The notes below the pieces were generated by a model that was not told the DNA's origin, searched no databases, and saw only the letters and a list, made by a program, of their open reading frames with translations. 64,000 nucleotides of DNA from an uncultured bacterium (lineage in GTDB: Bacteria; Hydrothermota; UBA3073; NMUJ01; CBEVQO01): positions 106,213 to 170,212 of the forward strand of contig CBEVQO010000004.1 of the NCBI GenBank assembly GCA_965552055.1. The letters are read 5' to 3'. This document shows, piece by piece, positions 1 to 64,000 of the stretch. Both the position numbers and the translations under genes were made by a program. Numbering within the stretch: the first letter of the stretch is position 1; each line of letters opens with the position of its first letter.

Positions 1-708
1 AGGAGAAATATATCCTCTATCGAATTGCATACCTTCTACTGTTTTTAGTTCGAGTTTCGTTCCTTTGCCTTCTTCCACGGTTATTACGCCCTCTTTCCCT
101 ACTTTATCCATTGCGAAAGCAATTGTATATCCGATTGCAGCATCGTTATTAGCGGAAATTGTCCCAACTTTTGCAATTTTACTCAATTCAGGAGGTAATT
201 TTTTATCTTTCCATTCTTTTTGCACTTCATCCGGCAGTTCATCGAGTATATCTTTTGGCACTGTTTCTTCTGTCCTCTTTGAAAACTCTTTTTCTGCCTT
301 CTCTGACAATTTCTTTAATTCTTCAATTACCACATTGCAAGCTTTTTCGAGTCCCTTTCTTATTTCCATAGGATTTACACCCGATGCGATATACTTTAAA
401 GATTCATTGAAGATTACTTGAGTTAATACGGTAGCAGTTGTTGTTCCATCACCTGCGACATCGGATGTTTTTGATGCTACTTCTCTAACGAGTTGTGCTC
501 CCATATTTTCAAATTTGTCTTCAAGTTCGATTTCTTTAGCAACGGTTACACCATCTTTTGTAGATGTAGGTGCTCCAAATTTTCTTTCTAAAAGAGCATT
601 CCTTCCCTGGGGTCCCAAAGTTACTTTCACTGCATTTGCAAGAATATCAACTCCCTTTTTAATTTTTTGACGAACTTCCTCAGAAAAGATGATTTCCTTA
701 GCCGCCAT
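1..708 (-). CDS. groEL: Chaperonin GroEL (5' part; runs off the left edge)
   Basis: Manual translation: [37 protein letters not shown]...[11 protein letters not shown]...[13 protein letters not shown]; SD AAGGAGGGGG before ATG at 708. Confidence 0.98.
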
Positions 709-721
709 TTCCCCCTCCTTT

Positions 722-1009
722 TTACTCTATGATTGCCAAAATATCATCCTGACTCATTATTAAATATTTTTCGCCATCAATTTCAATTTCGGTTCCAGCG
801 TATTTGCTGAACAAAACTTTTTGACCCGGCTTTACATCCATGGGGATTCTATTCCCCTTTTCATCCCTTTTGCCGGGTCCCACTTCTATTACTTCCCCCT
901 GTTGGGGCTTTTCTTTTGCAGTATCAGGTATAATTATACCTCCCTTTACAACCTCCTCAGGTTCAATTCTTTTTATTAACACCCTATCACCCAGTGGTTT
1001 TACTTTCAT
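722..1009 (-). CDS. groES: Co-chaperonin GroES
   Basis: [14 protein letters not shown]...[24 protein letters not shown]; start trimmed to ATG 1009 behind AAGGAGGGG (the longer ORF runs into the tRNA). Confidence 0.98.
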
Positions 1010-1027
1010 TTTCCCCTCCTTTTTAAA

Positions 1028-1100
1028 TGGGCGGAAGTGGATTTGAACCACTGACCTCCTGCTTGTAAAGCAGGCGCTCTAACCGCTGAGCTATCCGCCC
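1028..1100 (-). tRNA. tRNA-Val(TAC); CCA not encoded
   Basis: Reverse complement GGGCGGATAGCTCAGCGGTTAGAGCGCCTGCTTTACAAGCAGGAGGTCAGTGGTTCAAATCCACTTCCGCCCA: acceptor GGGCGGA/TCCGCCC, anticodon arm CCTGC-TTTACAA-GCAGG, T-loop TTCAAAT; followed by TTT, not CCA. Confidence 0.96.
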
Positions 1101-1111
1101 TCACAGGTAAT

Positions 1112-1138
1112 ATTATATTCAAAAATTCAGTTTGTCAA
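1112..1138 (-). promoter_or_regulatory. Sigma70-like promoter of tRNA-Val-groES-groEL (TTGACA-N15-TATAAT)
   Basis: Perfect hexamers at 1138-1133 and 1117-1112; tRNA begins 11 nt downstream. Confidence 0.75.
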
Positions 1139-1197
1139 GTCAAAAATTTTAGCTTGACAATCCCGTATTTTGAAGATTTTAATGTAAGGAGGGGATT

Positions 1198-2136
1198 ATG
1201 GTTGAAGTAATTGAGCGTCAAACAGGCAACCTTGTCCTGTGGCTCGGTTTTGATAAAGAAAATGGTACTTATGGCGTTATTTTCAGTGGAACAATGGATA
1301 CCACTCCGGTAGAAGAGATAAAACCTGTTCTCCAGCAGAAATGTTTCTCAGGGCAATACAACTATATCGTGGATACAGAAGGCGTAAGCTATGTGAGCTC
1401 AACTGGACTGAGGATTCTGACTCTGTTTCACCAGCATCGAAAACTCTTTGCGTTATTCTCAAAATTGAACGATTACATACGGAAACCCTTTACATTGCTC
1501 GGAATAGATAAATTCCTTCAATTCTATTCAAATATAGATGAATTAAAAGGAAAACAGGGCATATCCGATGAACTCCTCCTGCAGATGAAGAATCAAAAAA
1601 GCAAAGTAATATTTGGTGTAAGGGCATCGGAAAGGTGGATTAAAATATTACAGGATTATGTTGGTAAAGCAGAAGCAGTAAAATATGTTCGCGAATTGAC
1701 GCCATTTATTATGAAAGTAGATAAAGAAACAGAAATTACTTTACCAAGTGAAGAAAAATATTCAGCAGTGCTCTATAAATTCTTTGAAAAAGCTATAAGA
1801 AAAGAAGCAAAAATCCCTGCAACAGTGCTTTCAGATGACGAGATAGAATTAGCTGCAAGGGAGATTATGACAAATGCAGTTAAGCACGGATATAATTATA
1901 AAAAAGATGGAATCATTGAAGCATCTTATAAAATTACATCAAAAGAATTAATTTTAGAGGTTACAGACTATGGTGTTGGTATGCGTCCTGAGGCAAAAGT
2001 TCTGAGCAAAGGAAAGGGTATTCCTCTTTTAAGGAGAATGTTCGATGCGGTTCTTTTTGATAAGCCACAGGGTCCTCCGAAAAGGGGTCAGGCACTGGGT
2101 ACGGGCACAAGGGTTCAGCTCATAAAATACCTGTAA
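1198..2136 (+). CDS. Fused STAS (anti-sigma antagonist) and RsbW/SpoIIAB-like HATPase anti-sigma domain protein
   Basis: N-terminal VDTEGVSYVSSTGLRIL (STAS phospho-Ser region); C-terminal EIMTNAVKHG (N box), DYGVG (G1), GKGIPLL (G2). Confidence 0.75.
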   Translation: MVEVIERQTGNLVLWLGFDKENGTYGVIFSGTMDTTPVEEIKPVLQQKCFSGQYNYIVDTEGVSYVSSTGLRILTLFHQHRKLFALFSKLNDYIRKPFTLLGIDKFLQFYSNIDELKGKQGISDELLLQMKNQKSKVIFGVRASERWIKILQDYVGKAEAVKYVRELTPFIMKVDKETEITLPSEEKYSAVLYKFFEKAIRKEAKIPATVLSDDEIELAAREIMTNAVKHGYNYKKDGIIEASYKITSKELILEVTDYGVGMRPEAKVLSKGKGIPLLRRMFDAVLFDKPQGPPKRGQALGTGTRVQLIKYL

Positions 2137-2747
2137 TGGCATTTATTTACATTATCCTTCATATTATTATACTCCTCTATTCTATTATTTTGCACGAAGT
2201 TGCTCATGCCTATGCTGCCGAAAGATGCGGAGATTTTACACCAAGAGAGATGGGAAGGTTAACTTTGAACCCGCTTCCTCACATTGACCTTTTTGGCACA
2301 ATTATTTTGCCTCTATTTTTGTTGCTCATAAGAGCCCCTGTCCTTATTGGCTGGGCAAAACCCGTTCCAATAAATCCATATAACTTTCGTAATTTTAGAA
2401 GAGATTTGATGATTGTGGGAGCTGCAGGACCCCTTACAAATATAGCACTTGCTTTATTTTTTGCCTTACTTTATCATACCATTGGTTATGGCTATTTTTT
2501 GCGTAATATTTTTGCATACGGCACTGCCTTAAATTTTTTGCTTGCATTTTTTAATTTGATACCAATTCCGCCACTCGATGGCTCTCGCATTTTACAAAAC
2601 TTTTTACCGATAGAAGCAAGGGAACATTATATGATGATGGAAAGATTCGGTTTTCTTATAATCTATTTTATACTATTGCTCGGTGGATTCAGGTTATTGT
2701 GGGCTCTTACAGGTATTATTTTGCGTGCCCTTCACATTTACTTTTGA
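2136..2747 (+). CDS. Site-2 protease (peptidase M50), small type
   Basis: HEVAH zinc motif, [17 protein letters not shown]; TAATG overlap with the upstream gene. Confidence 0.92.
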
Positions 2748-3818
2748 ATTCTCCAATTTATATTTTACAAGATATGCTCTTATGAATTCGTCAATCTCTC
2801 CATCCATTACTGCCTGGACATCTGATGTTTCGTATTTTGTCCTGTGGTCTTTCACGAGTTTATATGGATGAAAAACATAAGACCTTATTTCATGTGACCA
2901 GCCGATTTCTGTCTTTTCACCTATTTTTTGTTTTAAATATTCTTCCTTTTCTTTTTTCAATTTTTGATAAAGTTTTGCTTTAAGTAGTTTTAAGGCATTC
3001 ATTTTATTCTGGTATTGAGACCTTTCCGATTGACATCTTACTGTTATACCTGTTGGTTTATGCACTATTCTAACTGCAGTTTCTAATTTATTTACATTTT
3101 GACCGCCTGGTCCACTTGCCCTGCATGTTTGTATTTCTATATCTTCTGGTTTTATTTCGATTTTCGGGTCTTCGATTACCGGCATTACAAAGCAAGCGGC
3201 AAAAGATGTGTGACGCCTGTGATTAGCATCAAAGGGCGATATTCTTACAAGGCGATGCACACCGGCTTCTGCTTTTAAATATCCATAGGCATATCTGCCC
3301 TTTACTTCGATAACAGCATCTTTGATGCCTGCAACTTCTCCGGGTTCATAACTCAAAATCTCTGTTTTAAAACCTTTTTTCTCGCACCATCTCATATACA
3401 TGCGGAAAAGCATGAGTGCCCAATCGCACGACTCCGTGCCACCAGCACCCGGATGAATCTGTAAAATGGCATCCCTTTTATCGTCTTCTTCATCAAGCAA
3501 TAACTCAATTTCCAGATTTTTGACTTCCGATAATAATTTTTGGGCTTCCCTTTCCAACTCCTTTATATCATCTCCATCCGATATTTTCCAAAGTTCTTCA
3601 AGGTCGTAAAGGTCATTGTTATATTTTTCAACACGCTCAAGCAATGATTTTTTCGATTGTAATTCAATTGATAATTCCTTTGCAAGATTTGGGTTCGACC
3701 AGATATCTTCTTTTGATAATCTATGTGTTATTTCATCAATTTCTTTTTTTAGTTTTTCTCTATCAACGAGTTTATTTATCAATTCAAGTTCTACCTGTAT
3801 TTCTTTCAGCAAATTCAT
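2694..3818 (-). CDS. prfB: Peptide chain release factor 2
   Basis: HRLVRISPF (SPF specificity tripeptide), [19 protein letters not shown]; start at ATG 3818; single open frame. Confidence 0.96.
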
Positions 3819-3875
3819 CTCATAATAATATAATCTGTAAATGGATTTTGTCAAGTTTAAGAGTTCTTTTCTTAA

Positions 3876-4118
3876 AATTTTTAATGTGAGTAAGCGAGCA
3901 AGGCATTGCCTTGACCACGCTGTGGCTTTCTAAGACGCTTTGTTAATAATTTTTAATGCGAGGCGTAGCCGAGCTCATTACCAAACATGGGTTGATATGT
4001 CAGCCCGTTACGGTGTTGTGGGTTACTCTGGTGTTTTACGCTTTATCTTCTGATTGCGTTTCAAGAAGGGTAAGGAGTGGGCTGACTTAATCGGGAAGGT
4101 GGGGACTGGGAGGTGGGG
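3876..4118. other. GC-rich structured intergenic element (mini-hairpins, long stem, G4 motif)
   Basis: GCGAGGCGTAGCCGAGC at 3958-3974; palindrome CAAGGCA-T-TGCCTTG; inverted repeat GTCAGCCC/GGGCTGAC (3999-4006/4079-4086); four G3+ tracts at 4093-4118. Confidence 0.5.
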
Positions 4119-4151
4119 CTAAAAATTATTAAAATATGCCGAAAATAAAAT

Positions 4152-5111
4152 GTGAGAAAGATTTCTATAATCTTAATATTTTTTGCTTGTAAAAAAGCAC
4201 CTCAAATAATTTCTTCAGATTTTAAAAAGTTTTGTGAACCTGAAAGTTTAAAAGTTTTATCACACATTTATACTCCTGAATGGTCAAAAAATGTTTTTGT
4301 TTCTGGCAATTGTGCTTATGTATCTGGCACAAATTCCGGTGTTTTGATTTATGATATTTCCGACCCTCAGAATCCTTCACTTTTATCTATTTATGATACG
4401 GTTTTATGTGTTCTCGATGTTTTTGTAAGTGATTCTTTTTTGTTTGCCGCAGATTGTGATAGCGGGATTTTTGTTTTGAATGTTAAAAATCCATCAAATC
4501 CACGATTTATAACAAGGTTTAGCGGTGTGAATGCACTTGGACTTTTCGTTAAAGGAGATTTTGTTTATGTTGCATCGGGTGGCGATGGTCTTTATGTATT
4601 TCAATTTACAGGTGATAGTTTGATTTTAAGGGGTCATTGTGATACCCGTGGCTTATCGTGGGATGTTTATGTTTACAGTTGCTATGCCTTTATTGCAGAT
4701 GACGATTATATAAGTGTTTGCGATGTTAGTTTGCCGGAATCTCCTGCATTACTTTGTGATTATAAAGCAAAGGATTATGTTTACGATGTTTTTTATGATG
4801 GTAAATATTTGTATTGTGCTATGTCATCCGCTGGCATCGGTGTTTTTTCTTTTTGCAGTGATGAGTTGAAAGAAGTTACTTTTTATGATACAGAAGGTTC
4901 TTGCAGGTCATTATCTTTTTGTGCCTGTTATTTAGGTATTGCTGATTATACGGGTGGATTTAAGTTATTTGATACCCGCTTTTTACCCGATACACTTATA
5001 CTTATTTCTTCTTTTCTTGAGAGAGACCCGGTTTGGGGAGTTTATCTAAAATGTGATTATATTTATTTAACGAGTTCGACGACAGGTTTTTGGATTTTGA
5101 GCAAAAATTAG
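4152..5111 (+). CDS. LVIVD-repeat beta-propeller protein, probable lipoprotein
   Basis: Repeats such as VFVSGNCAYV, VFVSDSFLFAADCDSGIFVLNVKNPSNP, LFVKGDFVYVA; N-terminus MRKISIILIFFAC. Confidence 0.8.
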   Translation: MRKISIILIFFACKKAPQIISSDFKKFCEPESLKVLSHIYTPEWSKNVFVSGNCAYVSGTNSGVLIYDISDPQNPSLLSIYDTVLCVLDVFVSDSFLFAADCDSGIFVLNVKNPSNPRFITRFSGVNALGLFVKGDFVYVASGGDGLYVFQFTGDSLILRGHCDTRGLSWDVYVYSCYAFIADDDYISVCDVSLPESPALLCDYKAKDYVYDVFYDGKYLYCAMSSAGIGVFSFCSDELKEVTFYDTEGSCRSLSFCACYLGIADYTGGFKLFDTRFLPDTLILISSFLERDPVWGVYLKCDYIYLTSSTTGFWILSKN

Positions 5112-5112
5112 T

Positions 5113-8100
5113 TTATTTTATTTTTATCATCTTCCTTGTGAATATTTTATTATCCGTTTTCATTCTGCAAAAGTATATTCCTGCTGGTAGTTTTTCTGCA
5201 TTAAAGTTTATTTTGTAAATGCCCGCTGGTAATACTCCTTCTTTCAATGTCTTTATGCATCTTCCTGTCACATCATAAATCTTTACTGATACGAATTTTT
5301 TATTTGTAAGACCGAATTTTATCAATGTTGAATGCACAAAAGGATTTGGCTCTTGTTTCAGGAAATCTCTTTTCACTGCTTTTGCTATGTCTCCAACCGG
5401 TCCTGATGGCGGGAAATCGCCTTTTGTCACTCCGACATCGAAAATAATGTGGTCGTTGAATACCAGTTCGGCTTTCGATTGCGTAGTATGAATCTCCAAT
5501 CTCAGTACCACTCTTCTGTTCATTGGACATTTAGAACCTATTTTGATTTTAACTCTGTCTTTTGAAATAACTTCTGTATCGCCCGGTATTGTGCCGAATC
5601 CGCAGCTATCATCTATAACGCTGATATTACTATCTTCGGAGTAGATTTTTGCCCATACATTTTGTGCATTTGCGTTACCGCTATTTCTGACTCTTATATC
5701 GAGCTCTACTTCCTCACCTGGTTCGGGAGTTGTATCACCGTCTTCATCAACAAACGAGTTACCTGTGTAGAGTAGTATCACAGTATCGGGCAGCGATGAA
5801 TATCCTGCGATGAAGTAATACCATGCTGAATTTTTTGCCCATTTAAGCCATCTGTAATCGAAGTCGTCTTCCCATGAGCCAGATAGGTCGCTTCCGTCAT
5901 CCGGGCAGTTTATCATCATACCATAGGTTACGCCATTGAGGTCTGAGTTGCACCATGTTGTGCAAAGTGGCATGCCTTCCTGATAGGGAGGATATCCAAA
6001 GTGCTTCAAAATTGAATCACACGCTTCATTTATTCCCTCGGATATATTTTGTGCTTTTAAATCGTTAGCCAACCTTCTTATATCTACATAATGATTATAA
6101 GGAGACCAGCTTTCAATTAATCCCTGTAAATTTGAAACGACATTTTTGATTGCTGAATTTGTCATTCCTCCTTCTTTAAGGCACTCTACTGCGAGTTTAT
6201 CGACATCCCAGCATAATCTCTGGAAAGAGTGCCCGAGGTCCCAGGCATTGAGATTGCAGCTCGAACTCGAGCTGTAATAATCGCTGTAGGCATCTACAAC
6301 TTTATTTGCAAGTTCTTTTGGACTCATATCGGGATTATTCTTTAACTCCTTGAGGAAATGGTAGCACCAGCCTTCACCGGGTTCTGGAGGTTCAGAGCCA
6401 ACAAAGTAATCTACAAATTCTTTTATTTCATAGGCATTTTCGAGCATACACATTAAGCATTCATCGAATCCGAAAACATCTATGTTTCTTCCAATATAAT
6501 TTTTCATTTTCCGCAATAGATTATGGAGTTCACCGTTTGATACTCCTAACATTGAGCCAGCTCCATCGTCCCATCCTGCACCCTTTAATCCGGCTCTTTT
6601 CTGCCAGCCACTACCGTGGTCCCATATCACGAACATGTAATGCTGAGCTGGATAATTGTCCACGCACCATTTAAAGAAATCAAAAATCTCAGTGGTATCT
6701 GCCATGTCTATTTCACCGAGTTGCACTTCGGGGTATGCATCTATTTTGTTATTAGCCGATGGGCTATATTTTATGTAATATCTGTTTGCATCTGTCCTGC
6801 TACCCGATGAATCGTTATAAGGATAGGACGAACTACCATCTATTTGCACAAGTATATTCATCTGGTTTGTTGAGCCAGCGCTTTCCATTTCGTCAACATC
6901 ATTATCACCGAGGTCACCAAGATTATTATCTCCGATGATGTAGACCATTACCGTCCACTTCTTACCACCCACTATTACATTTATTGCTTCTGTTTTTTCG
7001 TAGCCCGTTGTATCTTTTATATGTAATGTAAAGGTTAGCTCTTCTCCATTTGTTGCACTATCAAGCACATTAAAGAGGAATGTCTTACTTACTTCGTCAT
7101 TATAATCCATATCTCCATAATTTTGTTTCACAGGCGGTATTAATTCTGCATGTGGCTCTGATTCGGAGAGCGAACAACTAACGCAATAAGCAAATCCTCC
7201 TTTATTTTTCAGAGTTATTATTAATTCAACACTATCTTCGCCAACATCTGCAATGCCATCGCCTCCAATTTTAGAACTACTGCAATAAATATCGGGTGGC
7301 TTCACCTTTAAAGTATCTTTTTTCTCATCATTGTTAGAGAATTCGTCACCTGTGAGTAATGTTCTTGCTATAACGAGATGATTTCCTGTGGTATCGGGTG
7401 TGTAAAGGAATTCTATTATTGTATCATGGTATGATACTAAATAGATATTTTCTGTCGTATCGCAATATGTTGTTTCTCCTGATGGTTCTACTACCATTTT
7501 CACAAGTGAGAATGTTTCATCATTTTCTCCATAGTTCACTGCCTTTATTTTTATCGTATCTGTTTGATATTTTCCACAAATTTCCGGTGAGAAATATATT
7601 TTTGCTACTCCAACATCGTGTTCGAATCTTTCACCTGCTCTTATTTCTATATCGTCGAGATTAAATCCGTATGCAGAGTATGATTTGTCTGTTTGATATC
7701 TCCATCTTACTTTTACTTCGCTACCGCAGTAATTCTGGAATACAAGGGTTTCGGCATACCATGTTGATGAGTGCTCAATTTTCAATATTTTCCATAATGT
7801 CCATGTAGCACCATTATCCTGTGATATTTCAACGAGAGTAGAATCGTGACCAATATCTTTGCCTTTTGAATCTGCTTCTTTCCACCAGAATATTAATGTA
7901 TCGTTGTATCCTGCATTTATCGTTGGTGTTACAAGTATTCCTTCGCCTTCTGATACATTATAATCTATATGTGCATAATAATTGCCAGAATGAGGTGCAG
8001 ATGTGTATCTTTCCCAGTTTCTATAAACATCTTCCCAGCATACACAGGGAGGGAATGAGTCTTCTTCAAATCCTGTATAATAAGGTGGGACAATTACACC

Positions 8101-9780
8101 TTTTACATGAAATTTATCGGATTTTTTATCATTTCCGGTGCATTCATCTCCTGGCAGATGCGATTCAACATAAGCAATGTGGTCTCCATGTTCCGAGTAG
8201 CCAGATGCATACCAGTAAATTGTTGTATCTTCATTTGGATTTAAATGACCGACTTTGACACTATCCGTGTAAACTGTGTCACCTGAAGGAGATACAACCT
8301 TTACATCGACATAAAAATTACTTTGAGAATTTGTTCCTGCATTTTTTACTATCGCAATAACTGTTTCTGGTTGTGATGGCTCCACTGCACTGGGTTTACA
8401 TTCAACAGACATTACTTCTATGTCATTTGCAAAAACTTTTCCCTTACGGAATTCCACATCATCAATGTATATGCCGTATTCGTCATAAGAGTCATAATGG
8501 AAAGCTATTCTTAATGTGTCGCCTTCGTTGACGCTATTTAAAATTATAACTTTCTTTACGAAACTGGTATTACTTGTTGTTGTATCCCATATTATTGTGT
8601 ACTGCGATGTATCTTCCGAGAACCCCACATTCAATCTTACGCTGAAATGCTCATCTCCATATCCGTATTCGGAAGCTCCCCTGAACCAGAAAATAAGTGA
8701 ATCTTTATTTGAGGATGCCACAACTGGTGGTAATATCAACCAGTCGTTATTAGGCAAATCCCACTTGCAGTAAGCAGAGTAGGTGCCCGAGTGAGCATGA
8801 GTGCTTGATAACTCCCATTCATCGTCTCCATCGAAGTTATAAATTTTCCAGCATTTACATGGCGGGAATTCAGAATATTCGAAACTCGTGCTCCATGGCA
8901 CATTGTGTACCTCCATACAATGGAAGCTATCCTCTTTTTCATCATCGTTGTGCCATGCATCATCTGATAAATTTGCCTTCACTATTACTGTGTAATCTCC
9001 ATGTTCTGTTGCAACATCATAATTCCATGTGATAACGGTATCGCTGTCTGATTTTAATTCTCCAATTGTGACAGTATCTCCCCATACGATGCTATCCGAA
9101 GAGTCTTTAATCCAGCAATATACGGGAACGCTGGATTCATCTGATGTACCCTCATTTTTTATCTCAGCGGTTATTGTAAGGGTATGTTTAGGCGGTATAA
9201 CATTGTGGTTTAAGCTGAGGGATTTTACTGCGATGTTATGGGCAAGTTGACCTTTAATTCTGAAGAGGTCGATACATGGATTTGTGTATCCGTAATCACT
9301 GTGTCCCCTGAATTTTATCATTATGATTTTGCTATCTGGTAAAGCATACTCAAAATGTGTCCATGCATCTTTTATCCCGAGCGAATCAAGTTCCACCCAG
9401 CTTTTACCAGAATCAGTAGAATAATAAACTTTTACCCAGTCCTCACCCGGAGGAGATGTGTTATCATACTCGTTGATGTAATAGAAAGAAAGTGTACAGT
9501 TAGCGGCAGATGTTAAGTCGAAAGTATCTGTTATTAAATCTTCCTCATATCCATTGCTCGATATATAAGAGTAAAATCTTGCGTATTTTGAGCCAGAGTA
9601 AGCGCTGTCAGGGTCACCACTGGATGAGCCATCGCCCCATACCCATCCGTCATCAGAGCCACTAACGGGCACGGTATCCCACTGTGCAGGAGGAAACATG
9701 TCCTCGAAATCCTCTTCAATCAATACAGTTGCTCCAAGACCAGTCCATAAAAACAACATCAATACAGATAACCATTTCAT
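5113..9780 (-). CDS. Secreted clostripain-family (C11) cysteine peptidase with cleaved-adhesin/CARDB-like repeats and T9SS type-A-like CTD
   Basis: KKWTVMVYIIGDNNL, MFVIWDHGSGW (His), FGFDECLM (Cys); signal peptide MKWLSVLMLFLWTGLGA at ATG 9780; C-terminal PNPF...VKIYDVTGR...GIYF. Confidence 0.88.
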   Translation of the reverse strand: MKWLSVLMLFLWTGLGATVLIEEDFEDMFPPAQWDTVPVSGSDDGWVWGDGSSSGDPDSAYSGSKYARFYSYISSNGYEEDLITDTFDLTSAANCTLSFYYINEYDNTSPPGEDWVKVYYSTDSGKSWVELDSLGIKDAWTHFEYALPDSKIIMIKFRGHSDYGYTNPCIDLFRIKGQLAHNIAVKSLSLNHNVIPPKHTLTITAEIKNEGTSDESSVPVYCWIKDSSDSIVWGDTVTIGELKSDSDTVITWNYDVATEHGDYTVIVKANLSDDAWHNDDEKEDSFHCMEVHNVPWSTSFEYSEFPPCKCWKIYNFDGDDEWELSSTHAHSGTYSAYCKWDLPNNDWLILPPVVASSNKDSLIFWFRGASEYGYGDEHFSVRLNVGFSEDTSQYTIIWDTTTSNTSFVKKVIILNSVNEGDTLRIAFHYDSYDEYGIYIDDVEFRKGKVFANDIEVMSVECKPSAVEPSQPETVIAIVKNAGTNSQSNFYVDVKVVSPSGDTVYTDSVKVGHLNPNEDTTIYWYASGYSEHGDHIAYVESHLPGDECTGNDKKSDKFHVKGVIVPPYYTGFEEDSFPPCVCWEDVYRNWERYTSAPHSGNYYAHIDYNVSEGEGILVTPTINAGYNDTLIFWWKEADSKGKDIGHDSTLVEISQDNGATWTLWKILKIEHSSTWYAETLVFQNYCGSEVKVRWRYQTDKSYSAYGFNLDDIEIRAGERFEHDVGVAKIYFSPEICGKYQTDTIKIKAVNYGENDETFSLVKMVVEPSGETTYCDTTENIYLVSYHDTIIEFLYTPDTTGNHLVIARTLLTGDEFSNNDEKKDTLKVKPPDIYCSSSKIGGDGIADVGEDSVELIITLKNKGGFAYCVSCSLSESEPHAELIPPVKQNYGDMDYNDEVSKTFLFNVLDSATNGEELTFTLHIKDTTGYEKTEAINVIVGGKKWTVMVYIIGDNNLGDLGDNDVDEMESAGSTNQMNILVQIDGSSSYPYNDSSGSRTDANRYYIKYSPSANNKIDAYPEVQLGEIDMADTTEIFDFFKWCVDNYPAQHYMFVIWDHGSGWQKRAGLKGAGWDDGAGSMLGVSNGELHNLLRKMKNYIGRNIDVFGFDECLMCMLENAYEIKEFVDYFVGSEPPEPGEGWCYHFLKELKNNPDMSPKELANKVVDAYSDYYSSSSSCNLNAWDLGHSFQRLCWDVDKLAVECLKEGGMTNSAIKNVVSNLQGLIESWSPYNHYVDIRRLANDLKAQNISEGINEACDSILKHFGYPPYQEGMPLCTTWCNSDLNGVTYGMMINCPDDGSDLSGSWEDDFDYRWLKWAKNSAWYYFIAGYSSLPDTVILLYTGNSFVDEDGDTTPEPGEEVELDIRVRNSGNANAQNVWAKIYSEDSNISVIDDSCGFGTIPGDTEVISKDRVKIKIGSKCPMNRRVVLRLEIHTTQSKAELVFNDHIIFDVGVTKGDFPPSGPVGDIAKAVKRDFLKQEPNPFVHSTLIKFGLTNKKFVSVKIYDVTGRCIKTLKEGVLPAGIYKINFNAEKLPAGIYFCRMKTDNKIFTRKMIKIK

Positions 9781-9798
9781 AATACCCTCCTTTATCTT

Positions 9799-9825
9799 AA
9801 TATAAGGAAAAAAAGAGGCTGTCAA
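9799..9825 (-). promoter_or_regulatory. Promoter TTGACA-N15-TATATT of the clostripain-like gene
   Basis: TTGACA 9825-9820, TATATT 9804-9799, then SD AAGGAGGG. Confidence 0.65.
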
Positions 9826-9988
9826 GAAAAAATTGAGAAAGTGCTGAAAAACGGTTATATAATATTGAGGATTTATAGAAATTCAAAAATGGGTCGCAAA
9901 GGGCGAAGCCTTTCGAAAAAACTATGGGCGGGTGGGATAAACAAAAATTGAAAAATGGAATTTTTCAGCAATCTCAATTTAAATTTTG

Positions 9989-10015
9989 TTGACATTTTGA
10001 ATAAGTGATTATAAT
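9989..10015 (+). promoter_or_regulatory. Promoter TTGACA-N15-TATAAT, leaderless (ATG 6 nt downstream)
   Basis: TTGACA 9989-9994, TATAAT 10010-10015, ATG 10022, no SD. Confidence 0.72.
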
Positions 10016-10021
10016 TAGTGT

Positions 10022-10435
10022 ATGGTATTGATACAGATATTTTTCGGGATACTTGTCTTGATGTTTGGCTGGCTCTGGTATTCTTTACATAAGATGGAAG
10101 AAAGGTTGCGTCGTGAGATGCGTGAAATGGAAAAAAGATTGCGAGAAAGTGATGAAAAATTGCGCAAAGAGATGATAGAAAGAGACGAGAGACTGCGTCG
10201 TGAGATGTTAGAGCATTTCAAAAAAATAGATGAACATTTAAGAAGGATTGATGCCCTGTTAATGCTGATAATAAAGGTTCATTTTGAAGAAATAGGTAAA
10301 GAAGCAATGGAGATAATGATGGGTTTAAAAACAGAAAGAGATGTGTTTTCGGATATTGCCAGAAATCTTGCCGATACTTTTAAGGATAAGATAAGAGAGG
10401 TTGTAAGAGAAGAGATTGCCAAATCCAAATCCTGA
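10022..10435 (+). CDS. Hypothetical protein, N-terminal membrane anchor plus coiled coil
   Basis: Hydrophobic residues 1-21, then ERLRREM-type quasi-repeats. Confidence 0.75.
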   Translation: MVLIQIFFGILVLMFGWLWYSLHKMEERLRREMREMEKRLRESDEKLRKEMIERDERLRREMLEHFKKIDEHLRRIDALLMLIIKVHFEEIGKEAMEIMMGLKTERDVFSDIARNLADTFKDKIREVVREEIAKSKS

Positions 10436-11621
10436 ATTTTACATAAAGACATTCGGATGTAAATTAAATCAATATTTCAGTGAAGTTTTGAAAGAGAGTT
10501 TAGAAGATGCAGGCTTTATCTTTTCAAAAGAATCCCCCGATATTGTGATTGTAAACTCATGCACGGTGACGCACAAAGCAGATAGGGATGCAAGGAAATG
10601 TATCCACAAATGGAAAAAACTGGGAAAAAAAGTAATATTGACAGGTTGTTATGCAAAAAGAGAAAAAAATATAAATGATGTTTTGATTTTGCCAGAAATC
10701 GAAGATGTGCTGAAGTATTTTGGAATTGAGAGAAAAAGAATAATTTCTGACTTTTCAGAAAAAGTTAAAGCATTTGTCATGGTTCATACTGGCTGTGATA
10801 ATTTTTGTTCCTATTGTATCGTGCCTTATGTGAGAGGTGCTCCCCGTTCCCGTCCTTATCGGGAGATAATTGAGGAAGCGGAAAATCTCGTAAAAAGAGG
10901 TTTTAAAGAAATTATCTTGACAGGGATAAATATCGGTAAATATAATTTTAATGATAAAAGATTAATTGATGTCATGAGAGGGGTTTCTAAAATTTCCGGG
11001 ATAAAAAGAATATGGCTATCGTCAATTGAGCCCGATACTTTAGCAGATGATATAATTGATTTTGTAGCAGAAGAGAAAAAATTTGCAAAATACTTTCATA
11101 TACCTTTGCAATCTGGAAGTGATAAAATTTTAAAACTGATGGGAAGAAGATACGATAAGAAATTTTTTGAGAAGCTCATTTTGAAGATAAAGGGAAAAAT
11201 TCATGATTGTGGAATAGGAACAGATGTTATCTGTGGTTTTCCCGGTGAAGAGGATGAAGATTTTGAAGAAACTTTTAGATTTTTAAAAGATTTGCCTTTT
11301 TCGAATATCCATGCATTTTCTTTTTCTGCGCGACCAGGTACAAAAGCTGAAAAACTTGAAGGAAAAGTTGAAAGTAAAAAGATAAAAGAAAGAATGCAAA
11401 GATTACAAAAGTTAAAAGAAGAAAAATTAAAAGAGTTTGTAGAAAGTTTTAAAGGGAAAAAGATAAATGTTCATTTTGAGAATTATAAAGAAGGTTTTTT
11501 ATGTGGCACTTCTTACAATTACATAAAGGTAAAAGTTAAAGGTGAAAAATGTTTTGTTGATGGATTTTTTGATGTTGAAATTAAAAATTATAAAAATGGC
11601 TATGCGGAAGGATTACTTTAA
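10416..11621 (+). CDS. mtaB: tRNA methylthiotransferase MtaB (MiaB-like radical SAM)
   Basis: KTFGCKLN, VNSCTVTHKADRDAR, GCDNFCSYCIVPYVRG, HIPLQSGSD; exact start uncertain. Confidence 0.88.
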   Translation: MPNPNPEFYIKTFGCKLNQYFSEVLKESLEDAGFIFSKESPDIVIVNSCTVTHKADRDARKCIHKWKKLGKKVILTGCYAKREKNINDVLILPEIEDVLKYFGIERKRIISDFSEKVKAFVMVHTGCDNFCSYCIVPYVRGAPRSRPYREIIEEAENLVKRGFKEIILTGINIGKYNFNDKRLIDVMRGVSKISGIKRIWLSSIEPDTLADDIIDFVAEEKKFAKYFHIPLQSGSDKILKLMGRRYDKKFFEKLILKIKGKIHDCGIGTDVICGFPGEEDEDFEETFRFLKDLPFSNIHAFSFSARPGTKAEKLEGKVESKKIKERMQRLQKLKEEKLKEFVESFKGKKINVHFENYKEGFLCGTSYNYIKVKVKGEKCFVDGFFDVEIKNYKNGYAEGLL

Positions 11622-11631
11622 GAATAATATT

Positions 11632-13011
11632 ATGTATATATATCAGCAATTGCAAAAATGGGGTGATGCTTTTAAATTGCTTAAAAATTTTGCAAAAGAG
11701 AAAGAGATTTTCCTTGTTGGCGGTGCTTTAAGGGATGGCTTATTACATTTGTCTTTAAAAGATTTTGATTTTGCGATAAGGGATAGTGGTGTTGAATTTG
11801 CCAGATATTTTGCAAAGCGCTTAAAAGGAGCATTTGTTATGCTCGATGAATCACTTGATATGGCAAGGGTTGTTATAGATAAAAAGATAAATTTTGATTT
11901 TAACGGTATGCGAGATATAGATGAAGATTTGAGGAGGCGGGATTTTACTGTAAATGCAATATCTTTGAGATTTGGAGAATTTGAAATATATGACCCTTTA
12001 AATGGAGTTAAAGATTTGGATAAAGGTTTAATAAGGGTAACGGGTAAAGGAGTATTTTCTGATGACCCTTTGCGTATTTTGAGAGCTTTTCGTTTTTCTG
12101 CTACTCATGGATTCAGGATAGAAAGGGGGACATATAATCTTATTTTGAAAGAGAAAGAAAGATTAAAGGGATGTGCTCCCGAAAGGATTCATGAAGAATT
12201 GAAATATATTTTTAATGCGAGGTTTAGCTTTTGGGTGGTTGATAAAATGAGAAGGTCGGGAGTTCTTGAAATAATATTGAGTGAGTTGAAAGATTTGCGT
12301 GGTTTCCCTTCTGGTAAACCTTTGCGCGACCTTTTATGGCATTCACTTTATACTTTGAAAGCAATCGAAGAAATAGATTTATTGCATTCCGATGAAATTT
12401 TCTGGCGCTATATCAATGATAAATTTTATTTGTTGAAGTTATCTGCTTTATTGCATGATGTTGCAAAACCTCAATGCTATTGTGAAAGGGATGGAGAAGT
12501 TCACTTTTATGGACATGAGAAAGTGGGTGCTCAAATGGTTGAAGAAGGACTAAAAGATAGATTAAGATTGTCAAATAAGGAAGTAAAAGTTTTGAGTAAG
12601 CTTGTTTTATTGCATATGAGACCGCATTTACTATGTGCTGAGGTGAATCCCACAGATAAGGCGCTTTTCAGGTTGGTGAGGGATGCAGGCGAAGAAGCAC
12701 CTGGTTTATTGCTTTTGGCTTATGCTGATGCACTTGCTTCTTTGTGCGATGAGGATTATCTTTCTAACATGAAAAAATTAATCGAAAGGGGGTCAACAAT
12801 TTATAAAAATATGATTTCTCCGCGATTTAAAAGACTGATAACGGGAAATGATTTGATAAAACTTGGATTGAAACCGGGTCCTATTTTTAAGAGAATACTG
12901 GAAGATGTTGAGTCAAAGCAAATATCGGGTGAGTTAAAGAAAAAAGAAGATGCCCTTTCTTATGTTAAAGAAAAGTATTTAGAAAGGGGGTCGAATTTTG
13001 GTGAACGATAA
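11632..13011 (+). CDS. Class II tRNA nucleotidyltransferase with HD domain (probably CC-adding type)
   Basis: LVGGALRD..DFDF, EDLRRRDFTVNA, DDPLRILRAFRF, ALLHDVAKP; start could also be 11596. Confidence 0.88.
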   Translation: MYIYQQLQKWGDAFKLLKNFAKEKEIFLVGGALRDGLLHLSLKDFDFAIRDSGVEFARYFAKRLKGAFVMLDESLDMARVVIDKKINFDFNGMRDIDEDLRRRDFTVNAISLRFGEFEIYDPLNGVKDLDKGLIRVTGKGVFSDDPLRILRAFRFSATHGFRIERGTYNLILKEKERLKGCAPERIHEELKYIFNARFSFWVVDKMRRSGVLEIILSELKDLRGFPSGKPLRDLLWHSLYTLKAIEEIDLLHSDEIFWRYINDKFYLLKLSALLHDVAKPQCYCERDGEVHFYGHEKVGAQMVEEGLKDRLRLSNKEVKVLSKLVLLHMRPHLLCAEVNPTDKALFRLVRDAGEEAPGLLLLAYADALASLCDEDYLSNMKKLIERGSTIYKNMISPRFKRLITGNDLIKLGLKPGPIFKRILEDVESKQISGELKKKEDALSYVKEKYLERGSNFGER

Positions 13012-13100
13012 GTTTCTCGAAGCAGGAAAGATATGTTATGGACAAAATTCCAGAAAATGTAATAAATACAAAAAGCGGGATTTGATTTAAAAAATTTTTC

Positions 13101-13127
13101 TTGACAATGGTATTAGTTTGTTATAAT
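13101..13127 (+). promoter_or_regulatory. Promoter TTGACA-N15-TATAAT of the TBDR/PorV locus
   Basis: TTGACA 13101-13106, TATAAT 13122-13127. Confidence 0.75.
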
Positions 13128-13146
13128 TAAAAGAATGGGGGGTGTT

Positions 13147-16146
13147 ATGAAAAGGTTATTTGTATTGGTGTTAATTTTAATGCCGGTTTTCTGTTATGCT
13201 GGTATTTATGGTAAGATAGCGGGCAGGGTGGTGGATGCGAAAACTGGTCGTCCAATTGAGAAAGCAGCTGTTAAGGTGAAAGGCACTCCACTTGGTACAT
13301 TTACGGATGCCAATGGTTATTATGTTTTAATACAGGTGCCTGTGGGAGTTCATACCATTGAGGTTTCGAGGATGGGTTATGAGACGAAGGAAGTTGCGAA
13401 TGTGCTTGTGCTTGCTGATTTGACGACCACAATTGATGTAGAACTTGAACCCACTGTGATAGTAGGTAAGAGGGTTGTGGTGATAGCTTCCCGTCCGATT
13501 ATTGAGAAAGATGTTACCACATCTCGAACGATAGTTACTGCTGAGGATTTGGAGAACATGGCGGTTGCGAGTGTGAACCAGGCTGTTGTAGGTGCAGCTG
13601 GCGTTAATGTAGACCAGGAAGGTGCGATGCATATAAGAGGTGGTAGGGCTTTTGAGACTGCTTTTGTTCTTGATGGTGCTACGCTTGTGGATCCTTTTAC
13701 AAATTATCAGGATGCTCATATACCGCAATCTGCAGCAGAAGAGATTTCGGTATTTACAGGGGGTTTTAATGCCGAGTATGGAAGTGCGCAGTCAGGTGTC
13801 ATATCGGTAGTTACAAAATCTGGAAAAGAATATTATTTTGGTTCTTTTGGCTACAGGACGAATGATTACAGTATGTTTGGCAAAGGATTTCATGATTTTA
13901 TGGATAGGAATGAAGTTCAGAAGATGTGTTTACACAGGTGGGATTTCTCTTTTGGAGGTCCTGAGCCATTGAGTAATTTAGTGCTTCCTATGTTTGGAAT
14001 TAAATCTTTACAACGGAAGATAAAATTCTTTATCTCGGGTGAAATCCAGAAGGATAGTGGTATAACATATTATGATGATCAATATAGAAGGTCATTGACC
14101 GGGAAAATCACCTTTGATGTAACACCGAAATTGAAGATAAAAATAGGAGGGTTGTGGTACAGGAATGATTTCCATGCTCATGATTTCTTTACGATTTATA
14201 GAGAGAGGTCAAACCAAGATCACTCTTATTTAAGATGGATGAGGAGGTGGGAAGGCTTACCTGATATCTGGCGTGAGACGAAGTCGATTTATGCTGGTAT
14301 AACGCATACGATTTCACCAACCACATTTTATGAGATAATCGTTGATAAACATCATACATTTAGAGGCTGGAATATTTTTGAAGATTTCCTAAGCGATACT
14401 CCGATAACTGACCCTGATGCTGTTTGTGAAGATACTTATCATATTGACCTGGTGAAAGGAGGAAAACTCACTCTTTATAAGTATTACAAGATTGTTGTTG
14501 ATACTTATGTAATTGCGTATGATACTATTGTATGGGAAGATGGTAAATTTAAGTTTTATACCGTTTATGATACTGTGATTGATACTTTTAAGAAATATTA
14601 TGGAGATGGTAAGGATGACTTTGCTGATTGGGATTTTGATGGTGATGTTGAGATAAATGGTCATGAGACGCCTTATTACTGGCCCGATCCTGAGATGCCG
14701 CCAGCTCCTGCTCGCAAGGTTGACGATTATGGATATTATATTGAAGGTTACTACAGGGCTGCTTTTTATAGAAGAGATGCTACGGCATATACTTTTAAAT
14801 TTAAGTTGACTTCTCAGATAACGAAGATACATCAAATCAGAACTGGTTTTGAATATAAACGGCACAATTTATGGCTTTATGATGCTGATTTAGCGTCTGG
14901 AGGCAATTATTATCTTGAGAAATTTGGTGTTCCCGCGGATACTATACCTGTGCGACCTTATTATTTCAGTGCATATTTACATGATAAGATGGAATTTAAG
15001 GGTATGATTGTAAATGCAGGTTTGAGATTCGATTACTGGGATGCTAATTGGGCTTATCAGCCAGCTGATCCATTCCATCCCGTGGAAGAAGGTTATGAGA
15101 ACGAAGGTGGTCTTGCCCATATTTTGAATCCTACAAAGGTAAAGCCGAAGTGGCATTTATCACCGAGAATAGGAATATCCTTCCCGGTTACTGAATGGGA
15201 TAAATTCCATTTCACCTATGGACACTATGTTCAAATGCCGCCTTATATTTTCCAGTTCAGGAATGCGACATGGGATTTGAGGGGAGCGTATCCTTTGCTT
15301 GGCAATCCCGATATTCGTCCTGAAATAACGGTTTCTTATGAGTGTGGAGTTGAGCATGCTTTTAATGAGTATGTGAAGGTTGATGTTACAGGATTTTACA
15401 AAGATATTAGGGATTTGACCGATACTGAATCGATTTATTATACTCTTGCGAAATATTATACAAGGTATTGTAATGCTGATTACGGGAAAGTAAGAGGTTT
15501 TGAGGTTACTTTTAAGAAGCGTCCAGGTGGAGGGCGATTGCCTTTCCTATTTGTTGATTTAAGTTATACTTATCAGATAGCAACAGGTAAAAGTTCGTCT
15601 ACTCGTCAGAATTATGACCTTACATGGGAGGGCTTTATAATACCAAAGAGGGAGGCATATCTTGATTGGGATCAGAGGCACAATTTAACATTGCACCTCG
15701 GGATTGTTGTTCCAAAAGGAGTTGCGTTGTTTGGTATTCCTTATTTGTCCAACTTTAGAATAACATCGAGGACAGAGATTCAGAGTGGTTTCCCTTGGAC
15801 TCCTCCGTCCTCTGTTGCTGAGCCGAGGATAAACGAAGGGAGATTGCCAGGTACACATATTACAAATTTAAGGTTACAAAAAATGTTTGATATTGGTAAA
15901 TTGAAGGGCAGTTTATTCATGGATATTTATAATTTATTTAATGTGAGAGACAACATAAGTGTGCTTGCTGACTCTGACTGGTATCTTGCGAAGCTCACTT
16001 CGGAGGCAGGTTTAAGTGAAGATGATGTTTTAAAGGGCACGGGTTACCGAAAGTTGAAAGCGAGGTATGCGAAAGGCAGGTGGAATGATCCAGCTACATT
16101 GATGTCACCGCGAAGAATAACCGTTGGCTTTGAAATAAAGTTTTAA
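13147..16146 (+). CDS. TonB-dependent receptor with N-terminal carboxypeptidase-regulatory-like domain
   Basis: Signal peptide, GKIAGRVVDAKTG, plug HIRGGR...FNAEYGSAQSGVI, C-terminal GFEIKF. Confidence 0.93.
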   Translation: MKRLFVLVLILMPVFCYAGIYGKIAGRVVDAKTGRPIEKAAVKVKGTPLGTFTDANGYYVLIQVPVGVHTIEVSRMGYETKEVANVLVLADLTTTIDVELEPTVIVGKRVVVIASRPIIEKDVTTSRTIVTAEDLENMAVASVNQAVVGAAGVNVDQEGAMHIRGGRAFETAFVLDGATLVDPFTNYQDAHIPQSAAEEISVFTGGFNAEYGSAQSGVISVVTKSGKEYYFGSFGYRTNDYSMFGKGFHDFMDRNEVQKMCLHRWDFSFGGPEPLSNLVLPMFGIKSLQRKIKFFISGEIQKDSGITYYDDQYRRSLTGKITFDVTPKLKIKIGGLWYRNDFHAHDFFTIYRERSNQDHSYLRWMRRWEGLPDIWRETKSIYAGITHTISPTTFYEIIVDKHHTFRGWNIFEDFLSDTPITDPDAVCEDTYHIDLVKGGKLTLYKYYKIVVDTYVIAYDTIVWEDGKFKFYTVYDTVIDTFKKYYGDGKDDFADWDFDGDVEINGHETPYYWPDPEMPPAPARKVDDYGYYIEGYYRAAFYRRDATAYTFKFKLTSQITKIHQIRTGFEYKRHNLWLYDADLASGGNYYLEKFGVPADTIPVRPYYFSAYLHDKMEFKGMIVNAGLRFDYWDANWAYQPADPFHPVEEGYENEGGLAHILNPTKVKPKWHLSPRIGISFPVTEWDKFHFTYGHYVQMPPYIFQFRNATWDLRGAYPLLGNPDIRPEITVSYECGVEHAFNEYVKVDVTGFYKDIRDLTDTESIYYTLAKYYTRYCNADYGKVRGFEVTFKKRPGGGRLPFLFVDLSYTYQIATGKSSSTRQNYDLTWEGFIIPKREAYLDWDQRHNLTLHLGIVVPKGVALFGIPYLSNFRITSRTEIQSGFPWTPPSSVAEPRINEGRLPGTHITNLRLQKMFDIGKLKGSLFMDIYNLFNVRDNISVLADSDWYLAKLTSEAGLSEDDVLKGTGYRKLKARYAKGRWNDPATLMSPRRITVGFEIKF

Positions 16147-16155
16147 GGGGGGGTT

Positions 16156-18408
16156 ATGCGTAAATTTTGTCTTTTGTTGATTTTAGTAAGTTTGGGAGCT
16201 TGGGCTAAGGCACCATCTTCTTTTAAGCCTCGTGTGGTTAAATCTCCTCGTCCGAAGGAAGATTATAAAGTGCACAATATAGGGCAGATATGGACGATGG
16301 AGTCGAATTTCGGTAGCTACGGTCATCCAGGTGCCGGAGACCTCGGTGTACCTTCTTTTGACTGGCCGGGTGGTACATTTAACTATTATCTTTATGAAGG
16401 AGGAATATGGGTAGGTGCGAAGACAGGCGATGATTATTATGTTTCGACTGCTTTTTATGATCATGAGTTACAGCCTTCTGATAAATATCCTGATGGCTGG
16501 GGATTTTGCGGAGGAGGACCTGAAGCCATTTCCATGTATGATATAACTTCTGCTTTTGATGATTTTGATGAAAATGCAAACGCTAACAGAGGATTGGGGT
16601 TATGCTTTGAGCAGAAGGCTCTTGCATGGTCTTTACCTGATTATGATGATTTTATTATCTATTATGTAAAAATCTGGTATGAAAAAGATAAAGCATTAAT
16701 AAGTGCGCCTCCTGATGTTTTGGAGAATGTTTATGTATCGGTATGGATGGATGCTGATGTTTCGAATGCGGATCCAAGCTGGTGTCATATTGATGACCTT
16801 GTTTCGTATGATGGCTGGACAAATGGAGAGTGGGAGGCAAGTGGCTTTTTTGCGCATATACCTCATGTTTCAAAGCCCGGTGCGCCTGTACATTTCCCCT
16901 ATGATTCGTTTACAATAATTGGAGATACTATATTTCCTTTTCCGGATGGTGCACCTGATTATTATACCATTTGGGGTGATGACCCTGATGAATTTTGTCT
17001 TACACGCCCTGATACTGTTTATTTACGAGAGGAGGTTTATAAATACCTTGAGCCTTCCATTAAGGGTTTATGTATAAAAGAAGGTAATATTTATAAACTT
17101 CCTTGTCAATTGATAGAACGAAATATGTCGTATATTTATGATGGAGATAACCCAGCGGACCCTGGTGATGATGAGGGCAATATTAAAGGTGGAGAAGGTA
17201 TTGGTGCGTGTGCTGGATATTTCTGGGGCAGGGTTTTGTATGCTCCTCCTTCGCCCAATGATTCCGTATGGAGTGACGGGGTAGGTGAGTGCAGGAGGGT
17301 AAGACCCAACTCCCATTCCTGGTGGAACTGGGAGAATGACCCAGGTACAGATGAAGAGCAATATAAGTATATGGCGGGCGTACATGAAGCTAATTATGGT
17401 TATAGATTTATGCCCCATCCTTTTGATGTTGGTGCACCGACTTTTGATTACAGATTTTTATTGACCTATGGACCTTATGAGCTGAGATCGTATGTTGATA
17501 CTTTGGTTTTTGTCTTTGCTATTGGTGTAGGTCAAGGTTTAAATGGTGGCGTTGATAGTTATTGGGGTAGAGGTTGGGAGCCTGGTGCTCGTCAGATGTC
17601 TGATTTAGCGTTAAAAGCTTACTATATGGGCAGGAGGGATGCTGATCCTTTGCATCCTGCACCCTATGCTCCTGGTAAGAACTTTGTAATACCTTTACCT
17701 CCTGAAGTGCCTTCTTTGAGGTATACTGTTTGCGGCAATGTTGTGGAATTGATGTGGGATGATAGGGCAGAGAAGGTACCCGACCCCATGGATAACATTC
17801 TGGATTTCGGTGGTTATCGTGTTTACAGGAGTGATTATAAAGTTGGCAACTGGGTATTGCTAGCTGATTTTCCGAAGAAAATATGGGGGGATACGATACC
17901 ACATTCTTATGTTGACACGCCGCCTATAGGTGTTCCGGTGTATTATGCGGTTACTGCGTATGATACAGGCAGGTTGAAAGTGGTTGGTAGTGATACAATA
18001 AGGATAGAGCCTCTTGAAAGTGGCAAGATAAATTACAAGAAGGACGAGGAGGGTAAAGAAATAGCGGTATGGGCTACAGGACCTGAGGATACGACTTTAA
18101 AAATGATAAGGGTGGTTCCCAATCCATATCTTGCTACTGCAAGATGGGAGCGTCAATTTGAAGATAAGATAATGTTTGTAGGTTTGCCTCCTGAGTGCAG
18201 GATTGAGATATTTACTGTGAGTGGTGATCTTGTGAAAGTAATAGAGCATAATAATGGCACTGGTTCTGAGAGCTGGGATTTGGTTTCCCGGGGAGATATA
18301 GAGGTATCGAGTGGTCTTTACATCTATAAGGTTACATGGAAGAGTCCTTCTGGCAAGTTAAAGCATAAGTTTGGCAAATTTGTGATAATAAGGGGTGAGA
18401 CGAGATAG
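16156..18408 (+). CDS. Secreted protein with Fn3-like module and variant T9SS-like CTD
   Basis: Signal peptide; ELMWDD...GYRVYRS...YYAVTAYD; C-terminal VVPNPY...IMFVGLP..CRIEIFTVSGDLV...SGLYIY. Confidence 0.75.
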   Translation: MRKFCLLLILVSLGAWAKAPSSFKPRVVKSPRPKEDYKVHNIGQIWTMESNFGSYGHPGAGDLGVPSFDWPGGTFNYYLYEGGIWVGAKTGDDYYVSTAFYDHELQPSDKYPDGWGFCGGGPEAISMYDITSAFDDFDENANANRGLGLCFEQKALAWSLPDYDDFIIYYVKIWYEKDKALISAPPDVLENVYVSVWMDADVSNADPSWCHIDDLVSYDGWTNGEWEASGFFAHIPHVSKPGAPVHFPYDSFTIIGDTIFPFPDGAPDYYTIWGDDPDEFCLTRPDTVYLREEVYKYLEPSIKGLCIKEGNIYKLPCQLIERNMSYIYDGDNPADPGDDEGNIKGGEGIGACAGYFWGRVLYAPPSPNDSVWSDGVGECRRVRPNSHSWWNWENDPGTDEEQYKYMAGVHEANYGYRFMPHPFDVGAPTFDYRFLLTYGPYELRSYVDTLVFVFAIGVGQGLNGGVDSYWGRGWEPGARQMSDLALKAYYMGRRDADPLHPAPYAPGKNFVIPLPPEVPSLRYTVCGNVVELMWDDRAEKVPDPMDNILDFGGYRVYRSDYKVGNWVLLADFPKKIWGDTIPHSYVDTPPIGVPVYYAVTAYDTGRLKVVGSDTIRIEPLESGKINYKKDEEGKEIAVWATGPEDTTLKMIRVVPNPYLATARWERQFEDKIMFVGLPPECRIEIFTVSGDLVKVIEHNNGTGSESWDLVSRGDIEVSSGLYIYKVTWKSPSGKLKHKFGKFVIIRGETR

Positions 18409-18416
18409 GGGGGCTT

Positions 18417-19412
18417 ATGTGGTTTTTGCTTTTGTTTTTGTTGAGTGCGGAAATAGAGAGGGGTTTGAAGGTTGGCACTGTAGGTGCGAAGTTTCTTGCA
18501 ATACCTGTTGGAGCTAGGGCTGCTGCGTTAAGTGGTGCTTATGTTGCTGTGGGTGATGATGCTTTGAGTTGTTTCTGGAATCCTGCTTTGATAGGTCGTA
18601 CATCTGAGGGTTTGAATATTGAGGGCACATATACGAATTACATGCTTGGGATAAGGCATTTTGGCTTTGCTGCTGTTCAGAATTTGGGTAAAGGCAAGTA
18701 TACTCGGTGCTTTTTTGCTGGTGGATTACACTCAGGGGAAATGGAGATTACGAATTTAGATGAACCTTTTGGTACTGGGGAGAAGTTTTATTATTACGGC
18801 TTTGTGTGTGGAGTTGGTTTTGCGAAGTGGCTTACAGATAGATTTATTTTTGGGATAAATCTGAAAGTAATTGCGGAAGGTTTGAGTTATCGGCTTGGCT
18901 CATGGTATACACCTTTATGTGATATAGGTGTTTATTATGAGACCGAGATTAAGAATCTGGAACTTGGTGCCAGTATAAGGAATTTTGGTCCCGAATTAAG
19001 ACCTGGTGGTAAGTTCGTGGTTGAAGAAGAGGGTGAAGTAATAGTGACCGATGAAGGAGATACTGTGAAGCGTCGTTATCGTGCATATCCTGTGTATATG
19101 GATTTCAGGTTTGGGCTTGCTTACAAGTTTTTTGAAAAGGAAGGATATAATGGGAAAGTGATAACTGAGATAGTGCATCCCAATGATAATAAGGAGAGGC
19201 TAAACATAGGTTTTGAGTTCAATTTTGGTGATATGTTTTTTGTTCGTTTTGGTCATAGACGGATTTTAGAAGGATTTGGTCTTTATGATGATAAAGGGTT
19301 ACTATCTTTTGGCTTTGGTGTTAAAAAGGATGTATTTAGTCTTGGCTATTCGTTTAGTGATAGGGGACTTCTTCCGGATGTTCATAGGTTAGATTTAGGT
19401 TTGAAGTTTTAA
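18417..19412 (+). CDS. PorV/PorQ-family outer-membrane beta-barrel
   Basis: AKFLAIPVGARAAALSGAYVAVGDDALSCFWNPA; C-terminal HRLDLGLKF. Confidence 0.88.
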   Translation: MWFLLLFLLSAEIERGLKVGTVGAKFLAIPVGARAAALSGAYVAVGDDALSCFWNPALIGRTSEGLNIEGTYTNYMLGIRHFGFAAVQNLGKGKYTRCFFAGGLHSGEMEITNLDEPFGTGEKFYYYGFVCGVGFAKWLTDRFIFGINLKVIAEGLSYRLGSWYTPLCDIGVYYETEIKNLELGASIRNFGPELRPGGKFVVEEEGEVIVTDEGDTVKRRYRAYPVYMDFRFGLAYKFFEKEGYNGKVITEIVHPNDNKERLNIGFEFNFGDMFFVRFGHRRILEGFGLYDDKGLLSFGFGVKKDVFSLGYSFSDRGLLPDVHRLDLGLKF

Positions 19413-19424
19413 GAGGAGGGGAGT

Positions 19425-22400
19425 ATGCATGTTCTGATGTTTTTATTGGGGATAGGGTTGGGAGATACGGTTAAGCTTTATGCATATAATTTTGGTTTCT
19501 CAAAATATTATTATCCTATATTAGCGGTGTGCAGATATGTTGACGATGTTAATGGTATTCGCATATTTACGGAAGAACAGACGATTGATAGGAGCAAATT
19601 GCAGTCCATGAAGGTCATAGGGTTTAAGGGGTATGATGATGTGCCTTACTTTGTGTTGTTGCTTCCTGATTCTCCCTATGTGTGGTATTATAGAGGAGAT
19701 GAGCGTTCTCTTTATGTCTATGATCATAAATGGAATTTGTCTCCTACTGCGATGGACTATCATCTTGATGGAAGTAAAGTCTGGGTAATAGTAAGTAACT
19801 GGGGTGTAGGAAAGGGGGTTTACTGGGTAGATAAAATTAGCAGTGGGCTTAACTGGAAGAGAAAAGGAGGTCTTGGTTCTAATAAAATAAGAGCTGTTTG
19901 TATTTCTCCGCGTAAAGAGACTTCTGACTTTCTTGCTTATGCTGTTGCTTATATTGAGAAAACTGTAATTGATTCTTATAAATTGGATACCACTGTTCTT
20001 ATACATCCCGATACTGTAGTAGTTGGTACATTAGAAGTAGCCGAAGTTGATACATATACATTGGTTGACACAGTTTCGTATTATACGCATGTGGAGAGAT
20101 GCGAAATGCTTTATTCGAGCAATTTGCGGAGCTCGTGGAGTTTAGTTGATACTGATACGAGTGTAATTCCAATTTATGACATACATTTTTATTATCTGTG
20201 TGGAGATACTGTTGATAAGAATGTGATATATGCGAGTACGAATAAGGGGATTTATAAGTGGGATGGGAATCTCTATCAATGGATTGATCTTTCTTTCCCC
20301 GAGAGTACTGTTGTTAAGAAGTTAGCTATAAATTCGACTTACGGATTATTTGCTCTTACTGAAGAAGGTGATTTATGGGAATATAAAGGCAGTTGGGAAC
20401 ATGTTCTCAGTGCTGTGCGTGATATTTATTTGGGTAAAAATGAGATTTATGTTGCTACGCCTACAGGGATAAAGAAGTTTGTTGGTGATGGAAATTGGGA
20501 AGTGATAGATGAAGGTCTTTCTGATTGGGGTTATTTAAGGTGTTTAAAAGATTGCTATGGAATTGCTTGTGCGGATGATAAGTTATTTATGTTATCCTAC
20601 GGTGGATTTGGCTATTATGATAGTATCTGGTATGAAGCAAATAAGAACTCGCCTTACTACACCAGTTATATTACAAATTCTGAGGTATGTACAGTTGCTG
20701 CTTATTTCCCGAATGTGAGAGATGTTATTGTTGATTTCTTTAACAGGAGTCTACCTGATGTGAATAATGATGGTTTTGTTGATATTGTTATTATGGATAT
20801 TTCAAGGTATTATACAACTTATAAAGGGAGCGAAAAGGAATTTGATTTGCGTGCATATTTTGATTCGATAAACATGCATAGTGTTTCTGAGATAGATACG
20901 AGTGCTTACAAGACCAATTTTTCGGATATGATTTATGTTGACTGTGTGCCTTTTGATTTATCTTCTTCTGATGATGCGTGGTATGCTTTGTATGAAGGTT
21001 TATACGATATGATGCAATGGGTTGTGGATCGTGATGAAGAGAGGTGGGTGAGGGATGGCTGTAAAGAATGGCTGAAGTTCAAATTGGGAAAGAGAGGTAA
21101 TAGTGTTACGATTTTAAATGGTAATTCATTGATTGAATGGGGTGGTGCTATAATGGATTTTGAAAGTGATTATTCTTTTGCTTTCATTTATTACATTTAT
21201 GAGAAATTGTTAAACAGGAATGATGAATTTGTGAAGGAGCTCGCAGCTGAGCCTCTTAACGGGATAGAGGGTTTGCAGACGGTTTTGTTAAGGTATGGTT
21301 GTGATGAGGCTTTTGCAGATATAATGAAAGATTTTGCGCTTACTGTTTACTTTGACGGTGTAGAAGGATTTATGGATAATAAGTACAATTTAGAAGATAT
21401 TGATTTGAGCGTTGCTCCTGTTCTTGAAAACTGGGATTCTAAGGTTTGTGAAATTGACCTGGAGCCTTTTGCTCCCTATTATATGTATTCCTATCAGGGC
21501 TATGGAGGAGCTTATGGAGCGAATAAGGATAATATGGGGAATCCTCTTGTTTTCAATGGTGAGGATAAAGGCAGTTATTATGTATTTGTTAGCAAAGAAA
21601 GGAGACCCTGGTTGGAGACGCCGCTTGATACAAGTAAGATAATTGAATTTGAGAGATTGTGTCTTAACAAAATGCAGATCGGTTTTGCAGATATTTCTGA
21701 ATTTTTAGAAGATACGCCTTCGTGTTCTGTTTTTACTGTTATTCTATTAAATGTTGATAAAAGTGCTCTCGCGAGGAAAATAGTTATAACATTTGATACC
21801 CTGCCACCTGATTTCTCTTCGCTGATAGTTTATCAGAATGTATATGGGTTGAAGAATCTGGATATATATGTGTTTTCGAGTGAGAGTCTTTATGTTTCTG
21901 ATATAATAGCTGAGAGTGCTGTTGTTGATATTTATAAGGGTGATAGTTTGCTTCAGAGTTTGAAATGTCCATATTTTGGCTATGATGCTTTCTCAGGTTA
22001 TTATATTTATAGTTCGACATATACTTTGCCCGGTGAAGGCACTTATTATTTGATACTTTCTGGGAGGGATGTTGCTTCTGTTCCTTTGCGTCCCGAAACT
22101 GTTCAGGTTTCTGTTGTTTATAAATCGAAAGGAAGAAAGATAACGCTCAATGGGTGTGATGTTGAAGTTTTAAGTAATGGGGATGGTTATCTTCTTATAA
22201 GTTCTATTTTACCTGAAAAATACTCCAAGGTATACGGAGTTAAGTGTTCGGATGTTTCACCGGTTTATATAGTTGGTAAGAAGGGTGAGCCTTTAGGCTG
22301 TCGTATTTTGATGAGTTATCCTGCTTCTGATGTTGGTCTTTATCGTTTGCAGGGTGATAAATGGGTATATGTGAATGGCTATTACGATGAGAGCAAGGGT

Positions 22401-22721
22401 AAGAGTTGTGCTATTATAGATAAGGGAGGCATTTATCAATTTAGGCGTAAAGTAAGTTCTGTGGAGACCTATTTCTACTGTCAGCCTGTTCCTGCGAATG
22501 ACTATCTGTGGGTTTATTACGGAGGATATGGAGGTAGGATGGTAAAGATAAGGCTTTATGATATTAATGGCCGTCTTGTGAGAGAATTAAATCTTATGAA
22601 TCGAGTTAATGGTGAAAAATGCTATCGTCTTGATGTGAGGGATTTGTATTCTGGTTGTTACATTCTGGTTTTTGAAAATGGTTCTTATAAAGTGAGGCGT
22701 AAGATTGTAATTATAAAATAG
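19425..22721 (+). CDS. Large secreted protein: propeller, degenerate M30-like metallopeptidase domain, T9SS-like CTD
   Basis: LPDVNNDG..IVIMDI...MIYVDC...EEWVRDG-like region lacking HExxH; C-terminal PVPA...IRLYDINGRLV...SGCYIL. Confidence 0.65.
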   Translation: MHVLMFLLGIGLGDTVKLYAYNFGFSKYYYPILAVCRYVDDVNGIRIFTEEQTIDRSKLQSMKVIGFKGYDDVPYFVLLLPDSPYVWYYRGDERSLYVYDHKWNLSPTAMDYHLDGSKVWVIVSNWGVGKGVYWVDKISSGLNWKRKGGLGSNKIRAVCISPRKETSDFLAYAVAYIEKTVIDSYKLDTTVLIHPDTVVVGTLEVAEVDTYTLVDTVSYYTHVERCEMLYSSNLRSSWSLVDTDTSVIPIYDIHFYYLCGDTVDKNVIYASTNKGIYKWDGNLYQWIDLSFPESTVVKKLAINSTYGLFALTEEGDLWEYKGSWEHVLSAVRDIYLGKNEIYVATPTGIKKFVGDGNWEVIDEGLSDWGYLRCLKDCYGIACADDKLFMLSYGGFGYYDSIWYEANKNSPYYTSYITNSEVCTVAAYFPNVRDVIVDFFNRSLPDVNNDGFVDIVIMDISRYYTTYKGSEKEFDLRAYFDSINMHSVSEIDTSAYKTNFSDMIYVDCVPFDLSSSDDAWYALYEGLYDMMQWVVDRDEERWVRDGCKEWLKFKLGKRGNSVTILNGNSLIEWGGAIMDFESDYSFAFIYYIYEKLLNRNDEFVKELAAEPLNGIEGLQTVLLRYGCDEAFADIMKDFALTVYFDGVEGFMDNKYNLEDIDLSVAPVLENWDSKVCEIDLEPFAPYYMYSYQGYGGAYGANKDNMGNPLVFNGEDKGSYYVFVSKERRPWLETPLDTSKIIEFERLCLNKMQIGFADISEFLEDTPSCSVFTVILLNVDKSALARKIVITFDTLPPDFSSLIVYQNVYGLKNLDIYVFSSESLYVSDIIAESAVVDIYKGDSLLQSLKCPYFGYDAFSGYYIYSSTYTLPGEGTYYLILSGRDVASVPLRPETVQVSVVYKSKGRKITLNGCDVEVLSNGDGYLLISSILPEKYSKVYGVKCSDVSPVYIVGKKGEPLGCRILMSYPASDVGLYRLQGDKWVYVNGYYDESKGKSCAIIDKGGIYQFRRKVSSVETYFYCQPVPANDYLWVYYGGYGGRMVKIRLYDINGRLVRELNLMNRVNGEKCYRLDVRDLYSGCYILVFENGSYKVRRKIVIIK

Positions 22722-22729
22722 GAGGGGCT

Positions 22730-23755
22730 ATGAGGAATCTTTGGCTTATTTTGGTGATAAGTGTAGTTGTAAGTTGCGGGGTAAAAGAGAGCAAAGAGCC
22801 GCCTCCGTCTTTGACACCGAATCTTGATAGTTTATTGATAAAAGGCTGGGTTTATTACAGTGAAGGCAAGTTTGACACAGCCAAACAAATTTTTGATTCG
22901 GTGCTTATGTTTGATGTTTATAACTTTGATGCGCTGATAGGAGGTGGCTGGTCGAGCATACATCTTGGGGAATATCTTGATGCACATACATATCTTGGTC
23001 TTGCTTTGACAGTGAAAGGCGGGAGTCCGGTTTTTAAATCTCCTGAGGCTTCTTTTGAATATGATACTACTATAAATGAGACAATAAGAGTGGGGGATGA
23101 AATAAAGACAGTGGTTTATAAGATGAAGCCAGCAGGAGGCAACTATATTTTAGCACTTGATGAACTTGAATGCGAGTATAAGAAACCTTATACAATTTAT
23201 CGAGATACCTGTATATTCTACGATACTGTTGTGGTAGGAACTACTGTTGTCGTTGAAATTGATACGCTTTATCGTGATACAGTGGAAGCGGAATCTGTTT
23301 TTAAATATGAAGTGGCTGCAATTTTCAATGATTGTATATGGCTTACATGGAGTAGCGAAAATGATACGAATGTTGTGCCCCGTGCACCTGCTTCTGTTAC
23401 AGTGAGCAGTTATTATATAGTGGGGGAACCTGATTCATTGCAAGCGGAGGCGTTTGCAGGTGAATGTGCTTCTTATGTGTATGAGGGAGAATATTTTGAT
23501 GCTGTTAAAAATGGCAATGCTGTGATTTATATTAATCCTTCATATGTGACTAAATATAAGGATTATGTTACTTTTGACATAAAGTCTGTGCGTCTTCTTC
23601 TTGCGAAAAGTTATATGGAACTTGGTCTTTATAAGAATGTTGAAGAAGAGTTGAAGGCACTGGATTCTTCATGGGAGCCTCCTTCGCCCTCGTCTTCGGA
23701 TTATCTTTATCAGCTTTATAAGAAATTAGGCGAAATGAGTTTAGGTAGCTTATAA
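22730..23755 (+). CDS. Lipoprotein with TPR-like helices
   Basis: Lipobox VVSC; GWVYYSEGKFDTAKQIFDSVL TPR-like segment. Confidence 0.7.
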   Translation: MRNLWLILVISVVVSCGVKESKEPPPSLTPNLDSLLIKGWVYYSEGKFDTAKQIFDSVLMFDVYNFDALIGGGWSSIHLGEYLDAHTYLGLALTVKGGSPVFKSPEASFEYDTTINETIRVGDEIKTVVYKMKPAGGNYILALDELECEYKKPYTIYRDTCIFYDTVVVGTTVVVEIDTLYRDTVEAESVFKYEVAAIFNDCIWLTWSSENDTNVVPRAPASVTVSSYYIVGEPDSLQAEAFAGECASYVYEGEYFDAVKNGNAVIYINPSYVTKYKDYVTFDIKSVRLLLAKSYMELGLYKNVEEELKALDSSWEPPSPSSSDYLYQLYKKLGEMSLGSL

Positions 23756-23764
23756 GGGGGGGTT

Positions 23765-26700
23765 ATGCGTAAGTGTCTGTATCTATTAGTCTCCCTGTTG
23801 CTTGCAGGGAGTGTGTATGGGAGACTGATGCTATTGAGAAGCGATGGCAGGGCGATGCCGCTGAAGTCGGTGAAGGAAGCGGTGCTGTCTCATGGTTACA
23901 CGAAGATGAAGATAGACGATGCTATAAGGGTTGATAAAGCGAAGACCCCGGATGTATTCTCTCAGGTGGAAAAAGGTGCAAAAGGGGTGCAGATGACTCT
24001 GTCTTATCATGGTCCTTCTCGCTACTACTGTCCTTACAGGGCTCCTGGTTCATTGATTCTGGGATGGTTTACGCCTCCTGCTGCTTGTTCCATACTTGCT
24101 GTGCGAGCTGAGTTCTACTCTGATGGTCAATGTAAAGGTTATATATGGAACTCTCCTTTCCCTTATGTTGCAGGAATGGATCAGAGTGCGGCTAATGACT
24201 CGATAGCGAAATATTTCGTTTTTGACCCTGATTCCGGCTATAATCCTAATGGCTGGGTGGAAACGCCTGATGTCCTTGCTGGTCCATTCGTTATAAGTTC
24301 CAGTGGGTACGGCTGGGTGCAGGTAGACCTTGTGCCCATAGATGTTGGTGAAAATTCTTTCTTCTTCGGATACATACTGGAAGAGCCGACATCCGGCAAG
24401 CCCTATCCTTTGAGCGATGATCTCACAAATCAGTATCTGCCTGCGAGGTCTTATCACTACAGAACAGGTAGCTTATATTCGGGTGCTGCTTACTTTGACT
24501 GGTATTTCAATCTTACGGGAGATCCATGGGGCAATTATGCAGGAAACTGGATGCTTGAAGTGGTGGTAAATGTTTATGGTAATCCACCTCCAATGGTCTA
24601 TCACGATCAGTTACCCTACACCTATTATGCGGGTCCTTATAAAGTTCGGGCATTGATTATAGATTACGGTACTACTGATTATCCTGCGGGTGTTGATACG
24701 GTATTTCTCTATTATGCTGACCCCAATGTATTTGACCCACAGGATCCTACAACTTATGACAGTGTTGCTATGACCCTGGTAAGTGGTGCTGCTGATAGTG
24801 GTGTATATGAAGCGGATTTACCTGCGCTCTCTTTATATGAAGAATGGCTTTACTGGATAGAGGCAAGAGATGTTGAGCCCCGTACAGGTACATGGCCTGC
24901 TCCCGGTAGGTGGGCTCCAGCAATAATGGGAAGGCTCTCAAAGACACCGTATTACAGCAGTCTTGTAGTTATTCCGTCAACAGGAGTAACGGATATCTAC
25001 GCTGTTGATGATATAATGACCAATACATTCCATCAGGATTATGATTTCTGGTTCTGTGAGGACTGGCTCTATCCTGATAGCAGTGTGATAAATGCTTATC
25101 AATGTGTGGAGTGGTGGACATGGTCTGATGATTACATTTTACAATCAGAGTCTGCTTTAAGGACATTCCTTGACAACGGTGGTAAATTGTTCCTTACGGG
25201 TCAGGATGTTCTTTATCCTTTTGTTGGAACATACGATACAGTAATGGTTACTTCTGGTAACTTCGTATATGATTATCTAAAACTGGAAAAAGTGACAGAT
25301 GATAATGTTTGTCAGGAAGAACCTCTTACTATAAGCGGTGTAAGTGGAGATGAAATAACGGGTGAATTCGTGGATTCTAACTGGACACTCTATTATGATC
25401 CTATGGATGCATGGGTAAGTGGAGATGTGTGGATGGGTACAGCTGTTCCGATCGAGGGAGCTGGTGTTGATACTATCTTCATGGATGAATATGATAATGC
25501 TGTTGGCTTCAAATATGCTGATGCTTCGGGATACAAATATGTATTAAACTATTTCCAGACTGATGCTTGTGTTGATACTCTGACATTGCATCCTGTGTGG
25601 GGATCTTATTACGGTATTCTTTCATGGGATGCTCAGAAGTTGAGGATGTTTATGGATAATATGATGGGCTGGTTTGGTATTCCTAAAATTGGCATTGACG
25701 GAGCGGCGATTGCCGTCACTGCACCTGAGGTAGCTGGTCTCAGTAGAGGCTATATCGCTCCTGTGAGTGTTACTGTGGGTAACATGGGTTGTGATACTCA
25801 TGCTTATCATGTAGAATTGCATGCAGATATTCCTTTTGCTTATGAATGGATAAGCTCTGATGCAAGTGATACCATAGATACTTCGTACATTCTCACGATT
25901 ATCCAAATGGATACTTCATCGCCTCTTGCTTCTTATATGTCCGAAGATGTACCATTTGCTCCAATTTACTTGTGGGATACTGTAATCTTTAAAGGTTCCG
26001 CAGAAACTGAAACTGTTGTGATACCTCCGTCTAGTCCTGTTACACTGACTGGCATAATAAACAGTGAAGACACTATTGTTACTTATAATAACATTGCTCA
26101 ATTTTCTGTGACGATTGTGCCCTGTACGATCGATGTCCATCCTGTTTCACTTACGGGCTATGCTTACGCTAATCTGTCCTCAGTAATTTCAGTTGATGTT
26201 ACTCAAGATGGTTCGGACGATATTACAAATGTGCCTGTATGCATTTGTACAAGTGGAGGAAAATGGTTTGAAGATACTATTTCTTCTATAGGTTATGGTG
26301 ATATTGTGACTCTTGCATTTGAATTTACGGCAGGCGATACTCTTGATACTATTTTCTTCTATGCTGTTACAAATGCTGCTGGCGAAGAAAATGCGAGCAA
26401 CGATACTAGTGCAATTTACTATCTCGTTCCGGTTGCTTACTACGATGCATTTGTATGCTCTCTGAAAACGCCTGTAACTGTTCATTACGGAGATACAAAC
26501 ACAGCTGAGGTCAAAGTAGGAAATTACAATTCTTATGACAGAGAGTTTAAAGTTGCATTTACAGTTACCCATAAAGGCACAATACTCGTAGCGGCAGATA
26601 CTCAGGATGTTTTAATAGGTCGTCTCGATACTACTACTGTTACCTTCAACTGGGTGTCAAATGTATGGGAAGAAGGTGCAGCATATGACCTAATGGCAAC

Positions 26701-27061
26701 GGTAATCATGGATGGAGATGCGGTGGCTGATAATAATACTGTTACAAAAACTGTCTATCAAATTGCAATCGCAGAAGTCAAACCGCAGTTTGTCCTTTAT
26801 CCGAGCTATCCTAACCCAATGACCAGGAAAGCGGTGATAAAATTCGGTGTGCCCGAGAGAACACATGTGAGCCTCAAGATTTATGACATAACAGGAAGAT
26901 TGGTGAGAACACTCAAAGATGCTACACTGGATGCCGGTTACTACACTGTAACCTGGGATGGTAGAGATAACAAAGGCAGACCTGTTGCTACCGGAGTTTA
27001 CTTCTATCGTCTTGAGGCTGCCGGTAAGATTGCCACGAAGAAGCTCGTTCGCCTTAAGTAA
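23765..27061 (+). CDS. Large secreted/surface protein with CARDB-like repeats and FlgD-Ig/T9SS CTD
   Basis: Signal peptide; C-terminal YPNPMTRKAVIKFGVP...KIYDITGRLVRTL...TWDGRDNKGRPVATGVYFYRL. Confidence 0.8.
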   Translation: MRKCLYLLVSLLLAGSVYGRLMLLRSDGRAMPLKSVKEAVLSHGYTKMKIDDAIRVDKAKTPDVFSQVEKGAKGVQMTLSYHGPSRYYCPYRAPGSLILGWFTPPAACSILAVRAEFYSDGQCKGYIWNSPFPYVAGMDQSAANDSIAKYFVFDPDSGYNPNGWVETPDVLAGPFVISSSGYGWVQVDLVPIDVGENSFFFGYILEEPTSGKPYPLSDDLTNQYLPARSYHYRTGSLYSGAAYFDWYFNLTGDPWGNYAGNWMLEVVVNVYGNPPPMVYHDQLPYTYYAGPYKVRALIIDYGTTDYPAGVDTVFLYYADPNVFDPQDPTTYDSVAMTLVSGAADSGVYEADLPALSLYEEWLYWIEARDVEPRTGTWPAPGRWAPAIMGRLSKTPYYSSLVVIPSTGVTDIYAVDDIMTNTFHQDYDFWFCEDWLYPDSSVINAYQCVEWWTWSDDYILQSESALRTFLDNGGKLFLTGQDVLYPFVGTYDTVMVTSGNFVYDYLKLEKVTDDNVCQEEPLTISGVSGDEITGEFVDSNWTLYYDPMDAWVSGDVWMGTAVPIEGAGVDTIFMDEYDNAVGFKYADASGYKYVLNYFQTDACVDTLTLHPVWGSYYGILSWDAQKLRMFMDNMMGWFGIPKIGIDGAAIAVTAPEVAGLSRGYIAPVSVTVGNMGCDTHAYHVELHADIPFAYEWISSDASDTIDTSYILTIIQMDTSSPLASYMSEDVPFAPIYLWDTVIFKGSAETETVVIPPSSPVTLTGIINSEDTIVTYNNIAQFSVTIVPCTIDVHPVSLTGYAYANLSSVISVDVTQDGSDDITNVPVCICTSGGKWFEDTISSIGYGDIVTLAFEFTAGDTLDTIFFYAVTNAAGEENASNDTSAIYYLVPVAYYDAFVCSLKTPVTVHYGDTNTAEVKVGNYNSYDREFKVAFTVTHKGTILVAADTQDVLIGRLDTTTVTFNWVSNVWEEGAAYDLMATVIMDGDAVADNNTVTKTVYQIAIAEVKPQFVLYPSYPNPMTRKAVIKFGVPERTHVSLKIYDITGRLVRTLKDATLDAGYYTVTWDGRDNKGRPVATGVYFYRLEAAGKIATKKLVRLK

Positions 27062-27076
27062 GCACTGATAGCAGCG

Positions 27077-27114
27077 GGGAGGCAGGTTCGATTCGCCTGC
27101 CTCCCTTTATTTTT
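27077..27114 (+). terminator. Rho-independent terminator
   Basis: GGGAGGCAGG/CCTGCCTCCC 10-bp stem followed by TTTATTTTTT, 15 nt after the stop codon. Confidence 0.85.
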
Positions 27115-27134
27115 TATAATAACTTAATTATTTG

Positions 27135-27161
27135 TTGACAAATTCACATTTTTATTAAATT
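27135..27161 (+). promoter_or_regulatory. Promoter TTGACA-N15-TAAATT, leaderless gcvPA
   Basis: TTGACA 27135-27140, TAAATT 27156-27161, GTG 27167, no SD. Confidence 0.6.
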
Positions 27162-27166
27162 ATTTG

Positions 27167-28510
27167 GTGAGCCATTTCATCCCAATAACTCCCGAAGAAA
27201 AAAAAGAGATGCTTAAAAAAATCGGTGTTAAAAATTTCGAAGAATTGATAAATACTATTATTCCTGAAGAAATAAGATTAAAGGGAGAACTCGATTTACC
27301 GGAAAGTTTATCGGAACTTGAAGTAAAAAGAGAGGTGGAAAAAATTGCCAATTTAAATGTTTCGACGGATTCTTTTATAAATTTCATGGGTGCAGGTGCT
27401 TATGACCATTTCATTCCATCTGCTGTTTTTCACATAATAAGCAGACCTGAATTTTACACCGCTTATACTCCCTATCAGGCAGAAGCATCTCAGGGCACAT
27501 TACAGGCGCTTTACGAATATCAATCCATGATTTGTGAATTGATGGAAATGGATGTTGCCAATTCTTCAATGTATGATGGTGGAACTGCTATTGCTGAAGC
27601 ATGTCGCATGGCACTCGCAATTAAAAAAGGAGAAAAGGTACTCGTAGCAGGCACCCTTCATCCTTATTATTTGCGATGCATAAAAACATATCTTTCTGAA
27701 GAAAAAGTTTTAATATGTCCGGAAAAAGGTGGTCAGATAGATATTGAGAAATTAGATGAATTAATGAAAGATGCATGTGCTTTTGTTTGTCAGAGTCCGA
27801 ATTTTTATGGCGTTCTTGAAGAAGTATTTGATATAAGCGAAATTGTTCACAAAAATGGAGGTTTATTAATTGCTGTTCCTTTGCCCATTTCTCTTGGTTT
27901 ACTTTCACCTCCCGGTGAATATGATGCGGATATTGTGGCATGTGAGGGTCAAACACTTGGTTTACCGTTGAATTTTGGTGGTCCTTATCTTGGCATTTTA
28001 TGTGCCAGACGCGAATTCATAAGATACATGCCGGGTAGAATTATTGGAAGGACAGTGGATAAGGATGGCAAAGATGCTTTTTGTATGGTATTACAGACAA
28101 GGGAGCAACATATAAGGCGTGCACGAGCAACATCCAACATCTGCACAAATCAAACGCTTTGTGCAATAGCATCTGCTGTTTATCTTGCACTTATGGGTAA
28201 GGAAGGTTTGCGTGAAGTCGCAGAACTATGCATGCAAAAAGCCCATTATCTTGCAGAAAAAATAGAAGAAATAGAAGGATTTAATTTGAAATATAAAAAG
28301 CCATTTTTTAATGAATTTGTGGTTGAAACACCTTTACCTGCTTTGGAAATTTGTGAGAAATTGAAAGATAAGAAGATATTCGCCGGAGTGCCTTTGAGTA
28401 AATTTTATCCGGAAAGAGAAAAAGAATTGTTGATAGCGGTTACCGAGAAGCGCACTAAGTGTGAGCTCGATAATTTTGTTGAACTTTTGAATACTTTTAA
28501 AGTGGCTTGA
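27167..28510 (+). CDS. gcvPA: Glycine dehydrogenase (decarboxylating) subunit 1
   Basis: FYTAYTPYQAEASQGTLQALYEYQS, NSSMYDGGTA, REQHIRRARATSNICTNQ. Confidence 0.95.
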   Translation: MSHFIPITPEEKKEMLKKIGVKNFEELINTIIPEEIRLKGELDLPESLSELEVKREVEKIANLNVSTDSFINFMGAGAYDHFIPSAVFHIISRPEFYTAYTPYQAEASQGTLQALYEYQSMICELMEMDVANSSMYDGGTAIAEACRMALAIKKGEKVLVAGTLHPYYLRCIKTYLSEEKVLICPEKGGQIDIEKLDELMKDACAFVCQSPNFYGVLEEVFDISEIVHKNGGLLIAVPLPISLGLLSPPGEYDADIVACEGQTLGLPLNFGGPYLGILCARREFIRYMPGRIIGRTVDKDGKDAFCMVLQTREQHIRRARATSNICTNQTLCAIASAVYLALMGKEGLREVAELCMQKAHYLAEKIEEIEGFNLKYKKPFFNEFVVETPLPALEICEKLKDKKIFAGVPLSKFYPEREKELLIAVTEKRTKCELDNFVELLNTFKVA

Positions 28511-28533
28511 CAAATCTATGGTATGATTAATAT
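28507..28533 (+). promoter_or_regulatory. Promoter TTGACA-N15-TAATAT
   Basis: TTGACA 28507-28512, TAATAT 28528-28533, SD GGGGGGAG. Confidence 0.6.
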
Positions 28534-28548
28534 TATTGGGGGGAGAAA

Positions 28549-29142
28549 ATGCCTGAGACGAAGATTGAGAAAAAGAAGCTCGAAGAGACGATAAGAAAAG
28601 CGGTGAAAGAAATTCTTCTGGAGACATTAATAGAAGAGGATGCATTCAGGAAATTTGAGTTAAGCACGGCAGGAAGAGTGATAAGAATAGAAGAGAAGCT
28701 GGATAAATTTGTGACCAAAGAAGAGTTTCAGAAAGCGATAGGTGAATTGAACAAAAGAATAGATGTGAAGACAGCGGAGACCAATAAAAGGATAGATGAG
28801 AAGACGGCGGAGACCAATAAAAGGATAGATGAGAAGATAGCTGAAGTTAATAAAAGGATAGATGAGAAGACGGCGGAGACCAATAAAAGGATAGATGAGA
28901 AGATAGCTGAAGTTAATAAAAGGATAGATGAGAAGACGGCGGAGACCAACAGGAGGATAGATGAGAAGATAGCTGAAGTTAACAAGAGGATAGATGAAAA
29001 GACGGCGGAGACTAACAAGAGGCTAGATGAGAAGATAGCTGAAGTTAACAGGAGGATTGACAAATTATTGTGGCTACTAGTTGGGGCATTATTAGGAATA
29101 ATTGGCACTCTAATAACCGCAATTTTTAACTTATTAAGATAG
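28549..29142 (+). CDS. Hendecad coiled-coil repeat protein with C-terminal TM anchor
   Basis: Nine 11-aa repeats D(E/V)K(T/I)AE(T/V)N(K/R)R(I/L), then LLWLLVGALLGIIGTLITAIF. Confidence 0.85.
   Translation: MPETKIEKKKLEETIRKAVKEILLETLIEEDAFRKFELSTAGRVIRIEEKLDKFVTKEEFQKAIGELNKRIDVKTAETNKRIDEKTAETNKRIDEKIAEVNKRIDEKTAETNKRIDEKIAEVNKRIDEKTAETNRRIDEKIAEVNKRIDEKTAETNKRLDEKIAEVNRRIDKLLWLLVGALLGIIGTLITAIFNLLR
28762..29058 (+). repeat. Tandem repeat, 9 x 33 bp (higher-order 66-bp unit)
   Basis: Units GATGAGAAGACGGCGGAGACCAATAAAAGGATA and GATGAGAAGATAGCTGAAGTTAATAAAAGGATA alternate. Confidence 0.95.
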
Positions 29143-29146
29143 AGGA

Positions 29147-29899
29147 CTAATATTTTTTGAAAAAATTTATTGCGTTATCCACGAATTTTTCTGCTTCTTC
29201 TATTAAATTTTTTATTTTTTCTTTGGATATCTCTTTTTTAACTTTATTCCAGTTTTTTCTGTATTTAAACAACTCTTCTATTATTTCGCTATTTAGTTGC
29301 GGAAAGATTTCTTTTATCTTTTGTGGTATTTCGCTTGTTTTCACGAAAATGTTTTTAAAAGCAAGCATATCCTGACAGCAATTTTTAATTCTCCTTATGC
29401 AGAGCCGTAATTTTTCATAATTATATTCTTCTAATTTTGTGAACTGTTCTTTAAAAAGTTTCAGCCATTTTATCACATCCTCTGGTTGCAATTTGATTTC
29501 TGGTATAAGTTTTCTAAAATCCCATCCGTATATTATTTTTCCTGTATTTTTTGTCAGATGTAAAGAAACTTTGTCGAGTGTGAATCCGAACTCTCCGTGA
29601 GCAGAATTTATAATCACAGGTAGTTCTTTATATTTAATCCATTCTTTCAATTCTTCTTTTGTAATGAGTATCCATCCTACATCGCATTGTGGATATTTTT
29701 CTCTTTCATTTAACATAAATTTGGTTATCTCTTTTAAATTTTCAAAATTTTTTGCAATTATGAAAATATCTGCGTCACTCCATCCTTCTATCCAGTCACC
29801 TGTTGCCAGACTGCCCTGCAAAAGCAAAGATAAAAGTCCTTTAACATCAGGAGCTTTTTCACGCAAATCCTTTATGAGATTTTCAAACGAATCTTTCAT
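29147..29899 (-). CDS. Nucleotidyltransferase-domain protein (MNT/KNTase-like) with helical C-terminal domain
   Basis: LQGSLATGD....SDADIFII (GS-x-DxD motif). Confidence 0.75.
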   Translation of the reverse strand: MKDSFENLIKDLREKAPDVKGLLSLLLQGSLATGDWIEGWSDADIFIIAKNFENLKEITKFMLNEREKYPQCDVGWILITKEELKEWIKYKELPVIINSAHGEFGFTLDKVSLHLTKNTGKIIYGWDFRKLIPEIKLQPEDVIKWLKLFKEQFTKLEEYNYEKLRLCIRRIKNCCQDMLAFKNIFVKTSEIPQKIKEIFPQLNSEIIEELFKYRKNWNKVKKEISKEKIKNLIEEAEKFVDNAINFFKKY

Positions 29900-31007
29900 A
29901 AAATTTTATCAATCTTTTTATTAGCAAATCTTTTTCGAAAAATTTTTCTCTTTCCCTTAATTTATCTTTGATTTTCCCTTTATCAAATTTGTCCCAATTT
30001 TCCAATATCCGGATTAATTCTTCTGTTTTATCATAGTAAATGCCGGCATCTTTTAAAATTTCTCTATGTATTTTTGTATCTTTTGCGATTACAGGTAGTC
30101 CTGCCTTTATGTAATTTATTACTTTTCCATCTGCTTCGCATTCCGATTTCTTAGGTGCAAGCGCTACATCGCCTATACTTAAATATCTATGAGCTTCAAA
30201 ATAATCTATCTTCCCTGTGAAAATAACATTTTTTAAATCTTTTGCTCTCTCTTTGTATTTATCCTCTGGATAGCCCATTATTACAAATTTCCATTTTTTT
30301 AATTTCTCTGCTGCTTCAAGAATTGCTGGCACTCCCTGATAATCGGTTAAAATTCCAAGATATACCGCGATTTTGTCTTTTTCGGATAAATTCAATTTTT
30401 TCATAATTTCTTTATTCTTTGAAGTTTTAAATCTTTCGGGTGCAAAATCCCATATTGTTTCTACATTTTTTAGCCCTTTACTTTTCAAATATTGAGTAAA
30501 GATTTCGGAAGATGTAGTTATACCTGTCATTAATTTTAATAATCTAATCTCGAATATGTCAACTATTTTTTTGAGTAATTTTAAGAATTTCCAGCCATGT
30601 TGTATTACTTCACACGCAAATTTGCCCTGAAAATCACAAATCACAGGTATTTTCTTCATAATTTTTATGGGCAATGTTATAAATGCTCCTTCAAGTAAAA
30701 AAGCGTGTATCAAATTGGGCTTAAATTTACAGACTTCTTTAAATGTTTTTAAAATCATCAAAAAATCAAGGAAGAATTTTAGAAAATGTGGACCTGGTTC
30801 TGTTTTTTTAAAGGGCAAAATAGGAGGTATTCTCACGATGTCGAGACCTTTTAAATTTTCTCCTTCAGGATAAGTTAAGATTTTTATTATAAAATTTCTT
30901 TCTTTTAAAGCGTTTGCTATTTCATAAATTCTTATGTGACAACCTCTATGTGCGAAGAAAGGTGTGGGTGCCACTATCAATATTTTAAAGTATTTCTTCT
31001 GTGACAT
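29883..31007 (-). CDS. Glycosyltransferase family 4
   Basis: IVAPTPFFAHRGCHIRIYE; YLGILTDYQG; KVINYIKAGLPVIA. Confidence 0.88.
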   Translation of the reverse strand: MSQKKYFKILIVAPTPFFAHRGCHIRIYEIANALKERNFIIKILTYPEGENLKGLDIVRIPPILPFKKTEPGPHFLKFFLDFLMILKTFKEVCKFKPNLIHAFLLEGAFITLPIKIMKKIPVICDFQGKFACEVIQHGWKFLKLLKKIVDIFEIRLLKLMTGITTSSEIFTQYLKSKGLKNVETIWDFAPERFKTSKNKEIMKKLNLSEKDKIAVYLGILTDYQGVPAILEAAEKLKKWKFVIMGYPEDKYKERAKDLKNVIFTGKIDYFEAHRYLSIGDVALAPKKSECEADGKVINYIKAGLPVIAKDTKIHREILKDAGIYYDKTEELIRILENWDKFDKGKIKDKLREREKFFEKDLLIKRLIKFYERFV

Positions 31008-31929
31008 AAATCGGGAATTTTTCCTGTAAATAGGCAGTGTAACAAATCATTTCTCCGATAATTGCAAGAATTATTAAAAGGAAGCCACAGATAATTGTGA
31101 GTATTGTGAGATAAAGCAAAGGGTTTCCTGTCATATCTATTCCCCTTTTTAATTTCATCCAGATTGTGAGAATTCCACTTATTAAAGCAATTAAAAAACT
31201 CAAGATACCAATGAAGCCGATTTGCTGGATGGGGGTTTTAAATCCAGAGTGATAAAATTTTGCAATTATTATATCGGGAATTACCCTGAATATTTTTGAT
31301 ACGCCATACTTTGATTTTCCATGAAGTCTTTTGTTATGTTTTACTTTTATTTCTGTGATTTTACATCCCTGCCATGCAAGTAATGCAGGAAGGAAACGGT
31401 GAAGTTCACCATAAAGTTTTATTCTTTTGAGATATTTTGCTTTATAGGCTTTTAAAGTGCATCCAAAATCATGCAAGTTGACACCTGTTAAAGATGCGAT
31501 TATTTTATTTGCTATTTTTGATGCTATTTTCAACCAAAACGGGTCTTTTCTTTTGTATCTCCATCCACTGACTACATCTGCTCCTTTTTCGATTTCATTG
31601 AGTAAACGGGGGATATCTTCCGGGTCATTTTGCAAATCGGCATCCATCGTTATTATGATTTCACCTTTGGCAATGTCGATACCTGCCTGCAACGCTGATG
31701 TCTGTCCAAAATTGCGACTTAATTTTACAACTTTTACAAGTTCTTTCTCCTTACTTTTAATTTCTTTCAAAATTTCAAAACTGCCATCCGTACTTCCGTC
31801 ATCTACAAAAATAATCTCAAATTTTTTATTAATTTGATTGATTACAGATTTTAATTTTTCGAAAAGTGGAATTAAATTTTCTTTCTCATTGTATAGTGGA
31901 ATAACGACAGAGACATCTATTTCCTGCAT
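30985..31929 (-). CDS. Glycosyltransferase family 2 (ArnC/DPM1-like polyprenol-phosphate GT)
   Basis: SVVIPLYNE, FVDDGSTD, MDADLQNDPEDIP, YGELHRFLP, two C-terminal TM helices. Confidence 0.92.
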   Translation of the reverse strand: MQEIDVSVVIPLYNEKENLIPLFEKLKSVINQINKKFEIIFVDDGSTDGSFEILKEIKSKEKELVKVVKLSRNFGQTSALQAGIDIAKGEIIITMDADLQNDPEDIPRLLNEIEKGADVVSGWRYKRKDPFWLKIASKIANKIIASLTGVNLHDFGCTLKAYKAKYLKRIKLYGELHRFLPALLAWQGCKITEIKVKHNKRLHGKSKYGVSKIFRVIPDIIIAKFYHSGFKTPIQQIGFIGILSFLIALISGILTIWMKLKRGIDMTGNPLLYLTILTIICGFLLIILAIIGEMICYTAYLQEKFPIYVTEEIL

Positions 31930-32204
31930 TTTAATTTGAAGATTACCGTTCCTCCTCCTGTTTTCTCACATGGGTCAAGGCATTGGACATAAGCTACTCC
32001 TTCTTCTTTCGCTAAACCAAGTATCCTCGGGTCAACCCCTTTTGATAGTGCAACATAATACGGCATTATAGATGCGAGTGAATGCATGCATATTTCTTTT
32101 TCCGTTATTAATTTATAGCCCTCTTTTATTATGAATTTATCTCCTACTTTGTAAACAGGGCAATTGCCTTTTATTTCTACTACTTCTACAATTATATCAG
32201 CCAT
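31917..32204 (-). CDS. TIGR04076-family Cys-containing protein
   Basis: VEVVEIKGNCPVYKVGDKF...ICMH...VQCLDP (family named from recall). Confidence 0.7.
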   Translation of the reverse strand: MADIIVEVVEIKGNCPVYKVGDKFIIKEGYKLITEKEICMHSLASIMPYYVALSKGVDPRILGLAKEEGVAYVQCLDPCEKTGGGTVIFKLKCRK

Positions 32205-33135
32205 AACAAATTCTTGTTCCAGCTTCTCCTTTTATAGCTTCTTCTAACTTTTGTGGTGATGTTATTATTGCCGGATTCTCTGTTTTCTTTACAAATTGTA
32301 TGCAAGCTCTAATTTTTGGTGCCATACTTCCTTCAGCGAAATGTCCTTCTTTTAGATATTTTTCTGCTTCTTCAGGGGTCATTTTTCTGATAGCCCTTTG
32401 AGTTAGTTTGCCGAAATCAAGATAAACTTCGTCCACAGCTGTTGATATAAGGAAGAGGTCAGCATTTAATTCTATTGCAAGTAAACTTGATGCGAGATCT
32501 TTGTCAATCACTGCCTCTACTCCTATTAACTCATTATCTTTTTCAATTACCGGTATGCCACCGCCTCCGACCGCGATTACAACGGCTCCTGATTTTATCA
32601 AAGATTTTATTGCTTCGATTTCTATAATTTTCTTTGGGATGGGTGAAGGCACCACTCTTCTCCATCCCCTACCTGCGTCTTCTTTCACAATCCAGCCGTT
32701 TTCTCTTGCTCTTTCTTCTGCTTCTTCTTTGGTCATAAAAGGACCTATGGGTTTTGTGGGATTTGAGAAAGCAGGGTCATTTTCGTCAACTATTACCTGG
32801 GTTACCACGGTTGCCACTTCTTTTTTAATTCTCCTGTTTTTGAATTCATTTTTTAATGCTCTTTGAATTATGTATCCTATCAAGCCCTGTGATGATGCAC
32901 CGCAGGCATCGAGAGGGTCAGGCGGTATTAATTTGCGTGTAAATTCCGAGCGGATAAGTAAAAAGCCCACCTGTGGACCGTTACCATGGGTTATCACAAT
33001 ATCATGTCCTTTTTCAATGAGATTTGCAATGTGTTTACAGGTTTCTTTTACAGTTTCGCACTGGTCTTTAAAACTTTGATGCTTTTTATCACGAATTAAA
33101 GAATTACCGCCTATTGCAAGTACAATTTTCATCAT
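32197..33135 (-). CDS. arcC: Carbamate kinase
   Basis: LAIGGNSL, THGNGPQVG, KPIGPF, EDAGRGWRRVVPSP, VIDKD, GSMAPK. Confidence 0.95.
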   Translation of the reverse strand: MMKIVLAIGGNSLIRDKKHQSFKDQCETVKETCKHIANLIEKGHDIVITHGNGPQVGFLLIRSEFTRKLIPPDPLDACGASSQGLIGYIIQRALKNEFKNRRIKKEVATVVTQVIVDENDPAFSNPTKPIGPFMTKEEAEERARENGWIVKEDAGRGWRRVVPSPIPKKIIEIEAIKSLIKSGAVVIAVGGGGIPVIEKDNELIGVEAVIDKDLASSLLAIELNADLFLISTAVDEVYLDFGKLTQRAIRKMTPEEAEKYLKEGHFAEGSMAPKIRACIQFVKKTENPAIITSPQKLEEAIKGEAGTRICYG

Positions 33136-34202
33136 CTAAATGCTTTATGTAATCTTTTTAATGCTTCTAATTTTTCTCTATTTCCTATTTTTGCGGATTT
33201 TATTGCCGTTTCCAATATCGTAATTGTTTTCTCATAAGTTTCTCTATCAACAGGATATGGGTGGCCGTCTTTTCCACCGTGTGCGAAGCTAAATCGTGCG
33301 GGGTCACGAAAACTCACAGGTTCGCCATAAATTAGTTCGGATGTTAAAGCAAGCGCTCTAATCGTTTTGGGACCTACTCCTTCAATCGCTAATAACTCTT
33401 CATAATTTTCGGGACTTCTCAAATAAGTTTTCAATAATGTTTTTGATAATCTTTTAGGGTCAATATCTTTGATTAGCATCTGATGTCTTGGTGGCAATTT
33501 CAGGACTTCAATTTTTTTAAATTCTTTTAAAGCTTTTGCCGGATTTTTTGCGAGTTCTACTATAACTTCCTGAGCCCCTTTACTTTCTTTTGCTACGGTA
33601 TTTAATACATTTTTTTCAAATTTTTGTGTGGCTATTGCTGAATGAGGTTCCACAACAAAAGATTTAAGGTCATCACTTAACCAGTGGTATCTTCTTGCAT
33701 ACAAATTTTGAGTATTCATCCCTTGCTGGATTACTGTCCATTTGCCATCATCCGTGAAAATTATTGTGTGATGATATAATTCATAGCCATCCTGAAGCGC
33801 AACATTATCGACTTTTGCTGACATTCTGCTTGCATAAATTAATTTTTCGGGTGATATTTTTAAATACTTTTCCGTTTTTAAAATGTCTTCGGGTGTTTTT
33901 AAGGCAGTTTTGCCTTTACCTCCACCCATGAAGATTCCGATATCTTTTCCTATGTCTTTTAATGCTTCTTTTATCGCACCGCAAACAGTTGTTGTAAGTC
34001 CTGATGAATGCCAGTCAAATCCCAGCAAGTTTCCAAGTGCTTGAAACCAGTATGGTGATGATAATCTCCTTATAAATTCGTATTTTCCAAATTCATCTGT
34101 TAATGCGATTATAATAGCTCTGCTTAACTTTACCATATTTTCAAATAGCCATCTCGGTGCTTTCCCTGTATGTAACGGCAGATATGCTACACCGCTACGC
34201 AT
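33132..34202 (-). CDS. DUF763-domain protein
   Basis: LPLHTGKAPRWLF, FDWHSSGLTT, QDGYELYHH, FSFAHGGKDGHPYPV. Confidence 0.88.
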   Translation of the reverse strand: MRSGVAYLPLHTGKAPRWLFENMVKLSRAIIIALTDEFGKYEFIRRLSSPYWFQALGNLLGFDWHSSGLTTTVCGAIKEALKDIGKDIGIFMGGGKGKTALKTPEDILKTEKYLKISPEKLIYASRMSAKVDNVALQDGYELYHHTIIFTDDGKWTVIQQGMNTQNLYARRYHWLSDDLKSFVVEPHSAIATQKFEKNVLNTVAKESKGAQEVIVELAKNPAKALKEFKKIEVLKLPPRHQMLIKDIDPKRLSKTLLKTYLRSPENYEELLAIEGVGPKTIRALALTSELIYGEPVSFRDPARFSFAHGGKDGHPYPVDRETYEKTITILETAIKSAKIGNREKLEALKRLHKAFR

Positions 34203-35554
34203 TATATTACTTCGGCAAATTTCTTTTGCTCAATAAATGATGTATGAATGTTACCTTTTACGAAATCTTCGTCTTCCATTATTTTTCTGTGAAATGGGAT
34301 TGTTGTTTTTATTCCTTCTATTATGAATTCATCGAGTGCTCTTTTCATTCTTTCAATTGCTTCTATTCTATCTTTTCCATGCACTATTAATTTTGCAATT
34401 AAAGAGTCGTAATGTGGTGGGATTGTATAGCCCTGATAGACATGGGTATCTACTCTTACACCGCCTCCTCCTGGCAGATATAACATCGTTATTTTACCGG
34501 GACATGGTTGAAAATTTTTATCAGGGTCTTCTGCATTTATTCTGCATTCAATAGCGTGTCCTTCTATTTTTACATCTTCCTGACGGAAAGAAAGAGGTTC
34601 TCCTGATGCTATTTTCAACTGCTCTTTTACAATATCAATTCCTGTTACAAATTCGGTTACAGGGTGTTCAACCTGAATCCTTGTATTCATTTCGATAAAA
34701 TAAAAATTTCCATCTTGGTCCATTAAAAACTCTACAGTACCTGCGCTAAAATATCCGATAGCTTGTGCTGCTTTTACAGCATATTCGCCTATTTTTTTGC
34801 GTAAGTCAGGTGTTACAATGGGAGAAGGCGCTTCTTCTATTAATTTTTGATGTTTCCTCTGGATTGAGCATTCTCTTTCACCAAGATGAACAACATTACC
34901 GTATTCGTCGCCTAATATTTGCACTTCTATATGTCTTGGTTTAATCAAATATTTTTCAATATAAATTCTCCCATCACCGAATGCAGATTTAGCCTCCTGT
35001 TGTGCTACATTGAAAAATTTTTTAAGTTCGTCTTTATTGCGAGCGATTCTCATTCCTTTTCCTCCTCCGCCTGCTGCTGCTTTTATCATCACCGGGAAAC
35101 CTGCACTTTCTGCTATTTCCATTGCCTTATCAATATCTGTGACGGATTCATGACTACCGGGGATTACGGGCACACCTGCTTCTCTTACCACTTCTTTTGC
35201 CATTATTTTATCGCCCATTAGTTTTATTGCATCTGCTGAAGGTCCTATAAATTTAAATCCATTTTCTTCGCATATTTGTGCAAATGTAGGGTTTTCTGCA
35301 AGAAAGCCATATCCGGGATGAATTGCATCTGCTCCTGTTACTTCGGCTGCACTTATTATTGCAGGTATATTTAAGTAACTTTTTGCAGGCGGCGGTGGAC
35401 CGATACAAACAGCGTAATCCGCCAATCTAACATGCATCGAATCCCTATCTGCTTCTGAAAAAATAGCCACTGTTTCTATACCAAGTTCTTTACATGCACG
35501 AATAATACGGATAGCGATTTCTCCTCTGTTTGCAATTAATACTCTTTTTATCAT
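34202..35554 (-). CDS. accC: Acetyl-CoA carboxylase biotin carboxylase subunit
   Basis: [51 protein letters not shown]. Confidence 0.96.
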
Positions 35555-35555
35555 A

Positions 35556-36071
35556 TTACATTGGTTCTACAAGGAAAAGTTCCTGTCCATATTCTACCGG
35601 TTGTTCGTTTTCTACCAGTATTTTTACGATTTTGCCTTTTACACCGGCAGGTATTTCGTTAAATACTTTCATTGCCTCGATTATACATACGATTGTATCT
35701 TCTTTTACTATGTCACCTACCTCTACATAGGGTTTTGCACCTGGTGCTGGTGCTCTGTAAAATGTTCCCACCATAGGAGAGCGTATTGCTACAAGTTCTT
35801 TTGCTTCTTTTTTCTCTTCTTTAACTTCTTTTACTTCGGGTTTTTCTTCTTTAATTTCTTCTTTGATTTCTTCTTTCTTTTCGACTTTTACAGGTTGGGC
35901 TTGCACCTGTGGTATTTGCTGTATCTGTGGCGTTATGATTTGAGGTATCGGTGTGCTTTCTTTCTTTTTACTAACTCTTATAGTTCTGAACCATGTTTTT
36001 ATTTCGATTTCATCCACATCGCTTTTGCTCAATATTTCTGTTAATTTTTTTATTAATTCATCTAACTTCAT
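35556..36071 (-). CDS. accB: Biotin carboxyl carrier protein
   Basis: [22 protein letters not shown] (biotinyl Lys). Confidence 0.96.
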
Positions 36072-36370
36072 TCTGGTTTGAATCCTATTATTTTTTTCTC
36101 GTGTGTTTCCTCTATTTTAATTTCTCCGAATCTTTCTTCGTATTTTTTGATATTTTCTTCGAGTGTTTTCAACAATCTTTTTGCGTGTGCCGGTGCCAGT
36201 ATTATTCTTGCGTATATTTTTGTTTTTTTGAGTCCTGGCATTATTCTTGTGAAATCGATTACGAATTCCGTTGGTGAGTGGCTTACGATTGCAAAGTTTG
36301 AGTATATTCCTTCGCCTTCTTTTTCCGGCACTTCAATTTGTATTTCTTGCATTTGCGGTCTTTCTTCCAT
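36068..36370 (-). CDS. DUF3467-domain protein
   Basis: [20 protein letters not shown]...[13 protein letters not shown]; start trimmed to ATG 36370. Confidence 0.85.
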
Positions 36371-36806
36371 TTTTAACTCCTTTTTTCTTATTGAAAAGTT
36401 TATCGAAAGTGTCAATTATGAATTTGGCAGATTTAAAACCTTCTTTTATTACATTAACACTTTTACCCCCTCTGTAATATCCAAGTATATGGAGAACTTC
36501 ATAAGCTGTATTAAAATGTGCTTTTAATTTGCCGTTATGCGGTATTTTGTTGAGCCATTGCATATATTCTCTGTAATCCGCCGGTAATTCCTCTGGCTTT
36601 TTCCCCTTTTTTAAGATGTATGCATCTATTGCGAGAAGGACTGCGAGATATCCGATGGCACATGCCTCTGATACCCTTTTGCTATCGGCATATCTTATAC
36701 CATATTCAATTGGTGTCTCCTTTAAAATATCCTTTGCATTTTTGAAATATCTTTTTGCTTCTCTTATTGCTTCTTCAGGACTTTTAGGTCTTTCTCTTTT
36801 TTCCAT
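36333..36806 (-). CDS. DUF5618-like (HEPN/PaREP1-fold) protein, copy A
   Basis: [41 protein letters not shown]. Confidence 0.75.
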   Translation of the reverse strand: MEKRERPKSPEEAIREAKRYFKNAKDILKETPIEYGIRYADSKRVSEACAIGYLAVLLAIDAYILKKGKKPEELPADYREYMQWLNKIPHNGKLKAHFNTAYEVLHILGYYRGGKSVNVIKEGFKSAKFIIDTFDKLFNKKKGVKNGRKTANARNTN

Positions 36807-37239
36807 ATTCTTTCTCCTTTTCATTAAAAAGTTTGTCAAATGTGTCAATAATTATTTTTGCTGCTTTGAAACCTGCTTTTATGATATCGACACTCGTTCC
36901 TCCTCTATAATATCCCAGGATGTGTAAACTTTCATAAACCGTATTAAGATGTGCTTTTAATTTGCCGTTATGCGGGATTTTGTTGAGCCATTGCATATAT
37001 TCTCTGTAATCCGCCGGTAATTCCTCTGGCTTTTTCCCCTTTTTTAAGATGTATGCATCTATTGCGAGAAGGACTGCGAGATATCCGATGGCACATGCCT
37101 CTGATACCCTTTTGCTATCGGCATATCTTATACCATATTCAATTGGTGTCTCCTTTAAAATATCCTTTGCATTTTTGAAATATCTTTTTGCTTCTCTTAT
37201 TGCTTCTTCAGGACTTTTAGGTCTTTCTCTTTTTTCCAT
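36784..37239 (-). CDS. DUF5618-like protein, copy B
   Basis: Same motifs; LNTVYESLHILGYYRG. Confidence 0.75.
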   Translation of the reverse strand: MEKRERPKSPEEAIREAKRYFKNAKDILKETPIEYGIRYADSKRVSEACAIGYLAVLLAIDAYILKKGKKPEELPADYREYMQWLNKIPHNGKLKAHLNTVYESLHILGYYRGGTSVDIIKAGFKAAKIIIDTFDKLFNEKEKEYGKKRKT

Positions 37240-37672
37240 ATTCTTTCTCCTTTTCATTAAAAAGTTTGTCAAATGTATCAATAATTATTTTTGCTGCTTT
37301 GAAACCTGATTTTATGATATCGACACTCGTTCCTCCTCTGTAATATCCCAGGATGTGTAAACTTTCATAAACCGTATTAAAATGTGCTTTTAATTTGCCG
37401 TTATGCGGTATTTTGTTGAGCCATTGCATATATTCTCTGTAATCCGCCGGTAATTCCTCTGGCTTTTTCCCCTTTTTTAAGATGTATGCATCTATTGCGA
37501 GAAGGACTGCGAGATATCCGATGGCACATGCCTCTGATACCCTTTTGCTATCGGCATATCTTATACCATATTCAATTGGTGTCTCCTTTAAAATATCCTT
37601 TGCATTTTTGAAATATCTTTTTGCTTCTCTTATTGCTTCTTCAGGACTTTTAGGTCTTTCTCTTTTTTCCAT
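37217..37672 (-). CDS. DUF5618-like protein, copy C
   Basis: Near-identical to copy B. Confidence 0.75.
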   Translation of the reverse strand: MEKRERPKSPEEAIREAKRYFKNAKDILKETPIEYGIRYADSKRVSEACAIGYLAVLLAIDAYILKKGKKPEELPADYREYMQWLNKIPHNGKLKAHFNTVYESLHILGYYRGGTSVDIIKSGFKAAKIIIDTFDKLFNEKEKEYGKKRKT

Positions 37673-38105
37673 ATTCTTTCTCCTTTTCATTAAAAAGTTT
37701 GTCAAATGTATCAATAATTACCTTTACTGCTTTGAAGCCCCCTTTTATCATATCAACATTTGTCCCGCCTCTGTAATATCCGAGGATATGCAGGTTCTCG
37801 TAAGCCGTGTTTAAGCACGCTTTTAGTTTGCCATTGTGCGGAATTTTACCAATTTCTTTCATGTATTCCGAAAATTTTGTTGGCAAATCTCCTGTTTCTT
37901 TACCTTTTTTAAGCAGATAAGCATCTATTGCCAGAAGTGCTGCAAGATAACCGATAGCACAAGCTTCTGATACCTTTTTGCTGTCAATATATCTTTCGTA
38001 TTCAACGGGTATTTCTTTTAAAATATTTTTGGCGTTTTTAAAGTATCTTTTGGCTTCAGAGATTGCTTCTTCAGGACTTTTGGGTCTTTCTCTTATTTTT
38101 TCCAC
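37650..38105 (-). CDS. DUF5618-like protein, copy D (most divergent)
   Basis: GTG start behind AAGGAGG; divergent throughout (EIPVEYERYIDSKKV, KETGDLPTKFSEY). Confidence 0.75.
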   Translation of the reverse strand: MEKIRERPKSPEEAISEAKRYFKNAKNILKEIPVEYERYIDSKKVSEACAIGYLAALLAIDAYLLKKGKETGDLPTKFSEYMKEIGKIPHNGKLKACLNTAYENLHILGYYRGGTNVDMIKGGFKAVKVIIDTFDKLFNEKEKEYGKKRKT

Positions 38106-38541
38106 TGCTTGCCTCCTTTTTCTTATTGAAAAGTTTATCGAAGGTGTCAATTATGAATTTGGCAGATTTAAAACCTTCTTTTATCATCTGGACACCCCTT
38201 CCGCCTCTATAATATCCGAATACATGTAAATTTTCATAGGCTGTATTAAAATGTGCTTTTAATTTGCCGTTATGCGGTATTTTGTTGAGCCATTGCATAT
38301 ATTCTCTGTAATCCGCCGGTAATTCCTCTGGCTTTTTCCCCTTTTTTAAGATGTATGCATCTATTGCGAGAAGGACTGCGAGATATCCGATGGCACATGC
38401 CTCTGATACCCTTTTGCTATCGGCATATCTTATACCATATTCAATTGGTGTCTCCTTTAAAATATCCTTTGCATTTTTGAAATATCTTTTTGCTTCTCTT
38501 ATTGCTTCTTCAGGACTTTTAGGTCTTTCTCTTTTTTCCAT
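38071..38541 (-). CDS. DUF5618-like protein, copy E
   Basis: Same motifs; [23 protein letters not shown]. Confidence 0.75.
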   Translation of the reverse strand: MEKRERPKSPEEAIREAKRYFKNAKDILKETPIEYGIRYADSKRVSEACAIGYLAVLLAIDAYILKKGKKPEELPADYREYMQWLNKIPHNGKLKAHFNTAYENLHVFGYYRGGRGVQMIKEGFKSAKFIIDTFDKLFNKKKEASSGKNKRKTQKS

Positions 38542-38971
38542 ATTCTTTCTCCTTTTCATTAAAAAGTTTGTCAAATGTATCAATAATTACCTTTACTGCT
38601 TTGAAGCCCCCTTTTATCATATCAACATTTGTCCCGCCTCTGTAATATCCGAACACATGCAGGTTTTCATAAGCCGTATTAAAATAAGCCTTTAATTTGC
38701 CGTTATGCGGGATTTTGTTGAGCCATTGCATATATTCTCTGTAATCCGCCGGTAATTCCTCTGGCTTTTTCCCCTTTTTTAAGATGTATGCATCTATTGC
38801 GAGAAGGACTGCGAGATATCCGATGGCACATGCCTCTGATACCCTTTTGCTATCGGCATATCTTATACCATATTCAATTGGTGTCTCCTTTAAAATATCT
38901 TTTGCATTTTTGAAATATCTTTTTGCTTCTCTTATTGCATCTTCAGGACTTTTGGGTCTTTCTCTTATCAT
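38519..38971 (-). CDS. DUF5618-like protein, copy F (first in the operon)
   Basis: ATGA overlap with the upstream kinase gene; [23 protein letters not shown]. Confidence 0.75.
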
Positions 38972-39462
38972 CCCTGTTTATAACCTATTTTTCTCAAAAA
39001 TTCTTTTCGGCATTTTATGTCTTCTTCTTTTTCAAAGCCAAGAGGTGAGAATCCATCCACCACACCGAGCACACCTCTACCCTGTTCTGTTTCAGCGATT
39101 ATCACTTCACATGGGTTTGCAGTGGCACAGAATATCCTGCATACCTCCTGCACATTCTTTATTCGGTTCAAAACATTAATCGGATAAGCATTTTTTAAAA
39201 ATATGATAAATATGTGACCCGCCCCTATGTTCATTGCATTTTTCTTAGCAAGTTCAATCATCTCTTCATCGTTACCTGTGTATCTTATGAGACGGGGACC
39301 GGATGACTCACAAAAAGCCAGACCAAACTTTATCCCGGGAAAAGAAGTTATAAGAGCTTCATAAAGGTCTTCCACTGTTTTTATGAAATGAGACTGTCCC
39401 AAAATAAAATTCACTTCTTCGGGCTTTTCTATTTTTACTTTTAAAATTCTAACATCTGCCAT
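38968..39462 (-). CDS. Adenosine-specific kinase (DUF355 family)
   Basis: [50 protein letters not shown]; start trimmed to ATG 39462. Confidence 0.88.
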
Positions 39463-39467
39463 CAATA

Positions 39468-39494
39468 AATATAAGCAAAATCCGAAATTGTCAA
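39468..39494 (-). promoter_or_regulatory. Promoter TTGACA-N15-TATATT, leaderless
   Basis: TTGACA 39494-39489, TATATT 39473-39468, ATG 39462 five nt later. Confidence 0.68.
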
Positions 39495-39518
39495 TAGTAA
39501 ATTTTTGCAATAAAATGA

Positions 39519-39545
39519 TTGACAAAATGAAATATCGAATATAAT
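39519..39545 (+). promoter_or_regulatory. Promoter TTGACA-N15-TATAAT, leaderless pdxJ
   Basis: TTGACA 39519-39524, TATAAT 39540-39545, ATG 39552. Confidence 0.72.
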
Positions 39546-39551
39546 AATAAA

Positions 39552-40259
39552 ATGAGATTATCAGTAAACATTGACCATATTGCTACCCTTAGAGAGGCGC
39601 GTAAAATACATTATCCTGACCCTGTTCATGCGGTCCATCTTATAGAAATAGCAGGAGCTCATGGTATTACCTGTCATTTAAGAATTGATAGAAGACATAT
39701 AAAGGAAAGGGATATCAAATTATTGAAGGAAATATCTTCTTTGCCATTAAATGTGGAGGTATCACTTACAGATGAGTTATTGCGCTTTTTATGTGATGTT
39801 CGTCCTGACTGGTGCTGTCTTGTTCCTGAGCGTCCAGAAGAAATAACAACAGAGGGTGGGCTCGATATTATAAAATTTTTCGAGGAAACAAAGAGAGCGG
39901 TTGATATTTTAAAATCATCGGATATAAAAGTAACAATTTTCATTGAGCCAGATAAAAAGATTATTGAGAAAGCCAGATTAACGGGTGCAGATGCGGTTGA
40001 GATAAATACCGGTAAATATTCGGAAAGCAAAGGAGAAGCTGCTATTCGTGAATATAAGCGCATAAAGGAAGCAGCGAAGTTTGCAAAAGAAATGGGTTTC
40101 GAGGTGCACGGCGGTCATGGCTTGAATTATCAGAATGTGAAATTAATAGCACAAATATCCGAAATTGAAGAGCTGAGTATAGGGCATAGTATAATATCTC
40201 GCGCCGTATTCGTCGGACTTGAGCGTGCAGTAAGGGAAATGCTCTTGCTCATTTCATGA
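39552..40259 (+). CDS. pdxJ: Pyridoxine 5'-phosphate synthase
   Basis: [56 protein letters not shown]. Confidence 0.96.
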
Positions 40260-41818
40260 AGAAATTAATTCCCCTTTTAATAATATCTTTAATTTTAGGA
40301 TGTAAAAAGAAAGGAAAATTTCAGGAAATAACCGAAGATTTATCCGGCTTTAAAGTGTTTGTTCTCGGTGAAGACTTCCTTCATGTTTATAACATTAATG
40401 ACTTTAATGATGTTGTTACTTATAAACTTAACAGAAAATATGCGGGACTATATAAGGATGACAGTATTTATCTTTACGGTGAGGATTTAAGAATAATTCG
40501 TCCTTCTGGAATAAAACGCTTTACCAGGTTGAAAACAGGGTATAAGGGATTACTCTTCATAAAGAGAAAACCCATTTTACTTTTTGATAACTATTTGTTA
40601 AATGAGGTGCTTGATGCTTTTATTCCTTTGCGTTATGGTGAAAAAGTAATACCTGACCCTTCTGAAGATTATTTATATGTTCTTGATACAGCCTGTGTAA
40701 GGAAAATCGAGGTTGATTCCTTTAAAGTGATGGGTGAGATAAGGCATAAGAATTTAGCAGATATTGCTCTATCTCCTTTTGGTCTTCGTCTATATTGTGC
40801 GCATCTTGATACATTTCTGGTTTATGATGCAAGGAGTTTAAGATTTTTATATTCCATCGTATTGGACGATAACATCAATAAAATAGAATTAACAGGTGCA
40901 GGGAATAAGATATATTGTGTGTGTGGTAAAAAGATTTTTGTAATAGATAGAATAATGAAAAGGATAAAGCGGGTTTTGAAATTTTCGCAAAAAGTTATTG
41001 ATTTTAGATTATCGGATGAAGGAATAATAGGAATAGCTTTAACTCCATCCTATGTTTATTTCATTGATGCTGGGTTTGATAAAATTATTAAAAAGTTAAA
41101 TTTAAGTGAGATTTTATCTTTTGATATGTCTCCAAAGGGCACAAGATGCTATTTTGTTCGTCCTGATACTCTGGTTGAGATTCGTCTTCCTGATTTTAAG
41201 ATTTCTAAGAAATTGTATTTACCTGGGGTTAAAGGAGTTTGTGTTAAGAAATATGAGTCGGTTTCGAGTCAAATTGAAGTTGCGAAGGAAGCAGGAGAAA
41301 AGTTTTATGTTTTGCAGGTTGTTTCTACGCATAGTTTATCTCGTGCAAGGGAATTGAAGAATTTACTGCTGAAAGCAGGCTATCCTGCGTTTATAAGCCA
41401 AAGTGAAGGCTGGTATAGAGTAAGGATAGGTCTTTTTACGACAAAGGAAGATGCAGAGGCTCTGTGTAACGGTGTGGAGATGCTTACAGGTGAGCGCCCA
41501 TGGGTTGCACTCGCAGAAGTACCGCGAGATATAGTTCCAGATGTGAATACACCTGATATTACTGGTGATGGTGCACCTGAATTTTGTGTGCGTGCAAATA
41601 ATACCGAAATTATAATTTTCACTATAAGAGATAAAGTTTTCGTAAGAGTTCATACTATAAAGAAATTTGAACCGACATATATAGGTGAGCCCACATTTGA
41701 GGATATAAATAATGATGGAAGATACGAAATTGTAATCCCTATGGTTGAAGAGGGAATGTATTCTGTTATTTTCTACAGGGAAGGTGAATTTGAGGAAGAG
41801 ATAAGAGTCAGGGAATGA
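40256..41818 (+). CDS. Lipoprotein with beta-propeller and SPOR domain
   Basis: Lipobox ILGC; FYVLQVVS...GYPAFI....WYRVRIGLFTTKEDAEAL. Confidence 0.8.
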   Translation: MKKLIPLLIISLILGCKKKGKFQEITEDLSGFKVFVLGEDFLHVYNINDFNDVVTYKLNRKYAGLYKDDSIYLYGEDLRIIRPSGIKRFTRLKTGYKGLLFIKRKPILLFDNYLLNEVLDAFIPLRYGEKVIPDPSEDYLYVLDTACVRKIEVDSFKVMGEIRHKNLADIALSPFGLRLYCAHLDTFLVYDARSLRFLYSIVLDDNINKIELTGAGNKIYCVCGKKIFVIDRIMKRIKRVLKFSQKVIDFRLSDEGIIGIALTPSYVYFIDAGFDKIIKKLNLSEILSFDMSPKGTRCYFVRPDTLVEIRLPDFKISKKLYLPGVKGVCVKKYESVSSQIEVAKEAGEKFYVLQVVSTHSLSRARELKNLLLKAGYPAFISQSEGWYRVRIGLFTTKEDAEALCNGVEMLTGERPWVALAEVPRDIVPDVNTPDITGDGAPEFCVRANNTEIIIFTIRDKVFVRVHTIKKFEPTYIGEPTFEDINNDGRYEIVIPMVEEGMYSVIFYREGEFEEEIRVRE

Positions 41819-43074
41819 ATTTCAAAGAGGCTGTAGATTTTCTTTATTCTTTGATAAATTATGAAAGAACGGGTAAAAAAACAGAATGGAATCTCGAAGA
41901 TTTTCGTGCATTCCTTGAGAAAATAGGTTCTCCACATGAGAAAGTAAAAAATCCGATTCTTGTTGCAGGTACAAAAGGAAAAGGTTCCGTTGTTGCTTTT
42001 TTATCTTCGATTTTATCTCAGAAGTATAAAGTGGGTTCCTATTATTCTCCGCATCTTGTTTCTATCCGCGAGAGGATAAAATATCAGGGTGTGGATATTT
42101 CGGAAAAAGATTTTTGTAAGTTAGTGGATAAAATAAAACCTTATGTTACCGAAAAAAGGACATTTTTTGAAGCTTTAACAGCTATTGCATTTCTATATTT
42201 TGTTGATAAAAAAACGGATTACAATGTTATCGAAGTGGGACTCGGAGGTCGTCTTGATGCCACAAATGTTGTAAACAATAAATATTCTATATTGACGAGA
42301 ATAGGTTTTGACCATACAAGGACACTTGGAACAAATCTGGTCTCTATTGCGAAAGAGAAAGTAGCGATTCTAAAGCCCAATGGCATTTTAATATGTGAGC
42401 CACAGGCCGGTATCGTCAAAGGAGTTATTAGAAGTGCCTGTACAAAGTTAAATTGTGAGGCAATTTTTGTATCAAAAACAGAAGCTGGCATTCTCGATTT
42501 GAATGAAAAAGGGGCGAAATTTAGATACAGGGGATATGAGTTTGAAATTAAGATGACCGGGCTTCATCAAATTGTAAATGCACTCACTGCGATAAAATGT
42601 GCAGAGGCGATAGGCATTTCTTATCAGGATATACAAAAGGGTTTAAAGGAAGCTTTTATTCCGGGCAGATTTCAGGTTTTGAAAGTAAGGAAGAAGAAAG
42701 TGATTCTCGATGGTGCTCATAACGAAGATAGTTTTAAAGCACTTACTCAAACCTTGCAGGAGCTTTATGGCAGTAAGCCGAAAATTTATTGTGTATTTGC
42801 GATAATGAAGGACAAAGATTTACACAGAATTTTGCGTCTCTATGGTAAAACTTTTTATAAAGTTTATGCTACAGAATTGGATTGTCCGCGTGCACGCAAA
42901 TCATCCGAAATATGTGAAGAATTCCAGCAAATAAATGTAGAATGCGAGGCTATAGATAATCCAATAGAGGCTTTTGAAAGAGCACTTAAAGAAGCAAGCA
43001 GGGAAGATATCGTGCTTGTAACGGGTTCTTTTTATCTCATTGGCGAGGTCTTAAAATACATTCAAAATGTATGA
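41815..43074 (+). CDS. folC: Folylpolyglutamate synthase/dihydrofolate synthase
   Basis: LVAGTKGKGS, YSPHLVSIRERI, EVGLGGRLDATN, PGRFQ, ILDGAHN. Confidence 0.95.
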   Translation: MNFKEAVDFLYSLINYERTGKKTEWNLEDFRAFLEKIGSPHEKVKNPILVAGTKGKGSVVAFLSSILSQKYKVGSYYSPHLVSIRERIKYQGVDISEKDFCKLVDKIKPYVTEKRTFFEALTAIAFLYFVDKKTDYNVIEVGLGGRLDATNVVNNKYSILTRIGFDHTRTLGTNLVSIAKEKVAILKPNGILICEPQAGIVKGVIRSACTKLNCEAIFVSKTEAGILDLNEKGAKFRYRGYEFEIKMTGLHQIVNALTAIKCAEAIGISYQDIQKGLKEAFIPGRFQVLKVRKKKVILDGAHNEDSFKALTQTLQELYGSKPKIYCVFAIMKDKDLHRILRLYGKTFYKVYATELDCPRARKSSEICEEFQQINVECEAIDNPIEAFERALKEASREDIVLVTGSFYLIGEVLKYIQNV

Positions 43075-44233
43075 TATCGTAATAAAAGGTGGAAATATTT
43101 TAACTCCTTTTGAATTTATAAAAAATGGTGTAATTGCAATTGAAGATGGAAGAATTTCTTATGTTGGTGAAGAAGATAAACCTGCTCGTAAAGTCCTTTT
43201 AGCCAGAAATAAAGTGGTGATACCTGCTTTTTGCGACCCTCATACGCATCTTGTCTTTGCAGGCGATAGAGCTGATGAATTCGAAATGAGGTTGAAAGGT
43301 GTTCCTTATATGGAAATAGCAAAAAGAGGCGGTGGTATTATGTCAACCGTCAGAAAAGTAAGAGAGACTTCAGAAGAAGATTTGTTCTTAATGGCTTTAA
43401 AAAGATTGGATTATGCTCTTTACCATGGTACAGCGACTATTGAAATTAAATCAGGATATGGGTTAAATCTCGAAGAAGAATTGAAAATTTTAAGAGTTAT
43501 AAAGAGGTTAAAAGATAATCATAGAATAAGGATTGTTTCGACTTTCCTTGGTGCTCATTTTGTGCCTCCGGAATTCGAATATTCAGAATATGTTGACTAT
43601 GTAATAGATATGATACCAAAAGTCAAAGATTTATGTGACTTTTGTGATGTTTTTTGTGAGGAAGGAGCTTTTACACCTTCTGATTCTGAGCGCATTTTAG
43701 AGGCAGGAAAAAAATATGGTTTAATGCCGAAAATACACGCTGATGAGATAAAATCTTCTGGAGGAAGTGAAGTGGCAGGTAAAGTTGGTGCCGTTTCTGC
43801 TGACCATCTTGTTTATCCCTCTGATAATGGCTTGAAACTTATGGCGCAGGCAGGAACTGTGGCTGTGTTACTTCCGGGTACTTCTCTATTCCTTATGGAA
43901 AAAGAAACACCACCCGTTGAAAAAATGAGGTCTTTAAAAATACCCGTGGCAATAGGCACAGATTTTAATCCAGGTAGTTCACCTATTTTAAATATGCAAC
44001 TAATAGTATCACTGGCATGCCTGAAATACAAATTAACACCGCAAGAAGCAATAATAAGCGCAACTTATAACGCTGCAAAAGCTTTGAATCTCGAAAATGA
44101 AACTGGCAGTATTGAGGAAGGAAAATCTGCAGACATTTTAATAATGAAAGTAGAAAATTACAAAGAAATTCCTTACTGGATTGGCTTTGATTTAATCGAA
44201 AAGGTAATAGTGAAAGGCGAAATATGTAGATGA
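43067..44233 (+). CDS. hutI: Imidazolonepropionase
   Basis: DPHTHLVFAGDRADEF, GGGIMSTV, IEIKSGYGL, FLGAH, KIHADE, SADHL, TDFNPGSSP. Confidence 0.94.
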   Translation: MYDIVIKGGNILTPFEFIKNGVIAIEDGRISYVGEEDKPARKVLLARNKVVIPAFCDPHTHLVFAGDRADEFEMRLKGVPYMEIAKRGGGIMSTVRKVRETSEEDLFLMALKRLDYALYHGTATIEIKSGYGLNLEEELKILRVIKRLKDNHRIRIVSTFLGAHFVPPEFEYSEYVDYVIDMIPKVKDLCDFCDVFCEEGAFTPSDSERILEAGKKYGLMPKIHADEIKSSGGSEVAGKVGAVSADHLVYPSDNGLKLMAQAGTVAVLLPGTSLFLMEKETPPVEKMRSLKIPVAIGTDFNPGSSPILNMQLIVSLACLKYKLTPQEAIISATYNAAKALNLENETGSIEEGKSADILIMKVENYKEIPYWIGFDLIEKVIVKGEICR

Positions 44234-46170
44234 TTTTACTTATTCTTTCTATTTCTTTTAAGACTTTTTTGTGTTCTAACTATATGTATCATGCTATAAG
44301 GTCGGGAGACTCTGTTTTTATAGGCACAACAGGTGGTTTACTTATTTTTTATCCACATGAAAATTCGTTTAAAAAAATAACAATAGATGATGGTATACTC
44401 GGTAATGATATTGTTTCGCTTGACACAGGTTGTGGTGTATGGCTTTGTTGTAAAGGTAGAGGTGTTTCATGGGTTTCTTCACAAATTAAAAATTTTACTT
44501 CGTTTCATGGTCTGATAAGTACAAATGTTACATCGATAAAATATCTGGGTGACAGTGTTTTATGTGGAACAGATATTGGCTTATGGGTGTGGTATTTAAA
44601 TCGCAATGATTTTAACTGGTATAGCGATGTAAAGCCATCTTCAAATATTACCTGTCTTGCTGTTCATAAAGATAGATTATATTGTGGAACAAAAGCGGGT
44701 CTTGGCATAAAAATAGGAGATAGATGGAAAACTTTTGAAATAGGTGAAATAAACTGCATTTATGTTCATCAAGATACTATTTATGTTGGCACCGATAAAA
44801 ATCTTTATATTTTTTATGATACTACCCTTGTCTCCCAATGTGTGATAAATGTGAATAGCGATTTTAAAATAAACAATCTGTATTATGATACCGTGCTTTA
44901 TATTTGCGGTTCTACAGGTTTATATTTTTATCCTTCATTTGAAAGTGAAAGCTTATATGAGGGGTATAATATTACAGGGGTTTTTCCTTTCTCGGATACT
45001 CTTTATTTTATCACCTGGGGTAGCGGTATTTTAAAAGGAGAGAAAAAAATTTTGCCTTCAGGTTTGCCTTCGAATTTTTCGAAGTATCCCCGTGTTGATA
45101 AAAAAGGCAACTGCTGGATTGTGCATGCTGGAGGAGCAAAAGGTAAGATTACCAGAATAACTCCCGATGGTAAAGTAACTGTTTTTGATTTCTCTTCCTA
45201 TGCAAGCGGTGGAGGCTTCAATTCAATCTTCATCGATGCTCATAACAATTTGTGGGTGGGAAATTTTGATTGGGACCAAAACATAGGACTGATAAAAATA
45301 GATACATCCTTTAATGTTACTGTGATAGAACATGGAGGAAGCAAAATAGTAAGCGATATATCTGGCAAAAATGATACTATTTATTTTACAACATGGGAAA
45401 CAGGAATTTATAAATTACTTCCTTCCGGAGAGACACAACTTCTTAACAATACGATTGCAAAACCTGTGGAAATAAGGGTTGATAAAAATAACAGGATTTA
45501 TGTAATCACTTATAGTGAAGGACTGTGGCGTATAAATCAGACAGGTGAAGTTTATCAGATACCTTTGGGTTCTTTTGTGATGACAGGCTTACTGGTAGAT
45601 TCAAAAAATAGATTATGGGTGGGTACGGATAGAGGTATTTATGTTCTTGTGGATGAGATTGTTTGTGACTCATTTCCTTCTGTTGTTGGTTATGCTTTTT
45701 GTGAAGATGCTTTTGGAAATATCTGGTGTGAAGTACCAGAGAAAGGTCTATGTCAAATCGCGCCTTCGGGTGAAGTTTTTTATTATGGGCTTGACGATGG
45801 CTTTTGCAGTGTTGATATCAGTATAGAAGCAAGAGGTTTAGATTATGATCCTTATCATGGATATCTGTGGGCATGCACCCGTGATGGCGTTAGTCGAGTG
45901 GATATAGGCAAACCTTTATCTGAGATAAAAAATAAAGTCCTCGTTTTTCCAAACCCTGCAATTTCTCAAAAGGATAGAAGCGTAAATTTTCTTCATAAAA
46001 GTTTAAAAGGCGTAAAAATATTTACATTAAGCGGCAGAAAAGTATGTGAAATAAAAGCAGAAGATTCGAGAGCCGTTTGGGATATTACAAAGGTTTCTTC
46101 GGGTGTTTATATTTACATCGCTTACACGGAAGACGGAGTATTTAAAGGTAAAATTTTTGTTGTTCGATAA
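44230..46170 (+). CDS. PorZ-like beta-propeller protein with T9SS-like CTD
   Basis: Two-component-regulator-type propeller repeats (IFIDAHNNLWVG, VDSKNRLWVGT); C-terminal VFPNP...KIFTLSGRKV...SGVYI. Confidence 0.72.
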   Translation: MILLILSISFKTFLCSNYMYHAIRSGDSVFIGTTGGLLIFYPHENSFKKITIDDGILGNDIVSLDTGCGVWLCCKGRGVSWVSSQIKNFTSFHGLISTNVTSIKYLGDSVLCGTDIGLWVWYLNRNDFNWYSDVKPSSNITCLAVHKDRLYCGTKAGLGIKIGDRWKTFEIGEINCIYVHQDTIYVGTDKNLYIFYDTTLVSQCVINVNSDFKINNLYYDTVLYICGSTGLYFYPSFESESLYEGYNITGVFPFSDTLYFITWGSGILKGEKKILPSGLPSNFSKYPRVDKKGNCWIVHAGGAKGKITRITPDGKVTVFDFSSYASGGGFNSIFIDAHNNLWVGNFDWDQNIGLIKIDTSFNVTVIEHGGSKIVSDISGKNDTIYFTTWETGIYKLLPSGETQLLNNTIAKPVEIRVDKNNRIYVITYSEGLWRINQTGEVYQIPLGSFVMTGLLVDSKNRLWVGTDRGIYVLVDEIVCDSFPSVVGYAFCEDAFGNIWCEVPEKGLCQIAPSGEVFYYGLDDGFCSVDISIEARGLDYDPYHGYLWACTRDGVSRVDIGKPLSEIKNKVLVFPNPAISQKDRSVNFLHKSLKGVKIFTLSGRKVCEIKAEDSRAVWDITKVSSGVYIYIAYTEDGVFKGKIFVVR

Positions 46171-47183
46171 AACAAAGATAAAGATTCAAAAAAGGGCGCC
46201 TGTATCCATCTTATATAAGGCGTTTTTATCGTGAAAAATTTGTATTTTCTGTAATAAAAATATCCTTTTTCATTCCAGAAATTCTCAATGGAAAACTTTA
46301 CAATTTTTTCTGCTTTTTCTATTTTTGAGAACAAAGTAAATGCATAAATTGCTTGCGAAAGTGTTTGTCCATCAATTGGATAAAATCTCAGGTTGGTATA
46401 TTTTGGTAAATCGTTTAAAAATAAATTTTTTGAATAATAATCAAAAAGTGAAAACATTCTTTCTTTTATTTTTTCATCTTTTTTGATTTTCCAAATTTCG
46501 AAAAGATTTCTCAAATTAAATGCAGTATGCAGGTGGTCAATTTCTTTTGTTTTTATTTCTTCAGCCCAGTAATAAAAAGAGCCATCTTTATTCTGTTTTT
46601 CGAAAATATAGTTTAATATTTTGTCACAGATTTCTTCATATCCGCATCTTAAAAAAAAGTTTGCAAGGAATAAATTTGAATTTATGATACATGCATAATC
46701 CACAGGAGTATAGCTGATGCAAATTTTATTTTTACCTTTTTTTATGATTTTGAAATTTTGCAGGATATAGTTTGCTGTTTTCTTAGCCATTATTTTATAA
46801 ATTTCTTTTTTTGTTGTGTTATACAACTCTATGAGTGCTATTCCGCAAATAGCAGAGCATGTGGCATCGGGTGTCCATTCACTTATCAGCCATTTTTCAT
46901 CGCAAATCCACTTAAAGCCTTCCCCATATCCGCCATTGGAATCTTTTAGATAATTAGCAATGTTTTCTGCTTCTTTAATTTTATTTAGGAAAAGTAATCC
47001 ACGTATTATTTGAGCAATTGCTTGATTTGAACGGATTTTTTTTGAATTAAATAAAGGTCTTAAAAAATAAGGAAATAATTCTTTAATTTTGATAAAAGAT
47101 AGTGTATCAAAAGGGTCAAGACTAAAAAAGTGATTTTTTTGCATCCAGTTAAACAATTTCCTTAGAATTTCTTCAATTTTCAT
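46122..47183 (-). CDS. Hypothetical alpha-helical protein of the type found in polysaccharide loci
   Basis: DPFD..., TPDATCS, GSFYY, IDHLHTAF, YIRWIQA; family not securely named. Confidence 0.55.
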   Translation of the reverse strand: MKIEEILRKLFNWMQKNHFFSLDPFDTLSFIKIKELFPYFLRPLFNSKKIRSNQAIAQIIRGLLFLNKIKEAENIANYLKDSNGGYGEGFKWICDEKWLISEWTPDATCSAICGIALIELYNTTKKEIYKIMAKKTANYILQNFKIIKKGKNKICISYTPVDYACIINSNLFLANFFLRCGYEEICDKILNYIFEKQNKDGSFYYWAEEIKTKEIDHLHTAFNLRNLFEIWKIKKDEKIKERMFSLFDYYSKNLFLNDLPKYTNLRFYPIDGQTLSQAIYAFTLFSKIEKAEKIVKFSIENFWNEKGYFYYRKYKFFTIKTPYIRWIQAPFFESLSLFYRTTKILPLNTPSSV

Positions 47184-47779
47184 TGTCTTTTTGTAATTAT
47201 TAGATAAGTTCCTTCAAAAGAAGATATAAGTTTCCATTCACTCATAAAACCATTTTCTTTTAAAAGTTTTAAGTAATCTTGTGGTTTAAAGAGGAAAACA
47301 GGTTTTTGCCACAATAATAAAGAGGTTTTTGCTACTATTTTTGCAAATAAAGTGGGGGCTTGCACTTTGATTAAGGCTATACCATCTTTTTTCAATATTT
47401 CCTTTAAATGCATTATGATATCTTTTGCTCTTTCATATTCTGCCATCAATAATAATATATTTTCAAATTTTTCGTTTATTTCGAAGAAATTCTTTTTTAT
47501 GAATTTGGCATTTTTAAATCTTTTTCTGGCAAATTTTATCATTTTGTTATCTACATCGAAAAAAGTGATGTTATGATTTTTTATTATCTTTACAAGATAG
47601 GGAAAGATATAACCCGTACTGGAGCCGACAACGCAAAGTTCTTTGGGATTAATTTCTTTTAGCGCTTTGATTATTATTTTGGTTGATTTTTGGCGAAAAA
47701 GTAAAAGGGGAGGAAGTTTAAAAGAAAATTCATAAAGCCAGAGAGGTACCCATAATTTTATTTTACCGAGTTTTGACAT
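47180..47779 (-). CDS. Class I SAM-dependent methyltransferase-like protein
   Basis: CVVGSSTG (motif I variant), TFFDVDNKMIKFARK; start trimmed to ATG 47779. Confidence 0.65.
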   Translation of the reverse strand: MSKLGKIKLWVPLWLYEFSFKLPPLLLFRQKSTKIIIKALKEINPKELCVVGSSTGYIFPYLVKIIKNHNITFFDVDNKMIKFARKRFKNAKFIKKNFFEINEKFENILLLMAEYERAKDIIMHLKEILKKDGIALIKVQAPTLFAKIVAKTSLLLWQKPVFLFKPQDYLKLLKENGFMSEWKLISSFEGTYLIITKRQ

Positions 47780-47784
47780 CTTCA

Positions 47785-47811
47785 ATTTTAATGAAAAAAA
47801 TTTTTTGTCAA
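47785..47811 (-). promoter_or_regulatory. Promoter TTGACA-N15-TAAAAT, leaderless
   Basis: TTGACA 47811-47806, TAAAAT 47790-47785, ATG 47779. Confidence 0.68.
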
Positions 47812-47854
47812 CAAATTCTTGACAATACAGGAAATCGATATAAATATTAGAATT

Positions 47855-50740
47855 ATGATACTGACACTATTGATTAGTTATATTTATACATGGAAGCCGC
47901 AAATCGTAGATAATGATGGAGATTGTGGCAAATGGTGCAGTATAGCATGTGATTCCGCGGGCAATCTTTATGTTTCTTATTATAATGCAACGAAAGATTC
48001 ATTATTTTATGCAAGATTTGACGGAAATAATTGGGAAAAAACAGGAATTACAAAAGGAGGAATTTTCTCTTCACTTGCTATTGACCAAAATAAAAATCCT
48101 CACATTGTATTTTATTCTTCTGATAGGAGATACCTTTTGCATACCTATTTTGATACAGTTTGGCATTTTGATACCATTGATACGGTGCTGGGTGGGTATT
48201 GTGATATTGCTTGTAGATTTGGGAAAATATTTGTCGTTTATTATGACAGTATAAATGGAGACCTTAAAGGAGCCATAATAGGGGACTCAATATCTATAGG
48301 TATTTTTGACACCACAGGTGATGTAGGTAAATGGGCTTCGGTTTCGATTCCATCAGATACTTCGCTGGCATTTGCAGTTATTTCTTACTATAGAAAAGAT
48401 AAAGGAGATTTTTTGGGTTGTTACAAAACAGCGGGAACATGGTTTAAATTACAAATAGACACTATGGGGGATGTGGGCAAGTACTCAGATTGCGTTGTTT
48501 CTTCAAATGCCGATTATATCTATGCCTTTTTCTCTTATTTTGATGAGACAAATTCCAAATTGAAACTATTTGCATGCAGTGCTTATGTTAAAATTGATAC
48601 TATTTTCCTTGGTTTCGTTGATACATCTTTATCTTCTGGTTATTACACTTCTGTTACATCTTATAAGTTATCGCCGTTTGTTAGCTATCATCAAAAAAAT
48701 AAAGGTATCCTTAAAGTTGCTTATTTTTATAACAGAAAATGGTTTATAAAGCCAGCAGACACCATAGGAATTTGTGGTTTGTATTCTTCATGTGTGAGTG
48801 ACGGAAAATATGTTCATATTGTATATTATGATTCTTTGTCTAAGTCTCTAAAATATTTAAAATGCAAACCAGATTCTGTGAACAGTGTGAAGAAGATAAT
48901 ACCGGATACGATAAGAGTGATTTCTGAGACATTAAAAGTGTTTAAGATAATTTTTGCTTTTCCTTTATCTTTTACTTCGGTTCAAAAAGTAGAAGATTCT
49001 ATTTCACTTAAGGGTACAAAATCGGGAGAGCACTCTTTAATCGAGATTAGTGTAAATGGAGAGACATTAAAAATCGTTAAGGATGATAGTTCATTCATTG
49101 AAGGAGAAACATTAACATTGTATATTCCAAAAAGCATAAAAGACATTCACGGTATGGAAATATTGAGAGAATATTATCTTCGATTTAAGGTAAAATCTTA
49201 TCCACCTTATTTGCTATTTACCGAACCTTTTGATGGAGAAGGAAAAGTATCTTATGATTGTCAAAGAGTGAAAGCAGTTTTTTCTGAGAAGATGGATTCT
49301 CTGTCTATCATTAAATCGTTAAATTTGCGTCATACTTTTATAAAAGGAGAAGTTTCAGGTAATCATCAATATGACTCTATAAAGATTGCTCTTGAAACAC
49401 TTTATATTTATTTGAATCCAAAAAAGAAATTTTATGAAAAAGAGAAAGTTTATTTTGTGATAGGAGCTGATGTAAGGGACTTTCACGGCATTGAAAAAGG
49501 AGTTGTAGATAGTGTTTGCTTTTATATTGAGGGTTTTCCTCCTTCACCTCCTTTGAATGTATGTGCGAATGGGACAAATCCTTCTCCGTGGACTTCAAAT
49601 GGAATGTTTGTGATAACATGGGAAAATCCACCAAGAGATACATCTTATCAAAGTCCTGTAAAATATGCATTTTATAAAATAAGCAAAAGACCTGCTTTTG
49701 ATTACGATACAACAGGCAAGTTTATTTCTTCTCCTTCTACTCTTTATTGTGCTCTACAGGGGATAGATACAGTTTTTGTATGGCTTGTTGATACGATGGA
49801 ATGCTTGAGCTGCGATAGTTTAAGTTTAGTAATTCTTAGAGGCGATACTTTGCCTCCACTTTACCCTGAGTCTATTTATGTCAATGGATTAGCAAAGGTA
49901 AAGGGGTGGTTCAATTTTGATACATTATGGATTAGATATAAAGAAAATCCTGTACAAACAAAATCTGATATTTCTGGCATTCGGCGTGCTTTTTATAAAA
50001 TAGGGGAGCCTCCTTCGCATCCATATGATACAACAGGAAGTTCCAAGGAAAATCCTTTCCTCGTGAAAATGCCAGAAGGTGAAAGCGAATTTTTCCTTTG
50101 GCTTCAGGATAATTCTGGAAATGTAAACCATATTAACAATAAAAATGTAAAGATAAGAGTCGATCTTACTTCTCCGGAGATAATCGATGTTATTGCCAAA
50201 AATGTCAGAAAGGATACTTTTGAGGTTAGAGTGAGAGCAAGAGATAGATTGTCTGGAATTAATCTTATAAAGATTTACAATACACAAGGTGAGATTATAA
50301 ATTCGTTGCAAGTTGTTGATACATTGATAGACACTTCATTGCGTTTTTACGCACAGGATACAACATATATTGTGAGTGTCATAGATAGTGCAGGTAATGA
50401 AAGTGAGAAAGAAAAGGTAACCATTATTCCGGAGTTTTTAACAAGACGGGAAGTCTATGCATATCCCAATCCTGCAAAAGATTATGTTTATTTTCACTTC
50501 TTATTGAATAAAGATGCCAAGGTAGTTGTAGCGGTGTACAATCTTCGGGGCTATCTTGTAAGGAAAATTGTAAAAGAAGTTCCTGGAGGAAGACCTTCTC
50601 ATTTGTTACCACAGGAGCAAAGGATTAAATTATCTACTTATGGTTTACCACCCGGAGTTTATTATTATAGGTTTACAGCGATACCTGAGAATGGAGGGAG
50701 AAAAGTCTCGGTGAAAGGCAAATTTGCGATAGTGAAATGA
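47855..50740 (+). CDS. Secreted multidomain protein (propeller, Ig-like domains, T9SS-like CTD)
   Basis: SYYD...GDLK-type repeats; TEPFDGE...KAVFSEKMD (Big_5-like); C-terminal VYAYPNPAKD...VYNLRGYLV...GVYYY. Confidence 0.7.
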   Translation: MILTLLISYIYTWKPQIVDNDGDCGKWCSIACDSAGNLYVSYYNATKDSLFYARFDGNNWEKTGITKGGIFSSLAIDQNKNPHIVFYSSDRRYLLHTYFDTVWHFDTIDTVLGGYCDIACRFGKIFVVYYDSINGDLKGAIIGDSISIGIFDTTGDVGKWASVSIPSDTSLAFAVISYYRKDKGDFLGCYKTAGTWFKLQIDTMGDVGKYSDCVVSSNADYIYAFFSYFDETNSKLKLFACSAYVKIDTIFLGFVDTSLSSGYYTSVTSYKLSPFVSYHQKNKGILKVAYFYNRKWFIKPADTIGICGLYSSCVSDGKYVHIVYYDSLSKSLKYLKCKPDSVNSVKKIIPDTIRVISETLKVFKIIFAFPLSFTSVQKVEDSISLKGTKSGEHSLIEISVNGETLKIVKDDSSFIEGETLTLYIPKSIKDIHGMEILREYYLRFKVKSYPPYLLFTEPFDGEGKVSYDCQRVKAVFSEKMDSLSIIKSLNLRHTFIKGEVSGNHQYDSIKIALETLYIYLNPKKKFYEKEKVYFVIGADVRDFHGIEKGVVDSVCFYIEGFPPSPPLNVCANGTNPSPWTSNGMFVITWENPPRDTSYQSPVKYAFYKISKRPAFDYDTTGKFISSPSTLYCALQGIDTVFVWLVDTMECLSCDSLSLVILRGDTLPPLYPESIYVNGLAKVKGWFNFDTLWIRYKENPVQTKSDISGIRRAFYKIGEPPSHPYDTTGSSKENPFLVKMPEGESEFFLWLQDNSGNVNHINNKNVKIRVDLTSPEIIDVIAKNVRKDTFEVRVRARDRLSGINLIKIYNTQGEIINSLQVVDTLIDTSLRFYAQDTTYIVSVIDSAGNESEKEKVTIIPEFLTRREVYAYPNPAKDYVYFHFLLNKDAKVVVAVYNLRGYLVRKIVKEVPGGRPSHLLPQEQRIKLSTYGLPPGVYYYRFTAIPENGGRKVSVKGKFAIVK

Positions 50741-52584
50741 TTATATTTCTGATATTACTTTTTGAAAGCGTCTATTATGGAGATGCAGCAAAATATATGG
50801 GGATGGGAGAAGTTGGAGTAGCGAGTGCTGTGGGTGTAAACGGATTTTCTCTGAATCCTGCTCTTATTTCTTATAGTAAAGGATTAGAAGTTTCTTTTAC
50901 ATATTATTCACTCATGCTCGGGACATTTTATTTTTCTACTTCCCTTAAGGCGGATATAAAAGACTATAAAGTTGGGATAGTGTTTAAATCTATATCAACT
51001 GAAATAACAGGTAGAGAAGGAGTTTCGGAAGAACCTTTTAAATATTCTTTTTCTTCTTATTATACCGGGATTGGAGTTGCAAGAAAACTTTATAATGATT
51101 TTGCCATCGGTTGTATTTTGGGTTATCCCTATGATAAGATATATGAGAAAAGTTATGCGGGCTTTGTATTGCAAAGTGGCGCATCTTATAGATCTTATTG
51201 GCGTGGTTTTATTTATGGAGCAGGTTTAAATTTTCGTACAATTTCGCAATTTCCTTCGGGAGATTATGGATTTCATTTTTTCATGGATGCAGAAATAGGT
51301 ATATTTTTGCGCAGGAATTTTACATTAGAAATAGTATATAATCCTTTTGTGCGTAATTTATTAAAGTTAGGGATTGAATATGCTTATGAAGGTTTTTTTG
51401 TCAGGATGGGATTTCAAAATTTACCTGATAAGCGTTTATCAATTGGCTTTGGATGGAGTGGCACTCCTGTAGATATAGACTATGCCCTTATAAGGCATAG
51501 AGCATTTGATTTTATAAATGCATTAACTTTTTCATATTATCACGAAAGAATGTTGAAACAAAGAAAAGAGAGACTTGCGCGTATAGAAGAATTGCTGAGA
51601 AAGAAGGAAATGGTAACAGCCCGCTCTTGCTATGAAATAGGTATGGAATATTTTAAAAAAGGAGAATATGATCTTGCTATAAAACAATGGGAATTGGCTT
51701 TGCTCTGGTGCCCCGATTATAGGGAAGCCAAGAAGATGATAGAAGAAGCTTGGAGAAGGAAAAGAGAACTTCGCGTGAAGGAGCATCTTCAAAAAGCTAA
51801 AAAATATTTAAGAGCGGGAAAATACATAGAAGCCATAGTAGAGAGCAAAGAAGCGCTGAAGATAGATTCGACTTGTAAATCAGCCGATTCAATAATGAAG
51901 GTAGCGGAAAACATCCTTCAGGAAAAAATTGAGAAACTTTCGGAGATAGAAGAAAAATTATTTAGAGAAGGAGTTAATCTTTATTTGGCTGGGAATTACG
52001 ATGGTGCGATTAAAAAGTGGAAAGAGGTTCTAAAAATAAATCCCGAGCATAAAGAAGCACTTCTTTACATAAAGAGAGCAAGGATAGAAAAAGAAAAGAG
52101 ATTATCAATGAACCTTAATATGGCACAAAAGTATCTTGCGGAAGGAAAATGGAAACTGGCAAGGAAATATTATTTGAGAGCAAGAAATATTTCACCTAAA
52201 GACAAAAGAGTAAAAACATTCGCTTACAATTATAGGAAAAAACTTCGTCTTTATTTAAAGGGCCTTGAAAAAGAAGGTATATCTTTATTTAATCAAAATA
52301 GGTTTTTAGAAGCAGAGGCTAAATTTAGAAAAATTCTGGAAATAAATCCTCAAAATGAAATTGCTTTATCTTATATTGATAAAATTAAAAAGAAGAGAAT
52401 TTCATTGCGTCAAAAAGATATTCGTCAATATTATATCAATGGAATAAATGCTTATGCAAAAGATGATTTTGAAACTGCTATTTACTGGTGGAAAAAAATA
52501 TTAGAAATTGACCCTGAAAATGAAAAAGCGAAACAGGCGATAAAACGGGCAGAGATGCATCTTCAAAAAATGGGTTCTTTATAG
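50737..52584 (+). CDS. PorV/PorQ-family barrel fused to C-terminal TPR domain
   Basis: AAKYMGMGEVGVA....FSLNPA; C-terminal half of TPRs (GEYDLAIKQWELAL, GNYDGAIKKWKEVL). Confidence 0.75.
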   Translation: MIIFLILLFESVYYGDAAKYMGMGEVGVASAVGVNGFSLNPALISYSKGLEVSFTYYSLMLGTFYFSTSLKADIKDYKVGIVFKSISTEITGREGVSEEPFKYSFSSYYTGIGVARKLYNDFAIGCILGYPYDKIYEKSYAGFVLQSGASYRSYWRGFIYGAGLNFRTISQFPSGDYGFHFFMDAEIGIFLRRNFTLEIVYNPFVRNLLKLGIEYAYEGFFVRMGFQNLPDKRLSIGFGWSGTPVDIDYALIRHRAFDFINALTFSYYHERMLKQRKERLARIEELLRKKEMVTARSCYEIGMEYFKKGEYDLAIKQWELALLWCPDYREAKKMIEEAWRRKRELRVKEHLQKAKKYLRAGKYIEAIVESKEALKIDSTCKSADSIMKVAENILQEKIEKLSEIEEKLFREGVNLYLAGNYDGAIKKWKEVLKINPEHKEALLYIKRARIEKEKRLSMNLNMAQKYLAEGKWKLARKYYLRARNISPKDKRVKTFAYNYRKKLRLYLKGLEKEGISLFNQNRFLEAEAKFRKILEINPQNEIALSYIDKIKKKRISLRQKDIRQYYINGINAYAKDDFETAIYWWKKILEIDPENEKAKQAIKRAEMHLQKMGSL

Positions 52585-53223
52585 TCCCAGAGATTCGTTT
52601 ATCAAAACAATAGTGATTCTACCTTTAAAGGGTTGCCTTTCGATGATTAATAAATAATTGCAGATTCTATCAGTTGAATCACAATCCGTGCATTTACCGA
52701 GTGTGACACAAGGAGTATTTTTATTAAGCCTTTTCGCATTTAAAATAGCTGCATAGTTTCTAATTCTTGAAATTGCATCTTCAACAGAGCCTGCGATTTT
52801 GTTGACACCTGCCACTAAAATTACTTTTTTGGGACCGAACATTATGGCTGCAACTCTATTTCCGTAAGCATCGAGGTAAACAAGTTTGCCGTCCATTGTG
52901 ATAGCATTTATCCCCGTTATAAAATAGTCAGCTGTCAAACCTTTTTTTCGCATTTCGAATTTTTCTTCTTTTGAGAGATTTTTATCGTAAGGGTCGAAGA
53001 AAGTGTAATTGCCATTTTTAAGTGCATCATAAAGCCCTATCTCCTGCACTGTTAAAGAGCCACCCATACCGACAGTTGAGCCATCGGGTATCATTTCGAG
53101 AATTTTCTTTAATGCTTCTTCTTTGTTGTCACAGAAAATAACTTCATAACCCTTTGCTTTTAATATGGGAATTAATTTTTCTGCACGAATCTTCCTCAGC
53201 CAGTGTTTTAGCTCGTATCGCAT
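52579..53223 (-). CDS. LUD-domain (lactate utilization/YkgG-like) protein
   Basis: VGMGGSLT, ADYFITGINAITMDGKLVYLDAYGNRVAAIMFGPKKV, CTDCDSTDRIC. Confidence 0.85.
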   Translation of the reverse strand: MRYELKHWLRKIRAEKLIPILKAKGYEVIFCDNKEEALKKILEMIPDGSTVGMGGSLTVQEIGLYDALKNGNYTFFDPYDKNLSKEEKFEMRKKGLTADYFITGINAITMDGKLVYLDAYGNRVAAIMFGPKKVILVAGVNKIAGSVEDAISRIRNYAAILNAKRLNKNTPCVTLGKCTDCDSTDRICNYLLIIERQPFKGRITIVLINESLGL

Positions 53224-53228
53224 CTATT

Positions 53229-53255
53229 AATATAATCATTTTGCGGATAAGTCAA
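53229..53255 (-). promoter_or_regulatory. Promoter TTGACT-N15-TATATT, leaderless
   Basis: TTGACT 53255-53250, TATATT 53234-53229, ATG 53223. Confidence 0.62.
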
Positions 53256-53296
53256 TAATTTTTATTGACAAATTTATATTTTGTCGAAATTTAAAA

Positions 53297-55585
53297 GTGA
53301 TAATTTTTTTACTGCAATTAAATTGCGATTCTCTAATAAATTTGCTTACGAAATTAACTTATGAAGAGAGGCAGAATCTATACAGGAGCATAAATTTTGA
53401 TAAATCTTTATGTGAATCTTTATTTTTTCGAGCAAAAAATTCTGCATTGATTGGTAAAATTTATAGGGGCTATAAAATTGCGAGTTATCTGGATGAGATA
53501 AGTGATTTTTTAAATGATAGTTTGTGTAAGGCAAAGGTTTACTGGCTTTATGGCTTTTTGAATTACTGTGAGGGACATTATGCTGATGCAGTGCCGTATT
53601 TTGAAAAGAGCCTTGATATTTTTGGGCAATATCATGATACTCTAAATAAGGGCAGGGCTTTACATGCTCTTGCTGTTACTTTATACTATCAGGGCAGATT
53701 TAAAGAAGCGATGAAAAATTATAAAAGGGCACTCGGAATTTTTAAAAAATACAGTGTAAATGACGAAATCGAATGCCTTAACAATATCGGTTTATGTTAT
53801 TATCAGGAGCAAAAATTTGATAGTGCGTTATTTTATTATCATAAAGCATGTTCTCTTTTGCCTTGCTGTGAAAAAGAAAAAAAGAAAAGAATTTTGCCTT
53901 TGTTATACAATAATATTGGGGTGTTGTATGATAAAATTTACCTGAAAAAACTTGCGAAAAAATACTGGCTAAAAATAATCAAGGAGTCAAATTTTAAATG
54001 GGCTTTAGCCTGTGCTTATGCAAATATTGGGAGGCTTTACCAGGAGCGCTCCGAAGAAGATAGTGCCATTTTATTTCTGTTGAAATCTCTTGAATATTAT
54101 AAGAAGATAAGAAACAGGAGGGGCGAAGCACAGGTTTATAATAATCTTTCGCAATGCTATATCAATAGTGACTGGCATAAAGCTTTATTTTATGCAAGAA
54201 GGGCTTTAAAATTGAATAGTGAAACGGGCGATTATGATAATTATTGTTATTGCCTATTTTTCATTTCAAAGATTTTTTTATCTGCGAATTATAGAGATTC
54301 TGCTTTGTTTTATATTAATAAGATGCTGAACATGGAGCGTTTTCCCGTTAAATTAAAATGGAGAGTTTTTCTTTTGAAAGGTGACATTGTTTTTGACTCT
54401 TCTTTATTTTATTATAAAAAGGCATTGGAGACACTGGAAGCGAGTATTAAGCATGCCCGGAAGATTGAAGTTAAAGCTGGACTTTATGAAAATTTATCAA
54501 AACCTTATTTTAAAATTGCCGAATTCTTTGCAAAAAGAGGTAAAAAGGATTCGGTTTTAAAGTATCTTGAATTATCTTCACAGAATGTTTTAAAAGAAGT
54601 CACAGGGTATAAGATGGGTGTAAATATTAGAAGATTGAGAGAAAAGTTGAGGACATTACAGATAGCCTTTATAGCCAATTATGAGAATGAATTTTTAATC
54701 CTGTTTATGAGGAATGATAGTATCCATGTCTTCCTGAAAGATATTCCTGTTGAGAGTTTGAGGTCTGTTAAAGGAAGGATATTTGAAAGCCTCATAAATG
54801 CGGTTAATATGAAGAAGATAGAGATTCCGTATAGGGAGTTGAAATGGCTTTATGATAAGATATTTTCGTGCATAGATAGTTTTATTGATACTTCTTCGGT
54901 TCTGTTTATAGTTCCTCATTTTGAGTTGCTCGAAATACCTGTAGAATGTTTATGGGATGGTGATAGATTTCTGGGTGAGAGATATAAAATTGTTTATTTA
55001 CCTTCTTTATCTTTGTTGCGTAAGAGCAAAAAGCGATTTGGTAATTTATTGTTGTATGCTTATGGTAAGGAGTTAAGATACACTATTGCTGAAGTAAATG
55101 CTATAAAATCTATATGGGGGACTGCAGTTGTAGATACATCGGGTAAATTTTTGAAGGCTGTATCGGAATATGATATTTTACATCTTGCGACACATGGGCT
55201 TTTCAATGAAGATGATATAATGAATTCTGGTGTGCTTTTAAGCGATGATACACTTTGTCTGAATGAAGTGCTTAAAATGAATTTGAATTTATCCCTGTGT
55301 GTTTTATCAGCGTGCGAGACATCATTTCTTGTTCGTTATCCTTCTTCTCCCTTTTTTGGACTTGTTTTTGCTTTCATAGCCAGGGGTACGGATTTTGTTG
55401 TAAGTTCCAACTGGCCTGTAAGAGATGTTATAGCTTACAATTTTATGGTTGCTTTTTATAAGAAATTAAGGGAGACAGGAGATGTAGTGGATGCAATGAA
55501 GTATGCCCGTGTTAGTTTGTTGAATAAATACAAGCATCCTGCTTTCTGGTCTACCTTTATACTGGTGGGATGCGTGAGAAAATAA
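53297..55585 (+). CDS. TPR-CHAT (caspase-like) protease
   Basis: TPRs (LNNIGLCYY, YNNIGVLY, YANIGRLY); CHAT dyad ILHLATHG and VLSACET; SNWPV; HPAFWSTF. Confidence 0.88.
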   Translation: MIIFLLQLNCDSLINLLTKLTYEERQNLYRSINFDKSLCESLFFRAKNSALIGKIYRGYKIASYLDEISDFLNDSLCKAKVYWLYGFLNYCEGHYADAVPYFEKSLDIFGQYHDTLNKGRALHALAVTLYYQGRFKEAMKNYKRALGIFKKYSVNDEIECLNNIGLCYYQEQKFDSALFYYHKACSLLPCCEKEKKKRILPLLYNNIGVLYDKIYLKKLAKKYWLKIIKESNFKWALACAYANIGRLYQERSEEDSAILFLLKSLEYYKKIRNRRGEAQVYNNLSQCYINSDWHKALFYARRALKLNSETGDYDNYCYCLFFISKIFLSANYRDSALFYINKMLNMERFPVKLKWRVFLLKGDIVFDSSLFYYKKALETLEASIKHARKIEVKAGLYENLSKPYFKIAEFFAKRGKKDSVLKYLELSSQNVLKEVTGYKMGVNIRRLREKLRTLQIAFIANYENEFLILFMRNDSIHVFLKDIPVESLRSVKGRIFESLINAVNMKKIEIPYRELKWLYDKIFSCIDSFIDTSSVLFIVPHFELLEIPVECLWDGDRFLGERYKIVYLPSLSLLRKSKKRFGNLLLYAYGKELRYTIAEVNAIKSIWGTAVVDTSGKFLKAVSEYDILHLATHGLFNEDDIMNSGVLLSDDTLCLNEVLKMNLNLSLCVLSACETSFLVRYPSSPFFGLVFAFIARGTDFVVSSNWPVRDVIAYNFMVAFYKKLRETGDVVDAMKYARVSLLNKYKHPAFWSTFILVGCVRK

Positions 55586-56664
55586 AAATATTGATAATAG
55601 GACCAACCCCTCCGCCATACTTTGGAACAGCTGTGGCGACACAAAAGATATTACAAAATGAAAAATTAAATAAAAAATTCGATTTATTGCATCTTGATAC
55701 ATCGGATAGAAGGGGAGTCGAGAATATAGGGAGATGGGATTTGCAAAACATTAAACTTGCCATTTTTCACATTTTAAAATTATTTCTGTTGCTTCTGAAG
55801 AAAAAAGTAAATCTTACATACATCCCGATTGCCCAAAATGTACCCGGTTTTTTGCGAGACGGGATTTTTATTCTTATAAGCAAGCTTTTTGGCAAAAAAG
55901 TAGTTTGTCATCTCAGGGGAAGTTATTTCAGGGATTTTTATGAGAGAACAAATTCCATTATGCGATTTTATATAAAGTTCTGTCTGAAAAAAGTCGATAG
56001 AATGATAGTATTGTGCGAAAGGTTGAAGAAAATTTTTAGTGGTCTCATAGATGATAAGAAAATATCCGTGGTGCCGAATGGTTTACCCGTTAGGGAATTA
56101 ATAAGGAGAAAAGGTGAGCATTTTTTATATTTAAGTAATCTTTCTGCAGGTAAGGGGGTATTCTTTGCATTGAATGGCTTAAAAATTCTGGATAAAGATT
56201 TGCACTTTAAGTTTATATTCGCAGGCAACTGGCGTAACTCATATGATAAGAAGAGGGCGATTGAGATTATAAAAAGTTTTAAAAAAATCGATGTGCAACT
56301 GGTTGGTGCAGTGAAGGGCGAAGAAAAATCGGAATTGATGTCGAAATCCATAGCTCTTATTTTTACTCCTGTTCATAAAGAAGGTATGCCATGGGTGATA
56401 ATAGAGGCACTCTCCTATGGTTTACCCATTATTTCGACAGATAGAGGGTGTATCCCAGATATGGTAAAGGATGGTGAAAATGGTTTTATAGTGAAGGATG
56501 AGAAAGATCTGGCAGAAAAGATAAAGATATTGCTGGAGAATGAAGAATTAAGGGAAAAAATGTGCAGGAAATCGCGAGAGATTTTTTTAAATTATTACAA
56601 TGAGGATAAAAGTATGGAGAAGTTTATCGAAGTTTTTCACTTGACTTTTTCATCAAAAGGATAA
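55570..56664 (+). CDS. Glycosyltransferase family 4
   Basis: IIGPTPPPYFG, YLSNLSAGKG, EGMPWVIIEALSYGLPIISTDRG. Confidence 0.9.
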   Translation: MREKIKILIIGPTPPPYFGTAVATQKILQNEKLNKKFDLLHLDTSDRRGVENIGRWDLQNIKLAIFHILKLFLLLLKKKVNLTYIPIAQNVPGFLRDGIFILISKLFGKKVVCHLRGSYFRDFYERTNSIMRFYIKFCLKKVDRMIVLCERLKKIFSGLIDDKKISVVPNGLPVRELIRRKGEHFLYLSNLSAGKGVFFALNGLKILDKDLHFKFIFAGNWRNSYDKKRAIEIIKSFKKIDVQLVGAVKGEEKSELMSKSIALIFTPVHKEGMPWVIIEALSYGLPIISTDRGCIPDMVKDGENGFIVKDEKDLAEKIKILLENEELREKMCRKSREIFLNYYNEDKSMEKFIEVFHLTFSSKG

Positions 56665-56667
56665 AAT
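56641..56667 (+). promoter_or_regulatory. Promoter TTGACT-N15-TAAAAT, leaderless
   Basis: TTGACT 56641-56646, TAAAAT 56662-56667, GTG 56674. Confidence 0.62.
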
Positions 56668-56673
56668 AATATA

Positions 56674-57423
56674 GTGAAAGTGGCACTGATTAGTGATTTT
56701 CATGGCAAGGAAGAATATCTGGAGAAATTTATTAATGCTATAAAGTCAGAGAGTCTTGATTTTATCATATTTTGTGGTGATGTGGTTAAGGGTTTTGTCA
56801 GGGGTGACGAGTGGCTCAGTGCCCGTTCAGATGGCAGGTGTCCTGATAAGAATAAAAAAGAAATATGGGATTCTTTTTCGGAAGATAAATATTTTTATGA
56901 TAAATTTTTCGGTGAATTAGACAAACTTGGTTTGCAGGTACTTGTGGTGCATGGAAACATGGATGCTCCTGTTAAATATTTTGAAGAAGCAGTTGATAAA
57001 TATCCCAACATTTATAATTTGCATTGTGCTGTTTATGGTTGGAAAGATTGGGTATTTTTTGGATTCGGGGGAGAGATTACCGAGTCGGAATACGAAGATT
57101 TTTTCGTCAATGTGTATCCGAGAAAGATGATAGAGAAAGCTTTTTTGAAGATGAAAGATGTTAGATTAAAAAAAATATTCGTTACGCATACTCCTCCTGT
57201 ATCAAGAGCAGGTACAGAACCTCAGGGGTATAAAGGATGCGAGATTATAAATGAGATTATTCTGAACTATAAACCTGTTTTTCATTTCTGTGGTCATGCT
57301 CATAAAGCCCGTGGACAGGATAAAATAGGAGAAACAGTTGTGGTGAACCCTGGACCCCTGAAATACGGATATTATGCGATTTGCGATGTTGAAAAGAAGG
57401 AGGTAAAATTTTTGACTCTTTAA
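56674..57423 (+). CDS. Calcineurin-like metallophosphoesterase
   Basis: ISDFHG, CGDVV, VHGNMD, VTHTPP, FCGHAH. Confidence 0.9.
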   Translation: MKVALISDFHGKEEYLEKFINAIKSESLDFIIFCGDVVKGFVRGDEWLSARSDGRCPDKNKKEIWDSFSEDKYFYDKFFGELDKLGLQVLVVHGNMDAPVKYFEEAVDKYPNIYNLHCAVYGWKDWVFFGFGGEITESEYEDFFVNVYPRKMIEKAFLKMKDVRLKKIFVTHTPPVSRAGTEPQGYKGCEIINEIILNYKPVFHFCGHAHKARGQDKIGETVVVNPGPLKYGYYAICDVEKKEVKFLTL

Positions 57424-57443
57424 ACACATTTGCTAAAATATTA

Positions 57444-57638
57444 TTGCTTTTTGGTATCTTTTTGATTTTTACTTCTGGTATTCTATTTTTGCTTGGTAAA
57501 ACAGGTGTTAACTTTCCGCGTTTACCGGGTGATATTTACATAAAGCGTGAAAATTTTGTTTTTTATTTTCCCATTGTTAGTTGTGTTATTTTGTCTTTAC
57601 TTTTGACTCTTATTTTAAATCTTTTGTGCAGGAGATGA
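57444..57638 (+). CDS. DUF2905-family small membrane protein
   Basis: RLPGDIYIKRENFVFYFPIVSCVILSLLLT. Confidence 0.85.
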   Translation: MLFGIFLIFTSGILFLLGKTGVNFPRLPGDIYIKRENFVFYFPIVSCVILSLLLTLILNLLCRR

Positions 57639-58690
57639 TACCTGAGAGTTTATTTTTTATAGTGTCGAAATATTTTGAAGTCGAAAGTGTTCATTACTCT
57701 GGAGAAAGGCTTTCTTTCTTTGGGCGACCGATCGGTGACCCTGATGAATCTTTTGATAATATTTATCGTGAGATAAGAAAGTTTGATTTCATTCCTGCTT
57801 TTTTCAAAAAAGATGGACATATAGAATTGAGGATTGTAAAATTTTCGCCCGTTAAAGCGGGTAATCACAATGTGAATCTCATATTGCTTTTTCTTACTGT
57901 TATCACAACAGTGCTTGCCGGTGTTATGCTTTCTGGCAAAAGTCCGTTAATCATAAAGAACTGGATTTATGGTATTCCTTATTCAATAGCGATAATGACA
58001 ATACTTGGAGCACATGAGCTCGGGCATTATTTTGCCTGCAAAAAATATGGTGTAAGGGCAACTCTTCCTTATTTTATTCCTGTGCCTACTTTTGTAGGGA
58101 CATTTGGTGCAATAATAAGGATAAAATCGCCGATTCCAAATAGGAGAAGCTTAATGGTGATAGGAGCCAGCGGACCTTTTATTGGTTTATTCTTTGCAAT
58201 ACTTTTTACAATAATAGGTTTAAAACTGTCGAAAGTGGTTCCGCGTACAGGGGCAGGGTTATCGCTTGGTAGTTCTTTACTTTTTTCTTTTTTATCGAAA
58301 ATGGTTTATCCTGATGTTCCCGCGGGCATGACGATAGCTTTAAATCCACTTGCTTTCGCTGGCTGGCTCGGTATGTTTGTCACCGCTATGAATCTATTGC
58401 CTGTTGGTCAGCTAGATGGCGGACATATTGCTTATTCTTTATTCGGGGAAAAACAAAGATATTTCTCTTTACCTGTTATAGCTTTATTGATTTATTTTGG
58501 GATAAAATACTGGGTGGGATGGTTTTTATGGGCACTTTTGCTTGCATTTCTCGCAGGGGTAAGACATCCCCCAACTTTAAATGACCTCAGCAAACTAAAA
58601 CCGGCTCACAGGATAATGGGAATAGCTGGATTTATCGTGCTTATTGTAACATTTATTCCTTCGCCATTTCCTGGTGTGAAACTGGGATGA
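57635..58690 (+). CDS. Site-2 protease family (M50) membrane metalloprotease
   Basis: AHELGHY, PYFIP..GTFGA, SGPFIG, NLLPVGQLDGGH; start trimmed to ATG 57635. Confidence 0.92.
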   Translation: MIPESLFFIVSKYFEVESVHYSGERLSFFGRPIGDPDESFDNIYREIRKFDFIPAFFKKDGHIELRIVKFSPVKAGNHNVNLILLFLTVITTVLAGVMLSGKSPLIIKNWIYGIPYSIAIMTILGAHELGHYFACKKYGVRATLPYFIPVPTFVGTFGAIIRIKSPIPNRRSLMVIGASGPFIGLFFAILFTIIGLKLSKVVPRTGAGLSLGSSLLFSFLSKMVYPDVPAGMTIALNPLAFAGWLGMFVTAMNLLPVGQLDGGHIAYSLFGEKQRYFSLPVIALLIYFGIKYWVGWFLWALLLAFLAGVRHPPTLNDLSKLKPAHRIMGIAGFIVLIVTFIPSPFPGVKLG

Positions 58691-59571
58691 ATGTTGTATC
58701 GAAAACAGATTTAAAAGATGTGAAGTTAATAAAAAGGGGCAAGGTAAGGGATATATACGAAGTGGATGATAAGCTGTTAATAGTTTCTACCGATAGAATA
58801 TCTGCTTTCGATATTGTGCTACCCAATGCTATTCCTATGAAAGGTAAAATTTTGAATAAGATGTGTGAATTCTGGTTTAAATTTACATGTGATATTTGCG
58901 ATAATCATTTTATAACTGCGGATGTTGAAGATTTTCCCGATATTTTGAAAAAATATTCATTAATTTTGAAAGATAGGGCAATGTTATGTTTGCGTGCAGA
59001 ACCTATCATGGTTGAATGCATTGTCAGGGGTTATTTATCTGGCAGTGCCTGGAAAGAATATAAGAAAAAAGGGACGATATGGGGGACAAGGTATCCCGAT
59101 GGCTTAAAGGAGTCGCAGAAATTGGATGAGCCAATATTTACTCCAACTACAAAAGCATTGGAAGGGCATGATGAACCCATAACTTTTAAAAAATTAAAAG
59201 ATAAATATGGTACGGAGATTGCGAATTTTCTAAAAGATAAGAGCATAGAAATTTATTTGAAAGGAGCAAAATATGCAGAGGATAGAGATATTATAATAGC
59301 GGATGCAAAATTTGAATTTGGTTTTTATGATGATAGGATAATTTTAATAGATGAGATTTTGACACCCGATTCTTCGAGATTCTGGGATGCAAAGGAATAT
59401 TCGCCCGGGTTACCTCAAAAGAGTTTTGATAAGCAATTTGTCAGGGATTATCTCGAAAGTATAGGCTGGAATAAGAAGCCCCCGCCCCCACCCCTCCCCC
59501 CCGAAATTATCAAAAAGACAACAGAAAAATATAAGGAAGCATACAAAAGATTAGTGGGAGAGGAGATATGA
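58687..59571 (+). CDS. purC: SAICAR synthetase
   Basis: RGKVRDIY, TDRISAFD, ECIVRGYLSGS, IFTPTTKA, IIADAKFEFG, DEILTPDSSRFW. Confidence 0.97.
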   Translation: MNVVSKTDLKDVKLIKRGKVRDIYEVDDKLLIVSTDRISAFDIVLPNAIPMKGKILNKMCEFWFKFTCDICDNHFITADVEDFPDILKKYSLILKDRAMLCLRAEPIMVECIVRGYLSGSAWKEYKKKGTIWGTRYPDGLKESQKLDEPIFTPTTKALEGHDEPITFKKLKDKYGTEIANFLKDKSIEIYLKGAKYAEDRDIIIADAKFEFGFYDDRIILIDEILTPDSSRFWDAKEYSPGLPQKSFDKQFVRDYLESIGWNKKPPPPPLPPEIIKKTTEKYKEAYKRLVGEEI

Positions 59572-59572
59572 A
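59550..59572 (+). repeat. 23-bp direct repeat, left copy
   Basis: ATTAGTGGGAGAGGAGATATGAA, identical to 61243-61265. Confidence 0.95.
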
Positions 59573-60611
59573 TAAACTTTTATCTGCTATTGAAGCAGCC
59601 AAAATCCTACAAATAACAGTTAAGGAATTACATGAGTTAACGAAGTCAGGTGAAATAAAGAGCATCATTATTCCCAGTGGACAATACAAATTCGATTACG
59701 AAGAGATTTTGAGATTTAAGAAAACCGATTTATATCAAAAACTTAAAAAAAGAGGCAAAAAAGCACTGGAAGATAAGATAAAATTAATAGAAGTTAATAA
59801 CACCACTCAAAAAATAATTGTGGGCGATGCACGCAAAATGGAAGAAATAGAAAATGGTTCTATAAATCTTGTAATAACTTCGCCTCCATATTTTAACGCT
59901 AAATTGTATTCTGAGACGAAAATCGAAGGAGATTTAGGTGCAATTGAAGATTTAGATAAATGGTTAGAAGAAATTGAAAAAGTGTGGCGTGAAGTTTATC
60001 GGGTTTTACAACCCGGCAGGAAAGCATTTATTAATATTATGAATTTACCTGTTCGCACAAAGCGGGGATTTAAAACTTTGAATTTATGTGGTAAAACAAT
60101 AGATATTTTTGAAAAAATAGGGTTTATATTTAAAAGAGACATTGTGTGGCACAAAACAAACTCAGTCCGTGCACATTTCGGTACTTTTCCCTATCCCGGT
60201 AATATTTTAATAAACTATGCACATGAATTCATACTGGAGTTTGAGAAACCTGCTCCTAAAAATTATGATAAATATGCTCATTTAACTGAATATCAAAAAG
60301 AGGCATCGAAGTTAGAAAAAGAATTTTGGATTGAGATTAAGAAGACAGATGTATGGACTATGAAACCCGAAGGTTCGGGTGATAGGCGTGAACATGTTGC
60401 ACCTTTTCCTTATGAGTTGCCTTATAGATTGATAAAAGCTTACAGTTACATTGGTGAAGTCGTTTTAGATCCTTTTGTAGGTTCAGGAACCACTTTAATT
60501 GCAGCTAGAGATTTAATGAGAAATGGTATAGGATATGAAATAAATCCTGAAATTGCAGCTGTAGCAGTTGAAAGGATAAAAAATTACCAGTATAAATTGT
60601 TTAAAAAATGA
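59568..60611 (+). CDS. Beta-class N4C/N6A DNA methyltransferase with N-terminal HTH (HTH_17/MerR-like)
   Basis: LLSAIEAAKILQIT (HTH); LVITSPPYF (motif IV); HVAPFP; VLDPFVGSGTT (motif I). Confidence 0.9.
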   Translation: MNKLLSAIEAAKILQITVKELHELTKSGEIKSIIIPSGQYKFDYEEILRFKKTDLYQKLKKRGKKALEDKIKLIEVNNTTQKIIVGDARKMEEIENGSINLVITSPPYFNAKLYSETKIEGDLGAIEDLDKWLEEIEKVWREVYRVLQPGRKAFINIMNLPVRTKRGFKTLNLCGKTIDIFEKIGFIFKRDIVWHKTNSVRAHFGTFPYPGNILINYAHEFILEFEKPAPKNYDKYAHLTEYQKEASKLEKEFWIEIKKTDVWTMKPEGSGDRREHVAPFPYELPYRLIKAYSYIGEVVLDPFVGSGTTLIAARDLMRNGIGYEINPEIAAVAVERIKNYQYKLFKK

Positions 60612-61264
60612 ATGTATTATGCCAAATAAATGACTTTAAAAAAGCAATTAATGAAATAATAGAACTTTTAGATTGTGAAAAGTTAAATTTGGAAAGAGGC
60701 GTAGAATTTACTGATGAGATAAAAGAAATAAAATCTTTTTTTGTTTTCTTAAAAAATATATCTAAAAAAGCAAATTCTTATGAAGAGCTCATAAAAATTC
60801 TTAATGAAAGTAAAGAAATTGATAAAAGATTTTTAGGTTTTTTAGGAAAAATTTTAGATATTATTCAAGTTTTAAAAGAAGGAAGCGAACGAAACAGGAA
60901 AATAAGGTCGGAGATAATTAAGAATTTAGAAGAAACAGGGCACTGGAGAGAAAGTATGAGAATAAGAATAGAAAGATATCATAAAGAATTAATCGAAGCA
61001 ATTGTTATTTACAATATTTTGGAAATAGCTTATTTTATCGGGGAGAAAAAAGAAAGCAGGTTAGGCAAACCGCTACAAAAAAAATTTGAAGAATATGAAG
61101 ATTGTTTAATATTTATACCACATGTAAAAGAAAATGTTAAACAGATAAATGAAAAAGATGAAATTATCATTCCTCAGGAGGTTTTAAAAACAAAGATAAA
61201 GTTTGAGGATTTTGAGAATTTGCCGGCAGATGATTTAATCAAATTAGTGGGAGAGGAGATATGA
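60608..61264 (+). CDS. Hypothetical protein (possible partner of the methyltransferase)
   Basis: 218-aa ORF, ATGA-coupled to the MTase, no recognisable motif. Confidence 0.65.
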   Translation: MNVLCQINDFKKAINEIIELLDCEKLNLERGVEFTDEIKEIKSFFVFLKNISKKANSYEELIKILNESKEIDKRFLGFLGKILDIIQVLKEGSERNRKIRSEIIKNLEETGHWRESMRIRIERYHKELIEAIVIYNILEIAYFIGEKKESRLGKPLQKKFEEYEDCLIFIPHVKENVKQINEKDEIIIPQEVLKTKIKFEDFENLPADDLIKLVGEEI

Positions 61265-61265
61265 A
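61243..61265 (+). repeat. 23-bp direct repeat, right copy
   Basis: ATTAGTGGGAGAGGAGATATGAA, identical to 59550-59572. Confidence 0.95.
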
Positions 61266-61773
61266 AGAATATAAATTATCGGATGAGTTTTTGTCAACGG
61301 GTGTTCCTACTGCTGGGGACCTGAAGTATGTGTTACCGCCTGATGAGCGCCTTGAGAGGGGTCCCTGTGTCGTGGTTGAGTGCTTTCAGCGTATCCCGTG
61401 CAATCCCTGTACCAGAGCGTGTCCTTCAGGAGCTATAAAAATAGAAGGAAATATCAATAATTTACCCGAGGTGGATTTTGATAAATGCACAGGATGCGGT
61501 GTGTGTATCGCTCATTGTCCCGGATTATGTATTTTTGTTGTACATAAAAATTATACAGAAAAAACAGGAAGAGTGATGATACCCTATGAATTTTTACCTG
61601 TTCCGGAAAAGGGTGAAATCGTTGATGGTTTGAATCGTGCAGGCGAAAAAGTTTGTGATGCAAAAGTTTTAAGAGTGATAAATAATCCAAAGCAAGACAA
61701 AACTTTAATAATAGATGTGGAAGTGCCGAAAAATTTAATAAATGAAGTAAGGATGATAAAAGTGAGAAGATGA
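61261..61773 (+). CDS. 4Fe-4S dicluster domain protein
   Basis: [15 protein letters not shown] and [12 protein letters not shown]. Confidence 0.88.
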
Positions 61774-63491
61774 GAGTTGGAATTGCACAAATAAATCCCA
61801 CGGTTGGTGATTTTGAAGGCAACGCTAAAAAAATTCTGGAGTATATTGAGAAAGCAAGGGAAGTGGAGTGCGATGTCGTTGCATTTCCTGAGCTGGTGCT
61901 GACAGGATATCCGCCCGAAGATTTGTTGCTGAAACCCAAATTTATAGAAGAAAATCTTAAAAAAATAAAAGAAATAGCATCAAAAACAAAAGACATAGTC
62001 GCAATAATAGGTTTTGTTGATAAAAAGGACGATATTTATAACGCTGCAGCTATTATTTATGATGGTGAAATAAAAGGTGTTCATCACAAGCATTATCTAC
62101 CCAATTACACTGTATTCGATGAAAAGAGGTATTTTCAGGAAGGCAAAGAATCTTATGTTTATCAGTATGGTGAATGTATTTTCGGGGTTACTATTTGTGA
62201 GGATATCTGGATACAGGGTGGCACTCTTGAAGCCCAGGTTCTTGGTGGTGATGTTGAGATTATTTTCTCAATAAATGCCTCGCCTTATCATGTTGGGAAA
62301 TGGGAACAAAGGAGAGAGATGCTTTCTACTCGTGCAAACGATAATTCAATAGTTATTGTTTATGCAAATATGGTTGGGGGACAGGATGAGCTCGTTTTTG
62401 ATGGTCATTCTATGGTTATAAATGAGTATGGTGAGTTGATAGCAGAGGCATCGCAATTTGAAGAAGATTTTATTGCCTGTGACATAGACAGGAGGAGCAT
62501 TCTCAGAAAAAGATTGCACGACCCGAGGAGGAGAGAAGCCAAAGAAGAATTTTTACAAACAGGTCAAAAGGTTAAAAGAATAATTTTAAAAAAGGACGAA
62601 TATGAAAAAGATAAGAAACCACTTCCTTCTTATCCGAGGATAAGGTTGCATGAAACAGAGGAGATTTACAGGGCATTATGTGTTGGTTTGCGTGATTACA
62701 TAAAGAAAAATGGCTTTAAAAAAGTGGTAATAGGGTTATCCGGCGGGATAGATTCTGCGCTTACAGCTGTAATAGCGGTCGATGCACTTGGAAAGGAGAA
62801 TGTAACATGTGTTTATATGCCATCGATGTATTCATCAAAAGAAAGTAAAGAAGATGCAGAAAAGCTTGCGAAAAATCTTGGAGTGAAATTTCTGGAAATA
62901 CCCATAACCGATATTTACAATCAATATATGAAAGTGTTTGGCAAAGTGTTTAAGGGCTTGCCTGTCGATAAGACCGAAGAAAATTTGCAGGCAAGGATAA
63001 GGGGTAATATTTTGATGGCTTTATCAAATAAATTCGGCTGGATTGTTTTATCTACAGGTAATAAAAGTGAAATGAGCGTTGGATATGCGACACTTTATGG
63101 TGATATGTGCGGTGGATTTAATGTGTTGAAAGATGTTCCAAAGACGCTTGTTTACAAACTCGCACATTACAGGAATACAAAATCAAAAGTGATACCCGAT
63201 AGAATTTTGAAAAAACCGCCCTCAGCTGAGTTAAGACCAAATCAAAGAGACGAAGACGAGCTCGCACCTTATGAATTGCTTGACCCCATAGTGCAGCTTT
63301 ATGTTGAAGAAGATAGGAGCATGGATGAAATTATAAAAATGGGTTTCGAAGAGAAACTTGTAAAAAAGGTAGTAAGTATGATAGACAAAAACGAATATAA
63401 GAGGCGTCAATCACCACCCGGCATTAAAATAACCCCAAGAGCATTTGGTAAAGATAGAAGAATGCCCATAACCAATAAATTTATTCCTTAA
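61770..63491 (+). CDS. nadE: Glutamine-dependent NAD+ synthetase
   Basis: Nitrilase-like FPEL/DEKRYF/TICEDIW plus synthetase [32 protein letters not shown]. Confidence 0.96.
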
Positions 63492-64000
63492 GTCGCTCTA
63501 ACTGAGCCTTTGCTCTTTCTATTGCCTTTTTGGCTTTCTCATTGGTCGGGTCAATTTCGAGAACTTTTTTCCACCAGTAGATTGCTTCTTCGAAATCATC
63601 TTTTGTATAAGCGGATATTCCCTTTAGGTAATATTCTCTGATTTTTTCTGCCGATATTTTCTTTCTTTTTGTTTTTATTCTGTTTATATAATTTTTCGCA
63701 GTAATGTTTTGTGGGTCGAGTCTCAACACTGCACTAAATGCAGCTTCTGCTTCGTCATATTTACCTTCGCCATATAATCTGATGCCTTCATTTGTTTTCT
63801 CTTTGATTATTTTACTTCTTTCTGCATAAATCTGATTTTTTATTTCCTTTACTTCGGGGTCTTCTGGTGCCAGTTCCTCTGCTTTTTTGATTTTGGAGAG
63901 AGCAAGATTTATATTTCCTTCTGATAAGTATTTTCTTGCTTCATTTTTATATGATGTTATAAGTTTCTGTAAAGCTTCTTTTGCTTTTTTAATTCCTTCT
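63481..64000 (-). CDS. TPR protein (3' part; runs off the right edge)
   Basis: Frame open from the window edge; C-terminal [29 protein letters not shown], closely paralogous to the end of 50737-52584. Confidence 0.8.

Follow-up and report, generated by a model that had tools for sequence, protein, structure and literature searches.

In an uncultured bacterium related to candidate division WOR-3, the analysis supports a set of general housekeeping-type promoters whose -35 and -10 boxes are most often separated by 15 bp, and not by 17 bp. We assign a probability of roughly 0.55 to the reading that these are promoters of the primary sigma factor (sigma70-type), used by a lineage holoenzyme in which sigma regions 4 and 2 are closer together and rotated, and the pattern suggests that the transcription machinery of this organism measures its promoters differently. 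The organism originates from hydrothermal-vent samples, the optimal-growth-temperature proxy derived from its proteins is ~59-69 °C, and it is probably a moderately thermophilic, heat-loving bacterium. The evidence comes from one species and ~20 transcription units: a 64-kb stretch of AT-rich DNA (36% G+C), hereafter the window, in which ~18 transcription units were inferred from gene orientation and gaps, and a further 9.5 kb, contig L213, from a fragmented assembly of the same species.

Promoters and spacer lengths in the window

The promoters are built in the same order: an A/T-rich tract precedes TTGACA, a 15-bp spacer leads to TAtAaT, and either a start codon or a short leader comes next (Table 1). 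The 12 sites that the sequence-only reading had listed as having hexamers exactly 15 nt apart (N15) were all found where it had placed them, four of them with perfect TTGACA and TATAAT (1138, 9989, 13101, and 39519). Both boxes are of the sigma70 type, with TTGACA in 10 and TTGACT in two of the 12 -35 hexamers, and TAnnnT in 11 and GAAATT in one of the -10 hexamers. The spacer tally for the window has its mode at 15 (n = 12, including the GAAATT site), with two N16 promoters and no unambiguous N17 promoter, and the 17 ± 1 bp spacing of sigma70-type promoters is not what these promoters show. The N16 pair corresponds to prfB and the gene at 57444, for which this spacer had been proposed and which were recovered as 3854 (minus strand) and 57412 (plus strand); the sites ahead of the genes at 1198 and 47855 (1154 and 47819, both on the plus strand), already considered ambiguous, proved to be so.

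Table 1. Promoters and related sites in the window; "TGn" and "TGnn" denote a TG one and two bases upstream of the -10 hexamer, respectively.
Feature	Position	Strand	Elements	Downstream
tRNA-Val	1112..1138	-	TTGACA-15-TATAAT	mature tRNA 5′ end 1100, 11 nt past -10 box
C11 peptidase (1555 aa, type IX secretion tail)	9799..9825	-	TTGACA-15-TATATT	ATG 9780, 18 nt downstream; AGGAGGG ribosome-binding site
Leaderless	9989..10015	+	TTGACA-15-TATAAT, TGnn	ATG 10022, 6 nt past -10
TonB-receptor/secreted-protein operon	13101..13127	+	TTGACA-15-TATAAT, TGn	operon 13135/13147 to 27061
gcvPA, leaderless	27135..27161	+	TTGACA-15-TAAATT	GTG 27167, 5 nt past -10
Promoter with leader	28507..28533	+	TTGACA-15-TAATAT, TGnn	ATG 28549, 15 nt downstream, preceded by GGGGGGAG
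Adenosine kinase, leaderless	39468..39494	-	TTGACA-15-TATATT, TGnn	ATG 39462, 5 nt past -10; heads minus-strand gene run to ~32197
pdxJ, leaderless	39519..39545	+	TTGACA-15-TATAAT	ATG 39552, 6 nt past -10
Methyltransferase operon, leaderless	47785..47811	-	TTGACA-15-TAAAAT	ATG 47779, 5 nt past -10
LUD-domain gene, leaderless	53229..53255	-	TTGACT-15-TATATT, TGnn	ATG 53223, 5 nt past -10
CHAT/TPR gene, leaderless, weaker	53265..53291	+	TTGACA-15-GAAATT, TGnn	GTG 53297, 5 nt past -10
Metallophosphoesterase, leaderless	56641..56667	+	TTGACT-15-TAAAAT	GTG 56674, 6 nt past -10
Peptide chain release factor, minority N16	3827..3854	-	TTGACA-16-TATATT	ATG 3818, 8 nt past -10
Minority N16 promoter	57412..57439	+	TTGACT-16-TAAAAT, TG at canonical TGn position	
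STAS/kinase gene, upstream site, register ambiguous	1154..1186	+	TTGACA; TTTAAT at N18; no clean -10 box at N15-N17	ATG 1198
Secreted-protein gene, upstream site, register ambiguous	47819..47846	+	TTGACA; ATAAAT at N15, TAAATA at N16	
Chance matches within long ORFs (~2 expected as background)	20938..20964; 49858..49884	+; -	N15 pattern	

At the scale of the window, the N15 sites exceed what shuffled sequence yields. TTGAC(A/T)-N15-TAnnnT is matched 13 times, against 2.41 ± 1.52 expected from dinucleotide-preserving shuffles, and none of the 100 shuffles made for N15 reached 13. The N17 and N16 versions of the pattern stand at chance level, with three matches for 1.88 expected and two for 2.14 expected, respectively, so that among the spacer lengths compared the enrichment is confined to N15. 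A scan with the canonical 16-18 bp spacing returned only a modest excess, the true promoters being scored in poorer registers. When 25 non-coding TTGAC anchors were aligned with no -10 pattern imposed, the information peaked at offsets 21-26 (T A n A A T), which places the -10 box at spacer 15; position 2 of this box is A and position 6 is T in 18 of the 25 sequences each. The claim that 15 bp is the general spacer stands as regards the mode, but one site is equivocal: the tRNA-Val promoter, TATAATAT, can, unlike the others, also be read as N17 with TAATAT.

The N15 sites occupy 11-12 of the ~18 inferred transcription-unit starts (about two thirds), that of the tRNA gene included. They serve housekeeping and stable-RNA genes, among them tRNA-Val, gcvPA, pdxJ, and the acetyl-CoA carboxylase (accBC) operon, as well as glycosyltransferases and secreted proteins, and this association with a tRNA gene and varied housekeeping genes favors the primary sigma factor. 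The 15-nt spacers are mutually unrelated (mean pairwise identity 41%), so the sites did not arise by copying of a single element. Outside the window, contig L213 carries two leaderless promoters, one with N15 and the other with N16, and none with N17. Across four natural populations, the 18 kb compared, with seven promoters, contain no indels; the spacer at 27135..27161 has one strain-level single-nucleotide polymorphism that leaves its length unaltered, and the promoter at 28507..28533 has the same sequence in three further strains. At 97-99% identity these strains are too close for footprinting.

Leaderless starts and the position of the TG motif

At eight of the 12 promoters, an in-frame start codon lies 5-6 nt past the -10 box. 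The genes concerned lack a ribosome-binding site, their start codons begin at the 6th-7th nt past the hexamer, and by their sequence these promoters look like sources of leaderless mRNAs. Two of the eight starts agree with independent database gene calls, namely those of gcvPA (P0001, 447 aa) and pdxJ (P0121, 235 aa). The remaining arrangement is a leader of 15-19 nt that bears a strong ribosome-binding site. Transcription from canonical sigma70 promoters begins ~7 nt past the -10 hexamer, and transcripts here would start at the canonical spacing after this box, while the -35 box lies 2 bp nearer than in other bacteria and ~1 bp nearer than in the closest relatives. A search for RNA runs that contain the organism turned up none. 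This start-codon ruler did not figure in the sequence-only reading, and it strengthens the N15 register.

A second feature concerns the bases just upstream of the -10 box. In six of the 12 window sites, a number on which the whole displacement rests, a TG dinucleotide is found at -4/-3, two bases upstream of the hexamer, as against one site with the canonical position. The canonical extended -10 element of sigma70 promoters, with TG exactly one base before the hexamer, is found as TGn in the relatives; the TG of the window sites is displaced by one base, away from the -10 box.

Relatives, other bacteria, and known promoter systems

Exact matching of DNA and peptides against species-representative genomes recovered neither the organism nor any close relative. 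The nearest available relatives are WOR-3-like, share at most 64% protein identity with the organism, and have N16 or N17 spacers. When pooled, they give 2/18/10 promoters with N15/N16/N17, against 10/2/1 in the window (Fisher p = 8e-6); a further locus labelled WOR-3 (L131) has 52% G+C and turned out to be unrelated. In 80 loci from diverse phyla the distribution peaks at N16-17 with N15 at background, and in 120 metagenome loci of the same architecture N17 accounts for 81 (68%), N16 for 34 (28%), and N15 for five (4%); none of the five sporadic N15 loci showed N15 enrichment in its flanks. The proposal that the spacing is lineage-specific is in line with these figures.

When named genomes were scanned for TTGACA-N15-TATAAT before tRNA genes, a strong excess was observed in Treponema. 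The tRNA promoters of this genus read TATAATAT and its other promoters have N17-18 spacers, so that it was taken as probably N17 and set aside as an N15 lineage. Around the hits in Aquificota and Deferribacteres, and around other hits, the flanks were not enriched in N15.

In Bacteroidetes, primary-sigma promoters consist of a -33 TTTG and a -7 TAnnTTTG element, 19-21 bp apart, with a TTG-to-TA distance that is E. coli-like. The organism resembles them in belonging to the FCB superphylum, in carrying type IX secretion genes, and in having promoters that are non-canonical in some respect, but its motifs are the classical ones and its TTG-to-TA distance is 2 bp shorter. The Bacteroidetes-type motif itself does not account for the window promoters: TAnnTTTG occurs 85 times in the window with 77 expected, is present in none of the 12 promoters, and forms a single combined -33/-7 match.

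The likeness to the canonical promoters of sigma70/SigA (E. coli, B. subtilis, and 49 surveyed species) extends to TTGACA, TAtAaT, the A/T-rich upstream tract, the predicted -10-to-start spacing, and the housekeeping use. The modal spacer differs, being 15 bp in the window, whereas all 49 genomes with mapped transcription start sites have a median of 17 bp, with 99.2% within 16-18 bp (PMC12641261; bioRxiv 10.64898/2026.09.23.753901). Because the relatives and the metagenome loci stand mainly at N16-N17 and the surveyed genomes all have a median of 17, there is support both for the shift in spacing and for its being confined to this lineage. Leaderless promoters of Deinococcus-Thermus likewise place TAnnnT a few bases before a start codon without a ribosome-binding site (PMC12340547), as do eight of the 12 promoters here and the two in L213; here, however, every such -10 box is paired with a strong, near-perfect -35 box, at 15, whereas a -35 box added in Deinococcus is functional at the usual 17 ± 1 spacing (PMC12340547). 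Sigma70 promoters with short spacers (15-16 bp) also occur in E. coli, where a 15-bp spacer is functional and favored on relaxed DNA (PMC9303308, PMC8695583), but there they form a minority, weaker class, while here the short spacer is the norm and goes with consensus hexamers.

A proposed holoenzyme geometry and alternative explanations

In the holoenzyme that we favor, sigma region 4 would lie nearer to, and be rotated against, region 2, and a 15-bp spacer would bring both boxes into alignment with it. The sigma 3.2 linker, region 4, and the beta-flap are candidate places for the causal change. No rpoD gene was found among the genes of the window, nor was an rpoD of the relevant lineage found in any comparison locus retrieved.

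It is unlikely, though far from negligible, that the polymerase geometry is unchanged and that a relaxed or positively supercoiled chromosome, owing to weak or absent gyrase or to reverse gyrase, allows shorter spacers to give the right angle between the boxes. The optimal angle is 17 × 34° × 0.94 = 543° in the thermodynamic treatment by Forquet et al. (PMC9303308), and our own arithmetic with their formula makes N16 optimal near a superhelical density of 0 and N15 near +0.065. The vent origin and the temperature proxy fit such an explanation, and with N16 already favored among the relatives, DNA topology or temperature could account for some of the shift. However, for bacterial growth near 60 °C a density of +0.065 is an extreme value, and the untwisting of DNA by heat acts in the opposite direction. 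Moreover, the relative L012, with an equal temperature proxy, has its single clean intergenic promoter at N16, and reverse gyrase is reported absent in WOR-3 genomes from hot springs that belong to the genus Caldipriscus (PMC9789041). A one-base shift of the TG motif relative to the adjacent -10 box is not attainable by twist, and this displacement suggests that the protein has changed, beyond any difference in the DNA alone.

Shorter spacers are used by several alternative sigma families, and an abundant sigma factor of this kind might read the N15 sites while the primary sigma acts at other, weaker or unrecognized sites. The organism does encode partner-switching regulators: the gene at 1198-2136 is a STAS/anti-sigma-kinase fusion, and L213 contains an HTH/kinase gene. 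We consider this improbable: both hexamers match the primary-sigma consensus, the sites serve the varied genes named above and head about two thirds of the transcription units inferred, and a competing set of N17 promoters is absent from the window.

Even less probable is a mistaken register, in which the functional -10 box would be a TAATnn-like hexamer 2 nt downstream and the true spacer would be 17. The tRNA-Val promoter is compatible with both registers, and the tRNA promoters of Treponema are equally ambiguous in a genus whose other promoters are N17-18. In the N17 register, however, the final-position T is lost at 10 of 11 sites, the information content falls, and at the eight leaderless genes the start codon would follow the -10 box after only 3-4 nt; as the start codons of these genes fix the -10 register independently, N17 is ruled out. 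The N16 register was rejected as well, on the pattern-free anchor and the start-codon spacing. Finally, although TAnnnT is common in DNA of 36% G+C, a chance excess in AT-rich intergenic regions, or copies of one mobile promoter cassette, is effectively refuted by the shuffles, the restriction of the enrichment to N15, the unrelated spacers, and the fixed position relative to start codons.

In bacterial transcription, a spacer of 17 ± 1 bp is regarded as all but invariant; promoter predictors have it built in, and some accept only 16-18 bp. A lineage in which 15 bp is the norm would mean that the spacer ruler can evolve, and would offer a natural system for locating the element of sigma or polymerase that sets it. 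We would wager slightly less than even money that this is the first bacterial lineage whose primary-sigma holoenzyme itself has a 15-bp optimum, a natural variant of the sigma2-sigma4 ruler. If the holoenzyme optimum is indeed 15 bp, the WOR-3-like relatives, with their N16 and N17 spacers, would line up as a graded series whose comparison should pinpoint the determinant among the three candidate elements. The promoters also indicate that strong -35 boxes and leaderless translation can be combined as the main mode of gene expression. With a 15-bp norm, uncultured thermophiles of this kind would need a lineage-specific promoter model, both for annotation and for expression design.

Promoters with a 15-bp spacer in the window

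The sequence-only reading had proposed that promoters of this lineage follow the pattern TTGAC(A/T)-N15-TAnnnT, with the -35 and -10 hexamers 15 bp apart. All 12 of its sites lie where it had placed them, with hexamers exactly 15 nt apart; one (53265, plus strand) has GAAATT as its -10 hexamer and, as claimed, four combine perfect TTGACA and TATAAT. On both strands of the window, TTGACW-N15-TAnnnT occurs 13 times against 2.41 ± 1.52 expected from dinucleotide-preserving shuffles of the window, and none of 100 shuffles attains 13, which makes a chance origin of the pattern unlikely. The N16 and N17 versions give 2 and 3 matches (2.14 and 1.88 expected). Computed on the window, the histogram of spacers from N10 to N24 has its clearest spike at N15 (13), the other lengths up to N19 not exceeding 5 and N20 reaching 8. 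Two of the 13 matches fall inside long ORFs, which accounts for the chance background. The 15-nt spacers are mutually unrelated (mean pairwise identity 41%), so that the sites are independent and not copies of one element. The observation is thus confirmed, and the case for it is stronger than the sequence-only reading knew.

An A/T-rich tract, with the consensus aaA.ttTtt, directly abuts the -35 box. At six of the 12 sites, a TG occupies positions -4/-3 relative to the -10 box (TGnnTAnnnT), whereas the TG of a canonical extended -10 lies one base nearer; a single site shows the canonical TGn. The WOR-3-like relatives carry TGn, in contrast to the window promoters, which mainly have TGnn where TG is present. 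The modal spacer is therefore 15 bp and the TG is displaced by one base.

Positions of promoter features in the window
Feature	Position	Strand or codon	-10-to-start stretch
Putative leaderless start	10022		10016-10024
Putative leaderless start	27167	GTG	27162-27169
Putative leaderless start	39462		39460-39467
Putative leaderless start	39552		39546-39554
Putative leaderless start	47779		47777-47784
Putative leaderless start	53223		53221-53228
Putative leaderless start	53297	GTG	53292-53299
Putative leaderless start	56674	GTG	56668-56676
N16 promoter	3854	minus
N16 promoter	57412	plus
TTGACA, ambiguous -10 box	1154	plus
TTGACA, ambiguous -10 box	47819	plus
-10 box preceded by TGnn	1117
-10 box preceded by TGnn	10010
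-10 box preceded by TGnn	28528
-10 box preceded by TGnn	39473
-10 box preceded by TGnn	53234
-10 box preceded by TGnn	53286

About 18 transcription-unit starts were counted in the window from gene orientation and gaps: 11-12 have N15 promoters, two have N16 promoters and two have TTGACA with an ambiguous -10 box, these last four also being those singled out by the earlier reading, while the remainder show nothing clear. The N15 promoters serve tRNA-Val, gcvPA, pdxJ with a cell-wall operon, an operon that extends to acetyl-CoA carboxylase genes, a TonB receptor along with large proteins exported by type IX secretion and, among others, glycosyltransferases. Such a range of genes, coupled with consensus hexamers, argues for promoters of the primary sigma factor and makes the regulon of an alternative sigma factor an unlikely explanation. 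The organism also encodes a STAS domain fused to an anti-sigma-type kinase (HATPase_c_2; window 1198-2136) and an HTH-HATPase_c_2 protein (4869-6044 of L213, a same-species contig), which suggests that an alternative sigma factor is under partner-switching control. A strong intrinsic terminator (27076-27115), made up of a 12-bp G+C-rich stem and a T-run that differs by one T between strains, closes a 14-kb secreted-protein operon ~20 nt upstream of the -35 box of the gcvPA promoter.

Register of the -10 box and putative leaderless starts

An alignment of every TTGAC site in DNA that is non-coding or close to a start (25 sites), made without imposing a -10 pattern, has its information peaks at offsets 21, 22, 24, 25 and 26 from the -35 start, with the bases T, A (18/25), A, A and T (18/25), which corresponds to a TAnAAT box at spacer 15. 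At eight of the 12 promoters, the long ORF downstream has an in-frame start codon (GTG in three) exactly 5 or 6 nt past the -10 box, and the intervening stretch contains no ribosome-binding site; two of these starts are independently shared by the database gene calls for GcvPA (447 aa) and PdxJ (235 aa). A mis-registered box with a true spacer of 17 is unlikely, as the N17 register puts mostly A in the slot of the conserved last T and leaves just 3-4 nt before the eight start codons. The predicted transcript start at these promoters would be the 6th-7th nt past the -10 box, a canonical distance. The architecture, here read from sequence, is the same as in Deinococcus, where a -10 box adjoining the ORF was shown experimentally to yield leaderless mRNA (PMC12340547). 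The other promoters either have leaders of 15-19 nt that carry a strong ribosome-binding site of GGAGG or GGGGG type or lie 11 nt ahead of a tRNA. Since the distance from -10 box to start is ordinary, the 2-bp shortening comes from a closer -35 box. Leaderless mRNA, paired with strong -35 boxes, appears to be a main expression mode here.

Spacer lengths in strains, relatives and other bacteria

L213 runs 9.5 kb past the right end of the window, and its single divergent intergenic region contains one N15 and one N16 putative leaderless promoter, a third ambiguous site and no N17 promoter. Natural strains keep the promoter lengths (18 kb free of indels in four populations, and a single SNP in a spacer, with no effect on its length); being 97-99% identical, they testify to length stability only.

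Eight loci (~150 kb in total, one syntenic) from organisms whose GcvPA or PdxJ is 56-64% identical were pooled and gave 2 N15, 18 N16 and 10 N17 sites, versus 10, 2 and 1 in the window under the same non-coding mask (Fisher exact p = 8e-6, with L221 and L222 near-orthologous and the counts thus not fully independent). The preference for 16 over 17 bp (18 vs 10, non-coding) is seen in the WOR-3-like loci L009, L018, L216, L218, L221 and L222, and this whole group may be shifted to short spacers; several of its promoters are also leaderless by sequence (for instance L218:8075 and L218:2643). Spacing looks heterogeneous in the organism of L223 (PdxJ 60% identical), which has intergenic TTGAC-N13-TAATAT at 390(-) and 9376(-).

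Across 80 loci from diverse phyla (1.24 Mb), spacers peak at N16-17 (49 and 57 vs a background near 30) and N15 stays at background. Metagenome contigs were scanned for a T-tract, TTGACA, N15-17, TATAAT and, 5-6 nt further on, ATG; among the first 120 loci are 81 N17, 34 N16 and 5 N15, with no N15 enrichment in the flanks of these five. Before tRNA genes of named genomes, an N15 scan returned many Treponema matches reading TATAATAT. In 33 Treponema/Spirochaetia loci (L101-L211), TTGACA-N15-TATAATAT stands ~12-14 nt before tRNA genes of many specificities; this conserved 8-mer -10 region fits either N15 with TATAAT or N17 with TAATAT. It is best read as N17, the remaining promoters of those loci being N17-18, and Treponema was rejected as an N15 lineage. 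One Thermocrinis tRNA promoter, kept in five species (L133, L140, L153, L197, L208), reads TTGACA-N15-TATAAT with canonical TGn; the N17 alternative (TAATTA or TAATAA) does not end in T in any of the five, and the site thus resembles a genuine N15 promoter of a hyperthermophile.

In a 2026 survey, the spacer median was 17 bp for each of 49 TSS-mapped genomes, and 99.2% of spacers fell within 16-18 (PMC12641261; bioRxiv 10.64898/2026.09.23.753901). Our literature search returned no lineage with a 15-bp norm and no WOR-3 promoter study. In the sequence available, ~73 kb of one species, the case for a lineage-specific norm of 15 bp has good support.

The organism and the possible cause of the short spacer

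The window has 36% G+C and lies in DNA runs that are mostly from hydrothermal-vent metagenomes; several of its proteins bear a type IX secretion tail. For three proteins, the best named relatives belong to candidate division WOR-3, with Stahlbacteria, Kryptonia and Zixibacteria further down the lists; their identity is at most 64%, and closer sequences are exclusively from the same species. Amino-acid composition gives a growth-temperature proxy of ~59-69 °C, by a formula said to be that of Zeldovich et al. 2007. With the same script, other loci gave ~34 °C (Listeria), 60 °C (Pelotomaculum) and 79-84 °C (Thermocrinis and Hydrogenothermaceae). The bacterium, a relative of WOR-3, thus belongs to an isolated lineage and is probably a moderate thermophile. 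The window also carries, within the operon beginning at 39462, a minus-strand tandem array (36390-38966; 433-nt repeat, 5.9 copies, 85% alike); it encodes a series of DUF5618 paralogues, each ~150-170 aa long, and their longest ORFs overlap. An apolipoprotein-like coiled-coil gene (28549-29142) contains a 33/66-nt coding repeat (28737-29057; 9-10 copies of the 33-nt unit by TRF) of strain-variable copy number, the protein measuring 197 aa in the window and 153 aa in two other strains (L015, L016).

DNA topology is the main rival to a change in sigma or polymerase. Forquet et al. model the best angle between the two boxes as 17 x 34° x 0.94 = 543° (PMC9303308); by our arithmetic, this puts the N16 optimum near superhelical density 0, so that relaxed DNA could account for the tendency towards N16 throughout the WOR-3-like group. 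However, the N15 optimum falls near +0.065 and would require strongly positive supercoiling, while DNA is untwisted by heat, which acts the other way; reverse gyrase is reported absent from hot-spring WOR-3 genomes (PMC9789041), and in a relative of equal temperature proxy the single clean intergenic promoter is N16. Nor can twist move the TG relative to the adjoining -10 box. On these grounds, a protein-level change is favoured with moderate confidence, possibly with an added effect of topology. A structural cause in sigma or polymerase is a reasonable inference: the holoenzyme of this lineage would place sigma region 4 nearer to region 2.

What the first reader, a model, noticed from the sequence alone, without database searches (positions are those of the whole stretch)
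59550..61265. 1.7-kb cassette flanked by an exact 23-bp direct repeat containing purC's 3' end, RBS and next start codon
ATTAGTGGGAGAGGAGATATGAA occurs at 59550-59572 and 61243-61265, 1693 bp apart. As a result both PurC and the 60608 ORF end in LVGEEI*, and both the MTase and the ferredoxin gene start behind the same GGAGAGGAG SD with ATGA coupling. Recombination between the repeats would restore a clean purC-ferredoxin-nadE operon. The insert is AT-rich and encodes no integrase. It looks like a promoterless cassette that integrated site-specifically at a translational junction to be expressed seamlessly from a housekeeping operon.
Basis: partly seen in the sequence, partly recalled or inferred. 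Interest (0 to 1): 0.7.

Follow-up and report, generated by a model that had tools for sequence, protein, structure and literature searches.

The report
Restriction-modification genes inserted into an operon
A two-gene restriction-modification unit (DNA methyltransferase plus restriction enzyme) was inserted exactly at the stop/start junction between purC and a ferredoxin gene, duplicating 23 bp of that junction; this way of moving is already known for such genes, and in this strain the restriction enzyme has since lost its catalytic core.

Summary
ATTAGTGGGAGAGGAGATATGAA occurs exactly twice, at 59550-59572 and 61243-61265, and each copy supplies a stop codon, an SD and an ATG.

The 1.67-kb insert is a Type II restriction-modification pair:
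- **M gene:** an HTH_17-fused beta-class N4/N6 DNA methyltransferase.
- **ORF2:** belongs to an unnamed family of about 340-aa proteins that always sit next to a DNA methyltransferase. Their predicted core has a PD-(D/E)XK (Hjc-like) nuclease fold.
- **Damage in this strain:** ORF2 carries a 342-bp in-frame deletion that removes that core. Sister-strain contigs have the intact 332-aa gene at the same site.

A 173-bp contig from a relative about 86% identical joins the purC 3' end, one copy of the 23-mer and the ferredoxin gene. This is an empty site, so the repeat is a target duplication.

I found no recombinase, terminal inverted repeats or attC-like structure. In sister strains the two repeat copies differ at 2-3 of 23 positions.

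This matches the known "insertion with long target duplication" of restriction-modification genes (Nobusato 2000; Furuta 2010), except that 23 bp is below their 30-bp cut-off. Site-specific integration is not supported. It is a new member of a known kind and of moderate interest.

The parts
59550..59572 (+). Upstream copy of the 23-bp target duplication. It holds the last 7 codons and stop of purC (..L V G E E I *), a GGGAGAGGAG SD and the ATG now used by the MTase.
   Evidence: It is identical to the single copy at the empty site in the X5 relative and to the upstream copy in L109.
61243..61265 (+). Downstream copy of the 23-bp target duplication. It supplies the last codons and stop of the R remnant (LVGEEI*), the SD and the ATG of the Fer4 gene.
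   Evidence: In sister strains it differs at 61247 (G>A) and 61265 (A>G), and in L109 also at 61259 (A>G).
59568..60611 (+). Type II DNA methyltransferase, 347 aa. It has an N-terminal HTH_17 (excisionase/MerR-like) domain and a beta-class N6_N4_Mtase domain: SPPY motif IV lies before FVGSGTT motif I.
   Evidence: Pfam PF01555 7.5e-44 and PF12728 1.2e-6. PADLOC MTase_II 1.7e-64. 64% identical to the MTase paired with the full-length R homologue P0023 in L102. Nearest solved structure 2zie, 3e-42.
60608..61264 (+). Remnant of the restriction endonuclease gene (ORF2, 218 aa). It keeps the N-terminal helical domain and the C-terminal tail and lacks the central nuclease core.
   Evidence: Matches the family profile at positions 1-155 and 281-340 of 344 only. 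Full-length alleles are in L107 and L108. Full-length family members neighbour MTases. The family model has a PD-(D/E)XK/Hjc-like fold.
61059..61075 (+). Junction of the 342-bp (114-codon) in-frame deletion, between 61063 and 61064, with GG(T/A)TA microhomology. Five substitutions relative to the intact allele follow within 15 bp.
   Evidence: The deletion is shared by the window and the independent contig L109.
59573..61265 (+). The inserted DNA as one unit, 1693 bp: 1670 bp of foreign sequence plus one 23-bp repeat copy. Which copy is the 'new' one cannot be assigned.
   Evidence: Spacing of 1693 bp. Low GC. Absent from the X5 empty-site contig.
58687..59571 (+). purC (SAICAR synthetase), the upstream target gene, left intact by the duplication.
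   Evidence: PF01259 2e-73.
61261..61773 (+). 4Fe-4S dicluster protein gene, the downstream target gene, left intact with its own SD and ATG.
   Evidence: Fer4 families. A 99% allele, P0038, occurs in sister strains.
61770..63491 (+). nadE (glutamine-dependent NAD synthetase), the last gene of the string. It lies downstream of the insert, so its expression depends on read-through across the insert.
   Evidence: PF02540 and PF00795. No + strand terminator-like site between 55.4 and 63.4 kb.

Best explanation
A Type II restriction-modification gene pair (M then R) was inserted at the 4-bp-overlap junction between purC and the downstream 4Fe-4S gene. This happened in an ancestor of this species-level lineage, or the filled allele was imported from a relative. 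The insertion duplicated 23 bp of the target.

That 23-mer holds the purC stop codon, the SD and the ferredoxin ATG. As a result all four genes have complete translation signals:
- purC keeps its end.
- The MTase uses the duplicated SD and ATG.
- The R gene ends in the duplicated purC tail.
- Fer4 keeps its own start.

The pair has no promoter or terminator of its own that I could find. It is presumably transcribed and translationally coupled as part of the M50-purC-Fer4-nadE string (inferred).

The event fits the recombinase-independent 'insertion with long target duplication' described for R-M systems. The molecular mechanism of that mode is not known; its authors suggest double-strand breakage is involved (inferred).

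In sister strains the R gene is intact, so there the pair should act as a working restriction-modification system. In this strain and in X1, a 342-bp in-frame deletion removed the PD-(D/E)XK core of R. That leaves an orphan methyltransferase and a 218-aa helical remnant.
For: **Identity of the genes**
- MTase.
- ORF2 is an orphan by word-based search. A full HMMER scan finds 21 relatives, mostly of about 340-380 aa, that match only ORF2's N-terminal part and C-terminal tail.
- Four family members were looked up, giving seven loci in four distinct contexts. Each context has a DNA methyltransferase as neighbour, though one short contig (L106) is cut before it. The partner is C5 in L100 and L104/L105, and N4/N6 in L101 and L102/L103. 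L102 has the same HTH_17+N6_N4 architecture as the window.
- The AF2 model of a full-length member has pLDDT 88. Its alpha/beta domain hits Hjc and RecU nucleases.
- 24 of the 36 invariant family residues lie in the block that is missing here.

**Intact allele at the same place**
- L107 and L108 carry the 342 extra nucleotides between window positions 61063 and 61064.
- The composite 332-aa protein matches the profile at positions 1-341 of 344, E 1e-101.

**Insertion**
- The X5 contig (173 bp, depth 3.2) reads AGAAGCATACAGAAG + the 23-mer + Fer4.
- Its first 15 nt match the purC end at 13 of 15 positions (P about 9e-7) and the ORF2 end at only 7 of 15.
- Of the listed differences in Fer4, 10 of 14 fall at third codon positions.
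- GC is low.

**No dedicated machinery**
-.

**Precedent**
- PMC2853133.
Against: - The empty site rests on one short, low-depth contig from a relative about 86% identical. No conspecific empty allele was seen in contigs from 8 runs or in 4 assemblies.
- The 23-bp duplication is below the >30-bp criterion that Furuta et al. used.
- The two copies differ at 2-3 positions in sister strains. Either mutations accumulated after the insertion or one copy arrived with the incoming DNA. The window's perfect identity may be secondary, through conversion or recombination.
- Nuclease-fold E-values are weak (9e-3 to 0.1), although the top 23 hits agree.
- Expression, methylation and restriction were not tested.
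Confidence: 0.65

Rival explanations
1. The unit is a promoterless circular cassette that integrates site-specifically at the 23-bp sequence (an attB/attP-like core), using a recombinase encoded elsewhere, as integron cassettes do.
For: - The flanking direct repeats are clean, and the insert boundaries coincide almost exactly with the ends of the two genes.
- In sister strains the downstream copy differs from the chromosomal-type copy at 2 positions, as a hybrid att site could.
- A second junction-type repeat, 22/23, exists at 16141 and 23750.
Against: - No integrase, transposase or serine recombinase among 51 ORFs in 64 kb.
- No inverted repeats or attC-like structure at the ends, and no dyad symmetry in the 23-mer.
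- Four homologous R-M loci have no such flanking repeat, and one of them carries ordinary non-coding flanks.
- No circle or excision joint in contigs of 8 runs. Contigs cannot show rare forms, so this is weak evidence.
Confidence: 0.1
2. The M-R pair is ancestral at this position. The empty allele in the relative arose by deletion between the two 23-bp repeats, so the polarity is loss rather than gain.
For: - All conspecific assemblies carry the pair.
- Only one outgroup allele is known.
- Recombination between 23-bp repeats would give exactly that empty site.
Against: - The repeats themselves still need an origin.
- ORF2's GC (0.26) is below that of every other gene in the window.
- The R family is rare, patchy, and paired with unrelated MTase classes in unrelated contexts.
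- purC-Fer4-nadE synteny is itself confined to this lineage.
Confidence: 0.1
3. The insertion happened in another, related lineage. The filled allele then entered this species by homologous recombination through the purC and Fer4/nadE flanks. This is a variant of the best explanation: it accounts for the non-identical repeat copies without needing later mutation.
For: - The downstream copy is 21/23 in sister strains.
- Differences between strains cluster in the first 460 bp after the insert (61181-61698), while the insert itself differs at about 0.1%.
- The window has its own cluster of changes at 61247-62057.
Against: - No donor lineage was identified.
- The pattern can also come from ordinary mutation plus recombination among strains.
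Confidence: 0.12
4. There was no insertion. The repeat is chance, convergent evolution of a strong coupling signal, or an assembly artefact.
For: SD-plus-ATGA junctions are common in this gene string.
Against: - Shuffles give 0 matches.
- The same structure appears in independent assemblies (L109, and X3 across the upstream junction).
- 23 bp is shorter than the assembler's word length.
- An empty site exists.
Confidence: 0.02

Closest known systems
Insertion of restriction-modification gene complexes with long target duplication (Nobusato, Uchiyama, Ohashi & Kobayashi 2000, Gene 259:99; Furuta, Abe & Kobayashi 2010, NAR 38:2428, PMC2853133)
   Same: - An R+M unit with no mobility gene.
- Direct repeats that each align to a single-copy sequence at the empty site of a related genome.
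- Repeats that span a translation stop and start, so the target genes stay intact.
- Insertion into an operon-like gene string.
- Insert GC below the genome's.
   Different: - The duplication is 23 bp; published cases are 46 bp to about 420 bp, and the screen required more than 30 bp.
- The duplicated segment is a complete stop/SD/ATG coupling module, which also provides the MTase start and the R stop. Both ends of the unit are therefore in-frame fusions with host sequence.
- The empty site is known only from a relative about 86% identical.
Type II R-M systems whose MTase has an N-terminal HTH (e.g. SsoII, EcoRII, MspI-type autoregulating MTases; from my own knowledge, not checked here)
   Same: An MTase with an N-terminal DNA-binding HTH, followed by a co-oriented R gene. 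L102 shows the free-standing form, with an upstream non-coding region.
   Different: Here the native upstream region is gone and the gene is fused to an operon junction, so any HTH-operator autoregulation has probably lost its target. The HTH is of the HTH_17 (excisionase/MerR) type.
Integron gene cassettes
   Same: Promoterless gene unit expressed from an upstream host promoter; compact, with boundaries at the gene ends.
   Different: No attC, no intI, no attI. The flanking repeats are host target sequence, not element sequence.
Orphan methyltransferases formed by decay of R-M systems
   Same: The R gene is inactivated while the M gene stays intact. Intact and decayed alleles coexist in the population.
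   Different: Inactivation is a clean in-frame excision of the catalytic core, which leaves an expressible two-domain remnant. It is not a frameshift or a full deletion.

Membership tests
R-M insertion with long target duplication (Furuta 2010 criteria) | The inserted sequence contains both an R and an M gene homologue | tested here: met
   MTase. ORF2 is a member of a REase-like family that is always MTase-linked. It is intact in sister strains.
R-M insertion with long target duplication (Furuta 2010 criteria) | Insert shorter than 20 kb, with no other mobile-element genes | tested here: met
   1.67 kb here (2.0 kb with the intact R) and only two ORFs. No recombinase in the window. No TIRs.
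R-M insertion with long target duplication (Furuta 2010 criteria) | Both flanking repeats align to one copy of the sequence at an empty site in a related genome | tested here: met
   The X5 173-bp contig reads purC end (13/15) + 23-mer (23/23) + Fer4 (statistics). This is a single short low-depth contig.
R-M insertion with long target duplication (Furuta 2010 criteria) | Target duplication longer than 30 bp | tested here: not met
   Homology is exactly 23 bp, and the flanks diverge immediately. The cut-off was an operational filter against att cores, not a mechanistic definition.
Type II restriction-modification system | DNA MTase with AdoMet-binding and catalytic motifs | tested here: met
   PF01555 covers profile positions 1-220 of 221. 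SPPY and FVGSGTT are present.
Type II restriction-modification system | Adjacent endonuclease with an intact catalytic domain | tested here: not met
   The window allele lacks profile positions 156-280, which hold 24 of the 36 invariant residues. The feature is met in the sister alleles L107 and L108. The nuclease fold is inferred from Foldseek hits to Hjc and RecU.
Type II restriction-modification system | Sequence-specific methylation and cognate cleavage | not testable with these tools
   Needs methylome data or enzyme assays.
Integron gene cassette | attC recombination site (imperfect inverted repeats) at the cassette end | tested here: not met
   No inverted repeat is positioned at the boundaries.
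Integron gene cassette | Integron integrase and attI nearby | tested here: not met
   No tyrosine recombinase in 64 kb. The rest of the genome was not available.
IS / transposon | Terminal inverted repeats, a transposase and a short (2-14 bp) TSD | tested here: not met
   The duplication is 23 bp.
Integrase-mediated genomic islet (att core repeats) | Integrase gene within or next to the element | tested here: not met

The most novel reading that the evidence does not exclude
Insertion at stop/SD/start junctions with a duplication of about 23 bp is a recurrent, targeted process in this lineage. It would be driven by an unrecognised trans-acting activity that captures promoterless gene blocks into operons. 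The purC/Fer4 R-M unit and the 7.6-kb four-gene block bracketed by the 22/23 repeat at 16141 and 23750 would then be two products of the same mechanism.
Probability: 0.06. Interest if true: 0.75.

Novelty: new member of a known kind. Interest (0 to 1): 0.35.

Why it matters
- **A clean natural example.** A selfish defence gene pair became part of a housekeeping operon without damaging it. The duplicated 23 bp is a whole translational-coupling module, so each of the four genes keeps or gains a stop, an SD and a start.
- **Extends the known mode.** The R-M 'target duplication' mode now reaches a shorter repeat and an uncultured hydrothermal-vent or sediment lineage.
- **Decay caught in progress.** Intact and core-deleted R alleles coexist in the same population.
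- **A candidate new enzyme family.** The R family is a small, unannotated family of putative Type II restriction endonucleases: a helical N-terminal domain plus an Hjc-like PD-(D/E)XK core, with no Pfam, NCBIfam or PADLOC model. It could be characterised.
- **No new mobility principle.** None of this requires one.

Tried and rejected
- **Empty site in the public contig collections.** Scans of genome contigs and metagenome contigs with the Fer4 protein gave only relatives of at most 59% identity, none next to purC or nadE. Fer4 homologues at 64-71% identity (L111-L115) also lack the synteny.
- **Exact look-ups.** PurC and Fer4 were not on record.
- **L107.** It first looked like an empty site, with a 231-aa partial ORF abutting Fer4. 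Alignment showed it is the intact R allele.
- **Excision joints.** No 59572>61266 joint appeared in contigs of 8 runs. Contigs drop rare forms, so this is weak evidence.
- **Tool artefact.** One search reported 0 differences for the X1 contig in the downstream repeat. The contig sequence itself (L109) shows three, as one search had said.
- **Single-sequence AF2 of ORF2.** Uninformative, pLDDT 51.
- **ORF2 against profile libraries.** Nothing in Pfam, PADLOC or NCBIfam.
- **R family against PDB by sequence.** Nothing.
- **Viral contigs.** No relatives of the R family.
- **Flanking duplications at homologous R-M loci.** None.
- **RNA runs.** None listed.
- **Organism name.** Cluster look-up gave no names. 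Relatives of the Fer4 protein are labelled WOR-3, Stahlbacteria or plain 'bacterium'.
- **Second junction repeat (D8).** No alternative form and no coverage in the relative.
Full report
**1. The observation**

The 23-mer ATTAGTGGGAGAGGAGATATGAA occurs at 59550-59572 and 61243-61265 and nowhere else in the window, even allowing three mismatches. Shuffled sequence gave no matches. Homology ends exactly at the 23 bp on both sides.

The surrounding genes all lie on the + strand, and from the M50 gene onwards neighbours overlap by 4 bp (ATGA):
- glycosyltransferase (55570)
- metallophosphoesterase (56674)
- M50 peptidase (57581-58690)
- purC (58687-59571)
- a 347-aa methyltransferase (59568-60611)
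- a 218-aa ORF2 (60608-61264)
- a 170-aa 4Fe-4S protein (61261-61773)
- nadE (61770-63491)

PurC and ORF2 both end in LVGEEI*. The MTase and Fer4 both start at the ATG inside the repeat.

The insert is AT-rich. GC is 0.298 for the insert and 0.26 for ORF2, against 0.359 +/- 0.033 for 35 other genes in the window, whose minimum is 0.278.

**2. What the two genes are**

The first gene is a Type II DNA methyltransferase.
- It matches PF01555 across the whole domain (7.5e-44) and has an N-terminal HTH_17 domain.
- It matches PADLOC MTase_II at 1.7e-64.
- The SPPY motif lies before FVGSGTT, which is the beta-class order.
- The nearest solved structure is a Thermus putative modification methylase (2zie, 3e-42). 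N4-cytosine enzymes come next.
- Whether it makes N4mC or 6mA is not settled. SPPY leans towards N4-cytosine, but that is my inference from the literature on motif IV and was not tested.

ORF2 has no match in Pfam, PADLOC or NCBIfam. By word-based search it matches only itself among 5.8 billion proteins. The exhaustive HMMER scan found 21 relatives, mostly of about 340-380 aa. They match ORF2 only over its first ~150 residues and, in a second stretch, its tail.

A profile built from the full-length members without ORF2 hits ORF2 in two pieces. Profile positions 1-155 match residues 1-148, and positions 281-340 match residues 156-214. ORF2 is therefore a family member that lacks about 125 central positions. 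That block carries 24 of the 36 invariant residues of the family, in the pattern R..S.G.R.P.EYF..L..GW..E ... G.D ... M...D ... ELQR ... HK ... W.G.

**3. The family looks like a restriction endonuclease family**

Four family members were looked up, giving seven loci in four distinct contexts. Each context has a co-oriented DNA methyltransferase next to the family member:
- L100: a C5 enzyme.
- L104/L105: a C5 enzyme, with a 124-aa ORF between it and the family member. The short contig L106 carries the same protein but is cut before the MTase.
- L101: a 527-aa N4/N6 enzyme.
- L102/L103: a 350-aa HTH_17+N6_N4 enzyme. It is 64% identical to the window's MTase.

One protein family paired with unrelated methyltransferase classes is the usual signature of Type II restriction enzymes.

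An AlphaFold model of a full-length member, built with an 18-sequence alignment, has pLDDT 88 and pTM 0.88. It shows a helical N-terminal domain and an alpha/beta domain. In the Foldseek search against the PDB, the top 23 hits are all archaeal Hjc Holliday-junction resolvases (probability 0.96-1.0, TM-score on the target 0.5-0.6). RecU follows. This is the PD-(D/E)XK nuclease fold. The E-values are only 9e-3 to 0.1. No PDB relative is detectable by sequence.

**4. Sister strains carry the intact R gene at the same place**

The Fer4 protein has a 99% identical allele, P0038, found on four contigs.
- L109 is the 3527-bp X1 contig. It is colinear with window 58874-62400, with 13 substitutions and no gaps. 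It therefore has the same short ORF2.
- L107 (an 18.9-kb NCBI MAG contig) and L108 (an ENA contig) have 342 extra nucleotides (114 codons) between window positions 61063 and 61064. These encode exactly the missing block...LPINTLRKSMGDRLPEEYFANLVAGWLIEDYF...GIDADRK...GGYDIKV...LELQRVRK...KRHK...ILILWIGRPLQKK....
- L110 matches L107 and L108 at every substitution downstream of the junction, but it starts at window position 61059, so it does not cover the 342-nt block itself.
- The window's N-terminal part joined to L107 gives a 332-aa protein. It matches the family profile at positions 1-341 of 344 in one piece, E 1e-101.

The window's ORF2 is therefore a recent in-frame deletion derivative. The breakpoints share GG(T/A)TA microhomology. 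The deletion occurs in two independent assemblies, the window and X1.

**5. Is the repeat a target duplication?**

All near-identical strains examined carry the insert: the window, X1/L109, X2/L110, X3 (a contig across the upstream junction), X4, L107 and L108.

Run X5, a sediment metagenome, also holds a relative that differs by about 14% here.
- Its 173-bp contig (depth 3.2) aligns to 61243-397 with 21 differences, none within 61243-61274.
- Its first 15 nt are AGAAGCATACAGAAG.
- That matches the purC end immediately left of the upstream repeat (GGAAGCATACAAAAG) at 13 of 15 positions, P about 9e-7. It matches the ORF2 end at only 7 of 15.
- The two changes in purC are one synonymous and one K>R.
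- 10 of the 14 listed Fer4 differences fall at third codon positions, by my count.

This is an orthologous locus in which purC, one copy of the 23-mer and Fer4 are contiguous, which makes it an empty site. The 23-mer is shorter than the assembler's 31-mer, so it cannot have produced a chimeric join. The evidence is still a single short contig.

**6. The repeat copies are not identical everywhere**

In L107, L108 and L110 the downstream copy is ATTAATGGGAGAGGAGATATGAG (21/23). In L109 it is ATTAATGGGAGAGGAGGTATGAG (20/23), while the L109 upstream copy equals the window's. The empty-site copy equals the window's.

The window and X1 share the R deletion but differ in the downstream copy. The window also has its own cluster of changes at 61247-62057. 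Strain-to-strain recombination or conversion must therefore have occurred, and the window's perfect 23/23 may be secondary. This does not affect the target-duplication reading.

**7. Mechanism**

I found no sign of a dedicated recombination system:
- no integrase, transposase or serine recombinase among 51 ORFs of at least 110 aa;
- no terminal inverted repeats or attC-like structure;
- no comparable flanking duplication at the four homologous R-M loci. One of them (L102) carries ordinary upstream and downstream non-coding DNA and a 13-bp M-R spacer.

The region from 55.4 to 63.4 kb has no + strand terminator-like site, and promoter-like sites are not enriched (26 found against 30.4 +/- 5.3 expected). 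Expression by read-through and coupling is plausible but untested, because no RNA runs were listed.

Compared with L102, the window's MTase lacks about 7 N-terminal residues and begins MNKL- directly at the duplicated ATG. The R tail runs to the natural family C-terminus and then into the duplicated purC tail. Both ends are thus in-frame fusions with host sequence. Selection would favour exactly such insertions: the MTase must be made, and Fer4 and nadE must still be expressed downstream.

**8. Comparison with what is known**

Furuta, Abe and Kobayashi (PMC2853133) describe R-M units inserted with long target duplications and no mobility genes, in many bacteria and for all R-M types. [quoted passage not shown] They also saw a Type II R-M inserted into an operon-like structure. 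They suggest double-strand breakage is involved, and the mechanism is unproven. The original description is Nobusato et al. 2000, Gene 259:99.

The present case meets their criteria except for repeat length. It has 23 bp, against their operational cut-off of more than 30 bp, and their examples run from 46 bp to about 420 bp. I therefore file it as working like that class and as a borderline member by their filter. It does not resemble an integron cassette, an IS element or an integrase islet.

**9. Verdict**

The feature is real, and the insertion is correctly inferred. The best reading is a known kind of R-M mobility. It comes with a neat operon-junction geometry, an R gene caught in the act of decaying, and an uncharacterised putative restriction-enzyme family. 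Interest is moderate, at 0.35.

Noticed in passing
window 16141-16163 and 23750-23772: A second junction-type direct repeat: TT(T/A)TAAGGGGGGGTTATGCGTAA, 22/23 with 20 nt exact, 7609 bp apart. Each copy holds the upstream gene's TAA stop, a G-rich SD and ATG CGT AA of the next gene. The pair brackets a four-gene block (750, 331, 1098 and 341 aa), between a TonB-dependent-receptor-like gene and a 1098-aa gene whose product carries a T9SS sorting domain. The geometry is the same as at the purC/Fer4 repeat. No alternative joined form was seen in sister strains, and no contig of the distant relative covers it.
   Followed up: partly
window 61059-61075: Just right of the R deletion junction, the window and X1 differ from the intact allele at 5 of 15 positions: four synonymous changes and one K/R, in five consecutive codons. 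The 154 bp to the left are identical. This could reflect error-prone repair at the junction or a patch from a diverged allele; it is unexplained.
   Followed up: partly
window 61247-62057 (Fer4 and start of nadE): Seven positions where the window differs from both X1 and the L107-type strains, including three within 10 bp at 61518-61527. The insert itself differs from these strains at only about 0.1%. This suggests a recombinant or converted patch that starts in the downstream repeat.
   Followed up: partly
window 36333-38971 (- strand): Six tandem paralogous genes of about 165-171 aa on a 433-bp period, 66-100% identical. The one scanned matches DUF5618 at 9e-29. The array lies next to a DUF3467 gene.
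   Followed up: no
window 28671-29093, within ORF 28549-29142: An array with a 33-bp (11-aa) period inside a 197-aa ORF. The ORF gives a sub-threshold apolipoprotein-like amphipathic-repeat match.
   Followed up: no
L100 5001-7177 and L101 2865-5495: Homologous R-M pairs also sit tightly inside housekeeping gene strings: valS | R | C5 MTase | SH3_3 | IMPDH with 2-7 bp spacers, and cinA-ligT | MTase | R ... recA. Neither has a detectable target duplication.
   Followed up: partly
window 59478-59510 (purC 3' region): PurC carries a proline-rich insertion (KKPPPPPLPPE) near its C-terminus. Contigs of many other organisms align up to this point and then diverge.
   Followed up: no
Read-laying output, window 61180-61440, run X1: A tool inconsistency. 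On a short stretch containing one repeat copy, the X1 contig was reported with 0 differences. The contig sequence itself has three differences there (61247, 61259, 61265), as one search reported.
   Followed up: yes
L111 544-2619: In a relative whose Fer4 protein is 71% identical, from a hydrothermal vent metagenome, the Fer4 gene lies next to a DDE transposase and a HicA toxin gene rather than purC or nadE. The neighbourhood of this gene is therefore fluid across the wider group.
   Followed up: no
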